NCBI GenBank assembly: GCA_026770705.1
Contig: JANJGN010000101.1
Span: forward strand, 1,054,001 to 1,118,000
Origin: Isurus oxyrinchus
Taxonomy: Eukaryota
Reading direction: 5' to 3'
Length of the DNA: 64,000 bases
Shown one piece after another: positions 1-64,000 of the stretch (positions are counted from its first letter, which is position 1; each line of letters begins with the position of its first letter). Below the pieces are notes generated by a model. That model was not told the DNA's origin. It did no database searches and worked only from the letters and a program-made list of their open reading frames with translations. A program made the position numbers and the translations under genes.

Positions 1-279
1 ACGTCTGTAGTTATTCCAATGAATTAAAAGCTATTTACGTGGTTTACCAGAATTAAGGAAAGTTTTGGAATTAACGGATAATTATGTTGCCATTCTACAC
101 GGTAACAGACCATGTGTGTCATGTTTATGTGAAGATATCTGGAGCTCAGTTGAGAGTTTAGAAAAAGATGGAGTGCAAAAATATATTTGTGATCAAAATT
201 CAGTTCAAGTTCGCGGTGTTAGCTTCAAGAATTAAAACTTTTGTCAGCTGTAGGGATTTCATACTCTCTCAAACACATG

Positions 280-317
280 GCCTCACAGTCACACAAATGC
301 AAATGTGTGTGTGCACA

Positions 318-365
<48 letters not shown>

Positions 366-800
366 ACAGATACAAATGCAGATATACACAACCCCATAAG
401 CAGACTCATGTTGGACATGTAAACATATGCATGAATATGTTCATTACTATGCTTCAACGAACACAAAAATATAGATCTAAAGACACACTATCATGCACAG
501 TAATGCAAATACATAGACATTTCCATACACACATTAACAAATTGACACACGGGCTCTTAGATGAACAGGCAATAGCATTTTCACAAACACTGAACAAGAA
601 ACGAAGATGAATATATTCACACACCCACAATAACACAAACACATAGAAACACACATTTTAGTACACATGGACAACTAAACAGACATAAACACATAGTTAT
701 AAACATCCATCAACACATAAAGCCACGCCGTAACATATTCACACGCTCATGCAGGCAAAATTATCAACATAGCAAACAGAGAACCTAAAAAGTCATAATA
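280..800. repeat. AC-rich low-complexity tract with (AC)n microsatellite at ~325-357
   Basis: Pure AC run at 325-357 within degenerate ACAC-rich sequence; similar sequence resumes at ~2010-2230 after the Penelope insertion. Confidence 0.9.
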
Positions 801-834
801 TCAGATACATTAACAAGCAAGGACGGAAACGAAC

Positions 835-1996
835 GCAAAAATAGCTGGAAAACTCCACAGGTCTGAGAGCATCTGCGGAGAGGATCACAGTTAACGTTTC
901 GAGTCCGCATGAATCTTCATCAGAATTAAGGAAAAATAGAAATGAAGTGAAATATAAACTGGTTGAAGGGGTTGGAACAGGTAGAGCTGGATAGAGGGCC
1001 AGTGATAGGTGGAGGCAAAGAAGAGATTGACAAAGATGTCATAGGCAAAAGGACAAATGAATGTTAACGGTGGTGATGTTAGCAAAGGAACATGCTAATG
1101 GTGACATTAAGGGTAGAAAGTAGGACGAGCAAGTGACAGATAGCCTCCGTGGGACTGTGGTGGGGGAAAGGGATCAAAATAGGCTAAAAGGTGGAGGTAA
1201 AACAATGAGTGGAAATTAAATTAAAAATATTAGAAATAGGTGGAAAAAGAAAAACATATTAAAAAATATTTTTTTAAATTATAAAGTATTGCAAATATTA
1301 GACTATACGCAGACACCGGTCTGTCTGCAAGCATGACTCAGACCTCCTGGTCACTTGCCATTTCAACACACCACCCTGCTTTCATGCCCACATGTCCGTC
1401 CTTGGCCTGCTGCAATGTTCTGGGAAGGACAACGCAAACTGGAGGAACAGCACCTCATCTCCTGATTAGGCACTTTACCGACTTCCAGACTTAACATTGA
1501 TTTCAACAACTTCAGATCATCAATTTTCTCCTCCATCCCCACCCCCTTTCCGATCCCCTATTTCCAAAAATTTATAATTTTTAAAATATGATTTTTTAAA
1601 TATATTTTCCTTTTCCCACCTATTTCAATTATTTTTAAATTTATTTCCATTCAGTTTTTCTTCACCTTTTAGCCTATTTCGGTCTCTTCCCCTCACCGCA
1701 ACCCCATCACATTTCCACCATCAACACCCCTTTACCCTTTACTCGTTGACATCATTGGAAATCTCTTCTTTGCCGCCACCTATCTCGGGCCCTCTATCCA
1801 GCTCTACCTATCCCACCCCCCTCAACCAGCTTATATTTCACCTCATTTCTATTTTTCCTCAGTTCTGATGAAGAGTCATCCGGACTCGTAACATTAACTC
1901 TATTCCCCGCCGCAGATGATGTCAGACCTGCTGAGTTTTTGCAGCTATTCTTGTTTTTGTTTCAGATTTGCAGCATCCACAGTATTTTGCTTTTAT
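835..1996 (+). mobile_element. 5'-truncated Penelope-like retroelement with inverted 5' pseudo-LTR
   Basis: ~1310-1520 reads as a decayed GIY-YIG C-terminus (CHFNTPPC..RKLEEQHLI..LGTL..LNIDFNNF). ~835-1290 is an inverted copy of ~1560-1960. Flanked by imperfect TSD ggacggaaacgaac (821-834) / ggacgtaaacaaac (1997-2010). Confidence 0.85.
888..927 (-). ncRNA. Minimal hammerhead ribozyme motif in Penelope pseudo-LTR
   Basis: Minus strand reads aattCTGATGAagattcatgcggactcGAAACGTTaactg: CUGAUGA core, stem II, GAAA, palindromic stem III. The plus-strand partner at ~1862-1897 has GAAA mutated to GTAA. Confidence 0.7.
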
Positions 1997-4527
1997 GGAC
2001 GTAAACAAACTCTTTGACACAGGCATTAATAAGTGAACATAAACATCAACGCATAAACAGGCACACTGATACACAAACATTTACAAATGAACAAACAAAC
2101 ATACACAGGTGCGCCACACATAAATAAGCATAGCAACGTTCATTCCACATCAACACACACATCAGCATTCATACAACATGGCACACATACACGGTTAAAT
2201 GCAGAGCACGAGACACCCCTGCACGCTATACGCAAATATATGCTTTTAAAAAAAACGAATGCCAGACGGAAGTCTATTTCAAGTGTTGTTTTTTAGCGGG
2301 CACATCTTCCAAAAATTTCTGGGAGCACATAAAGACCCAGGAAACACAAGGAAGCAATGTTCTGAATTATAAACTGATTTAAGTTAACTATGTGCCATAC
2401 ATTACTACCACAAATAAACAAACAAGTTGAAAATTTACAGAGTTCAGAATCTCAGAATTAATAGCGATCAGTACCTACCATTAAAATAATTGTTATCAAT
2501 TATTAAACGTCCTGCAATTTACTGCATAATATAATCCAATGATAGGCCGCACGAAATTGATCCAAAATGAACTGGTACCGAAGGGGGAAAAGACAGTTTT
2601 TTTCCAATACGGGCAGGATGAGGAAAGTAAAGTGAGAACAGCTGTGGGGTTAGTGACAGGCAGAGATTGCTGAGAGTCGCCAATTTATTACCAGATATGC
2701 ACTGAAAATTTAATGCGAAGACAAATCAATAGTTTGAGGGAAATACAATAGATTTAATATATATTTTAAAAAGTAAGATACCCTCGGATTCTAACAATGT
2801 AATTAAATTTCCTCGGTTATATTCCTGTAGATTCCACAGAACGCCATGTGGATTGAAGGCAATGAGGACGATAACGGGAACGTCTGCACAACAGCTTCCA
2901 CATCCATTGCCCTGTTTGTCCTGAGCATTTTCTACAGAACTGCCGTCACTCTGGTAAATGTGAGAAAATTGAATTTACTAACACGACAATCTGACAGAAG
3001 CGGTTTGAAAACTTTCTTAATGTTTCAACGATTAAGATCTATAACATAAATGCACCAGATCATAAACATCTGCTTCATTATATTCTCCCTCTTTTACAGA
3101 TCAAGTGATCGGTTGAATTTCGGACCCCGTAGCTTTTCCTTTAATTCCAATTTAAAATATGTTCTCTTGGTCACTGTAAAAGTGAAATGTTCTCACTTTG
3201 TAATTCCAGATCTGTAACCGAACCTGCCACAGAATTTCCGTTTTTCTGTTTGAAATGTGCGAGATGTTAATGGTTGTAATGAAATTGGAGCATCTAATTT
3301 CCATGGACTTAGAATTCCATTTGTCTTTAATTAACTTTTCTCGTTCCATGTTCACTATTGTTCCCTTCCCTTTCCATTGAGCTTCTGTTTTCTCTTTCTG
3401 ATCTATGTTTCCGTGGTACATACGGTTTACCAACTCAGAGTGCATGTTCCCAATTTGACGCTCAGGCATTATATTCACGTCTGTTAACCATAAATTAAAC
3501 TTTCATGTAAAATATTCTCTGAAATTGCTAATGAATGTGGAATGAAAAGTGAACTAATTATGGCTTTGCTGAATTCCTTTTTCTGCGGTCCATCGACACT
3601 CCACCATTTTCCCTATTACACATTTCTCCCTATTTCACCAGTCCTGTCTGGGATCTATTTGCCCAGAAGGCCCCAATGGGCCACCCATCGCCCCTTCCGT
3701 GCAAAGGGACCTTTACCTCTGCCTGTTTCTGGCAATTGCCTGAGGCGGAATGATTGAACAGGGAGGGCCACCTCGGTGATTTGACTCATACTCTGGGCAG
3801 TCACAGTCACATGTCAGGTAATTTTATATGGTAGCGTTCGGCTTCTTCAGAGGCTGACGCATGACAGGATGTTGGATCAGAAAACTTCCTTTACACTGCC
3901 CTAGCCAACACTCCCACGGTTGGTACAGCCAGGGTCATAACAGGGTTAAGATCCCTCTGCATTGTCCAGTTAAACACTTTGAAGGCAGGGGTGCCGCTGG
4001 CTAGATATATAACACAGGCATAATTGGGAGCACTGGCACTGATATATGATCGAGTGAAAATCCTGTAAATTATTACAGATCTTTAGGTCTATTGCACATA
4101 CCAGGGGGACAAAACCGCGAAAATGCCCAAAGACGGGGCTCCACGTGATGCAGCAAGTAAACATAAACACGGGGCTTGTTCCTTGATCCAGGGGCCTATC
4201 GAATACTGAGACACTGGCTTCGAAGTATTTCTTAAATACACAAACAGGCATTACTCGCACCCCACCCAAACCAGCGCCTTTCTGTTAAGAATATATACGG
4301 TCCACATTCCAGTAAATACACACTGAAAGTCCACTTCCAACTTTTCTTTTAAATCCATTAGCCCTGTCATTCTCCCTTTTCCTTCGATTGTGAACTGTTT
4401 CCCTGATCAGCTCATTCCCCCTGATACCATCTCCCTGTTCTCACTGAGCATAACCCCAGGGATCCTCTCTGCCTGCTCCATTCCTTCTGATACAATCTCC
4501 CTGAACTAAATGAACATCACCCCACGG

Positions 4528-4718
4528 TTACGTAAACACAGAAAATGCTGCTAAACCTCAGCAGGCGGATAGCACCTGTGGAAGAAGGAATAGAGTTGAC
4601 GTTTCGAGTCTGTCTGATGAAACGTTATAGCTTTGTTTCTGTCTCCACAGATGCTGTCAGACCTGCAGAGTTTTCTGTGTTTCTTTCAGATTTCCAGCAT
4701 TTGCAGTTTTATTCTTTT
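4528..4718. mobile_element. Short palindromic Penelope pseudo-LTR derivative
   Basis: Inverted ends (cagaaaatgctg..cagcagg / cctgcagagttttctg..atttccagcat). TSD-like atcaccccacgg / atcaccctcggg. Same insertion is present in copy C. Confidence 0.75.
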
Positions 4719-5010
4719 ATCACCCTCGGGTTTTGTTCCATCTGCTTCATTGTTTTTTCAGTGGTTCCTTCAGCGCCTCCCAATCATGGGAATATCAGGA
4801 GAAGTTCTCTCCACGACCCAACATTTTCTCTAAAATCCCAGAGTTCACGGGCGAGGTTCCTTGTTGTTGAATGTAGGAAGAGTGAGGCAGGGAAAAATTA
4901 CCGACGCATCTTAAAGACTCGGAATGCTGTTTGTTAATCGGTGAAGTTAATGTTAAACCCTTTATCTCTCCCAAACTGACTCCCATCCTCTTCCACACTA
5001 CCGTTCAGGA

Positions 5011-5258
5011 CATTTCAAACAACAACAGAAAATGCAATAAAAGCTCAGCAGGTCTGACAGCATCTGCGAAGGAAAAGACAGAGTTAATGTTTCGAGTCCG
5101 TATGACTCTTCTTCAGAGTCTTCTTCTCTGAAGAAAAGTCATACGGATTTGAAACGTTAATTCTGCCTTTCTGTCCACATATGATGTTAGACGTGCTGCG
5201 CTTTTCCAGCATTTTCTGTCTGTGTTCCAGATTTCCACCATTCGCAGTATTTTGCTTT
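5011..5258. mobile_element. Short palindromic Penelope derivative with back-to-back hammerhead motifs
   Basis: TSD taccgttcagga at 4999-5010 and 5259-5270. Minus-strand CTGAAGA..GAAAC at ~5083-5117 and plus-strand CTGAAGA..GAAACGTT at 5128-5158. Confidence 0.8.
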
Positions 5259-5809
5259 TACCGTTCAGGATATCTCTCCACTGCTGGCTGCATTTATTTT
5301 TAGCCACCACCGTTGTGCTCCTGTGTTTCTCTGTCCTTTCCCAGTCTCGGAAACACTCAATGGACGCACGGCCCCAATAAGATGCCAAGAACTCACTCCC
5401 ACGGGCCCACAGTCCTCAGTCAGGGGTCACAGGCGGAACAAACCTCCCCGCTGAGCGGGGGCTGTGGACGGCCTGTGATCACTCGCTGCTGAATCAGTGC
5501 GGGAAATTGCCAATTACGGTCGATATATGTTACGGTTCAATGAGTGTTGAAATTGAGTGGCTATTTTAATGAGAACGGAAGTCATCTTTTCATTCAATTG
5601 AAACGCTCTTTTTAATAAACAGCAGGCACGAGCAGGGTATGACTTCACAATAACATGGCCTTCGTCGATTGGTCCTGCAGCGAATGATGTCACAATTTTT
5701 CCAACACGTCACTGCACCGTGATTGGTTCTTGTTCCATTAAAGTCGGCTGTGCATCAGTTCATTATTCTTACTCTGGATATTCCAAGATGCTTTTTGACC
5801 GTCACCCTA

Positions 5810-6335
5810 TACCTTATGAGACAATGATCGCTGTCTCCTTGATGTTCCCCGCTGATACTTGATCTACCTGTCTAACCTCATTTGCAAGAGCCAGGTCTAG
5901 CAGTGCCTCCTTTCTTGTTGTACCGGACACATACTGTTGTACAACATTCCCGTGAACACAATCGAGCAGCTCTTGCCCTTCTCTGTCCTTTACACTGCGA
6001 GTATCCCAGTCTATATTCCGGTAATTAAAGTCCCCCATTATTACTATTCTTTCATGATTGGACCTCTGTGTTTACCCTGCAGAGTTGTTCCATTACATCC
6101 TTCCTACTGGCAGGTGGACGGTAGACAACACCTCGCACTTAATGGCACATTTTTTCCCCCTTAGCTCTCGCCAAATTGATTCCGTCCTTCAACCTTCTGG
6201 GACATCCTCTTTCTGCAGCACTGCAATGCTCTCCTTAAACAATACCGTCACCCCCGTCCTTTTCTTCCTGCACAATCTTTACTGCATACCTTTTACAGAG
6301 AAATATTTAGCATCCAGTCCTGCACGTCCTTGATC
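5810..6335 (-). mobile_element. CR1-clade LINE ORF2 endonuclease fragment
   Basis: ORF 5814-6038 MGDFNYRNIDW..FLDCV-like..TRKEALLDL, a typical APE-domain motif. Confidence 0.85.
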
Positions 6336-7050
6336 CTGTTGAAAACGGAAGTCTATGAAACGAAAAGCCAGAGGCAGCTTGGCCGAATTTATGAGAGAAT
6401 TGCAGTAAGGTGATGCAGTGCATAATTTCCAAAGCAGTAAGTGTACAATTATCTTGAGGCTGCTTTAAAAACTCGCGTTGTAACTTATAACATTAGACAA
6501 GCATGTGAACATCGAATATCACATGACAATCCTGCAGCCTGTGTCACATTTCCTGTCTTGTTTGAAAATTCTTGCATCGGGGCATTTTCTACCACAGCGT
6601 ATATTCACTTGTGCAGCACTCATTAGTGTTTAAAGGGCTTTTCAAGTATATGAAAGTGTTCGAAAAATTTGAAAATTTTTAAAGTCCGTAGAAGTGTTTT
6701 AAATCATAACAAAACACCCATCTGCCTTTGGCCTGAAAAGGGACCGCAGGGAACTTGTATCAGGCTCGTGACGTCAGGAGGGGCGGCCGTCGTCAGCAGT
6801 CACCCCGATGCTACATTTCAAAGATCATTTTGTCCATGGGCCATGCATCAGCCAAAGGCTTAAATTCTGGCGGCAGCCAGTGAACCAGTCAAATTGGGAT
6901 TCTCCAGAGCAATCAGGGCCAAAGGCCTCTCATTCACCCCTGAATCTTTTTATGAGAAAATAAATTGTGATCATGCTGCAATCTTTGGGTGTCAACTCCA
7001 TTGAAAAAAAAACCTTTTATTCTCCCAAAACATAAACGTCAGTCCTGAAG

Positions 7051-7147
7051 CAGCTGGGCTGAACTGTTATTATTTAAAATTAATGTATTTAATGCAAGAG
7101 ATCAAACCACCTAATTAACTCCCTGGCGCTTCACATCAGTTATAAAT
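7051..7147 (+). promoter_or_regulatory. Proximal promoter of GPCR copy 1
   Basis: CAGCTG at 7051, CTAATTAACTCCCTGG at 7111-7126, TATAAAT at 7141 (57 nt before ATG); same spacing as copies 2 and 4. Confidence 0.65.
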
Positions 7148-7539
7148 GTGACAATCTTTCAGTGATGAGCAGAAGGCGTTCAGAACATTTGTTGAAAATG
7201 CACGGATCATCAAACGACATTCTGTCTGCCATTTATTATCCAGTCCTTGCAGCTCTCGGGGTTCCAGGTAAAGTATTGTAATTAGTATTTTGATACGGAA
7301 ATCGGTTATCTGCAGGAATTCTACCTTTTAAAAGCATTGTATATCCATTGCGATATACCCATTCTCCCATTTCGCCCTTTATCTGTACAATTCTCCCCAT
7401 TAATGGAGCAATTTCCCTCTTTTAACAAGTATATTTTACCCCTCTAAAAGAACATTTTCCCCACTTTATAGGTATAATGTCTCAATTTTGACAATATAAT
7501 TTGTTCCCTTTGCCTAAAATTCTCACCGCTAATGGCTTA

Positions 7540-7830
7540 ATAATATGCTATTAAAGGTGCAATTCTGCGCTGTTAGTGGCATAATATAACCTTGTTAAAA
7601 ACAAAATTTCACAATTTAAGTGCTATCATATCACCCTGCAAAGTGTGTAATTTCTCGCTGTTAATGGTAAAATATTACCCTGTTCAGGGTGAAATTTCTC
7701 GTTGTTAGCGGTATAATATCCCCCCTTATAAGGGTGTAATTTTTCGTTGTAAGTGGTATTATATTACCGTCTTCAACGGTGTTTTGCACCATTTAGTACT
7801 GGTGTATTTTCACACTGTTATCACAGTGCA
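7540..7830. repeat. Degenerate AT-rich minisatellite in GPCR1 intron
   Basis: Recurring gtgtaatttctcgctgttaatggtataatat-like units. Confidence 0.55.
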
Positions 7831-7841
7831 ATTGCCTTTCC

Positions 7842-8230
7842 ATTCTGTTACTGGCATTGTTGCTGAAGGAGAATTATCACATTGTAATCACGGTGCAAGT
7901 GTAATTGTCTTCTGTTACTGCAGGTGTATTTTAACAGTGACATTACAGTCTAAATGTTTTTCCATTGTGTTTCCAGTATCGTTACTGAAGGTGAATTATG
8001 ACATTGTAATCACGGTGTGAATGTGATCACCTTCTGTTACTGACAGTCTAACTGTGGTTGAGTGATCACACTTTAATCACAGTATGAATATGTTCGTGTT
8101 CTGTTACTGACAGTTGAACTGTGGTTATGTTATCACACTTTAAACGCACCGTGAAATGGATCATCTTCTGTTACTGACAGTCGAACTGTGGATGAGCTAT
8201 CACACTGTTTTCACGGTGCAAATGTAAATC
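7842..8230. repeat. ~67-bp minisatellite in GPCR1 intron
   Basis: ttctgttactg recurs at ~7843, 7910, 8032, 8099 and 8166, the last three followed by acagt..aactgtgg..atcacact. Confidence 0.8.
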
Positions 8231-11049
8231 TGTTGTGTTGTTCACATTGACAATGATCGAACAATTCCCACGAATGTTTCATTGATAGAGAGCAATGTAA
8301 CATTCAATATTCCCCCAATGAATTTGATGGAAGGACATCATGAGCACCCAGTTTTTGACAGATGTATGAACAATGTAATAATAGACTTTTGATGAATATT
8401 CTATATTAGCACCACGATCACAGAGGTGTGTTTCTGCTCTCAGTCTCCAACACTAATTGGTTCATGAGCTGCTGCTGATGCTTCTACTTGACCACTGTTG
8501 ACGCCGGAATTTCCTTCTGCTGATATCACCGGGCAATGTCCCACATTTTCCCGTCTCCGCTGTTTATCCATATTGAATGAGGCTGCCTACTTGGCTGCAT
8601 CTTTCACATCTCAGGTGCAATGCTTTGATTTGAAATATCCATTACAGGACAACGTTGATAGTTGATCCCGAAAGTGCAGTGCAGTACGGAGTCAGTGCTG
8701 CATTGCAAGAGGGACCTCACTCAGAAGGAGACTTCGGTTTCTGCCATTTCCAAAGGTTCAGATCGACACTGATCTTCCAGTTGACTATATGTGAGGAGCT
8801 AGGATGTATCTTCACATGCAGGTAAACGCCCTGTCTGGAAGATCAGAAATCATTCATTGCCCCTTTACTCCTCGCTGTATGTCGATATTTTTGAGCAGGT
8901 TTAATTCCCAAAGTTCACAACAATGAATAATTTTCAATAATTATTGCCAATTATTATATAGGAAAGGAACTATATTGATCTTCAGTGAGATATAATCCGT
9001 GCCCTTGTTAGTTTCCACACTTCTTGTTGCTTGTTTTGTTACTTACCTTCGTCATTATTTCCTGCAATGCCTTGCAGATGCGTACACTTTCTTCTTGCTT
9101 ATACAAAAATTCTAGGTTGGTTTCTCAGTTTTAACGATGTCTTTTGTTCTCCATTAGTTTTTATTAAAATATTTGACATTCATATAACTTTGACCTGACC
9201 TATATTGAATTAAGATTTCAATTTACAAAGCTGAAGCACTTGCCCATTGCAATTGCGCAACTGGGGAACACATCTGAAATGTACAAATTCATGCAGAATC
9301 CTATACAATTGTTGATTTGTTTATAGTTTGAGCAGTAACCTTCCTGTATTCGTTCTCTCCCAAACTCACACACACACAAACTCAGTCTCTTTCCACCTTC
9401 TCTCTTTCTCTCTCTCTCTTTATTGCAGCTAACCTGGCGGTGATTGTGATCCTTTCTCGAGTAAAATGCGGTATCTCCACCTGTATAACCTATTATTTAC
9501 AATCCCTGGCGGTGTCAGATCCCCTGCTCATTATAACCGCTGTGATATTGAACCGGATTGCTGGTATTTATTTCCCACTCAGTTTCCTGTCAATCACACC
9601 AGTATGCAGTCTCCGTGAAGCCCTAATATATTCAGCCATAGACAGCTCTGCCTGGTTAACTACAGCTTTCACCTTTGATCGATTTGTGGCCATTTGTTGC
9701 CAGAAGCTGAAAGTAAAATGTTGTTCCAAAAAAACGGCGACACGGTTATAGGGACAATCTGTGCAATCAGCTGTGTCAAAAACACCTTCCAGTATTTTAT
9801 ATACGAATCTTTGTACATAATTGACGATGTGCCCTGGTTCTGCGATGTAAAAGTGATATTTTATACCTCACTTGCATGGATCGCCTATGACTGCATTCAT
9901 CACATTTTAACCCCTTGTCTCCCATTCATTCTGATTTTACTGCCCAATGTCCTGACAGTCAGACACATTCTCGCAGCCAGTAGAGCTCGCAGGAGACTCC
10001 AGACCCGGAGAAATGGAGACAATCAGCGTGACCCTGAGATGGAGAAGCGGAGAAAGTCCATCATTTTACTCTTCTGTGTATCGGGAAGTTTCATCCTCTT
10101 ATATTTGTTACTTTTTATAACTTTCCTCTATGTGCAAATTGGAAATGTTAAATACTTTTCAAGCTCTGAAATCAATCTTTCAACATTCATTCTTGAGGAA
10201 AAAGCATACATGCTTCAGTTTTTGAGTTCCTGCGCAAACCTGTTTATTTACGCAGGGACCAGAGTAAATTCAGAGAGGTGTTAAAGAATGGGGTGAAATA
10301 TCCATTACTTGAAATTGGTAAATTATTTAGACGAAAAGGACAGCAGAATCCAACTTCAACTGTACACAAGATTCCATCCTTTCCCCTTCTTGTCGATGCC
10401 ACGCATTGTTTTCCATTCTAGTTCACAGTCACTCAGTTTGAAAATAAGACTGTTAAAGGCGCAATACATCCGAGCACAATTAAGTGTCAGTATCTGTACT
10501 CTGGTAGTTAAATGTTCTCTTCCCCATATTTTCTGTGGTCTGTCTTATTCCCAGCAGAATCCAGGGTCCTTGTAGTCCTCGTAGTATCTCTATGTTCATG
10601 TGGACGACTAAGTGTCGTATCTCTGATTTCTTACACATTCCAACATGAAATGTGGATAAAGCAACTACAATCTCCCTGCGTCCCGCCCCAGTAATGATTC
10701 TGATCTTGATGGTTGGATACGCTTCGAAATGGATGCACATACTATCCTCAGGAATTGTTCTCCACTGACCAAGCACCGCTTTACAGCAAACACCTGAGCC
10801 CCTAAATATACAAACAGCGGACTGTGGGATTGTGATGGCAAAACACCATCAATTCATCTTCTGCACTTTCCGTTGGCCAATTGGGAAGAATCCCATCTCT
10901 AAAGGGGCCCCAAAAATGACCAAAAAAATCATTTTTTAAAAAGTTATAAAACTGCATAAGAACATTATCTTCATTTATCATTTATAAATCTTCAGCCGAT
11001 TTCATTTCCAGCTGTCCTGTTAGCCACGTTGATAAAGGTAGAAGGAATT

Positions 11050-11337
11050 TTTTTATTCATTCAATCGCTAAATGCTCTTGTTCAGAGAGCATTTAAGAGT
11101 CACGTAGAGGCCAGACAGCAGATGCTCTTTCCTGCAGGAAATAATTAAACCAAATGGGCTTTTACAGCAATTAGCAATGGTTTCATGATCATCATCAGAA
11201 GCTTAATTAAAGATTTTTATTGAATTCAAATTGCCCAACCTTCCACGGTGGGATGTGAACGTAGGTCCCCAGAGAATTAGGTTGGGCCTTATGCAATGTT
11301 AACCTGGTCATAATGCTGCTACGCCACCACCTCCCAT
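11050..11337 (-). mobile_element. tRNA-derived SINE (shark-type, LINE-derived 3' tail)
   Basis: Minus-strand head gggaggtggtggcgtagc, B-box-like gttcacatcccacc, and tail shared with other copies in the window. Confidence 0.7.
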
Positions 11338-11499
11338 CAGTAGTTAGCTGGTCCTACCAATTTATCTTAACAGTTATTCGACAACAGGCCCAGACGTGAT
11401 CAACTAAAATGTCAGTGGATAGCTTCAATATTCGGGGCGCGAACTTAGTTGCAGCAGTGGTACCGAAGTTTAGCTGTGGTTTGCTGGGGCACCCTCTAC

Positions 11500-12030
11500 C
11501 ATGACCCAGAATTCCATTTGTGAAAGAGGCCTGTGGGAGTATGCCCCGTATTTGCCTGAAAGAGGTGAATCGATGTTACACTGAAGTCACACATCCTGAC
11601 GACTGAAGTGATGGCAGTATACCGAATGTGGACTAGAAAACGCATTAATACATCATTCGGCAAACAGAAGCTCCAGTTCTGCAAAACTGGCACTCCACCA
11701 GTGTTTCACAATGGGCTTGCTACCTTAATATCATGGAATTTAATTTGGAGGAGTTCTCCTGTCACAAACTATTTGGGTGTTATTAAGGCTTGTTTTTGGA
11801 GGCCTTGTGGTTGGTTTCTGGATTTCCCAGATGACTGTTCTGCAGCCTGTAAGGAGAGGCAGCAGATCTGATGATGTGTCCAGGGGCCAGCGATGCCTCT
11901 GAACCAGCAACGTTACAGCTGAAATGCAGTGTGAGCTATGAAGAGACGAAGCTCTGGCAAATGCAATCTGTTGAAATGGAGCCAGACTCTTTAATGCTCC
12001 TTGACAGCGGCAGGAGTTGCCATTGCATTG
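11500..12030 (-). mobile_element. Highly decayed PIF/Harbinger-like transposase remnant
   Basis: Broken minus-strand similarity to PxAVK..SGSFQ..AHxCIxxVT and later DDE segments; many indels. Confidence 0.35.
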
Positions 12031-13299
12031 TATGAACTAATATTAACAATCTCACTCTATCTTCTGACAATACTCAATAGAACCATTTATCAATGATCTG
12101 GTGGGCAGGATTTTGGGGTGTGCATAGCGTGAAATGCAAGCGAGTTTAGTTGACACTTAATGGATTCCAGAGAATAACATGATGTTGGTGCTGCAGTCTT
12201 GCTTTGTAATGCAGCAGGGGCCTACAACTCGGCAATTTGGTCTGATTGGCGAGACATTCTATTCTTTTTCATTTTGGGCGGATGCTGGATGACACTGACA
12301 CTGCTCAGGAGCACATTCGTCTTTCGAAAGGCAGGTACAGAAAGAATTTGACGAATTTATTAGTCGGGTTGTCTCGTTATTTCCGTTGCATCAATTAATT
12401 CATTGTAATTCCCAATAAGATCAGTCGTTATTTTTTTCATGTTCTCCTTTACAAACTAGATTTTTTTAAAACTTATTCAACAGGAAACATTACCCTCATG
12501 ATATCTTACAATATCTTTAAAAGTTGCACTTTTCTCACGTTATGATGTTGAATGTTAATGAAGCATGTTGACATTGAATGTCACATGACAATGTAGAAGC
12601 CCCCAAGCAAATTCACCACAGAGACATTTCCTATCCTGTGTGAAAATCATTGCTGCATTACAATCAGTCAGCCTAACATTGCCGCCAGGTGAACGTCCAG
12701 TGAGCAGAATCGGGGCAATTTTAATGGTGAATTTGAAGATTTTCGGTTAATAACCGACAGCTAACTTGGATTTGTAATAAGGCAAAATAGACAAACTTGA
12801 CTGAACTTTTCTCTGAAGTAATAGACTGGATGGTATTCGTGGCTCCCAATGGTTTTGCATCGTAAAGCAACTTAACACAGTGTCCCACAAGTATCGGTGT
12901 CAATTATCATTTGTGATATCTGTTAGTCATATGGACACGGGAACAAAGAGTAAAAATTTAAGCTTTGCCGATAGCACAAGACATGGATATGGAGAAAACT
13001 GTGTGCAGGCTAGTTGACATAATTCAGGAAAGACAGCTGGAATGCCAGGCGCATGAGATATGGAATTTACTGCAAAAAATATGATTTGGAATGCTTTAAT
13101 TGGAAATAAATCGAGTTGGGAAGCAACATAACCCAACAGGCTAAAACCTTCGGTGATGCCAGTACAGTGGTGTATATTCTGGAAGGAGGGCCTTGGGAGT
13201 TCTCAACATCTGCTGTGGAATCCATCAAGTCTCATGACATCAGAGAACATCAAATCAAACATGGATAAGGAAAACTACTGCTATTAGATATCAGACATC

Positions 13300-13792
13300 C
13301 AGAATCCAATTTTCCAGGATTGGGGATGGAGGTGATTGCCCGCTGGGGGAGAGGGTGGGGGGCAGTGTTGGAATCATCGGGTGTGTCCAGGGTTGTTACA
13401 TTTGGATACCAGGAGAGAATTCGGCGTGGTTGTGATGGTTGTCGAGGTGTTAGAGTGATACCCTGGGCTGGAAGGCTTATGGGGTAATGAGGGGTCTGCA
13501 GGGTGTTTGGGGAATCGGGGGAGATTGTCGATGTCATGCTTGGCGAGTACTCGATGTGTTGGGAGGGTGTTTGGCAGGTTATCAGGAGTATTTACGAGGT
13601 TGATTGGGTCCTAACTGGGTGAGGGTGCAGTCGGGTGCTTGTGGATCGTCGATTATTGGGAGGACAGCCTGGGGGCGGGAGGGTCGTCAGGGGTTGGAGA
13701 AGGAAATGGGGTGTAGTCAGGTGCGGTTTGAGAGGATAGGCAGGGGAGCTTCGGCAGTCGGGGAGGTGGGAGATATATTTGAGGTTTCCAGT

Positions 13793-13824
<32 letters not shown>

Positions 13825-14830
13825 GAGGGGTTCTCATTTCTATAGTGACCCAGGAGTTAGAAGCGATTTTCGTTCTTCTCACTCCTCCTGGGAAACTATT
13901 CTTCCGGGACAGGCATAACGAACTGAAGCTTTCCATTTAAATCCACGTGTCGGATGGTTCCTGATGTTCTTCAGAAGTTTGAATTTTCCGGTCAATACCC
14001 ATACAGCCCTCATATGGGGGCTTCCGGACCGGGGGCGGATGGTGGAGGTTGTGCTTCTCCCACAGCATCTTTGGGGTGCCTCATGGCTGCGGCCCTACGG
14101 AGATCAGAATGTATTTTCAATACATCCCAGATCTGACCAGTGGATGGCCTGACCCCGAGGTACCAGAGAGATGAAGTGATCGATCACTTGTAAGTCCCCA
14201 CTTCAGGACTGCCCGGCAACTTCCCCCGGATTTTCCACATCCTTTGGGCAATTAGTACTGCATCTGGAACATTCCAGAACCCTGGGTTAGATTTGGAGGA
14301 GTTGGATTGTCCCGGCATACTTAGCAGAATAGGTACCCAGGAAACGTGAGAAGGATTAATACCAGTTCCAGCTCCTGAGTAACCAGAATTCAGATCTCCA
14401 ACTCTGAAATGGACACCCCAATTACTGTCCAGACAGCCCGAGTGTGACCCAGGTCCCCGACTACCATCCAAAATCCAATTACCCATACCCTGACCAATAC
14501 ATTGAAACTTCAACTGCCGCCGAGACGACGGGTACAACTCCCATCCCCAAACTAATACCCCACATTCCCATTACACCCAACCCCCGACTACCCTCCAGAA
14601 CACCCGAATCTCCCCCTACCCCAGACAACCGTCCAGATAACCCAAACGCTACCCACACTCCCACCCCACGCTGCCTACTCAGCACCTGAACACCCACCCG
14701 CTAACCACCCCCCCGTCCAATTGTCTAGCCCCCTTCCCCCACTAAATGTCTACAACCTCGAACTCCCTGATATCCCTCGAACTACCCTATTCCCTCACCC
14801 CTTTACTTGCCACCCGACTACCTGACCCTG
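13300..14830. repeat. Fold-back-like unclassified repeat (G-rich arm, core, C-rich arm)
   Basis: G-rich 13300-13830 with poly-G at ~13794-13822; C-rich 14450-14830. The minus strand of ~14240-14360 matches ~20600-20720. Confidence 0.5.
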
Positions 14831-15119
14831 CTGTCTTGCACACTGACCTTCTGTCTGCGCTGTGCCAATCTGGTTTTGGAATCATTAAAGCTACTGCTAA
14901 ACGGTAGCTAGAGCTACAGAAATGCTCTGGCTCAGCTTTCCCCGACATTCCTGTACGAGGAAGGAAGACTTTACACCCCACTGTTCCCTTGAAACCCTGT
15001 TCTGAAGTGCAGGTGAGAAATGTGGAGCTGCGGGGCAGGGAACGTTGAAAATGGCGGAATGGCCGTCCAAAGCTGATTACCACTTCCGGGCCATCGTGTT
15101 TCATATTCCGCAGCTGATG

Positions 15120-15372
15120 AAAGCTTCCTTTATAAATCTTCAAACCATCAACATGAATATCGTTAGTTTTTGGTGAGACGGGATTCCCCTGTCAGATCCA
15201 TCCTGTCTGCCCAGAATCTAACATGCACACATTCTGTCCTTGAAAGAGCTGCAGTCAGAGAAATCATTGTCTACCTCTTTCTGGAATGTGCTTTTGGGAG
15301 AAGGTCTGGAAAATGATGGTCCAGCTTCAACCCGATCAGCTCCATAAAACAGGACTTTGTTCTCTCCGGGCC
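15120..15372 (+). mobile_element. L1/Tx1-type LINE C-terminal zinc-binding fragment
   Basis: Decayed reading LVRRDSPVRS..CP..C..E...LFLECAF..KVWK, typical of the Tx1 zf-RVT region. Confidence 0.55.
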
Positions 15373-15394
15373 GAGATTATAATCCTTTGTTTGT

Positions 15395-17370
15395 ACTTAA
15401 CAGTTGTATCCTCCAGTAATACTTCCAATAACATGCACGCCCTGCAAATACATTGAAACAACGCTCTCACTTAGAAACTGAGTTAAGTGAATGATTTTCC
15501 AAGCATTTCCATCACAAATTATGAAAGAAGATGAGATTCCCCAACTGATCACATAAGTGATAACACCCAGACCCTGCAATTAGTAGCCATAAGTACCTGT
15601 CGTTAAAATAACCGTTTTGAACTAGTAATTTTCCTGCGTTATCCAATAATAGGTCATATGAAATTGATCCAAAACACACTGGCACTGAATCTTTAAAAAT
15701 ACAATGTACTGATTCGGACAGCATGTGGAATGTAAAGCAAGAACGGCTGTGGTGTTAGTAACAGACAAAGATTACTGAGAGCCACTAATATAATAATAGG
15801 CATGCATGAAAATTTAATTCGAAACTAAGCCAAAAGCTTCAGGAAGATACAACAGAATATATGTGCAAAAGATAATGGGGCGTCCTGGATTAATATGCAT
15901 ATTAAAACATTTCCTCGGATACATCCCTCTAGATTCCACGGGCCGCATCTGGATTAAAGACTCTGAGGACAATAACGGGAACATCTGGACAACTACTTCT
16001 ACATTCATCGCCCTGTTCTTCTTGAACATTTTCTATGGCGCTGCCGTCACTCTGGTGATGGTGAGAAGATTCAATCCACTCACACATCAATATGACAGGA
16101 GCGGTTTGAAAAATCTCCAAATATTTCACTGATTGAAAACTCCAACATAAATGTCCCAGGTCATTAATATCTGCTGCATTATTTTCTCCCTCTTTTACAG
16201 TTTAAGTGATCGGTTGATTTTCGGACCTCCTTGGCTGTTCCTCAGTTGTTTATTGAGATCTCTGTATTGTGACTTTAAAATATGTTCTCCTGGTGACGCT
16301 AACAGTGAAATGTCTTCATTCTATGATTCTGAATCTGTAACTGAGGCATTCGTGGACAGTATTTCCGCCTTTCTGTCTGAAATGCGCGAGATAATTATTA
16401 TTTTAAAATAACTGTCGCTTATAATTTCACTATAGCTTGAATTGCATTTGTAAATATGTCTTTTCTTTCGCTGTTGTCCCCTTCCCTTTATGCTAAATTT
16501 CTGTTTTCTCTTTCTGGCCTATGTTACACTTCTACTTACAGTTCGCAGCTCAGAGCACATGGGGTTGTCTCAATGTGACGCTCAAACGATACATTCACTT
16601 TTGTGACCTTTAGATGAACCATTTCAACAAAACATGCTCTGAAATTGTTAATAAATCTTGAATGATAATTGCACCAAGTATGACTTTGCTGAATTCATTT
16701 CTCCTCGCTTCATCAACATGGCTGCATTTTCCCTATTTCACGTTTTCCTCCTTTCCCGACTTGTATTAATCACGATTCCTGTCTGCAAAGTGTTTGAACT
16801 CGAGGCCCTTCAGTCAAAGAACGATTCACCACACAACGCCCCACCCGTGTAAAGAAATGTTTACCCCTTCCCTTTTATGGTAAAAACCAGAAGCAGAATG
16901 ATGGAATGGCGAAGAGCAGCTCAGTGACGTCTCTGATCTGTCACAGTCAGCGTCGGGTCGTTCTAAATAATAAAGGCACTCTTCCTCAGAGGTTAATGCA
17001 GCACAATGTTTGAGGAAGAATACGTTCTTTACATATCACATAAAATATTCCCAGGCCTCTACAGCTCTGGTTAGGCGCGGAGTAAAGTGCCCCCCCCCCC
17101 CCCAACGCCACCACCGCCCCCCCCCCTTCCCCCCCACCCCCCCCGCACTGTCCGGCTAAACACTTACACAGCAGAGCAGTTGCAGAGCCGATGTATAACA
17201 CTGATATTGCCGTTGGCACAACCATAGGCTAATTCCTAGAGGCCGGGAAATATATGGCACATAAACACCATCGAGACAAAATCTTGTCGGCCTTCTTATG
17301 CTGAACCGGGCAAAAAACATGAGAACGATTCCGAGAGATTGGGACCAATGCAGATCTGATATAGACATAC
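15395..17370. repeat. Segmental duplication copy B (more diverged)
   Basis: Collinear with ~2290-4200, e.g. gaaattgatccaaaa at ~2552 and 15660; ORF 15863-16132 resembles ORFs 2846-3049 and 56197-56472. Confidence 0.85.
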
Positions 17371-17589
17371 TATTGAACAGAAATTCTACAAGCTTTCGCT
17401 AGAATTTGTATTCCCTCAGGCTTGAGAGGGAGCAGAACCCGTTGGACATTGGGGCCTCGATGACACAAAAAGGAAATCAGCCTAAACAAAGTGATGTGAT
17501 CCAAAAACCGGGGCCTCTCTAATACACAAACCCTAATGCCTTCTCTGGCACTTTTAGTTTCTTTGATCTGGGAGCTGCATGACTGCTTG

Positions 17590-17705
17590 AACCCCTTATG
17601 AAGACAACTGCAGATAGTACGTCCACACCATGAAAAGCTGCCTATTCTTTAAGGATTTCACACTGGCAGATCTGGCCTCTTTATGCAGACATGGACTATC
17701 CAGTG
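17590..17705 (-). mobile_element. PIF/Harbinger-like transposase remnant
   Basis: Broken minus-strand reading D..HVCIKRP..NR..FH..V resembles the IDCTHVAIKAP..NRKGFHSLNV motif. Confidence 0.3.
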
Positions 17706-19039
17706 AATTGTAATTATTGTTTACCCACTACACAAATCCATGCTTCCCCACATCAATTATTATTACTAAAACTAAAAGAAAACACGAGTTACCAGATTGG
17801 CTAGTCACAACACTTGATATCATGCGAATTGTCAAAACTAGCATGAATTACGTCTTGATTGAAAGAATGAAACGAGGGCTGAGAGTTAAAATTTCGCATC
17901 AGGTTTTGGAAAATTCACGTGTCCACTGGTCGAGAACAGCTATAGAGGCGGAGATTAGAAGTGAAGGAAAGGGGTGAGATGGGCTGTGCTAATGCACAAT
18001 GCACAAAATGTTAACTGACTAAAGATGGTGGTGTATGGCTGAATATGGGTTGCAATGGGACAGATGTTTCTGCTTGCTGTTAACACAGATACACACCTTA
18101 CTCCTGATCATCCGATTACAACTGACCTTTGAAAGCAGTACTCCAGGCCGGAGTTCTTTCTTCGCTGCAACCAATGGTGCAACTCCGCCAGGTTTACAAT
18201 TCATTTGTGTTGCAAAGTGGGGAGTGCCTAATTTCAAAATGAGAATACAAATATTACAACTTTGATTTTAAACATTGAATCATGGAACAAATACTGAGTA
18301 TATTTATTTGAATTTGCATGGTATTACTAATGATTGAGTAAAAGTATTTATACATTTGGATATTTGCTGGACATAGCTTCTAACATCCTGAAATTCATTA
18401 CAAGCTGAGGCACCAGGCGGAAACAAACAGTTGTCCTGCTGTAATAACTGGCATGGCGCCTGAGTCTAAATATTAAAACCTTCCAAGCATTCTGGTAGAT
18501 CAGTGCCGGCCTGCTTCTAGACCAATGTTTATCATTTCTAATGTTCCGTTCCCAGAACTATACAAGTAATCCAGCATGTAATCGAACCAGGGATTTGTAT
18601 AGCTGTAGCAAAGCGTTTCTCCTTTTCTGTTACAGCCTCAGTTCACGGTACAGTAAATAGACTTACATTGTGCATATCCATTCAGAGTAATGAAAACCCT
18701 CTTGATCAGAAAAAAACGACTTTTGGCTCTTTGGTATGAATTCAATTGCACAAGTAAACACTGCATATGTCGAAAACTGTATAAGAATCACAAGCCCAAC
18801 TCTTCGTGTCTTTCCATCAGGAAAGTTTGTTTATTCAGGCAATCTGCGAACACTCCGCAGAAAATCCTTCAAATTACTTGCAAGAGGATATGGAGCCCAA
18901 CACATATGGTCATTCAACGTAAATGACCAAAGCATCATTTACTCCGTCAATGTTAGAGTCTGATATCAATACTTCGTCACAATTAGGCACAATATCAGTT
19001 AAAATGTCAAAGGGTAAAGTGATGCTTCTGTAACAGTTT

Positions 19040-19698
19040 TTTTTATTCATTCATGGATGTGGGTGTCCCAGGTCCAGTCAGTATTTAATGCCCACCCGTA
19101 ATTGCCCTTGAGAACATGGTGTTAATGAGCTGCTTTCTTGAACTGCTGTGGTCCATGTAGTGTTGGTACAGCTACGTTTCTGTCAGGGAGGGAGTTCCAG
19201 GATATTGACCCAGGGACATTGAAGGAACAGCGACATATTTCCAAGTCAATATGATGAGTGACTTGGAGGGGAAATTCCAGTTGTTGGAGTTCCCATATAT
19301 CTGCTGCCCTTGTCATTCAAGAAGGTAGTGGCCGGAAGTTTGGAAGGTGCTGACTAAGGTGAATTCCTGCATTGCAACTTGTAGATGGCAAATAGTGCTG
19401 CCACTGTGCACCGGTGGTGGAGGGAGTGAATATTTGTGGATGGGGGGTGGGGGGGGGGGGTCAATCCCACGGGTTGCTTTGTCCTGGATGGTGTCAAGCT
19501 TCGTGAGCGTTGTTGCAACAGCACTCATCCAGGCAAGTGGGAAGTACTTAATTCCACTTTTGACTTGCACCTAGTAGGTGGTGGGCAGGCTTTGGGGAAT
19601 CAGGAGGTAAGTTAATCGACGCAGGATGCCTAGCCTCTTACCTGCTCTTGTAGCCACAGTGTTTAGATGGCTAGCCCAGTTCAGTTTCTAGTCAATGG
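19040..19698 (-). mobile_element. LINE 3' end (CR1/L2-clade family sharing its tail with the SINEs)
   Basis: ORF 19313-19570 QVKS..Y.PLAWMSA..TTL.KLDTIQDKA is a post-RT LINE motif; tail atgaatgaataaaaaaa on the minus strand. Confidence 0.8.
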
Positions 19699-19699
19699 A

Positions 19700-20860
19700 T
19701 GTGTCAGGGGAAGAGTAGATCAGGATTCGAAAAGCCGGCGTGAGGTAGGATGCTTTGAACTGACAGAATGTGTAAGGTGTTGTGAACAGTTGAAGTAGTG
19801 TAACTTTTGTCAGGAGTAGGTTTCGTCGGCAGTTGAGGAATGGTCGGGCTTGTAGTCCAGTTCAAGTGGGGCAGGATAGCTCGGGGCAGAAATGGTCGGG
19901 CGGGTTGGCTGGTTCAGGATGTCTGTTGGGTCGGGGAGGTAGAGTGGGTAGTATAGGTCGAGTGGGTTAGAATAGTCTAGACTGTAGGATAGTTCTTGGA
20001 GGCAGGATGGATTGAGGGGGTTAGGTTGGGCTTGGAGAATTGGGTGCTTCAGGGTAGGATACTTGGAGTGCTGTATGATGGGGTGGAGGTAGGACGGGGT
20101 GAGTGGGGTTGGGTCTGCCAGTCTGGATGGATGGATCAGGGGTAGAATGGTGGAGTATGGTAGGATGATTCAGTGATGTAATCTGTGGCTGGCTGGTTGG
20201 ATGAGTTGAGTGGGGCAGTATGGGTCAGGGGCATAGGATGGTCCCGGGTTTAGGGTAGGTGGAATGGGAGAGGAAGGGTAGGGTGGTAGCATCGTTCAGG
20301 GGAATAGGATACGTTGGGATTAGGATAGGTGGAGTAGGTAGGATGGGTCGGAGGGGGTAGAATTAGTCCAGGGGTATTTTGTTTCTGCGGGTGTCAGTCG
20401 AGGCATGGGTGAGACGATTTGTGGAGGGAATAATAATCGGGTGGTATTTTTTTTATTCGGGTTACTCAGGGGGATAGTGTTGTAGTCCGGGGTAGGAAGG
20501 TAGTCGGGCTGTCAGGAGGATAATCAGGGCAACCGAGTGAGGAATGGTGGAGGGGAATATTGGGGGTCAAGTGGGGAATCGGAAAGTAGGAAATTATTTC
20601 AAATCCCCTAACTTTTCCTGGATACCTATTCTGCTAAGAGTGGTGGAGCTACATATGTTCTGCAATTTAAATTTGATTTCCAGATGATTCCAAGGCATCC
20701 AGGATAATTTCCCATCGGAAGTTTGAAGTTCCTGTGCAATATCTGTGTAATGTTTTCATGAGAAATTCCTGTGGGGGCCCCGGGTGCATCTTCTGGGGCA
20801 CTCCCCGTGCACAACCCCTCCCACGCCCACGTACCGAATTCGGAAGTTCAGTGCGAATGA
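19700..20860. repeat. G-rich unclassified repeat related to 13300-14830
   Basis: ggtagg/ggtcgg-rich tract followed by tttcctggatacctattctgctaag, which is also found inverted at ~14320-14350. Confidence 0.55.
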
Positions 20861-21125
20861 CAATGGTTCCCTGAATATAGTTTGCTCTGACCCTAAATAC
20901 AATGCTCTCTGCCGTGTAAATGGAATGATCTCTGTCCCCTAATACAATTTTCACTGTCCCCTAAAACAATGACCACTGTACCATAACCATAATGATCACT
21001 GGCTGCTAAATACAACCTTTAAATGTCCCCTAACTACTATGATCATCTTCTCCTAAATTCAATCATTAATGTCCCCTGAATGCAATATTCACTGTCCCCT
21101 AAAAATAATGTTGATTCACCCATAA
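20860..21125. repeat. ~24-bp minisatellite
   Basis: About ten degenerate units of aatacaatgatcactgtcccct. Confidence 0.75.
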
Positions 21126-22669
21126 ATTGAACAATGCGCTCTCTGCAGGGAACATTTGTCAGAGCTCCGCAAGGGATTATTTAGAAGTTTACTACAAAAG
21201 CATCATATTACCGCTGCTTTAAATGTTATTTATAGATAATTATTTTAAAATAGACTCGGCACAGTCACAGGGCCCTGTGAATTGTACCCATTTCGGTGAG
21301 TATGTTTTTGTCAAGGAGCTGGTGAAGCGATTGATAACTTCCAGCGTTTTTTCTTTTTGTTTCTTTATGAGATTTTCAGATGTTACATAGTTGCCTTTGA
21401 ATTACTTTCATCTTTTTCAGCTTGTGATTTCTGGCTCTAATGGCTTAATTACAGTATCACTTTTTACAACCAACGCTTTGTTCAAATACCTTAAGTGTAA
21501 AAATTAAAGTAATCAGGGATTCAAGCACATCATTAAACCGAGATGAGATACGGACCAAGGTGTGGCTTAAAACAGAGCAATTCTATTTCATTGATTTATT
21601 AACCTATGTTTGCTTTTCTACATATAATTCCCAATCCCTGTTTTGTAGACTCCAGCCGATCATAGAAAACACACAAATTTAAATCATGAAGTCTTCTTAA
21701 TTTCACAAAGTTCAAATGAACATGTAATTAAGAAAATACTTTGAACTGGAAGTCGATCTGTAAATTTACTAAGCTAGATATCGGGCATTGTTGTTTACGT
21801 GTCATCTCAGAGGTGAAACATAATTGTTTCATGTAACTGCTAACCAGATCTCCACTTTAATAGCAATTTCTCAAAATGCACAAATCCAACCAAGAGCATA
21901 TTTTCTTTTTATTTTTAGTTTCAGCTTCTTGTTCCGTCGCCAGAACTCTCCTTTTTAAAAAATTCTTATGTATTTGTAACAAAGTGTGACATATGTTTTG
22001 TGATGGGTGTCCTGCAGCATAAGTGCATCGGCTCCAAGACTAACTGCAAATATGCAAACGGAAATGATAGGTTGTTTGATAGTGACAGAGAAACTACCCA
22101 ATCAATATGGACATTCATGTTGAGTGGAAAGTTTCGGCTCTTTTAAAGATAACAAGTTTATTTAAGGTCAGGAGATCTAATTGTTCTAAATAAACATCAA
22201 AGAGGTATTTGAACTTAATCATTATTTTATTGTCATTGGGCCAGTTTGGTGCAGGTCAGTTTTTAGTTGTGGACAAAAACGCCCAACACTTTAAGATTTT
22301 TTTTTTCGCAGTATGGCCGAACCTAACTCTGAATGGTGATAGAAACCTGGAATATTGGCTGAACGGTACGATTCGAAATATGATTATGTCAGCCTGCTGC
22401 CTGAAGGCTCTCTGGGGCAGATCTCATGCATCCACATGTGTGTGAAGAAGACTTTACAGGATTGACAGAGCTGACTGTCTTTTTGTTGTTTCTGGTGCTT
22501 AGCTCGATGCCGGGTGTTCCATCGGTTCTATTTTCAAACATTTTCTCCCGCTTGCTAGACCAGTTAAGGGGGAAGTTGTCACTCCACTGCATCTCCCTGG
22601 GCGTAGCGTCACATAGAGGCCAAACTTGGGAAAGACAACTGAATTCCTTCACGAAAGTAAATGAATGAA

Positions 22670-22870
22670 ACGGATTGTGCTAATTCATGAGAATGCTGTA
22701 GTTTCATGGTCATCATTCATAATTGCTCCTTTTTAATTTTCAGTTTACTTTCGCAAACTGAATTTATGTTCATCAGTTGACGTGGTGGGATGTAAACTTT
22801 CGTCCCTGAATCACTAACCTTGCCTTCAGATTTACTAGTCCATGAACATGACCACTATTCCAACATACAC
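22670..22870 (-). mobile_element. tRNA-SINE fragment
   Basis: gtttcatggtcatc..gtggtgggatgtaaac..ttactagtcca matches the other SINE copies. Confidence 0.55.
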
Positions 22871-23334
22871 CAAGGCACTTGTCTACCAACGAGATATAGA
22901 GACTAGGATTCAATTGAAAATATCAAAACTGAGATTGATAGGATTTGGTACCAACTGCTTTAAACTAAGGTGTCCAAATGGAGACATTCTGCATATTATC
23001 AATGCACTAATTGAAAGACAGGGAAGACTCCAGGACCAGAATATCTTTCTCCATTTGCTATGGGTCAACAACTTCGGGATAGGATCCCAAATTGCACTGG
23101 TAAATGCATAACTGAAACCAGAAACCAGCTATAGTCAGCTATTTCTGCAAAGCAGAGAGAAGGGAACAAGGAAGCGTAGAACAGAACCAAGCAGATTGGA
23201 AAAATGGTCGCCAGTATGGTAAGTGTGACTATAATTCAATAGTCAGTGTGACAGCAAAAAGAATGTGATGCACACTGGACAGAGAGTGCTCCAATGCAAT
23301 GGATGTGGACAAAGGTTTAACTAGTTAGCACAGC

Positions 23335-23577
23335 ATGAATAAATAAACGTATCGCACCATACACAGTGGGGAGAGGTCTTGCACGTTTTCAATGACTGGA
23401 CGAAGTTTCAACTAATCATCCAACCTCAGTAGCACAACGATGTGGGATACTGCGAAACATTGCAAATGAGGACACTATAGGACGGGACTCGCTTCCTCAG
23501 CCTGACTGCAAATTTATCGAGATACTCCCACTGAGAAGAAGTCGTTCACATGCTGCATGGAGTAGGGAAGATGTTAA
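23335..23577 (+). pseudogene. Decayed C2H2 zinc-finger gene fragment
   Basis: Frame from 23356: TIHSGERSCTFSMTGRSFN*SSNLS..KHCK*GH..L.IYR..TEKKSFTCC. Linkers resemble HSGEKPY/HTGERPFTC at finger-length spacing; several stops. Confidence 0.6.
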
Positions 23578-24812
23578 CAGTTGTTTCTTCTTCTTGCAGT
23601 CCGTTATGTTCAGGAGGTAGACGTAGGAAAAACCTTTCAAATGATATGTAGTTGGCGAGTGAGTCAGTCGTGCATTTCAATTGCTGACAGATGAGTGAAA
23701 TTTCAAGTAGCAGCAGAATTTCAATTATGTTCTTACTAATGATTTTAATCACATCTGGGGTTATTTAATAATCTGGACAAAGGGCATATAAAGCGAAGGC
23801 TAATGGATCAGTTTCCGTCTGACATTGAAAGACCTATCGAGGTATAACAAATAATTACTTCCTTACTCATGATCTTCCGCTGGCAACAGTGACAAATATT
23901 GAGACCTGTGCCGCATTTTGCATTTGGGGAGCAGGAGAACTGCCATACCCCAAGCGCATGTGCAGTACTCGCCCGAGATTGGGACAATGATCTGTTGCAA
24001 TGAGTAGCCAATAACTTCTCTGGCGTGACATTTTGTGGCTATCAGGATGGCAAGGAATGTGTTTGTGCATGGTCAGTGGGGAGCGGCAGTACTGTAAAAT
24101 GTGGCGAGTCATTCAAAAGCTCATTGGCTTTGGCAGAACCAAAAAATCTCGCCGCCGAGAGGGGCCATAAAATTCTGAATTTGCCATTACATTTGATGAG
24201 TTATTTTTAATAATTCTGTTGTTCACGATTGATGCCCGTTGAAAATAAGACACTGTTGTTAGACTCGATTTATGCTGTTTGATAACACTGGAAATGTCAT
24301 CATAATTGTCCGATTGAAAGTGTAGAAGGCGAATTACTGTTGTTCATTTTTTCCTGCCCCTTATTCCTATGTTTAATGACAAGGGATAGCGAGTGTGAAG
24401 CGGTGACTAGTGAGTTGAGAACAACGCATGGGAGCAGCATTTGTTACCATTTCAGAACGCCTTTTACCTATAAGGGGTAAACTACACAAAGCAATAACAT
24501 TGAGGTTCCTACCTTAAATTGTTAAAATTTTGGTATCCAATATCAGATCTAAGCCGGACTCTCTGTCTCCCACATGGATTTCCAAGGCCCTGGGGGCTGG
24601 TAGGGATGTACCAGGCCCCTGCTAGCACGAGGAAGACAACTAAAAACTAACGGGGAGCAGGCAACGTTCTTTATACATTGTTAAATTCACACGGAGGAAA
24701 AGGGACTCAAAGAAAATGACACTGCTTCCGGGAGACAAAACTTTTGTGTGAGATAAACAAAAGCAGCAATGGATGGAACACACATTATGACTCATGTTGA
24801 ATTTTATTGTTA

Positions 24813-27038
24813 TCATCTTTTAAATAATTTAACAAGCAGGTTCAATGGGATTTTCACACCATTCTTTAACTCTACTCTGAATTTACTCTGGGTCCCTGCA
24901 TAAATAAACGGATTGACGCAAGAACTCAGGAGCTGAAGCATACGTGCACTTTCCTCCATAAGAAAATTTGATTCATTGAAATTGGTAGAGTCTACATAGC
25001 TAAGATTCGCAATTCGGACATAGAGGAAGTTTATAAGTCTTAACAAATATAACAGGATGAAACTGCCCGAGATACAGAAGAGCAAAACCATGGACTTCCT
25101 TCTCTTCTGCATCTCTGGGTCACTTTGATTCTCTCCATTGCTCTGGATCCGGAGTCTCCTGCGGGCTCGACTGGCCGTTACAATGTGTCTGATGGTCAGA
25201 GCATTGAGCAGTAAAATAAGGAAGAAGGAGAGGCAAAGGGTTAAAACGGCGATTATGCTTTCATAAGCGACCCATTCAGGTGCCGTATAAAATATTGATT
25301 TTGAGTTGCATTGCCAGGGTATATTGTCAATGATAAAGGCAGGCTCACACATAAAATACAAGGGGATTCTTTTAACGCAGTTAAGTACAGAGACAGTTGC
25401 TATCACCGCAGCCGCCATTTTCTCAGTGCAATATTTAATTTTCAGCTTCTGGCAGCAAATGGCTACAAATCGGTCAAAGGTGAAAGCCATTGTTACCCAG
25501 ACAGAACAATCGCTGACTCCATAATTTAGCACAAGTCTGAGGCTGAAGACCGGAGTGATGGCCAGGAGACTGAACAGGAAATAAATACCTATAATCCAGT
25601 TTAATATCACAACTGTGATCCCGACAAGAAGATACATCACGGCCATGGACATCAAGTAGTAAGTGATACATTTGGAGAGACCGCATCTTCCTCGAGTCAG
25701 TATCACAATCACGACCAGATTAGCTGTGACAGCGAAACGCAGCCAGCGAATAGCCAATTTTGAGAAAGAAATTTAGAACATAAAATGTTGGAAATTCTCA
25801 GTCAGGCAGCAGTTGAAAAGAGAGGAACAAGTTAGCATGTCAGAAAGATGATCTGGAGGAAAATATCTTAAAACACAGCAATCTGTTCTGTACTGTCAGC
25901 AACACTAAGGGCTAACTCAAGGTGAACATTGAACGTCCTGCATTGTGACCCTGAAATACAATCAATGTTGTTCTCATTCAACGTTTAGAGACGGGAAAAT
26001 ATAAGAATACTCTGAAACATTGGAAAATCGAAGATTAACAAATACATTATAGAACTTGAAAAAAGTTCAGCGAAAAAAAAAAGCCACTACTTAACTGAAA
26101 AGAAGATGAAGGAGATGTGATGCATCTGAGCTGTAACAATTCGAAGTTAAAGGAACAAGGCTTCACAGCCACGAGTACAGCTGATCATGCTTACTATGGC
26201 TCAGTTTACAGCAATCTCACTTTTGAGTCAAAAGGTTTAGCATTCAAGCCCAACTGTTGGACTTCAGCAACGTTGCACTGCCCGATATGCTATATTTCAG
26301 CTAAAGCAAAAGACTGAGGACCGGTCATGAATACAAAATCTTACTTAAGAAATAGCTGTTATTCACATTCCAGCACAAGGAGAAATATATGCACACGGCA
26401 AAGTGAGGTAATTCAACAGCTGTGTCAATAACACCATAGAGCTACATTTATAGCATGATAAATCATCCATGGTGACAGTGTCAATAATACAATTGATTTA
26501 CATTGCACTGTGATATTAGTGTGCTTAATACTTCGCCCACGTTAATAATGACAATAACAACATCAAATTACGTTTAGACTGAGAGGCAGCACTGCTAAGT
26601 TGGGAGAAAAGTTTTAGTTAAAGAGATGGAACGGCATTGGCGAAGCAAACATAGTAATCCCTGAAATGGAAGTAAGTATAGTGGCAATGGGAAGAAACTG
26701 TTCTCGTGAAGGGGAGAAATTATAGCCTTAAAGTGGAGAAAAGAGACCAGTAATGACCAGCAATATTGCAAGGAAAGGGAAGGTTTAATCTCATTTAAAA
26801 GAAGAATGCACTAAACGTGGAGATAAGGATACTGCAAAAAAGGGAAAACATAAAAAAACAAATTATCCTGTTAATGGGGTGAACCATAGAGAAGCAGTAC
26901 AGCTAAATTAAAGAAGTGATAGAGTGAAAAATGATTCTGGTAACTGGTAACTAACCGTAATACTTTATCTGGAATACCGATAGCTGCAAGAACGGGATAG
27001 TAAATGGCGAACACCAGACCTTTTGGTATCCCATGCAT
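24813..27038 (-). pseudogene. GPR139/GPR142-like GPCR, copy 2 (exon 1 27038-26969, exon 2 25723-24813); open frame but splice donor is AT instead of GT
   Basis: Exon 1 MHGIPKGLVFAIYYPVLAAIGIP then ATAAAGTATT (copy 1: GTAAAGTATT). Exon 2 is stop-free with DRF and NPFIY, but has D2.50>Y and LTPCLPF>LTLCLSF. Confidence 0.8.
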
Positions 27039-27088
27039 TTCTCTCATAAGCTCCAAGTGCGCTCTGTGCTACACCGAAAGACTTTTAG

Positions 27089-27182
27089 ATTTATACATGA
27101 TGTCAGACTCTAGGGAGACAATGAGAAGGTTTGGCTTTTTACATTAATTACACTAACTGAAAAAAACATTTTAGTGCAGCTG
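27089..27182 (-). promoter_or_regulatory. Proximal promoter of GPCR copy 2
   Basis: Minus strand: CAGCTG (-144), CTCATTGTCTCCCTAGAG (TCCCT at -78), TATAAAT (-57). Confidence 0.65.
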
Positions 27183-27360
27183 CTGCCACGCTCGCATTTA
27201 TATTTTTGATGGAATTGAATCTGTTTTCAAGGACACTGGCGCGGCTCCAAATTGAAATAATCAGACAGGAGAGTACAGTCCAAGTTGCATTTTTTCCTAA
27301 AATTTAACTAACAAGCCAAATAAGCCATTGTAATTGTGAAAGTGAGCACTGTGCACGAGC

Positions 27361-27480
27361 ATCCATGGCTTTAAACTCTGCAGGAAAACATTACGAAATT
27401 CTCACTCTTGATCATTTTTCATCCACGTCTTTAAACTCCGCAGGAAAACATTACAAAGTTCTCACTCTTGATCATTTTTC
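27361..27480. repeat. 60-bp tandem duplication
   Basis: 27361-27420 and 27421-27480 are nearly identical (ctttaaactc.gcaggaaaacattac.aa.ttctcactcttgatcatttttc). Confidence 0.95.
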
Positions 27481-27644
27481 AGCCCGTGTGAACACGGATC
27501 ACGTGTAACGTGGCTCCCTTTCCCTTCTGGAATGCGTAACCAATCAGTAGCCATCCATCATTAGCCTCTCTGCCTGCTTGGACGTCAACTCACGACGAAA
27601 AGTGTCTCAATTAACTTTGTAAATGAAACACCAATGCTATCGGT

Positions 27645-29125
27645 ATTGGCTTGTGTCCTATTTCTGTTTGGCTTTCAGATGGATTTGTAGCAGAATTATT
27701 GATCCAGTCCCACTCAGGCACCTCCATCACACTTTTGCCGGGTATATTCATGACCAGATCAGTATTGATCTCGTTCAACCGCTGAACTGGAAAATGAGGT
27801 TACGTTTGCGTTGGAATGTAACCCTCCCCATGCCCTTACTTGCTCCATGTTTGAAATTTATATTTTCTTCTGCCACTTTGATGTGGACACATTGGGGAAT
27901 TGGCTATGGCCCAATATTCAACAGAAGCTCACCAACAACCAGCTGTCTTGAATACACATCCATGCACATCTTTTACTGGAAAGGAACTTTTCCGTTCTCT
28001 CAGAATCTCAGTTTCTGCTGAATATGTTCGATTATCCCTTCTAGCTTTCTCTAATAGAGTTTCCAATTACTTCAGCCGAGTATTTCCAGCTCACCGTGGT
28101 TGACAGAACCCAGCGTCATGCATGTAACATGTCTCACACTTCTGCTTTCACACCTTCTCCCCCTCCAGGATCCACAATAGGCTTCTCCTTGCCCTTGCAT
28201 ACCATTCCACACATCTCTTGTATCATTTGGTCCACCTCTGCATTTTCAAACTCATCCGGCATGTTGTCACTGCCCAATATGCCCAACTCACTTCTACTCT
28301 TTAACATTGAGAATGGGTCTTTGCTCCACTCCGCACTTGTCTTCTCCAAAATCAATCCAACTTTTCCTTTTCCGAAGAACCTTCCCATGCACGCAATGAA
28401 CATGCAACGCCAGCCCCTGTCTCCATGCCCTTCTCTCTGTCCTACGGCCCAAACAATGCTTCTAAATGGAAAATCGATTTGTTTGAACTTCTGTCCATTG
28501 AGTATACCCTGTTCACTGCTCAATATTCCGTCTGCTCTACATTCTGGATGTTAAATGTAGATTGGTGATAATTTCTCAGGTACATCCATTCGGTCCAGAA
28601 GTGTGAACGTCTGGTCACTTGTCAACCTAATTATCTGTTCCGCTCTCACTTTGACATGACTGTGATTGAACCCTCCTACTGCTCCAAGGAAATGGAACCT
28701 GTGCTCCAGGAGTAAAATCTCATATTTCCTTAAGGCACTTTCTAGGCTTTTGGATTTTCCATAAATTTCAACAATCGTGATCACACCCACTGCATTTTTC
28801 TTCCTTCTTTGCTCTTTGTTATTGCGTTGCGAAGACATTTCTTGATTTTGATTCTGTTATAAACAATTTGCCATCTTTTAGACATTCCTCTTCTGCTTTT
28901 CCTTGTTCCACTTTGACTTCCACCATCACTGCTTTTGTCATTTGATTTCTCCTGTTTTCCCATTTACCAGAAGCATCTCCTTTTGAACCTTTTCCCCCCA
29001 AATCCGTTTTTTGCCTCTACACTTGCATTAAAACTGTTCCATCTGTAACTTTTGACTGATTTGATGAAAGGTCACATGCTGCCGGATATCCTGAGTATTT
29101 CCATTGTTTCCTGTTTAATTCCATT
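27645..29125 (+). mobile_element. Decayed Penelope-like element (RT C-terminus, linker, GIY-YIG, pseudo-LTR remnant)
   Basis: Broken similarity to PSYxCL, PC..CN..P..GPK..F..T..VY...C....LLYI (~28385-28545). Pseudo-LTR-like tgatgaaaggtca..cctgagtatttcca at ~29060-29105. Confidence 0.6.
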
Positions 29126-30339
29126 CAGGATGTTTACATTCAGTGTAGAAATGTGCAGCTCGGCATGGTTATATTCACAGTGCGCACGCCTGGTTTGGCA
29201 CAGTTACTTCCATTGTGGACTAGTTCAATTCAGTTAGTGTAGCCATGTCAATCCCGGCAATAACGAAAGTGCACAGGTGTGTGAATTTACATTTTGTGTG
29301 GCAAGATCCAGTTCAGGACGTGTGTGCTTCGTGCTTTCAGTCTAAGCTCAGTGCTCTCACATTCAGAGAAGATAACCTCCTGTTGAGCATGATTAAATTA
29401 ATGATGGAGCGCTCCAAATCAACATGGTTATATGCCATGTAGAAATTCCTGTTCAGCTCGTTAGCAATCACTGTTTAGTGGAAAACCAGTTTAGGAGATT
29501 ATCACGCTGGTGTGACTGTCCAGTTCAGTAAATTGCATTCACTGCATTCAGGTTAAATTGTGCACAGCTCCACTCAGTACGAACAGGCCAATTTCTATCC
29601 TGTTACACTAAATGTACATGGACGACTTTTTGCCCGATTATTGTCAACTTTGTCCAGTGGAACACAACTACGTACAATGTGCACAGCCCCGGCTGAGAGC
29701 ACTTTCTTTCTTGCAGTGGAAAATTTCACTTCAGCGTGAATACATTCCATATAGAATAATCAATTTCATTACTGCTGTATTCGATGGAGACAGGACTGGC
29801 CGAGCATGGTTATGTTTCGTGTAGATTTATGAAAGTCTGCTCGGTGTTAATAAATGTGTACATGGACATTTGCATTCAGACTGGACTGGTTTAGTTCTGC
29901 ATTCTTACTTTTAATTTGACCTTCTGTGGTTCACTGTGGTGGACAGTCCCAATGGATCACTGTGAACCTTTTAATTTCCCAGCAGCTATGCTTCGTGTGC
30001 AGATGTCTTGACCAGTGAGGTTACATTCAATTTGCGTAATTGCAGTTCTGTAGCATGATTTTCAGTGCAGACTGATCTCGGCCGGAGAGATTTTATTCAT
30101 TGTGATTTTCCACAACAAAATCCAGGTCTATTGTTAATGATAAAGGAAGGTTCATAGGCAAAGTACCAGGGGATGAGGAGGTTCTGGAGACTTTGGAATT
30201 GTCTTCTCCAGAAAACAAAAGACGGCAGGGGCACTAAATATATTCAAGGCATAGTTAGACAAATTATTGATCGACAAGATTTCCAATGGTTACTCAGTCT
30301 GACAGGAAAACGGAGTTAAGGCCAGGATTACATTAATCA

Positions 30340-31215
30340 TGAACTCCGATGGGTATCACACAGCGTTGACAACAAAATGCATCTTAGGAGAATTGAATGG
30401 AGCAGTTAACAGCAGCAACAGAGTTAAAAGTGCTCTTCATAACAGTTAATCGATTGCAACTATTTGATAAATTTACGAATAAACATGTGGAGGGTAAACA
30501 AAAATATGGAAAAATACATACCACTATCATTTACAGTTTCACGCCAATTAGAAAATATGCTGATCTGTAATGGTTAAGCTCAAATCGCCACAAAAAACAC
30601 CCTCCCACAAATTATATTCCTTCTCCCACAGTTTGCTCTTTCAGTTATCCAACAACAATCCTTCGCAATGTCCTCTTCTTATCTAAAATATTTACTGTAT
30701 CACATGGCTTATTTTTGGCAGCACTTTGGATACAAAACTTACTGTTGCTTCATTTTGAACCTTCTAAATGCTGTGAAAAGTTGAGACCCAAATACAAATC
30801 TTGCGAATCAGCTGTCACCCCCTGTCAATTGAACTGTATTCACATTACCGATCAACAAATTAAATGAGCTTTGTACATATCACAGCCATCGCGCGTTAAA
30901 TTTATGTCGATATCACTTTAAATTAACATCTAGGCATGTAAAATAAATGACCTGTTTAACTAAGAAATTCTGGTTTTAATGACATTATTGAAGTAATAAT
31001 TAAACTACATTGTGCAGCATTTGTATCATTTCCAAAACGTCCGTCAACACAAGACACAGAAATCGCGGACATACATAAAACAATCTTGAATGTTTTGCTG
31101 TTGGAGGACAGCCAAACATCCGGAGAAGCTACACAGTAAACATCTGACCCTCAAGGCTTCACAGTTGAACAAAGATTGAAAGGACTTAATTCCGGAAAAA
31201 GAAACGTAGAATTCA
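30340..31215. repeat. ~880-bp direct duplication, copy 1
   Basis: Collinear with 32222-33115 from ctccga.gggtatcacacagc to aaacatctgaccctcaagg. Confidence 0.9.
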
Positions 31216-31249
31216 GATTCAGAATGTTTCCGTTTCGTATTTTGAGTGG

Positions 31250-31400
31250 CTCAGAAAACTGACTGGAAAATAAACAGCCGTAAACCGGCTTAATATCAGT
31301 GTAATGATAATAACATGGAGATCTGTCACCGCCATGGACTCTGCGTATCTGCAAAGACCACATCTTCCTCGGGAACGGATCACGACAGTCAGCTAGTTAG
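31250..31400 (-). pseudogene. GPCR copy 3: truncated exon-2 relic
   Basis: Pyrimidine tract and ccttacag acceptor (31401-31447), then AN*LTVVIRSRGRCGLCRYAESMAVTDLHVIIITLILSRFTAVYFPVSFLS; similarity then stops. Confidence 0.85.
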
Positions 31401-32221
31401 CTGTAAGGGAGAGAGCGAGAGAGAGAGAGAGAGAGAAAGGAGAGAGAAGGGAAAAATTAGTGCTGGAACTCCCAGCTACAACATCCGTTTGGCATGTGGA
31501 CCATCAATACTTCATTCAACGCTGAACTGATTAATTTGCCAATGTATTAATGCTAGTCCATTTTTTATTTATATTGTCCCAAATAAAGTGGAAGTCGGAA
31601 TATAAAATGACACAAAACACTTACTTTCCGTTTCATGTAAATTTTATGTAATCTAGAAATAGAGGGATTTGATCTTCACTAACGTATTAAATTGACATAA
31701 GGACAACCTGAAAATGGCATTAAAATACAGGTCAAAGCTCAATACATTTATTCATTTATAAATACAGTAAATAATAACGTTATGAAACGTTAAACCGCTA
31801 TAATAATGAAACCAATCGAATGACAGGAAAGAAGTTATGGGTAATAACGGATTCCTATTAAATATCAGAAGGAACCAAGGTACGATGAAAAAGAAAATTT
31901 GAGCGAACACCATTGATTCAATTTGGGCTTTGCCTTTGTGGAAACTAGTCAAAGCGCATCAAAGGCTTTTTTTCAGTTCAGTGACTGCTGTAGTGGCAGA
32001 TTAGGTCTCGCAGCAGTAGTGAGGATTTTCAACTGATAAAGCAGAAAGACCTCGGTCTAGAGCCTCGTCAGAAGGACGACAGAGTAGAATTCCTCAGGGG
32101 CATGGAGCTGGGCTACAGACACGCAATCGGAAGTAGGGGACAAACACAGGGCTTTCCGAACGAACACTGAGATTTCAAAATTTAGCTCAGCTAAGTAATG
32201 TGGCTACGAGTATAATGAATT

Positions 32222-33115
32222 CCGGCTCCGAAGGGTATCACACAGCCTTGAAAACAAAGTGCACTTCTAAGGAGAATTGAATGCGACTGTTAACCGCAGC
32301 AACGGAGTTAAAAATAGTGGTCATCACAGGTCATCGACTGCAATGATTGCTGTTAAAGTTACGCATTGCAAATCGAACACCAATAAACATGTGGCGGGTA
32401 AACAAAAATATGGAAAATACTTACCACTATCATTTATAGTTTCACGTTAATTAGAAAATATGGTGACGTGCAATGGTTAAGCTTAAAGCACCAGAGAAAA
32501 ACACCCTTCCACAAATTGTATTCTTTCTCCCACAGTTTGCTCATTCACTTATCCAACAACAACCCTTCGCAATGTCCTGTCCTTCTGTAAACTATTTACT
32601 GTACCACATGGCTTATTTTCGGCAGCAATTTGGATTCGAAACTTTCTGTTGCTTCATTTTGATCCTTCTAAATGCGGTGAAACGCTGAGGCCCACATATA
32701 AATCCTGCGAATCAGCTGTCACTTCCTGCCAATTCAACTGTATTAGCATGATCCATCAACAAATTAGATGAGCTTTGTACACACCGCAGCCATCGTGAGT
32801 TAAATTTACATCGATATCAATGTAAATTAACAACTAAGCATGTAAAATAAATAACCCATTTAATGAAGAAATTGAGGAGTAAATTACAATTTGAATTAAC
32901 AATTAAACTATATTATGCAACATCTGTATCATTGCCAAAAATCCTGTCAACACAAGAAACAGAACGCCTGGGAACTCATAAATCAATCTTAAATGTCTCG
33001 CCATTGGAGCGCAGCCAAAAACCCGTAGAAGCTATATAGTAAACATCTGACCCTCAAGGATTCACAGTTTAGCAAATGTTGATAAGAACTAATTCTGGAG
33101 AAAAATATAGAATAC
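32222..33115. repeat. ~880-bp direct duplication, copy 2
   Basis: Collinear with 30340-31215. Confidence 0.9.
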
Positions 33116-35859
33116 AACGAACAATGCTAGATAGTACAGTAAGCTACAGAGACAAGACGCATGCCCCTGTGAAAGCCATTACCCAGACACAAAACTACAG
33201 AGACATAGCTCAGCCATCTGTAGGATAAAAAGGGTTGAGTTATGAGAGAATTCCATTTAAAAGTTAAGAAAAATGTACACTATACGGTGAAGAAATTATA
33301 CTAGATTTTAAGAATAACTTCTTCAAATCATTATTTGTTTGAATATCCAGATTGTTCAATAAAGTGGATTTATAATCTTATGCTTTCTTACATAGGATTG
33401 CTAGGTTATATCCGGTGGTATAGTATTGATATACATATGAGTTGTAGCCTCATACTGAATTCCTCACAAACCCACATATAAGTAACAATATCGTAGAAAT
33501 CTTAAGTTTCCTTTCTAAGTGCGGATATTGGTAAACTTTTAAAGAGTGTTTTCTTTCTGTAATATACCTGCAGTAATGTTCTACCCTGGTATAATTTTGT
33601 TAGTTCGACAACTCCGAGGAGCTGTCTGAGTTGTTTTGAATTTGTACAGAGCAGTTGTTGGGGGCGGGGAGCGGCGGTGGGGGAGTAAAGCAGTCGGATC
33701 AATGTTACATTTCGAAAAGGCCATAGGAAGTAATAATTGATTAGGTTCGATACATACCTATAATGAGAGAGCAGGGTCATGGGAATATTTTTGAATGAAT
33801 ACTGTACTGCAATGCGAATGACGGGCAGTGCCAATTATTTTGGATAGATACTAGCCTATAGTGAGAAGAAAGAAAATTGTGAGTTATTTTGGATTGGTAC
33901 AGTCTTATTGTGAGAATAAAACACCAGGGTGAAATATCTCGGATTTCCAGAGGCTTACACTTAGAAAATAGGGCAGAGTGAATTATTCTAGGTTCGTACC
34001 ACGTTGAAGCGAATTGCTAGGCAATGTGAAATGTTTTGATCTGAGACAGGCATGTAATGAGAGAGCCGAGCAGTATGAATGCCCCTTGGATTGATACAGG
34101 ATTGGAGTGAAAAGGCAACAATGTGTGAATTTCAAGGATTCTTTTACTGTAGGGATATAGACGAAACAATGAATGATTTTCGATGCATTTAGGCCTGTAG
34201 TGAGAGTGCAGGGCCGACAAAATTGTTTAGGGATGATACAGGGCCACGGTGATAGAGTAAGGCACTGTGAACAATTTGGCTTTCTGCATTCATCTATTCA
34301 CATTGGGAAATCCTCATATCATAATGTTACCAGGACATTTGGAGACAGAAGGAACTCATTCAGTCCTTCGCAAACATTCAGGATCTCTGAAGCACAGTTT
34401 AGTCAGTCTCCTCCTCCCTATTTTATCTCAGTGGCCCTTCACGTTTATTTCCATTAAGTAGCTATCACATTTCCATTTGAAATCACGAGTCATCTCCGTT
34501 TCCACCACAATTGTAGGCAGCACTTTGAGGTCATGACCACTCGCTGCATAAACATCTTTGTTCATCACGTGCTGCCAGCACATTTCGCACCGTCCTTAAA
34601 ACGTTGCACCCAAGCAACTTTACGATCGGTACATGGGAACATATTTTCTGCTGTCTACCTTACGTCAACCCGTTTAATCTAGGAAGTTTCTACCAAACAT
34701 CTCATCAATTCCCTTTCCTCCGATGAGAACAACCCAAGCTCCACTCACCGAATATTGCTGCCAAGGCGCCGCATCCTTGTTAACATACTTATGGTCAATT
34801 TCTCGATTTATAAACTCGAAAATTCCAAAGCCTGTTGTAACGATACTTTCAACATGTCATGGCACCTTCGAATATCGATTCAGACGGACCCTCAGGTCCC
34901 TCTGTCCTTGTGCATTGTTTAGAACCTTAACATTGAATGGATATTGTTCCTCAGCGGCCATATTACTAAATCTAGCATTTCCTGGGTTAAGTCCCACATA
35001 CCACTTTTATTCAGATGCTGTAGACTTTTGAAATCGGAACTCCTCTTCCTAACTCTTTCCAACATTCTGATATGTCAGAGTCCTCGTAGTATTGTCTATG
35101 AAACAGATTAAACGTTGCGTTTCTAGTTTGATGTAAAACTAACATTGCCTTCTTCACCTTGTTTCGCGCTTTTATTTCAGTAATTGGACGAGCACAGGCT
35201 TAGCCAATTTAGTTTAAATTATTCGCAACTACACTAGCTGTGCAACATTACTAGTCGCATCTTTGTTGCTTTGCACAATGGCCCTACTGAAGAAGTGCCT
35301 CCAGCTGATTCCCCCCCCCCCCCACCCCACATGACCACCCGCTCCCCTTCCCATACTTCCCTGATGAATCTGTACTGCTCCATGTTGAGCGCCACTTGCA
35401 AGAAAGACAAAGAGGTGCAAGGTCGCAGAATGAACTCAGGGGGCTTCAGTGTCCATCACCAAGTGCGTCTCTGAAGCACCACTAAAAATTGACCTGGTTT
35501 CATGCTCAAGGAAACACTGACCAGACTATGCCTGTAGTAGGTGGTGAGGGAGCCAAAAACAGGGAAGAACACACGTTACTTGATCATACGTAAACTACCT
35601 GTAGTAGATGCAGAGGCACCTATCCACCATAGTATTGGGAGAAGCCTCCAGTACACATTCTGTGTAAACATGAAAACTGTCACACTGTCGTGTTGTGTGG
35701 CGCTCCCATTGTGCTAAATCAAATCAAGAAAATCAAAGCCGGATTTCCATTAGGTGCAGTGAGCCATCAGCAGCTGTAGCATTGTATCAGATGTTAGTTT
35801 GTAAACTCATGGCCCGTTATATCCTTCACTTTGACATTACCAACAGATGAAGGGATCAA

Positions 35860-36545
35860 TTCTGATAAAGTGAAGGGTGTCGGACAGCATGGCAAGGCCT
35901 GCACCCACCGGACCTAAAAAGGAGGTTTCGACCTGGTGAAGAAAAAAAAACCAGAAACCTGTGCAATCCAAGCAGCTTAAAAAGCTGGTGTTGACAGCAC
36001 TAAGATATCCCACAAAGAATTGGTCAAACCAAAGATCTGCAATCCTTCCACATCCAATCATGAACAGCGGTGGACAATAGAAGAATAAAGAGAAAGAGGG
36101 TATTCCAAAAATATCCCTAACCCTAAAGATGCGGGAGTTCAGCATATCGGTGCAAAAAGAGATGGTTGAAGGATGTTAATCCACATTCAGCCAGAACTCC
36201 CGAGTGGAAGATCCATCTCAGACTCCTTCTGAGGTCTCCATCGTCCCTGGGTTCTGTCCTCACCCTATTCAATTGATTCCTTTTAATAGTAAAGACGATT
36301 GAGTACAAAGGATGCCACAAAGGCAACGGGCCCGATAAAAGAGCCGGCTGTAGAATTGAAGATTAGTGCTTCAGAACAAGCCGACTCTATTTCCGACTTC
36401 TGCCCATCTTAGAAAGCTGGCAATGACTCAAACAATTGGAAGCTGCCCAAATATGGCCTGTCCAGAAAAGGAAGGAACAATCCAGTCCGGTCAAATATCG
36501 CCACATTAGTCTAAATTGCATTACAAGCAAAGTGATGGAAAGTCT
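35860..36545 (+). mobile_element. LINE ORF2 fragment (N-terminal RT region)
   Basis: Decayed KATGPD..., WK.AQI.PV.K...SSPVKYRHISLNCITSKVME near 36320-36545. Confidence 0.7.
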
Positions 36546-37389
36546 CGCCATTTTTGTTAATGGTTGGTCGAAATCATTCATGTGAATGGCGCTGTGCTTC
36601 AATAAGAGCTTCGTGGTATCTTTGTAATGTTTCCCTGTCCTTCCCTGGAACGTTGGCCACTTAAGTGATGGAAAATTTAGAGCATGTGGTGTGGGGTCGA
36701 TTTCCTCGGGGCATGAGCATGAATTTGAAATAAGTATAGTTCATTGCAGTATTAATGGAGAGCTGTGCTGATTGAAGTTCGGGCAATCGGGTGGCATCTA
36801 AAACTTAAGCCATTTTCACGATCCCAGGTGGATGCAAGAAACATCATGTGGAGAATTTGGCTTGGAGGCGCTTTATATGAATTAAAAATATCCCTATTTT
36901 TGCCCGTAGCTTCGGTCACATTGAGCAAAACCCTGTTGCTGTGGACTGTGCGTTGACCCAAGTAATTTATTAATACTGAAATATACACAGAAGTATCGGA
37001 GTGCATGTGCTTAAAAGTACAAAGATTGGTCAAAGGGGAATATGATATTCTAACGATAATAGAAACTGCCACAATATGTGGGGTGATTGAAAGTTTCATA
37101 TTCCTGTTTGCAATGCATTTTTGAATCATTCTTTTTAACTTTTTGCAAACTAAAGTTCTCTCACCTTCCCACTGTTCTGCGAGTGATGGAACATCCCAGG
37201 TAGTGTGGCAGCTCAAGTGTGATTTATCAGCTCCCAGCAGTTGGGTTATGTGTTTGATATGAGGAAGACATTCTTACTAGGACTGCAATATTGTCTCCAC
37301 TCAATACAGATACCACCTTTTCAATTTATCACTGCAATATGGCCCTAGGTGGCAAGCTCAATCTTTATTGCGCATTGCTAATTTTCTTT

Positions 37390-37930
37390 AGAATTTCGTG
37401 GTTAGCTGCCTTCTTGAGCCCCTTCAGTCCATGTGCGCTATCTTCATCCATAATACTGCAAGGCAGGAAGTTTCACAGTTTGACCAAGTGATGAAAAATA
37501 TTTTCAAGTTTCGAGCGTGAGTGAAATGCAGCTGCTGGTGTTTCCATGTGCCTGTTACCTTTGTTTTCCAAGACAGTAAAACCCGGACTTTGGAAGGTGC
37601 AGTTGCAGAATACTGATAACTTGATTGTTTTGCCCCATGGGATGTGGGCATCGCGTAGAAGGCCATATTTGTTATCAATTTGAGCGCAGTTAAGAGGCAG
37701 ACATTTTACTGTGGGTCTGCAGCCACATGTAGGCCAGATCGGGTAAGGACGGCACATTGTCTTCCCTAAAGGACTGTAGTGAAGCAGATGGGTGTTTGTA
37801 ACAAACGATGACCGTTTTTTGTGGGCACAGTTACTGAGACGAGCTTGATAATCTAGTCGCATTAAATGAATTAGCTGCCATGTTATGATTTAAAACAAAG
37901 TCACAAAGATATGTGCCTCGGCCTCAGGAT
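37390..37930 (-). mobile_element. LINE 3' fragment plus tRNA-SINE
   Basis: gctgccttcttga..cagtccatgtg LINE tail; gggatgtgggcatcgc..cacatgtaggccaga..ccctaaaggac..agatgggt SINE body. Confidence 0.6.
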
Positions 37931-38489
37931 CACCCTATCACTCTGCCCCGAATGTTGACATGGGGGTTCGACTATCGCAATTACATTAAATTCCAAGGGA
38001 AAGTTGTTTGAAGTCCTCATCATTGAATTGGTAACATTCTGCTCTATCCTTCCTGAATACATTCGGCATACCTGGATCTCTTGATACAGATTAGAATCAC
38101 AAAATACTGTTCATTGTCGTGATATACATATAATACTGCTGAAAAAGACCAGTCCAGAATAGTAGATATTGCTCACAACTGGACCTGCACACACTGAATG
38201 TAACCGTGCTGAAGTAGCAATGTGCACATTAAACCTAACTACGATGATTTTAAGGAGCTCTCATTGCTTGCAATACTGATGATTTGGGATTTTTAACATT
38301 GAATCTAATGAGGTTGAACTGGAGCAGCCCACGCCAGAAGTAACAGTGTATAACTGAACCAGTCCTCTTTGAACACTGGTGTCAAGAAATGAGATGTGGA
38401 CGTTGAGAATTACTGTGCAGACCTGAGTCATTTCACACTCATTATGGACCAGCAGGCCCCATCTTTGTGGAAAACAATCATACAAAATT

Positions 38490-40143
38490 GAGCATTTCAC
38501 ACTTGGAGGAAACCATGTCGATGAAATCAGTGCGATAGTGAGAGAGGGATATTTGGCTTAGAAAATCTAGATGTAGATGCGACCTGGGTGGAGCTAAGAA
38601 GCAACAATGAGTGGAAAAGATCACTTATCTGTAGACCTCCAGACAACAGTGCCGACATAGGGGACGGCATAAAATAGGAACTTGGACTTGCATGTAACAA
38701 GGGTGCTCCAGAAATCATGGATGACTTTTAGCTACATATAGAGTGTGCAAACCAAATTAGCAATTACAATGGCGAATGGATTCCTGTAGTGTGTACGAAA
38801 TGTTTTTTTTTCAGACTCGTATGTTGAGGAACAGACTGGGGATCAGGCTATCCTAGATTTGATATAGTGAAATGAGAAGCACTTAAATCATAATCTTGTT
38901 GTGTTGGGTCCTTTGGGGAACAGTGACCAACATGACAGAATTCTTCATTAGAATGGGAAGTGAAGTAGTCTGGTCTGAAACGAGGGTGCTAAATCTAACA
39001 AAGGAATCGACAAAGATAAGAGATATGAGTTGGCTAAGATCGATTGGAATACTTTATTAAAAAGAAAGATGGTGCGTAGACAACGTCCAATGATTAACGA
39101 AAGTGTGCATACATTTCAAAAGTTATACTTTATTTTCTGGCCCAAAAGAACAAGACAGGATAAACGGCCCCACCATGGGTAACAAAATAAATTAAGGATA
39201 GCTTTTGATCCAAAGAGAGTTCATGTGAAGATGCTAGAAAAATTAACAAGCCTGAGGATTGGGAATAGTTTAGAACTCAGCAAAGGACGACCAAGAGTTC
39301 GAATACGGGGGGAAAATATTGGATGAGGGTAAACTTGCAAGTAACATAAAATTGGTCATTAAAAGCATCTATAAATATTTTTATTAAAAAACCTCACAGT
39401 CTGAAACGGGAGAATTTATAATAGAACAATTACTTTAGCTCTGTCTTCACTTAGGGAGATATAAATAACTTCACAGAAATACGAAGGAACCTCGGGTCTA
39501 TTGAGAAGGAAGAATTCAACGAAATTAATGTTACAAATACAATTGTGCTGGAGAAAGTAATCGGACTGAAAGCCAATCAATCCCCAAGGCCTGATAATAT
39601 ACATCTTGGGGTACTAAAGGAGGTGGCCATGTAAATAGTGAGTGTAGTGGTTGTCAACTTCCAAAATTATGTAGATTCTGCAACAGTGCCGGCAGATTGC
39701 AGGGTGTTAACTATAACCCCGCTATTTAAAAAAATGAGCGAGGGAGAAAACAACGAATTACACACCAGTCAGCTGAACCTCAATAGTAGGGAAAATGCTA
39801 GAGTCTATTGTAGAGTATGTGATAACAGGACACTTTAAAAATATCAATGGGATGAGACAAAGTCAACATGTATCCATCAGGGGAAATCATGTTTAACAAA
39901 CCTACTGGAGTTTTTAAGGACGTAACCTGCAAAAAAGATAAGGGAGAACAAGTGGCTGTGATGTATTTGGAATATCAGAAAGTCTTTGACAAAGACCCAC
40001 ATAAAAGGTAAGCGTGTAAAATTAAAGACAGTAAAGAGAGCAGGAATAAGCGGGTCTTCTTTGGCGTGGCAGGCGGTGACAAGTAGACTAGCAGGGATCA
40101 GTGCTTTGGCCCGAGCTATTTATAATATATATAAATATATGTA

Positions 40144-40181
<38 letters not shown>

Positions 40182-41075
40182 TCAATGATTTGCATGACGC
40201 AACAAAAGGCAATACTTCCAATTTTTGATGACACGAAACTTGGTGAGGATGTGAGCGATGAGGCGAGTGTTCAGGCGCTTCAAGGCGACTTACGCAGGTT
40301 GAGAGATTGGAAAAATAAGTGTGAACTTATCTACTATGGCAGGAAAAGCAGATTGGCAGAATATTATTTAACTGGTGATTAATTTGGAAATGTTGATGTG
40401 CAAAGGGACCGAGATGCCCTTACGCAGCAATCACTGAAAGCAAGCATGCTGGTGCAGCAAGCACTTAAGGACGTAAATGGTACGTTGACCTTTATTGCGA
40501 TAGGATTTGAGAGCAGCAGCAACGATGTCTTACTGCAGCTGTGCATGGTCATTGTGAGATCACACCTGGAGTAGAGTGTGCAGTTCTGGTCTCCTTACCT
40601 AAGAAAGGATATATTTGCCGTAGAGGGAGTTCAGCAAATGTCCGCCACGCTGATTTCTGGGCTCGTATTCATTGGATCTCAGAAGAATGAGAGGCGATCG
40701 CATTGAAACATATGAAACTCTGACAGGGATCTACAGGCTGGTGCAGGGATGATATTTCCTCTGACTCGAGCGTCTAGAACAAGGGGTCACAGACTCAGGA
40801 TACGGGGTAGACCATCTAGGACTGAAATGACGAGAAACGTCTTCAATCAGAAGGTGGCGAACCTGTGGAATTCTCTAGCACAGAAAGCTGTGGAGGTCAA
40901 GTCACTGGATATATTTAAGAAGTAAATAAATAGACTTCTAGCCTTCAGATGCATCAAGGGATATGGGGAGAGTGCAGGACTAAGGTGTTGAGATAGAGGA
41001 TCAGCCATCATCAAACTGAATGGCGGAGCAAGCTCGAAGGGCTCGAAGGAGTAATCCTACTCCTATTTTCAATAT
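38490..41075 (+). mobile_element. CR1 LINE, long decayed ORF2 plus 3' UTR
   Basis: EN remnants, KSPGPD-like motif, KSCLTNLLEF, YINDL..F.DDTKLG, RSHLE..VQFWSP, and 3' UTR gatcagccat..gaatggcggagc. (TA)n at 40119-40181. Confidence 0.9.
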
Positions 41076-41983
41076 TTTGGTGGATAATTTTTTCCGGACA
41101 CTGAAAGAAAGTATGAGGAATTAACTATCTGTGCAAGATTTATAACACTGCTTCACATGTGCACATTGAAGATAGCAGTTAAAATGGGGCCTGTCCATAT
41201 TCATTGCAAGATGACTGAACTGGGCCTTTGCAGACTTAGTGCAGCCGTGCATAATCTGGCCTGGCGCCACGGAAAGCGATTTACGGGAAAAGGACGTGCA
41301 CACTTACCCTTCCTTATCCGTCATGAACTAATGTAACGTGGCAGAAATGGAGCCTCGACACATCACATAACCATACCGAACTGGAACGGTCCACATTAAC
41401 TAGAATCGTGCTCAACTGGACCTCCGTTTACGGAGTTTAAGCGTACTCTCTATAATTATGCATAATTAACGCATAAGCGCCTGATTGCATCTGACCAAGT
41501 AAAACGTAGCCGTTCACAGCTACACAGCTATGCACACTCACTACAGCTGGATTTGACATGTCTGCAATGAATTTAACTGATGTGGAATAATCTACACTGC
41601 AAGAAGCCGTACAGAAGATTTGAGTACTTTAAAGCTAAATAAAGGTGATGAGTTGAACATTTCCATACCAAATGCGAACAGAATGAGACAAAAAATGCTG
41701 GAAATACACAATAGACCGTTCAGCATCTGTGCAGAGAAAACGGTAAAAGGTTCAGATCCATGACTTTACATCGAAGTTGGGGAATAGGTAGCAATGGAAG
41801 AGTTTTTGTTTTCACTATAACGGCGGGAAACGGTTGTGATAAAGGGCTGATGATAAACAAACATCAATGTAGGTTTGTGTTAATGTGGAAGACAGAAGGG
41901 CACTTTGTGAGGATGTTCCTCCAGAACAATGTCAGTGACCTTGAAGAGCTTTCTACTCCGTCAAAACAAAAATAATTTCCCGT

Positions 41984-42080
41984 CAGCTGCAGCACGAGCA
42001 TCTTTCTTTCAATTAGCGTAATCATTGCAAAAGATCAAAGCGTCTAACTGTCTCCCTGGAGGCTGGCGTGAGATATATAT
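41984..42080 (+). promoter_or_regulatory. Proximal promoter of GPCR copy 4
   Basis: CAGCTG (-147), CTAACTGTCTCCCTGGAG (TCCCT at -78), TATATAT (-57). Confidence 0.65.
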
Positions 42081-42130
42081 GTGACTGTCTTTAGTTGTGG
42101 TGCAGAACACACTCGCAGCTGGTGACAGAA

Positions 42131-44499
42131 ATGCACGGATTGCCAAAAGGTCTTATTTTCATCATATATTATCCCGTCATTGCAGCGATCGGGATTCCAG
42201 GTTAAGTATTTTGGTTTGCTATGCTATTGAAATCATTGTTTAATCACTTCTCTTTGGTTTGCTTTCATTTTAGTGAATCATTGTTCGTATTTAGGAGCTT
42301 TGCTTCTACATGGTATGATATTCTTTCTCCCATTAAACAGGACAATCTATCAACATTACGGCGACATCGTCCCAATTTATCACGCTAGACAATGTCACTT
42401 TTTTCCACTTCAAGGGAAATGCTTAATTTAATTCTCCATTTTAGCAACAAAATTGTTTTCTTTTACTGACATGATTAGTCGTCATCACATGTCGAGTCGC
42501 TCAAGTTTGTCTGTGCCATTTCTTCCCTTGAACATAGTTTCTCCCCAATGCAAGAATAATATTTCAGCAGTAACAATGAACTATCTTCCCTGAGCTAGTA
42601 ACATTTAGTCAGTTTAATTGGACACTTTCATCTGTTTACCGCCACCGTTCGAGGTTTTAGATGTTCTTTTATTTTATTCTTGGTATTTTTAAAAAGCGTA
42701 ATGTATAACGCTGTTACCCCTGAGGAAATGTTTTTCTATTGTTTCAATGGCATTGTCACCGTCGGTGAATTATTATAGAGGAACTGTATCTGTATTATGC
42801 ATTATCTCATTCTTTTCCCTTTAACCTTTCGTTGGAATATGAACAGTATTTATCTGATAAATCTGTGCAGAATATTAAATGACTGGCCCAGGGTTTCTTG
42901 CCTTAACGGAATCCTGGCACCCTGGGCGGCGAAGAATTCTCAGGGAGCTGAAGTTGGGCTTGAATCCAGGACATTTTGACTCTAAAGTTTGACGTCTTTC
43001 AACTTAACAGCAACTGAACCTTAAACTGTGTGTGGATTTCCACCCTGCTGTGAAGGACAGTTGTGTTCGCTGCACGTCATCATAACTCAGGAGTTTTAGT
43101 TACCCTTTATTTCCTTCCAAAGGAGTTTTTTCTTTCCATTTTAGCTGTTCTCATTTGCTGGATTATGCCCACAAGAGTAACACTTTGTACTTAATTCCAT
43201 TCAACGCCATCTACTCAGTTTCTGTCAAATTATTAGGTCGATTTAACATTGTGTACCTTTCTTTTTCCAATGTCCTAGCCTGTTCTTCTCTAAACAGCAA
43301 GCAAGCGGATACTTGATCGTTTTTCATTTAACTGAGTAACAACGCAGCAATTTGAATATTCACTATAGGGCCGAGCCCGCATTCCTCCTGTAAATCAGCA
43401 CAGTATTGACAACTTGCTGCATTTTGGAAAGAGTCTTTCTTTCTCCACTGGAGCATATAAGTCATAGGACTGAAATGGGAACATTGCTCTCTTTTCATGA
43501 CCAATGCTGTATTTGTGAGTTTCTCAACATTTTCTGTTCTATATTCATTTGTCCCCACCGCAAACTTACTGGTTATATTCCTCTGTCACAGCTAATCTGG
43601 CAGTAATTGTGATCCTGTCTCGAGGAAGATGCGGTCTCACTGGATGTATCACATACTAACTGATGTCCATGGCCGTGACGGATCTCCTGATCATGATCCT
43701 TGCTGTGATGTTAAACCGGATTGTAGGTACATATTTCCCGTTCAGTTTCCTCTCCATCACTCCGGCCTTTGCTCTTAGTCTTGTGTTCATATATGGCGTC
43801 AGGGATTCTTCTGTCTGGGTGACAGTTGCTTTCACCTTTGATCGATTTGTAGCCATTTGTTGTCAGAAGCTGAAAACCAAATATTGCACCAAGAAATCGG
43901 CAGCTGTGGTCATAGGAACTGTCTGCGTTGTGCATTGTGCTAAAAAAATACCCTTGTACTTTGCTTGTGAACCTTCTGTTATCACGGACAATACACCCTG
44001 GTACTGCAAACTGAAGCCAATATATTATTTGTCACCCGGATGGGTGGCATATGACAGCATAAATGCCGTTTTAACCCCTTGTCTCCCATTCGTTCTTATT
44101 TTGCTGCTCAATGTTCTGACGGTCAGGCACATTGTTGTGGCCAGTCGAGCCCGCAGAAGACTGCGAGCCCACAGCAAGAGCGAGAAACAAAGCGACCCAG
44201 AGATGGAGAAGAGGAGAAAGTCCATCGTTTTACTCTTTGCCATCTCGGGAAGTTTCATCCTGTTATATTTCCTCGCTCTTATAACTTTCCTCTACGCACG
44301 AATTGCCAGCGTTAGTTATTTCGATGGCTCGAATTTCAATCAATCAAATGTTATACTGGAGGAATGCGGACTTATGCTGCAGCTTTTAAGTTCCTGCATC
44401 AACCCCTTTATTTATGCAGGTACCCAGAGTAAATTCAGAGAGGAGTTAAAGAATGGTGTGAAATATCCATTGAGTCTGATTGTTAATTTTTTTAAATGA
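42131..44499 (+). pseudogene. GPR139/GPR142-like GPCR, copy 4 (exon 1 42131-42200, exon 2 43592-44499), single premature stop
   Basis: Exon 1 MHGLPKGLIFIIYYPVIAAIGIP, donor GTTAAG; acceptor tcacag. Exon 2 ANLAVIVILSRGRCGLTGCITY* with TAA at 43657-43659 (Tyr in paralogs), then 278 aa open with DRF and NPFIY. Confidence 0.9.
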
Positions 44500-45469
44500 T
44501 GAAAGCAGTGAAATCCAACATGAATTCTACATTATACCCCACCCATTGCTGTTGCTGTACATGTTACATATGGCTTCAACCCGCAGAAACAGAGTTACCT
44601 CCTGCCCGAGGTGTGAATTCAGAATTATATAACTAACTCTGCATTTTCCCAGTTAGTTTTTATTTTTTGTCCCCTTTCCAGAGCGGGCCTGGTACATTCC
44701 CAACTGTCCCTAAGGTCCCGGGGTGTCTCGACGTTCATGTAGGAGACAAAGTATCCGACAAAAATGTATAACTTGGCAACAAAGTTTCGCTATTAAGTGT
44801 AGGAACCTTGCTATCTCCCCTTCCTATGTTTTGGAACTTGATGGTAGATGGCGCCCTGAAATGGAAACGGACACTGTCCCCACCCATTGATCTATATTGA
44901 GCAGTCTCCGCTTCACACTTGAACTCTTTTTCCCATAAACATAGCAAGAGGGAACTGGAATATTACAGACACAGATAAAGGAAACATTTTGTTCGCCTCT
45001 TCCATTTGGCAATGGAGGGGAAATCCGCAGAGTCATCATACAGTACAAGTTACACTGGCAACAATCTCCCCTTTTAAATGATTACAAATCGCAACTGGCC
45101 AGAACAAAAAAAAAATTAATGGAAACATTATCTTCACCATCCACAATGCATTATAAAAGTTTATTGCCATCCTGATACAGAAACAGTAATTAGAATGGAA
45201 TTGTGGGTTACGCTTCACAATGACCCCCTATCCCAATCGTGGATAAATGCTACACACTTGCTGTTATTTGGAATTTCCCGTGTCGTGACTTACAACCACA
45301 CCGAAAGTCTCAAGACTCAGCATTGATCTCAGCAGAAAATCCAATCCAAGGCATTCATGCTGTGTACATATTATCATTTGTTATGTCTTCCGATGTTAAT
45401 TGAAACAAACCGATTGCTCCGCACTTTATAAGGGATTTGTCTAAAGGATTAAGTAGCAGAAAAATGCAC

Positions 45470-45860
45470 ATGTTGTAGAAGCTTATGCTCTTGCACTTAT
45501 CAGGACAATTTGCAAGAGTAACGCCGATTTCAACTGAACAAAGGACGGGAGAGCCTGTCTCTGGCTCATGGCCTCATCAAATGTCTTGACCAATCAGAGT
45601 CAACATACTTGATTTGAATGTAAACAACGGTTGACAGTTAACTTCCATTCATCAGGTCATTATCGCATTCTCTATTGGAACGCCACGAGTAATCCATTTT
45701 CACTCGCCCATCAATCATCACTCTCTTCTCATGACGTTTTAAGTGTTGTTCCCTTTGATTTTTTTGTTACTCTTGCGAATTGTCCTGATGAGTCCAAGGT
45801 GAAAAGTTTCGAAAGCATGTGTCTTTGATCAGCACTCTCACATTCTGTTCTACCGAACAA
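45470..45860 (+). mobile_element. Second Penelope-like family pseudo-LTR with inverted end and degenerate hammerhead
   Basis: ctcttgcacttatcaggacaatttgcaagagtaa (~45488-45521) is an inverted match to ttactcttgcgaattgtcCTGATGAgtccaaggtGAAAagtttc (~45767-45810). Confidence 0.55.
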
Positions 45861-45864
45861 CGAG

Positions 45865-47250
45865 TGAGTCCCACGTCAGTGGTCCGGAAACTATTGGAGA
45901 AAATTCTGAAGGAAAGAATCTACCTTAACTTGGAGAGAGAAGGTTTGATAAGAGATATTCAGCATTGATTCTTCAGAGATAGGTCATGCCTAAAAAATTT
46001 GCCTGAATTTTTGAGGAGGTGACCAGGTGTGTACATGATGGTAGTGCAGTTGATGTAGTTAATATGGATTTCAGAAAAGCCTTTGACAAGGTCCCATATG
46101 GCAGCCTTATAAATAAGGCAAATACACATGGGATACAGGGTAATTTGAAAAGGTGGATTATAAATTGGCTTAGTTGTAGGAGACAGAATGTAATGATAGA
46201 AGGCTGCTTTGGTGACTGAAAACCCGAGTCCTGTGGTGTACCACAGAGATCTGTGCTGGGTTGCCTATTATTCGTTATTTATATAAATGACATAGATGAC
46301 TATGTGGGGAGTAGGAATAGTAAGTTTGCGGATGACACAAAGATTGGCCGGTTGGTTAACAGTGAGGTTGAGAGGCTTGGGCTGGAGGAAGATATCGGCG
46401 TGGTGGTCAAATGGGCAGATAAGTGGCCGATGGAATTTAACACTGAAAAGCGTGAGGTTATACACTTTGGAAGGAGTAATTTGACAAGGAAGTATTCAAT
46501 GAACGGCATGGCACTAGGAAGATCTGAGGAACAAAGGGACCTTGGTGCATGTGTCCATAAGTCTCTGAACGCAGAGGGGCATGATAGTGGGGTGGTGAAA
46601 AAGGCATTTGGGACAATTGCCTTTCTCAATCGAGGCACGATTGCAAAAGTAGAGGGGTCATGTTGGAGTTGTATAGAACGTTGGTGAGACCACAGCTGGA
46701 GTGCTCTGTGCAGTTTTGAACGCCAAATGATAGGAAGGATGTGATTGTGCTAGAGGCGGTGTAGAGGAAGTACACGTGGATGCAGCCTGGGATGAACCAT
46801 TTACATTATAAAGAGTGGTTGGATAGAGTTGGGTTTTTTCGGCGAAACAGAGAAGACTGAGGAGCGGCCAGTTCAAGGTGTACAAGCTTGTGAGGGGTAT
46901 TGAAGGGGTGGATAGGGACAGCTGTTCCCCATAGTCAGAGGCTCAGTCACGAGGGAACACAAGTTCAAGGTGAGGGGCAGGAGGTTTCGTGGGGATGTGA
47001 GGGAAAACCTTTTTTACCCAAGTATTGGGGACGGTCTGGAATGCGCTGCCTGGGACAGTGGTGGAGGCGGGTTGCCTCACATCCTTTATAAAGTGTCTAG
47101 ATGAATACTTGGCACGTCCTAACATTCAAGGTTGTGGGCCAAGTGCTGGTCAACGGGATTAGTTAGGTAGGTCAGGTGTTTCTCACGTGTCAGTACAGGC
47201 TCGATGGGCCGAAGGGCCTCTTCTGCACTGTGCGATCCTTTGATTCTGTG
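45865..47250 (+). mobile_element. CR1 LINE RT region and 3' end
   Basis: VDVVNMDFRKAFDKVP, IYINDID..SKFADDTKIG, and 3' tail gatgggccgaagggcct..gattctgtga. Confidence 0.93.
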
Positions 47251-48129
47251 ACTACTTATTAAATTTTCCATGAAATGATTGTCATGATTATAAACAGTAG
47301 AATCAAATCTCTAAATTCGCTGACCTATCAACAATTGAAGCGAATGACTGACTCTCTTCTTGCCTAAACATCGTTTTAATCATTTTATTATCTGAGTGAA
47401 TGCACTTGAATTTGAAAGAATGGGACAACTGGCAATATGCTTCCTCGCCGATGGTGCAGGTGAACGATTTATTACCTGTGGAAACATTTCAATAAATCTC
47501 CAGCTGGGGTGGGCAAACGAATCCCTTTCTATGGTCCAGGTATTGTCAAGGTTTGCTTCTGTAGAGTACGTCCTGTCTCTGCCCAGGTTGGTAATCCATT
47601 GAAATCTATTCCACAGACAGAAGTGTTGCAGGGTCTCTCCCCATTGCAAATGCTGCAACTTCAATTGTAATTCTATGTCAGTGATTGCAGATCTTTGCAT
47701 CGTCATTGCATTAGAACACACTCAGTTGGGTGCGTGTTTTATTGTGCTTCCAGCAACACTGGCCTTTGAAATTAAATTCCACTGTCTGTATTGGCAAACA
47801 TTGCTCCTTTTTTTTGTTTTACTTTCTGTTCTCCATTCACGGGATCCCCTCTCGCTGTCGCCTGAAAGAATTGCTTTTGGATGGTTTTTAGTTTTGCATT
47901 TACCCAACAGCCTTGGAGTTCCTCTCCTGAAGATATTGACTCAGAGGAAAAGCAGGATACATCCAACTGCTCTAATATTTCCTATAATTCAGTTAGATCA
48001 TGGGTAATCTATATATAACTTGCATCTACCGACTTTAGTTTTATTCTCTTTCAATGGTTTTCCTGAAAGTAGTCATTCTATCTCATTTTCGATTGACTCC
48101 GATTCTCTTTGAATCTTTAGGAGAAAATG

Positions 48130-48480
48130 GTCCAGGGGCATGGTAACACAGTAATTATTTTAATGGACTAAAATACAAAATCCATTTTATTGATTCGCGA
48201 CATAATTTAAGATCCCACAGCAGTGGCTAAAGTAGTTGAATTAAGTTCTCTAAGTGCAACTGAAATTAAGAAGGCAAAGAAAAAGAAAAATGACACATCA
48301 CGAATAATGACCATGAAAGTATATTCTTATCAAGAAGGAAAAAATTGCGTTCTGTTTCATTAATGCATCTTAGTGCAAGGATTGTGCTTTAGTTCCCCTG
48401 CTTGGAGAACATGTGATTCCAGACCCATGGAGATGTATTTAAGTGTTAACCATTGTCTGAAATGGTCGAGCAAGCCGCTA
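48130..48480 (+). mobile_element. tRNA-SINE (decayed)
   Basis: atggactaa..atcccacagcag..atgaccatgaaa..catgtgattccagaccca..tctgaaatgg. Confidence 0.55.
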
Positions 48481-49369
48481 TGAAACAAAAAAAGAAAAGT
48501 AACAGTGTGAGGAACACTCGTGATTTTCCCAGCTGCTGGAAGCTACAAAGGGAAAGCCAGCCCAATCGATCCTGCAAAGCTCTCCTCATTCACATCTTGG
48601 GACATGAGAGCTGACCCTCAAACTAGCCAATGGAAAGTCTGACATTGTCGGACTCGCCGAATCAAACCATTGAGAAAATGTTCCAAACTCTTCCATCACC
48701 AGCTCTATTCATGTGCTGTCCCAAAGGCATAATAACAAAATGTATCGTAAAATGTGGCACGCTATTTGGCCACAACAGGATGGAACATTTGTCCTCAAAA
48801 TCGAAACGGGCTAAATCACAATTAAATTTAGACAATGTTCAGATATCTCTTTGAGTTTTGCGAAGAGCAATTAGATCTCCTGGCCTTGAAGAAAAAAGCT
48901 TTGTAATCTTGAATACAACTATATCATTGCAGTAAAAATAATACTTTGTGCATTCCATGGCTAGTAATTATAAAAACGCCAATCTTTCAAATTTGCACCT
49001 ACAGTTTTGGAGCCAATGTAGTTTTTAACCGCCAGGCATCAGAAAGGATACGAAGCAAAACACACAATTTCAGTTATTGACCTGTTACAGCCATCTTCTT
49101 AATTAAGATGATCCATATAGAGAAGTCGTTTTCAAAGTGGACATCATTTCAGTAGTTGAATGTTGCAATTGTGAGCCATCTTTGAAAGTAATAATACCAG
49201 GCATCCAGTGTAGTTATATTACACATAGACTCCCATGTGGAAGTGTTTTCATAATTATATGCCAATTTGAATTTTGTCTAGTTAGCAAATGTCATGTGAA
49301 TTTTGATTGCTTCCTATACTAGGCTGTGCTATTAAAATCAGGGATTTGAATTGTTTATTTCTTCTTGAT

Positions 49370-49735
49370 GCTTTCACATGTCATGGATGTCACTGAACAG
49401 GCCATCATTTGTTGCCCATCCCTAATGACCTTTGTCCTGAGTGGCTTACTAGGCCATTTCAGAGGACAGTTAAGAGTCAACCACATTGTTGTGGGACTGG
49501 AGTCACAAGTAGGCCAGGCTAGTTAAGTGAACCAGATGGGTTTTTACAACAAACTGTGATAGTTCCATGGTCACTATTGCTGGGGCTAGTTTCACAATTT
49601 CTGATTCATTCAACGAGTTTAAACTCTATCTGCTGCCGTGGTTTGATTTGATCCTCTCTCTAAGGTGTTAGACAGGTGTTCACACCTGGATTATTAGCTT
49701 TATCACAGTGCAACGGCGCCATTATCATCCCAATG
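49370..49735 (-). mobile_element. tRNA-SINE
   Basis: gcccatccctaatg..ccatttcagagg.cagttaagagtcaaccacattg..gtgaaccagatgggtttttac. Confidence 0.7.
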
Positions 49736-50619
49736 ATATGGAGAGAAAAAACATGCAGAGAAACGCAGAGAGGTTTGGAAATCACACATACAATTGTGCT
49801 GCTTTAGATTACAGTGGGGATACGTATCTCCTTTCAGTTTAAGATTCTACTTCAACCAATATATTGGTTTCATTTGTCCAATCCAGATATTCAAAGAAAG
49901 TTTATTTGAGATGTAAACTATTGTATCTCAATTAACCAATTATAAGAAACAATAATTCATCGAAATGGATGAAATTATTTGAAAAGCAAGTATACAAAAA
50001 TAAATCTGCAGTCTCTTTGTCCGCAGTGCTTTAGGCAAACTCGCTAAATGGTCACAGCCTTCCCTTTCGGGCCTGAAAAGACCTGGGTATATCTCAAATT
50101 ATTCGGGAAGACTCAGGTAGCCCAAAATTGGAGCAACAGGTTAACAAAAAAAATGTTGTCACGATGCAATGGCGACACGAGTGGTATTGTCCACTAATTG
50201 GTTGAAGATAATAGAACAAGCCAAGTTTCTACTCACCAGGCAATTGAATAACGCAATGTATGAATTCCAGCGCCAGCAAAGTGAGTCAGAGATCTCAGCG
50301 ATTGGTCGGTCAAGTCAAACAAAATGTCCCTCCACCCGGTACGTAATATACAGAACAAAGATCCAATTGAAGCAGCCCGCGCTTGTAAAACTCGAATCAA
50401 AACTCCAACAGTTAGAAATGATTCCACGAATGGTCACAGTCATTGAGAAGCCTTGAGTGCGCTAATTGCAGCACACTAGCAAGAACTTCAAGGTGATCAG
50501 TCAAGTTGTTCACGTGGTTCATTAAAACTTGTCAGGGGCAACATGCATTCATAAACAAGGGCTCGATCTCTGCAAGCTAAATTAATTTTCCAAGGTTTTT
50601 TCAAATTTTGTGTCCAGAA

Positions 50620-51015
50620 TTTAGGCTTCACTGGCTAGGCTAACATTTATTGCCAATCGTCAATTGTCCTTCGGAAGGTGATGGCGAGCCGCGTTCTTGA
50701 ACCGCTGCAGTCCATGTGGTGTACATACAACACAGTGCATTTACTGAGGAAGTTCAAAGATTTAACCTCCACCACAGTGAAGGAGCGATGATCTGATCGA
50801 AGTCTGGATGGTGTGTGGCGTGGAGGAGAACTTGAAGTCGATGGTGTTCTTATTTATTTCCTGCCCTTGATCTTCCAGGCAGTAGAGATCGTAGGTTGGT
50901 AAGATGATGTCTAAGAAGCCTTGGTGAGTTCCTGAAATGCATCCTGTAGGTTGTTCACAACTGCTGCCTCTTTGCATCGGTGGTGCAGGGACTGTTTGTT
51001 TGTCGATGCGGTGGT
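50620..51015 (-). mobile_element. LINE 3' end (same family as 19040-19698)
   Basis: ttcttgaaccgctgcagtccatgtggt..gtgaaggagcg..cctgcccttg is shared with 19135-19320. Confidence 0.7.
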
Positions 51016-51029
51016 AATAGCTAAGTGAT

Positions 51030-52177
51030 AATAAGAAATTGCAACAGCAGTAAGCCATTAGGCCGCTCAAGCCTGCCCCGCCATTCAATAACATCATGGC
51101 TGATCTGCCCCAGGCCTCAAATCCTCTTTACTGACAGCTCTTCATGAAGCTCAACTCACGATATTTCAAAAATCTATCCATCTCTTCTTTAAATACCTTC
51201 AGAGATCAAGCCTCCACAACTCTCTGGGGTAGAGAATTCCAGACATTCAATACTCTCAGAGAGAAGATATTCCTTCGCAACTCAGTTTTGTATGTGTGGC
51301 CCCTTATTATGTAACTATGTCCCCTAGCTCGAGATTCCCCCACTAAAGCGAACATTTTCTCAACATCTACCTGTCAAGCAACACCTCCCCTCAGGAATCT
51401 ATTCATCTCAATAAGATCATCCCTCATTCTTCGAAGCGCTAATAAATAAAGTCCTAATGTGTTTAGCCGTTCTTGATAAGTCAACTCCTTCATCCCAGGA
51501 ATCAGCCTGACGAATCCCCTTTGAACTGCATCTGATGCCAATATATCAATTCTTAAATACAGGGGCTGAAAGTGTTCACAGCACTCCAGGTGGGGCCCCA
51601 CCAAATCCTGCATATTTGTAACAAGACCTCCCTATTTTTTAAACTGTAACCCCCTAGCAACACAGACCAAAATGCCATTTGCCTTCTTAATTACTTGTTA
51701 CATTTGCATGTTAACGTTTTATGCTCCGTACACAGGAACAATCAGAGCCTGCACGTTTTTGAAGTCTCTCTCCATTTTAATAATAGTCTGCCTTTTGATT
51801 CTTCCTACAAAAGTGAATGACCTCACACTTTCTGGCATTAAACTCCATCTGCCAAGTGCTTTTGCTCACTCACTCAACCTATCTACAACACCTTTTACAT
51901 TCCTTATGTCCTTTCACAACATGTCTTCTCACCTATTGCTGTAGCATCAGCAAATTTGGATACATCACACTCTGTCCGCTCCTCCAAGTCATTGCAATAG
52001 CTAATAAATAGTTGAGGTGCTAGGACTGATACTGTGGCACTCCATTTGTTGCGTCTTTCCAACGCATCTGAAAAGGACACATTAATCCAGATTCTTTGTC
52101 TCCTCTCTGTTATCCAATCCTCAATCCGTGCTAATACATTTCTCTCAATACCACGGGCTCTTAATTTGTGCAATAAG
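51030..52177 (-). mobile_element. CR1 LINE RT region and 3' end
   Basis: ORF 51904-52173 HKLRARGI..VSKFADAT; ORF 51374-51613 LVGPHLECC..VQRGFVRLIPGMK. Confidence 0.9.
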
Positions 52178-52298
52178 TTCTGTCAAGTTCCCTCAAGTTC
52201 TGTCGAAGGGTCATGAGGACTCGAAACGTCAACTCTTTTCTTCTCCGCCGATGCTGCCAGACCTGCTGAGTTTTTCCAGGTAATTCTGTTTTTGTTTT
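52178..52298 (+). mobile_element. Penelope pseudo-LTR fragment with hammerhead motif
   Basis: agttCTGTCGAagggtcatgaggactcGAAACGTCaactc..gatgctgccagacctgctgagtttttccag; one core mismatch, GUC cleavage triplet. Confidence 0.7.
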
Positions 52299-52829
52299 TA
52301 ACTTGTAACAGATGTTCCTCATCCCTGTCATTATTTCGAAAGCTATAAATTCCTTGCAAAATGTTCTTCCCAGAACTGGCCTCAAATGCTTCAGCTGAGC
52401 CAAAACGTTCTTGTGTTTTTATCCTAGGTTGCTACTTATAGAATCAAACATCCTGTATGCCGATTTATAAACATATGGGACATGTATTTTGCTCCTGAAA
52501 TCCCATTACCATCATATCCTTTAATCGAGTTTTCTTATCCTTATTCTTCATTCGAAGATGATCCACTTGACAGATAGCTACGTTAAAGTTAATCAACCAA
52601 CTTGTATGCCCATGTTATAAATCTGTCTATGGCTTTTGGAAGTTCAGCACCCTCGTCACATTGGTTTGCAATATTTTCAAGTTTTGACACATCTGTAAGC
52701 TTTGAAATTTTGTCACGTACACCCAAGTCAAAGCCATTATATATATCCAGAAAAAGGGTGCTGACACCAACTCCTGGCGAAATCTTCCTCCAATTAGAAA
52801 CATTTTTTGACTCGTAAGGTCACTTTTTA

Positions 52830-53280
52830 AGAATACTGATGTAAGAAGAAAACAGCAATTTATACTGCATGTGAAGAGAGTGCTGATTGCTTGGCAAGTG
52901 GACTCCGGCAGAGGAATTGTCATGGAGAATGCACCAATTATGGTGACTGAAAGTTAACTCCTAAGCTTTGTTTGAAATTTTAGCTAGGCAGCTTGGCCTT
53001 GATTAGTCAATGCATTGCCTTGAGGAATGAGTCAGCAAATGGCTGTCACTTATTGTGTTTAGCTGAACCAGGCACAATGTGTGTGCATGTCTTTTCTGCT
53101 TGCAAAGAACAGGGCTCTGTGTATTAAAATATGCAGCGTCCAAATACATGCAAATGCAACACTCTGCAAGCCCAAATGATAATCTAAATTGGTTGTCAGC
53201 GTTATTCTTAGTGCAATTAATTTTTTTTAACAAATGTTCTCGAGTTCTGGAATCGCATCCAATGTTGAACACTGTAATTT
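52830..53280 (-). mobile_element. Penelope-like GIY-YIG C-terminus and 3' UTR (second family)
   Basis: ORF 53003-53272 CDS...EHLL...C.KN..DNQF..L.A.Y..T..PVLCKQK; downstream sequence resembles 45600-45700. Confidence 0.65.
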
Positions 53281-53329
53281 GAGCTTTACCAGCATGGCCC
53301 GGCCGGTTGGATATGTTCTGTACTTTGCC

Positions 53330-53820
53330 CGTTTTGAGGTTCAGTGAGCAGCAACATTTGCATGATTTACGCCATTTAGAAACATTATCTTACCCTTTCT
53401 TACCGCCAAAGTGCACAACTTCACATTTGTGCACTTTGTGCTCCGATAGGAAGTCCATCTGTTGCCCTCTCCCTTAACCTTTCGACATCAACTTTCAGCC
53501 TCCTTGTGTTCTCCTCACAGCTTGCACCCGCACTTAGCATTGAATCGTCAGCAACTCAATTATTTTCCAGGTCTTTTCCGAAGTGATTAATGCAAATTGT
53601 AGCTGAGGCCATCATTGAAAGTTGCGGCACTCCACTGGTGACAGCCTGCCAGCCTGAAAGTGCCCAGTAAACCGTATTATTTGCTTCCTTGACATTGACC
53701 GATCTTCTATTCATGCTAATGTATTCGCTTCAAACCCATGAGTTATCATCTTACGAACTAACCTTTGTGTGGAATCTTGAGGGATTTAAGTTCGAAGTCC
53801 AAGTCTATGACATCAACTGG
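53330..53820 (-). mobile_element. Decayed CR1 RT fragment
   Basis: Minus-strand ggagtgccgcaa (GVPQ), gttgctgacgat (xADD) and gtgaagttgtgcactttgg (CEVVHFG). Confidence 0.6.
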
Positions 53821-56264
53821 TATCTAAAAGGGGGTAAAAACGATGTCACTATCATAACCCATGAAGATCCTCCCCAATCATAGCATTATTCTATTAATGA
53901 GTTGTTCAGAATTCTTAACAATCGATTCCCACAGTTCCTGGTGACCGAAGAAAGGCTCACTGTACTTCTGGTCGACATGTGGCATTTTGTTTTACCATCT
54001 CTCTCTGTTGAAGTGCAAATAATATCTGTCTCTCCAATTCCAAACATCTTCCTACAGCTTATCTTCTTCAGGTTTTGCAGTCGACCATCTTCAACAGCTT
54101 TGTTTCCTCCAAAATTCGGCCATTGTTGTTGTGTCATCGAGCTTCGGGTAATTATTAACGGCATTAAAAAAAAAGGTTCAAATAAGGAGACTCTAGGATA
54201 TCCACTTTAACAGCTCCTCAGGCCAATTCATCTCTGTATCCATGCCTTATAGGCACCATGCATCAACATGCTAGTAACCCCTTGAAATATATATCCACTG
54301 ATTCCAGCAACTGATTCCTAGATGAACTACGTACAAGGACTAAAAAAGCCAAGGGTATCACATCCATTAAATGGACCCTACCTAGTGAAGTTTAATGATA
54401 CAGACTCACTTTCATGAACATATATCGACTATATATTGAGATAACTTTACATCCATCTGTTCCATGGCTTTATTTGCAGCAACGGTTGCACAGCATTACA
54501 CACTCTGAACATCAAACTCATTACTTTGTACTTTCCTGGATCAAATTTGCATCTGCTTTTCTGGAGCACCAACCACTCTTTAATAGTCAGGGCTTTCTCT
54601 TTGATTTGTGTGCGGCACCCTGCAGGTTGCTTACGTATTTACATAAGGAAGCTCGATTAAATTTAAGTGGCCACTTAGGTCGACGAATCAGAATTGAATT
54701 TTGGACAGCTGTTCATCAACCATGTTGATCGCAATGTGACCTGAGTCACAACGATTCTCTGACACGCTCTATAAAAAAAGTCATTTTTTTAATCCATGGA
54801 GGTGTTTTAAATATCTGCACGAAATTCGCCTATTCCCACTTCTCTACTAACAGTAAAAGAATATATTTCTGGGTCGCAATTACTGATGATTGAAAATTTG
54901 TCTGTCTGAATATCCCACTCCAATAACACGGAAAAAATACAATATCAAGTTATTCTGCTCTCTTCAGAGAGTGTTTCTATATGCATGAGGAAATGCTGGA
55001 CACATTTCGTCGGCTGGATAACATCTCGGGATTGAGAACAAAAAAACAGTTAACTGTTTCAGGTCGATGAGCTATCAACGAAAGTGAAAAGTGTTAGGGG
55101 AGTTCTATGGACGTGCTGATTGGACTTTCAGTCAACATGTGTGGACTATTCAGTGGACATATTCGTGAAAAATTTATCTTGGAACATTTAATCAGTTGAA
55201 ATTTCCCAATCATCTGCAAATGTTGCGGCATTTATCTCAATGGGAATTCCTTGATTTTTGAAGCATTACCATTCTGGATGACCCCGAGTCTTAATCTCAT
55301 TTAAGATCATAATTTCCAACCAATAGATTTCCTCAGCTTAATCTTCCTACCAAATTACACTACTTCAATCTTGTTCAGAATCAAATTACTTTGCCATTTA
55401 TCCTCATGAGTATTTGATATTCTGGTATTTGGTCACATTTATCCTTAGCATAAGCAAAACCTCAACCCTTCCTAAATTAGCGAGGTACGCAAATGTTTTA
55501 TACTATACTTCCCAACACTGAGATCAGCTCATTCAAGTCCATTGTGGTAAATGGTGGCTATCCCCATGGGTTATCGCTCCTACTTGGCACCCGTAGTAAT
55601 AACTATATTCAATTCCTGGGCTCTGTTTTTCTTTTCTGTTTGTTTTATTTTGGTGGGAGAGGTTAAAAAACCACTGGGAATATCTGGACTTTTTAAATAA
55701 GTTATTCATGGTGACCTGTGTATGCACAAGCTGAACACGTGGTAGAAGCAGACTGGACAATATGTCTTCCAAAAATGAATCACTATTTAGAAAGGAAAAT
55801 AAATTACTATGAGAAAGAGCATTGGAATCGGACAAATGGAATAGCACTTTCAGGAAAAGGAATAATGGGTGTACTGGCCTCCATCCGTGCAGTGCAATGC
55901 TAAGCTTTGTTATCCATTCAGCTACTGCAAAACTGAAATAAAATATTAATAATTTTATCCTCAATTAAATAAACGGCTATAAAATGGTAGGCAAACGTGC
56001 ACAAGTCAAAAAAGCAATGGCGTAAACATAACAAAAGGCACTGGATGCTGAAGACATGAATGTTCCAATGAAATGGCATCGACGTGACACCTTGGCTTTC
56101 CATCTTTCTCCTCGTGAGTGTTATCTGTTTCTATGTAATAACAGGTACTTTCACATGGATAAATTCCAGCTTTATTCTGACATCACATAATTTTTAATGT
56201 ATCATATGAATTCTTGTCGTTATTTTTTTCTGCTGAGATTAATTGAGGTTCCCATTGGCCAACC

Positions 56265-58800
56265 CCTCGGTAATATCCGTGTAGATTCCACAGACCACAT
56301 CTGGATTGAAGGCTATGAGGACGATAACGGGAACATCTGGACAAAATCTCCAACAATCATCATCCTGTTCTTCCTGAGCATTTTCGACAGCATTGCTGTC
56401 ACTCTGGTAAAGGTGAGAAGATTCAATCCACTCATGCTACAATCTGACAGAAACGGTTTGAAAATTTTCTAAACATTTCAACAATTAAAAGTAATAACAT
56501 AAATGCACCTGATCATAAATATCTGCTTCATTATTGTCTCCTTCTTTTACAGATGAAGTGATCGGTTGAATTTGGACCTCGTAGCTTTTCCTCAGCTGTA
56601 TTTTAAGATCTCTGTATTCCAATATAAAATCTGTTCTCTTGGTGATTCTAAAGGTGAAATGTCTTCACTTTGTGATCCCGAATCTGTAACCGAACCTGTA
56701 GCAGTATTTCCGATTTCATGTATGAAATATGTGAGATGAAAATGGTTGTAATGTAATTGTAGCATCTAATTTCCCTGGAGTTAGGATTTGAATTGTAATT
56801 AAGTAACGTTTTCATTCGTTATTCATTATTGCCCCCTTCCCTTTCCTTTGAGCCACAGTTTTCTCTTTCTGATCTATGTTCCAGTGGTACATATAATTTA
56901 CCAAATCAGAGCGCATGTGTTCTGTTCCCAACGTGACCTCAGGCATTGTATTCACTTCTGTTAACTTTAAAATAAAATTTCCTGTGAAATATTCTCTGAT
57001 ATTACTAATAAATCTGGAATGAAAAGTGAGCTAACTGTGACTTTGCTGAATTCCTTTCCCCAAGGCCCATCGACACTGCTGCATTTTCCCTGTTACACAT
57101 TTCTCTCAGTTTTACCAGTCCTGTCGGGGTTCTGTTTACACCCATCGCCCCATCCGTGTAAGGAGACCTTTACCTCTGCCTGTTTCTGGCTATTGCCCGA
57201 GGTGGAATGATTGAACAGGGAGAGTCACCTTGGTGACTTCACTCTGGATGGTCACAGACACATGTCTGGCAATTCCAAACTGTAGGGTTCGGCTTCATCA
57301 GAGGCTGATATAGGACAGGAAATTGGAGCAGAGAACTTCCTTTAAAATACCCCATCAAACACTCCCACCGTTGGTGCAATCATGGTCAGAAAAAGGTTAA
57401 AGATCCCTCTGCAATGTCCGATTAAACACTTTGAAGTGGGGATGCCACAGGCTAGATATATAACACAGGCAGAATACCGAGCACAAACCAAGGGATGTTT
57501 CCAGGGGCTGGGGCGTGTCTGGCATTGCTATATTATTAAGTACAAATCCTGCAAATTATTATAGAGCTTTAGGTCTATTGGACATACGGGGGGCTGGGGG
57601 GGGGGGGGGGGGGGGGGTCAAAACTGCGAAAATACTCAAAGATGGGGTCCAACTTTATGCTGCAAGTAACCATAAACATGGGGCTTGTTCACAGATCCTG
57701 GGGCCGATCGGATACTGAGACACTGGCTTTCCATTTTCTCTTAAATACACAAATAGACGTAGCCTGCACCTCGCCCTGCCACACCCCTTTCCGTTCAGCA
57801 TATACATGGTCCTTATTCCAGTAAACGCAGGCCGACTCTCCACTTCCACCTTTTCTGTTAAATCCATTAGCGCTGTCATTCTCCCTTCTGCTTTGATAAT
57901 GAACTGTATTCCTGATCAGCTCATTCCTACTGATACCATCTCCCTGAACTCGCTGAACATCACCCCAGGGGTGAAAACAGAAAACGCTGGAAATATCAGC
58001 AGGTCTGAAAGAATCTGTAGAGGCAGAAACAGAGTGGTCTTCTCGATTCGGTATGACCCTTCTTCAGCTGAACTCGAAAGGTCAACTCTGTTTCTCTCTC
58101 CTCAGATGCTGTCAGGCCTGCTGAGTTTTTCCAGCAATTTTTGTTTTTGTTTCAGATTTCCAGCATCCGCAGTATTTTGCATTTATCACCCCAGGGATTT
58201 CGTTCTACCTGCTTCATCGTTTCGTCAGACGATACTTCAGAGCCTCCCGATCACGGGAATAACAGCAGAAGTTTAGCTTCATATCCTGCTATCTGCCAAT
58301 ATCATCCATCTGAAACTGCGCCACTTTTCTCCAATTCCTCAGAGTTCAGGCGCGAGGTTCCATGTTGTTGAATAAAGGAAGGGTTAGGCAGAGAAAACTT
58401 ACCTACACATCTTCAAGACTCGGAATGATATTTATGAATGAGTGGAGTTTTTGCTTAAACCCGGTCTCTCTCCCAATCTCTCTCCCTTCCTCTACCGCAA
58501 AGCCCGTCAGGACATCTGAATCAACAACAGAAAAAGTTGTAAAATCTCAACGGTTCATAAAGCATCTGTGAAGAAAACGACAGGGTTAACGTTTCGAGCC
58601 CGCATGATTCTACTTCAGAGTCTTCTTATCTGAACAAAAGTCATAAAGACTCAAAACGTTAATCCTGTCTTTATCTCCACAGGTGATGCTGGACATGCTG
58701 AGGTTTTGCAGCATTTTCTCTTTTAGTTTTAGATTTCCAGAAACCGCAATATTTAGCTTTTACTGTTCAGGACTTCCCTCCTCTCATGGCTGCATTTTTT
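56265..58800. repeat. Segmental duplication copy C
   Basis: Collinear with ~2810-5300, including both mini-Penelope insertions (57971-58184 with perfect TSD atcaccccaggg, and ~58520-58760). Confidence 0.92.
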
Positions 58801-59559
58801 TTAACCGCTGTCATTGCACATGGGATTTGGGAGTGGCTTATTGATGCAATATAATGGGGATAAAACAGTAAGGCAGATTATTATCTGAATGGCTATAAAT
58901 TGAGAGAGGGGAATGTGCAACGAGACCTGGGTGTCCTTATTGTTTCAGCAGAATGGATGTGTGAGTGACACACTTCTAGCTCCTGGAGCAGCTGAACAAC
59001 CGTTCCCCAGTGAGAACAGACAATTAGTGTTTTGGCGGATCCATACTTTCTTCTGTTGTTCGTCCAGCGCTGTAAACATCATCCCAGGCATTCTCTGCTA
59101 TGCCCCCGCCCCCTCCACACGCACAGGGAGATCCTGGTGTATTGGTAATGTCACGATGCGGATGAGCTAAAAAGGCAGGCTCCCGCTCTAGCACAAATGT
59201 TCAAGCCCTGTTACAGCAACTGGCTGAATTTCCGTCAAAAAATCAGGAATTGAAACCCTTTCAGGAATGGGGATGATTTCGGTCTAAATATGAAATCTCT
59301 GGTAATCTCCAGGAATTCTCCACATTCTGGCTGCTCCACGAGATTCCAGACTCACAGCAATGTGGCTGGTCCTGAAATAGTCTGGACACCGTGAGTTATA
59401 TCAAAACGCTGCAGACAATCCAAACCAGATGGACAACTTCTCTTCAAGAACGTCCCCACCAACAACTTATCCAGGGAAATGAGGGATGGAAATAAACACT
59501 GGCTTTGTCTGCAATGCTCCATTCAAATAAAGAATGCAATAAAAATCCAAACCTATCGC

Positions 59560-60570
59560 AACGGAACAGAGGAACAGGAGAATGCCATTCAACCCATCGA
59601 ACCTGTCCCACCTTTCATTGCGATCATGGATGATCATCTCCTTCAACATCTTTCACCCACACCATCCTCATACCGTTTATATCTTTGGTATTTAGAAATC
59701 TGCCATTCTCTGCTTTAAACATACTCAATGATTATGCTTCGACAGCTCTCCGGGATGCAGAAATACAAACATTCGCAAACCACTGAGTAAAAAACAATTC
59801 TCCTCAGGTCAGTCCTAGTGGCTTTACCCTTATTTTGAAATTGTGTCCCCTGTTTCTAGATTCCCCGACCAGGGGATACATCTGACCTTCATTTACACTT
59901 TCTTCCATTCAGGTGTTTTGTTTGTTATAATGAGATCTTTTTGCTCATGTTTGGAAACTCTGGAGAATACAGGTCCAGTGTCCCCAATCCTTCTTCACAG
60001 GACAGTCACGCCATCCCTGATGCAAGTCTGGTGAGCCTTCGATTCACTCCCTCAATGACAATTACTCCCTTCCGAATGTAAGGGGGGCAAACCTGCACAT
60101 TGTACCCCAGGGTTGGCCTAACCAAGATTATATACAAAGGAAATGAGACTTCATTATGGCTGTATTCAAATCCACTTGTGAGAGAAGCTAACATTATATT
60201 CGTCTTCCTAAATGCTTCATATGTATGTCAGGTTTCGGAGACCTATTGATGAGGGTACACAGGCCCCCTTGTACAGCTACATTTTCCAGGTTCTCACGTT
60301 TTATGAAATAATCTGCACATCTGTTGATTCTACCAAGCTGGTTAACCTCGCATTCTTCCACGTTAAATTTCATCTTTCCTGTTCTGTCCCCCTCACCAAG
60401 TCTGTCCAAATCGCCTTGAAACCATTTTTCACCTTCCTCACAATACACGTTCCCACCAAGCTTTGTGTCATCCTCGAACTTGGAAATATTACATTTGGCG
60501 CTCATATCCAAATCATTCATATGTTGTGAACAGCTGGCTCTCAAGTAGTGAGCCTTCCAATTCCCCACTG
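59560..60570 (-). mobile_element. CR1 LINE RT region and 3' end
   Basis: ORF 60194-60568 MNDLD..ISKFEDDTKLGG..LQGDLDRL-like; ORF 60006-60194 LVRPTL.Y.VQ..PY.RK. Confidence 0.9.
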
Positions 60571-61484
60571 GCCAGATGCTGACAAAGTTTGATATTTCAC
60601 TCTATACTCCATCACCCCCACCACCCCCACCGCCACAATAAAAAACACACACTTAGGTCGCCGGCGCCCCTCACCCCACACCTCACACTTTGAAATGACA
60701 TGCTTCAGTTACTGCTGCAGCAGCAGGAGTCCTTTGGATCACGTAAGAGTGTCACAACACTGATGGAAGCCCTTGAAGCATTAGTCTGTTTCTCGCTACA
60801 CAAAGGTAGCGAGGGCTGCTGATTATTCCCAGCATTGCTGTTTTTTATTTCAGTTCCGAGCACATTGGCCCCCCCTCTCTCTCCTCTCCTGAACATAATT
60901 TTTCCAGATGAGTTCAGGGGACATTTGAATTGACGAATTTCACTGGAACATAACTTGTGCAGTGGAAATAATTCTTTATTTGAAACGAGGAGACGTCCCG
61001 CTCCAAGATACTGTGACTGTTCAGCTCTAAAAACACTGGAATAAAATCACAGAAAGATTTTGAAAAGCTGAAATCACTGACTTTCGAACGTCTAAAACCC
61101 ATCCTCCCATCTGCAGGTTGGTCCGAAATGTTTTGAACAAGGTTTCCCTGGGATAGTGGAGACACTGCAGCATGTCCGTCCCTGGACTGTAACCTGCACA
61201 AGTGGCCTTATCCTCCAAAGCCCCTTTGGGTAATGACATGGAACTCGAGCCTGGTGGGTGGGAATTTCACACACCAGGCCCAAGGACAACAGGAGAGTTG
61301 GAATAGCCTGGAAACCAGCAGGACAAACAGGACTGAGGTAAATTACTTCCCAAATGCACCGTTTCTGTTAGTCATTGAATCCTGGCGGTGAAAGATGAAA
61401 ACTGGCCTCACCCTGTGCTCATCACCGAGGTGAAGGGATTGGGAATAAAACAGGGTCAACTCGTATTGATAATGGATATTCTTG

Positions 61485-62386
61485 TCACTGTTTAATAAAT
61501 TTAAAAATTACAGAAAAGGGATATTTCACCACATTCTTCAGCTCATTTCTGAATTGAGTCTGGGTCACTGCATAAATGGCCGTGTTAGTGCAACAACTCA
61601 GGAGCTGAAATATAAATCCCAGTTCCTGCACAAACATAGGAAGGTATACAGGAATAGCATCTAACACATATAGCCTTTTACAAATAGGATGTATCATAAA
61701 AACTACCCACAACAGGATAAAATTCCCCGATATAGCAAACAGTAAAATGATGGATTTCCTGCTTTTCTCCATCTGTGGGTCCCTGGGTCTCTCCCCACTG
61801 CAGTGAGCCCGAAGTCTCCTACGGGCTCTGCTCGACACTAAAATATATCTGACAGTTAAAGCGTTCAACATCAAAATCAAAACAAATGGCGCAAATGGTG
61901 TTAAAATATAATGAAGACATTCGATTGCTGCCCACATTGATGAGAATTCAGCATCCATCACTAATGTGCAAAACCAAGGAGCATTGAAAAGCGAATATTG
62001 ACCTACATACATAAAGTACCAGAATGTATCCTTCACACAGAATAGCAGACTGACTGTTCCGAGAACCACAGCCGCCGTATGCTGGGTGCAATATTTTGTT
62101 TTCAACTTCTGGGAACAAATAGCCAGAAATCTATCAAAGGTGAAAGAGACTGTGAACCAGACAGAACAATCTGTGGCTGCATAAAGCAGGACTGCATGGA
62201 TATTACACACTTTAAACCTCCACAGGAACTGAAATTGAGCCCAGTAAAGAATAGCAATTTGCCTGAATATGAGATCAAGGATAACGACCAGTAGATCCGC
62301 GGTTGCCATGGACACCAGGTAAAGGGAAACACATTTTGAGAGACCGCACCTTCCCCGAGACAGGGTCACAATAGTCAGTATGTTCA
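61485..62386 (-). CDS. GPR139/GPR142-like GPCR, copy 5: intact exon 2 of a divergent paralog (exon 1 not found in window)
   Basis: Acceptor ttccttacag at 62387-62396, phase 1 as in paralogs. 300 codons stop-free: VNILTIVTLSRGRCGL..ADLL..VCNI..FTFDRFLAIC..PWFC..LTPFAPF..FILLW..SCCTNTAIY. Confidence 0.85.
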
Positions 62387-63129
62387 CTGTAAGGAAGAGA
62401 AAGGCAGGATAGTTATTGTTTAACTTAGAGCAACTGTTACAGACTGATGGAGTGACATTTGAACAGAGTTATCCAAGGTCAGAATCTAATTACTTTACCA
62501 GTGTTTGAGCTTTACGCTGGAGGGAGTGTTTCGAGTTAAACACCATCCTGTTGTAGCAGGAAACCAAATCCTGCAGCAGGTCCCATCGCCACTTCCCTAA
62601 ATTATTCATGGAATTCGGAGTGAAAATCACTCACCCCACTAGTAGTCCTGCTCAATATCCCATGAACATGCTGCAAACTGCGTCACAACGATATGTTGGG
62701 CTATGATTTGTACTGAAGGAAAATGGTTCATTTATTTTTGAGAAGACATTTGAGTGGAACATTAAGGTTGTGTAAAGAAGTAAATACAGATTTGAATTCA
62801 GAAATTGTATTTCAAATCAGGATGTCCAAATGTGCCTTCCTGATAATTATTGCCTTTGCCAAAAGGCACAATGAATGCTTAGACCGTATCCCAGTAACAA
62901 ATAGACTCTCGAAAAGAAATAAAGAACAGGGAGGTAAATGGATCGCTAGACTGAAGAAAATAAATTAGAGATTGAATCAGAGCTGGATTCTGGCCAACAC
63001 GAAGGAACAGCAGAGAGTGGCAGCACCCAAAATTCAGGCTGGCTAGCAGGAGAGAATTTACCAATGGATCTAATGTCTGTGTTTTGGGCCAGGAATTAAA
63101 TGGGCCAATGGTTGGGAAATGAAGTTGTT

Positions 63130-63640
63130 ACATAAGAATACAAGAACTAGGAGCAAGAGCAAGCCATATTTCCCTTTGGTCAACTCTAATGTTCACTAAG
63201 CCCATGGCCGTTCTTCGACTTCTACTATCCAAAACTATCCCCATTTATCTTAATGGCCTTAGAGCACAAAAATCTACCGACCAACAGCCCTCGAGAGTTG
63301 ATAATTCCGACGTTTCTCCACTTTCTGAGTGAAGAAGATTCTCTTCATCTCAATTCCAAATGGCCAACATCTTATCTCAGGGATCGAGTTCTCGACTCCC
63401 CACCTAAGGGAAACATTCTCTCAGCATCCATGCTATGAGGACACTAAATTATTTTCTATGACACGATGAGATAATCGCACATCCTCTAAATTTAAGAAGA
63501 TGCATGTCAAATTTGATTGATTGATTGATTACTTAAGTATATTTTTCCTTAGGCAAGAAGGCCAAAACTGTACACATTAATCGATATGTTTTCTCACCAA
63601 TCGCATGCATAATTTTATCAAAAGTTCCTTACTCGAATAC
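63130..63640 (-). mobile_element. Decayed CR1 3' end
   Basis: cataagaatacaagaactaggagca tail and ctgagtgaagaagattctcttcatctc, as in the other CR1 3' ends. Confidence 0.55.
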
Positions 63641-63689
63641 AGGGAAGAATGTCATTTATTATCCTATTCACTTGCTATATTGCTGTATC

Positions 63690-64000
63690 CTAACCTCATT
63701 ACAGCTTTGTTTCAAACATGGAAAAAAGAGCTGAACTCCCGGGGGGAGGTGAGAGCGGCTACCCTTGACATCAAGGCAACATTTGGCAGAGTGTGACATC
63801 AAGGGCCCCTAGCAAACCTGGAGTCAATGGGAATCAGGGGGGAAATCTCTGCTGCTTCGAACCATACCTAGCAGAAAGGATGATGGTTGTGTTTGTTGGG
63901 GGTCGATCATCTCAGCGCTAGGACTTCACTACAGCATTCCTTCAGGGGACTGTCCTCGGCCGAACCATCTTCAGCTGCTTCATCAATGACCTTCCTTCCA
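63690..64000 (+). mobile_element. LINE RT domain fragment (runs off the window)
   Basis: LDIKATFGRV*HQG..PQGTVLG.TIFSCFINDLPS. Confidence 0.85.

What the first reader, a model, noticed from the sequence alone, without database searches (positions are those of the whole stretch)
7198..62386. Birth-and-death cluster of GPR139-like GPCRs: candidate uncharacterised chemosensory receptor family
Seen: five paralogs in 55 kb in mixed orientation. Where both exons are visible (copies 1, 2, 4) there is a 70-nt coding exon 1, a phase-1 intron in TM1 (G.P|AN) and a very short N-terminus. Four are independently disabled by different lesions. Intracellular motifs (LSRGRCGL, DRF.AIC.QKLK.KYC, DP.M.K.RKSI.LLF) are conserved, while extracellular loops and outer helix ends vary. 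Known: GPR139 and GPR142 are low-copy aromatic amino-acid sensors in bony vertebrates, and cartilaginous fishes have very few classical ORs. Inference: clustered expansion, frequent pseudogenisation and outward-facing variability are the pattern of chemoreceptor or other environment-facing receptor repertoires.
Basis: partly seen in the sequence, partly recalled or inferred. Interest (0 to 1): 0.85.

Follow-up and report, generated by a model that had tools for sequence, protein, structure and literature searches.

The report
Decaying shark orphan-GPCR gene cluster
This stretch of shark DNA holds five old copies, four clearly broken and one doubtful, of a receptor gene family that has grown to well over a hundred genes in sharks and rays and has no known function, which makes it a testable candidate for a missing set of shark smell or taste receptors.

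Summary
The window has exactly five copies of one rhodopsin-class GPCR at the stated coordinates. Three keep the 70-nt first exon and the phase-1 intron in TM1. Four are disabled, each by a different lesion. The fifth (c5) has an open exon 2, but no first exon lies in the window and it shows signs of relaxed constraint.

The copies belong to a very large elasmobranch family: 1,773 and 1,940 database proteins at E<=1e-10, and all 240 listed are from sharks. I counted at least 137 in horn shark by eye. NCBI gives them inconsistent automatic names. Human GPR139 is the nearest solved relative, at about 21% identity. The family is not orthologous to GPR139, and it is also distinct from a conserved single-copy orphan that sharks also have.

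Copies in the window are old (dS 0.6-1.3) and evolved mostly under purifying selection (omega about 0.3). Selection was weaker on the outward-facing half (0.32-0.40) than on the inward half (0.17-0.27).

No RNA data could be reached, so the chemosensory role remains untested. My ten paper searches found no description of the family. The scan has already noted this family on at least eight other pieces of this genome, and one of those was followed up.

The parts
7028..7197 (+). c1 proximal promoter block (-170..-1). It holds a TAATTA-type site, a TCCCTGGCG site (O/E-like; the consensus is recalled) and TATAAAT about 55 nt before the ATG.
   Evidence: Alignment A1. 65-69% of bases match in all three pairs, while the next 300 nt upstream match 0-2%.
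7198..7267 (+). c1 coding exon 1: 70 nt, ATG..CCAG|GT, phase 1.
   Evidence: Exon-1 HMM E = 3.3e-11.
9429..10334 (+). c1 exon 2, a pseudogene. Frameshifts lie near 9728-9734 (an A7 run) and near 10260, and the usual stop is absent.
24813..25723 (-). c2 exon 2. The reading frame is open, but 9 of 81 family-conserved residues are changed, including D2.50->Y and the Cys and Pro I take for C3.25 and P5.50.
   Evidence: Pfam 7tm_1 E = 7e-15.
26969..27038 (-). c2 coding exon 1 (70 nt). The donor dinucleotide at 26968-26967 is AT, not GT.
   Evidence: (E = 1.2e-16).
27039..27208 (-). c2 proximal promoter block, homologous to those of c1 and c4.
30103..30174 (-). c3 second fragment (end of TM4 and ECL2, ..YFAYEPSFIINNRPGFC..), followed by a stop.
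   Evidence: Family HMM E = 6e-4; translation.
31240..31400 (-). c3 first fragment (TM1 end to TM2). The acceptor is kept, there is a TAG at the third codon, and a short in-frame loss follows RGRCGL.
   Evidence: E = 2e-12.
41961..42130 (+). c4 proximal promoter block.
42131..42200 (+). c4 coding exon 1 (70 nt, donor GT).
   Evidence: (E = 2.2e-14).
43592..44499 (+). c4 exon 2 with a premature TAA at 43657-43659 (ITY*LMSM). It is otherwise open to the normal stop.
   Evidence: Pfam 7tm_1 E = 5e-18 on the part after the stop.
61485..62386 (-). c5 exon 2, open, from a different and old subfamily. Exon 1 is not in the window. 7 of 121 subfamily-conserved residues are changed.
   Evidence: Pfam 7tm_1 E = 5.5e-17.

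Best explanation
The window is a decaying segment of a very large, elasmobranch-wide multigene family of class A GPCRs.

Shown:
- There are five two-exon paralogues from at least three old lineages. c2 and c4 are sisters, c1 sits in another subclade, and c5 belongs to a second subfamily with orthologue-like partners in three other shark orders.
- The copies diverged long ago (dS 0.6-1.3) and mostly under purifying selection (omega about 0.3). They then died one by one through different lesions.
- The family is a clade of its own. It is separate from a conserved single-copy orphan that sharks share with bony vertebrates. Human GPR139 is its nearest solved relative.

Inferred mechanism:
- Each receptor has almost no N-terminal tail (about 7 residues).
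- The predicted pocket (outer parts of TM3 to TM7, ECL2, ECL3) differs from paralogue to paralogue.
- ICL1, ICL2 and the start of TM6 are nearly invariant.
- I read this as many receptors that bind different small extracellular ligands and feed one shared intracellular partner.

Most likely use, which is inferred and not shown: a chemosensory repertoire in nose, mouth or solitary chemosensory cells. I put the chemosensory part alone at about 0.4. The evolutionary and structural part I put at about 0.9.
For: - Five copies, their structure and their lesions.
- Family size: 1,773 of 2,883 candidates and 1,940 of 3,431 candidates at E<=1e-10. All 240 listed rows are sharks. By eye I count 53 + 84 rows from Heterodontus francisci, and 62 of the 84 lie on one 59.5-Mb record. 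At the 50%-identity level there are 109 clusters at E<=1e-30.
- Taxonomic range: all 14 named clusters that I looked up with at least 35% identity to c5 are elasmobranch, comprising sharks, two skates and a stingray.
- Nearest relative: a profile search against the PDB gives GPR139 at 7e-24 and the next hit at 3e-17.
- Structure: the AlphaFold model has pLDDT 86 and pTM 0.84, with 7TM plus H8 and TM1 starting at residue 8.
- Trees: the expanded family, the conserved orphan group and a salamander group each form one side of a branch (SH-aLRT 88, 100 and 100). c5 sits in a 99-supported clade with Heptranchias, Heterodontus and Pristiophorus proteins. c2 and c4 are sisters (95).
- dN/dS: overall, by side.
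- Outward variability.
- Promoter: a block conserved about as well as coding exon 1.
- ESM Atlas: the nearest non-chordate look-alikes are lineage-expanded echinoderm and rotifer GPCR clusters carrying nematode-chemoreceptor Pfam labels. This is weak evidence.
Against: - There is no expression evidence. No RNA holder was listed, and the four runs laid are genomic DNA whose contigs run unspliced across the c5 acceptor.
- In the catshark 'Sensory Shark' paper (PMC11979771, passages read), the 50 most specific 'brain & olfactory epithelium' genes include no GPCR.
- Omega on the outer half is below 1 in all six pairs, so no positive selection shows at this resolution.
- The outward bias is modest (odds ratio 1.5-2.0), and most GPCR families show such a bias.
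- The coding region has an intron, unlike OR, TAAR, V1R and T2R genes (recalled).
- Every copy in this window is dead or doubtful, so the window itself says nothing about present function.
- The O/E-like site matches only 6 of the 8 specified bases of the recalled consensus in each copy.
Confidence: 0.45

Rival explanations
1. The family is the same expanded, functional one, but it is not chemosensory. Its members would sense internal ligands (peptides, amino-acid metabolites, lipids) or act in immune cells or neurons, as in other lineage-specific GPCR expansions such as Mas-related or chemokine-type receptors.
For: - The nearest solved relatives after GPR139 are peptide and chemokine receptors: CCR1, PrRPR, TRHR, CCK-A and NTSR1.
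- ECL2 is predicted as a beta-hairpin, as in peptide receptors (recalled).
- No GPCR is among the top 50 olfactory-enriched catshark genes (PMC11979771).
- A scan note places family members next to SRCR-type receptor genes elsewhere in this genome (s1-897978; unchecked).
Against: - More than a hundred paralogues per genome, a high pseudogene load and paralogue-specific pockets are unusual for receptors of endogenous ligands.
- The roughly 7-residue N-terminus leaves little surface for large peptide or protein ligands.
- The promoter block carries homeodomain and O/E-like sites, although this is only a resemblance.
Confidence: 0.3
2. The expansion is mostly genomic debris. Copies would have been spread by segmental duplication in repeat-rich shark DNA, with few functional members and many automatic gene models that are artefacts.
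For: - Four of the five copies here are dead and the fifth is doubtful.
- Some annotated homologues have N-termini made of retroelement-like peptide (P0005 and P0008). Many listed lengths far exceed 326 aa.
- The window holds RT-like ORFs and a very high-copy repeat.
Against: - Pairwise omega is about 0.3 over dS 0.6-1.3. This means long periods under purifying selection.
- 71 of the 119 listed c2-type proteins have the canonical length (320-330 aa) and start with MH.
- 81 to 121 alignment columns are at least 95% conserved.
- The exon-intron structure and the promoter are conserved, which argues against retrocopies.
Confidence: 0.1
3. These are true GPR139/GPR142 genes, that is, aromatic amino-acid sensors that simply multiplied in sharks, as the database names suggest.
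For: - GPR139 is the best PDB hit and ranks second in Foldseek.
- TM1, TM2 and TM3 share motifs with it (..YY..L...G.PAN.., A.AD.LV, S.W.TV..T.DR..A.C) in the alignment.
Against: - c2 against GPR139 scores only 31.6 bits at E = 1e-6, and identity is 21% in the Foldseek alignment.
- NCBI also names members after GPR15, capa, FMRFamide, sex-peptide, TRH, PrRP, cysteinyl-leukotriene and vasopressin V2 receptors.
- In the alignment, the TM6 W-A-P-R of GPR139 faces y-l-l-f in the family profile.
- No bona fide GPR139 sequence was available as a stored protein, so I could not make a rooted tree.
Confidence: 0.03

Closest known systems
Human GPR139 (PDB 7VUG, 9M42) and its paralogue GPR142. These are low-copy class A receptors; their activation by aromatic amino acids is recalled, not checked here.
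   Same: - It is the best solved-structure match by sequence: E = 1e-6 for the single sequence and 7e-24 for the profile, 22 bits ahead of the next hit.
- It shares the TM1 ..G.PAN.. motif, the TM2 A.AD motif and the TM3 DR(Y/F)-A-C motif.
- It has a similar overall 7TM fold (Foldseek rank 2, TM-score 0.69/0.79).
   Different: - Identity is about 21%.
- There are hundreds of copies instead of one or two.
- The TM6 W-x-P-R of GPR139 is not kept in the c2-type.
- The N-terminus is very short.
- The family is not orthologous to GPR139.
A conserved gnathostome orphan, auto-named 'probable GPR139' or 'GPR142' (Latimeria XP_005988539 group). It may be the 'GPR210' set of PMC6504862; I could not check that identity.
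   Same: It is a GPR139-related class A receptor of similar length (about 325-345 aa). Sharks have it too (S. canicula P0416, 66% identical to the coelacanth protein).
   Different: - Its branches are short and each species shows one or very few listed proteins from sharks to squamates.
- It is only about 30% identical to the expanded family.
- It forms a separate clade with SH-aLRT 100.
Vertebrate chemosensory GPCR repertoires (OR, TAAR, V1R/ORA, T2R).
   Same: - The repertoire is large and lineage-specific, arranged in genomic clusters with many pseudogenes.
- Intracellular motifs are conserved (DRF-VAIC resembles the OR MAYDRYVAIC motif, which is recalled).
- Ligand-side positions are variable.
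- The proximal promoter carries homeodomain-type and O/E-like sites plus a TATA box.
   Different: - There is no sequence kinship beyond class A.
- The coding region is split by a phase-1 intron in TM1.
- Expression in sensory cells has not been shown.
Salamander 'probable GPR139' group (Pleurodeles XP_069092602, Ambystoma, Lissotriton).
   Same: It is the nearest bony-vertebrate sequence to the expanded family in my searches (30% identity, E = 6e-27). It groups with the family when the tree is rooted on the conserved orphan.
   Different: It looks low-copy in the one cluster I looked up (5 members from 3 species). Its branch is very long (1.4), so the grouping may be long-branch attraction.

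Membership tests
Class A (rhodopsin-like) GPCR, Pfam PF00001 | A match to 7tm_1 above the gathering score. | tested here: met
   c2, c4 and c5 score 55.6, 65.8 and 62.5 bits against a cut-off of 30.5. The longest c1 piece scores 30.0, just under the cut-off.
Class A (rhodopsin-like) GPCR, Pfam PF00001 | Seven transmembrane helices plus helix 8; a DRY-type motif at the TM3 end and an NPxxY-type motif in TM7. | tested here: met
   The AlphaFold model of homologue P0124 has 7 TM helices plus H8 at pLDDT 86. DRF and NPFIY appear in the family consensus. The c5-type has NT(A/C)IY instead.
GPR139/GPR142 (orthologues) | GPR139 or GPR142 is the closest characterised relative. | tested here: met
   It is the best PDB hit with both the single sequence and the profile.
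GPR139/GPR142 (orthologues) | Orthologue-level similarity and a position inside the GPR139/142 clade. | tested here: not met
   The score is 31.6 bits at E = 1e-6, and identity is 21%. I could not build a rooted tree with bona fide GPR139 because no stored sequence was available.
GPR139/GPR142 (orthologues) | A low, stable copy number across vertebrates. | tested here: not met
   1,773 and 1,940 proteins pass E<=1e-10, and all listed ones are sharks.
GPR139/GPR142 (orthologues) | Agonist-pocket residues of GPR139 in TM6 (W6.48 and R6.51; their role is recalled). | tested here: inconclusive
   In the profile alignment, W-A-P-R of GPR139 faces y-l-l-f. The c5-type keeps W. The importance of these residues comes from memory, not from a call.
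GPR139/GPR142 (orthologues) | Activation by aromatic amino acids. | not testable with these tools
   This needs a heterologous assay.
Conserved gnathostome orphan (Latimeria XP_005988539 group) | Grouping with that clade in a tree. | tested here: not met
   The orphan clade (12 rows, 3 of them sharks) is separated from the expanded family by a branch with SH-aLRT 100.
Chemosensory-type GPCR repertoire (a functional class, not a homology family) | A large lineage-specific repertoire in genomic clusters with frequent pseudogenes. | tested here: met
   Four of the five copies here are disabled.
Chemosensory-type GPCR repertoire (a functional class, not a homology family) | Variability concentrated on the ligand-facing half, with positive or relaxed selection there. 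| tested here: inconclusive
   The outer half is more variable (0.97 against 0.62 bits, p = 9e-7; 29 of the 40 most variable sites). Its omega is higher (0.32-0.40 against 0.17-0.27). Omega stays below 1, and site models could not be run because no coding sequences of other species were available.
Chemosensory-type GPCR repertoire (a functional class, not a homology family) | Expression in chemosensory cells. | not testable with these tools
   No RNA run was listed. The runs laid are DNA. Supplements of PMC11979771 are closed.
Chemosensory-type GPCR repertoire (a functional class, not a homology family) | An OR-style promoter (homeodomain plus O/E sites near the transcription start). | tested here: inconclusive
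   A conserved block at -170..-1 holds TAAT-type sites, TCCCT(G/A)G(C/A)G and TATA(A/T)AT in 3 of 3 copies that have an exon 1. The O/E-like site matches 6 of the 8 specified bases of the recalled consensus. There is no binding or expression evidence.

The most novel reading that the evidence does not exclude
This family is a further, so far unrecognised vertebrate chemosensory receptor family. It would be an elasmobranch-wide repertoire of more than a hundred two-exon class A receptors per genome. It would derive from the GPR139-related branch of amino-acid and peptide sensors and be driven by an olfactory-receptor-like homeodomain/EBF promoter. It would supply the odorant or tastant diversity that the very small OR, TAAR, V1R and T2R sets of sharks lack.
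Probability: 0.35. Interest if true: 0.9.

Novelty: new member of a known kind. Interest (0 to 1): 0.65.

Why it matters
[quoted passage not shown] The catshark has 2 OR, 6 OR-like, 3 ORA, 3 TAAR and 2 TARL genes according to PMC11979771 (passages read). V2Rs are the only large known family.

A second large GPCR family is present in every elasmobranch I sampled. It has paralogue-specific pockets and a shared signalling face. The papers I could search do not describe it, and it sits in databases under misleading automatic names.

If it proves chemosensory, it adds a new receptor family to vertebrate chemoreception and makes an old question directly testable. If it does not, it is still one of the largest lineage-specific GPCR expansions in a vertebrate, and its members should no longer be annotated as GPR139.

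The window itself contributes the gene model (70-nt exon 1, phase-1 intron in TM1, a conserved 170-nt promoter) and a clear example of the death side of birth-and-death evolution.

Tried and rejected
Expression test. The look-up of sequencing runs listed no RNA holder. The four best holders turned out to be genomic DNA of related organisms: they are 95-99% alike, and their contigs cover intergenic DNA and cross the c5 acceptor unspliced. No statement on expression is therefore possible.

A by-product. Of the 16 listed base differences inside the c5 coding part, 14 change the amino acid and 2 do not. By a hand calculation this is unlike the family's long-term omega of 0.3 (p about 0.003) and compatible with neutrality. 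However, 54 further differences across the 3-kb stretch were not shown, and paralogue contigs cannot be excluded. I use it only as a hint that c5 is not strongly constrained.

c5 exon 1. tblastn with four homologue N-termini, reading the only weak hit at 63651-63668, which lies on the wrong strand and has no donor, and two exon-1 HMMs over all six frames found nothing upstream of c5. Only the exon 1 copies of c1, c2 and c4 were hit.

The collections that related-loci searches do not hold shark genomes, so I did not use it.

Intron position in human GPR139. A paper search gave nothing usable, so this was not tested.

PMC7270403 held GPR139 only in its reference list.

Pfam on nine other ORFs of the window gave no family at E<=0.01. 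That includes the two RT-like ORFs, so calling them retroelement-derived rests on a recalled motif.

The careful (bootstrap) tree did not finish in time. Both trees are quick trees with SH-aLRT support only.

Literature. All ten searches found no description of this family. I read passages only of PMC6504862, PMC7270403, PMC11979771 and PMC12294341. For all other papers I saw only search listings. The expression tables of PMC11979771 (its supplementary datasets) could bear directly on the chemosensory claim, and I could not see them.

Full report
**What is in the window.**

The ORF list and a tblastn of the window with its own receptor ORFs show five related 7TM regions. A profile of 88 family proteins run over all six frames finds the same five and nothing else above noise. 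Pfam places them in 7tm_1.

Reading the sequence gives these models:
- c1 (+): exon 1 at 7198-7267, intron of 2,161 nt, exon 2 from 9429.
- c2 (-): exon 1 at 27038-26969, intron of 1,245 nt, exon 2 at 25723-24813.
- c4 (+): exon 1 at 42131-42200, intron of 1,391 nt, exon 2 at 43592-44499.
- c5 (-): exon 2 at 62386-61485.
- c3 (-): two remnants at 31400-31240 and 30174-30103.

Exon 1 is 70 nt (ATG plus 22 codons plus one base). The intron is phase 1 and splits ..G(V/I)P|AN.. just before what I take to be N1.50 of TM1.

An HMM of exon-1 peptides from annotated shark homologues hits exactly these three exon 1 copies (E = 3e-11 to 1e-16) and no other place in the window. Most of the 29 homologue N-termini printed begin with the same 23 residues. 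The modal lengths of 325 and 326 aa (36 and 23 of 119) equal exon 1 plus exon 2.

**State of the five copies.**

- c1 has two frameshifts, one at an A7 run (9728-9734) and one near 10260. It has no stop at the usual end and carries L for the P of NPxxY.
- c2 has an open exon 2, but its donor is AT (26968-26967). It has changed 9 of 81 positions that are at least 95% conserved in 119 annotated relatives, and none of the 119 is as deviant. The changes include D2.50->Y and the Cys and Pro that I take for C3.25 and P5.50.
- c3 keeps the acceptor but has a TAG at its third codon. It survives only as two pieces about 1.07 kb apart where about 0.18 kb is expected, and it has no exon 1.
- c4 has a TAA at 43657-43659 and is otherwise well kept, with 3 of 80 conserved positions changed.
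- c5 has an open exon 2, but three things make it doubtful:
  - No exon 1 was found in the 1.6 kb that the window leaves upstream.
  - 7 of 121 subfamily-conserved positions are changed, and only 3 of 120 annotated relatives are as deviant.
  - Of the 16 listed differences to related genomes in its coding part, 14 are non-synonymous. That list is incomplete, so this is only a hint.

My reading is four clear pseudogenes and one copy of uncertain status. All lesions rest on this one assembly.

**Age and mode of evolution.**

Nei-Gojobori estimates on exon 2:

| Pair | dS | omega |
|---|---|---|
| c2-c4 | 0.58 | 0.29 |
| c1-c2 | 0.79 | 0.31 |
| c1-c4 | 0.91 | 0.27 |
| c1, c2 or c4 against c5 | 1.2-1.3 | 0.33-0.35 |

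These are old duplicates that spent most of their history under purifying selection and died late. This is what 'birth-and-death' means, although nothing here is a recent birth.

In a quick ML tree (51 rows, SH-aLRT only; the careful search did not finish):
- c2 and c4 are sisters (95).
- c1 lies in another subclade (97).
- c5 lies in a second subfamily, inside a 99-supported clade with proteins of Heptranchias, Heterodontus and Pristiophorus. The c5 lineage therefore predates the split of these shark orders.

**The family.**

- c5 exon 2 finds 1,773 proteins at E<=1e-10 among 2,883 candidates. All 120 listed are sharks: by my count 53 Heptranchias perlo, 53 Heterodontus francisci, 13 Pristiophorus japonicus and 1 Scyliorhinus torazame. 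The best identity is 79%.
- c2 exon 2 finds 1,940 of 3,431 candidates. All 120 listed are sharks of ten species. By my count 84 are Heterodontus, and 62 of those lie on one 59.5-Mb record.
- At the 50%-identity level there are 109 clusters at E<=1e-30 and 152 at E<=1e-10.
- I looked up twenty representatives. All 14 named ones with at least 35% identity to c5 are elasmobranch, comprising sharks, the skates Leucoraja and Rhinoraja and the stingray Hypanus. None was a chimaera.
- The names NCBI gives are inconsistent: GPR139, GPR15-like, capa, FMRFamide, sex-peptide, TRH, PrRP, cysteinyl-leukotriene and vasopressin V2 receptor-like. They are best-hit labels, not orthology statements.
- Some gene models carry retroelement-like peptide as a false first exon (P0005, P0008).

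**Relation to known receptors.**

- Human GPR139 is the only solved chain that c2 hits below 1e-5 (E = 1e-6).
- With a family profile it scores 7e-24, against 3e-17 for the next hit, CCR1.
- Foldseek on an AlphaFold model (pLDDT 86, pTM 0.84) gives generic class A peptide receptors, with GPR139 second at 21% identity.

GPR139 is thus the nearest characterised relative, but this is not orthology.

The roughly 30%-identical bony-vertebrate hits resolve into two groups:
- A conserved orphan, found from sharks (S. canicula, 66% identical to the coelacanth protein) through sturgeon, teleosts and amphibians to turtles and squamates. It scores only 70 bits against human GPR139.
- A salamander group.

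In a 34-row quick tree, the conserved orphan (12 rows, three of them sharks), the salamander group (3 rows) and the expanded family (19 rows) are each one side of a branch, with SH-aLRT 100, 100 and 88. Because sharks have both the orphan and the expanded family, the expanded lineage is a separate and old branch. The link to the salamander group sits on long branches and may be an artefact.

**Where the proteins vary.**

I mapped the model's helices onto 71 canonical c2-type proteins.
- Mean column entropy is 0.97 bits on the outward half (N-terminus, ECLs, outer helix halves) and 0.62 on the inward half (Mann-Whitney p = 9e-7).
- 29 of the 40 most variable positions are outward. They cluster in outer TM3, TM4, ECL2, outer TM5, outer TM6 and ECL3.
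- ICL1 (0.24 bits), inner TM3, ICL2 and inner TM7 are nearly fixed.
- Among 35 independent nearest-paralogue pairs, differences are 1.5-2.0 times more frequent on the outer half in all three identity bins.
- For the window's own copies, omega is 0.32-0.40 on the outer half and 0.17-0.27 on the inner half in all six pairs.

It also shows purifying selection on both halves, and an outward bias is common among GPCR families. It fits ligand diversification with a shared intracellular partner. It does not single out chemosensation.

**Promoter.**

The 170 nt before the ATG of c1, c2 and c4 match at 65-69% in all three pairs, close to coding exon 1 (71-77%). The next 300 nt upstream match at 0-2%. 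The block holds TAAT-type sites, an invariant CTCCCT.G.G and a TATA box about 55 nt before the ATG.

The resemblance to olfactory-receptor promoters (homeodomain plus O/E sites) rests on recalled consensus sequences, and the O/E-like site matches 6 of the 8 specified bases. Scan notes report the same module at other family members of this genome, and one follow-up reached the same cautious view. These are leads, not independent evidence.

**What could not be done.**

- No RNA run holds the stretch. The four runs laid are genomic DNA.
I therefore ran neither a family-wide promoter test nor codon site models.
- Ten paper searches found no description of the family.
- PMC6504862 (passages) mentions only extra GPR139/142-like orphans in coelacanth, gar and fishes.
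- PMC11979771 (passages) lists the tiny classical repertoires of the catshark and notes that no GPCR is among its 50 most olfactory-specific genes.

**Verdict.**

A chemosensory role is the most attractive reading (about 0.4), but it is untested. A non-chemosensory receptor role is a serious rival (about 0.3).

The same family has already been noted by this scan on at least eight other pieces of this genome, one of which was followed up.

Noticed in passing
window 63626-64000: A very high-copy repeat. The summed contig depth in four DNA runs jumps from tens or hundreds to between 1e4 and 4e6, with many internal joints. It is probably a transposable element lying in what would be the c5 intron or upstream region.
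   Followed up: no
window 46253-46687 (+) and 60194-60568 (-): Two ORFs carry a ..F(A/E)DDTK(I/L)G.. peptide that recalls retroelement reverse transcriptase. Pfam gave no family at E<=0.01. The same kind of peptide forms the false N-terminus of annotated homologues P0005 and P0008, so some database gene models of this family begin in retroelement fragments.
   Followed up: partly
window 7028-7197, 27039-27208 (-), 41961-42130: A 170-nt promoter block is conserved about as well as coding sequence among c1, c2 and c4. It holds TAAT-type sites, CTCCCT.G.G and a TATA box. The scan noted it separately as s1-900800.
   Followed up: partly
proteins P0416-P0533: A conserved, apparently single-copy GPR139-related orphan is present from sharks to squamates. 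It is auto-named GPR139 or GPR142, and in two species 'transmembrane protein 183A isoform' (P0419 Stegostoma, P0517 Hyla). The last name suggests read-through gene models with a neighbouring gene. It is distinct from both human GPR139 (70 bits) and the expanded shark family.
   Followed up: partly
window c2 (24813-25723) and c4 (43592-44499): Both sister copies carry F in place of the family's nearly invariant TM3 cysteine (C83 of P0124; I take it for the disulfide partner of ECL2). The loss therefore predates their split at dS 0.58.
   Followed up: no
window c1, c2, c4: the ECL3 part of exon 2: An N-x-S sequon sits at the same place in ECL3 (NLS, NES and NQS in c1, c2 and c4; translations), while the roughly 7-residue N-terminus has none. 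Any glycosylation site would thus lie in ECL3 rather than in the N-terminal tail.
   Followed up: no
window 61000-64000 against runs X1-X4: Contigs of two coded organisms match this locus at 95-99% across coding and non-coding DNA alike. The locus, including c5, is therefore shared with close relatives of the sequenced animal.
   Followed up: partly
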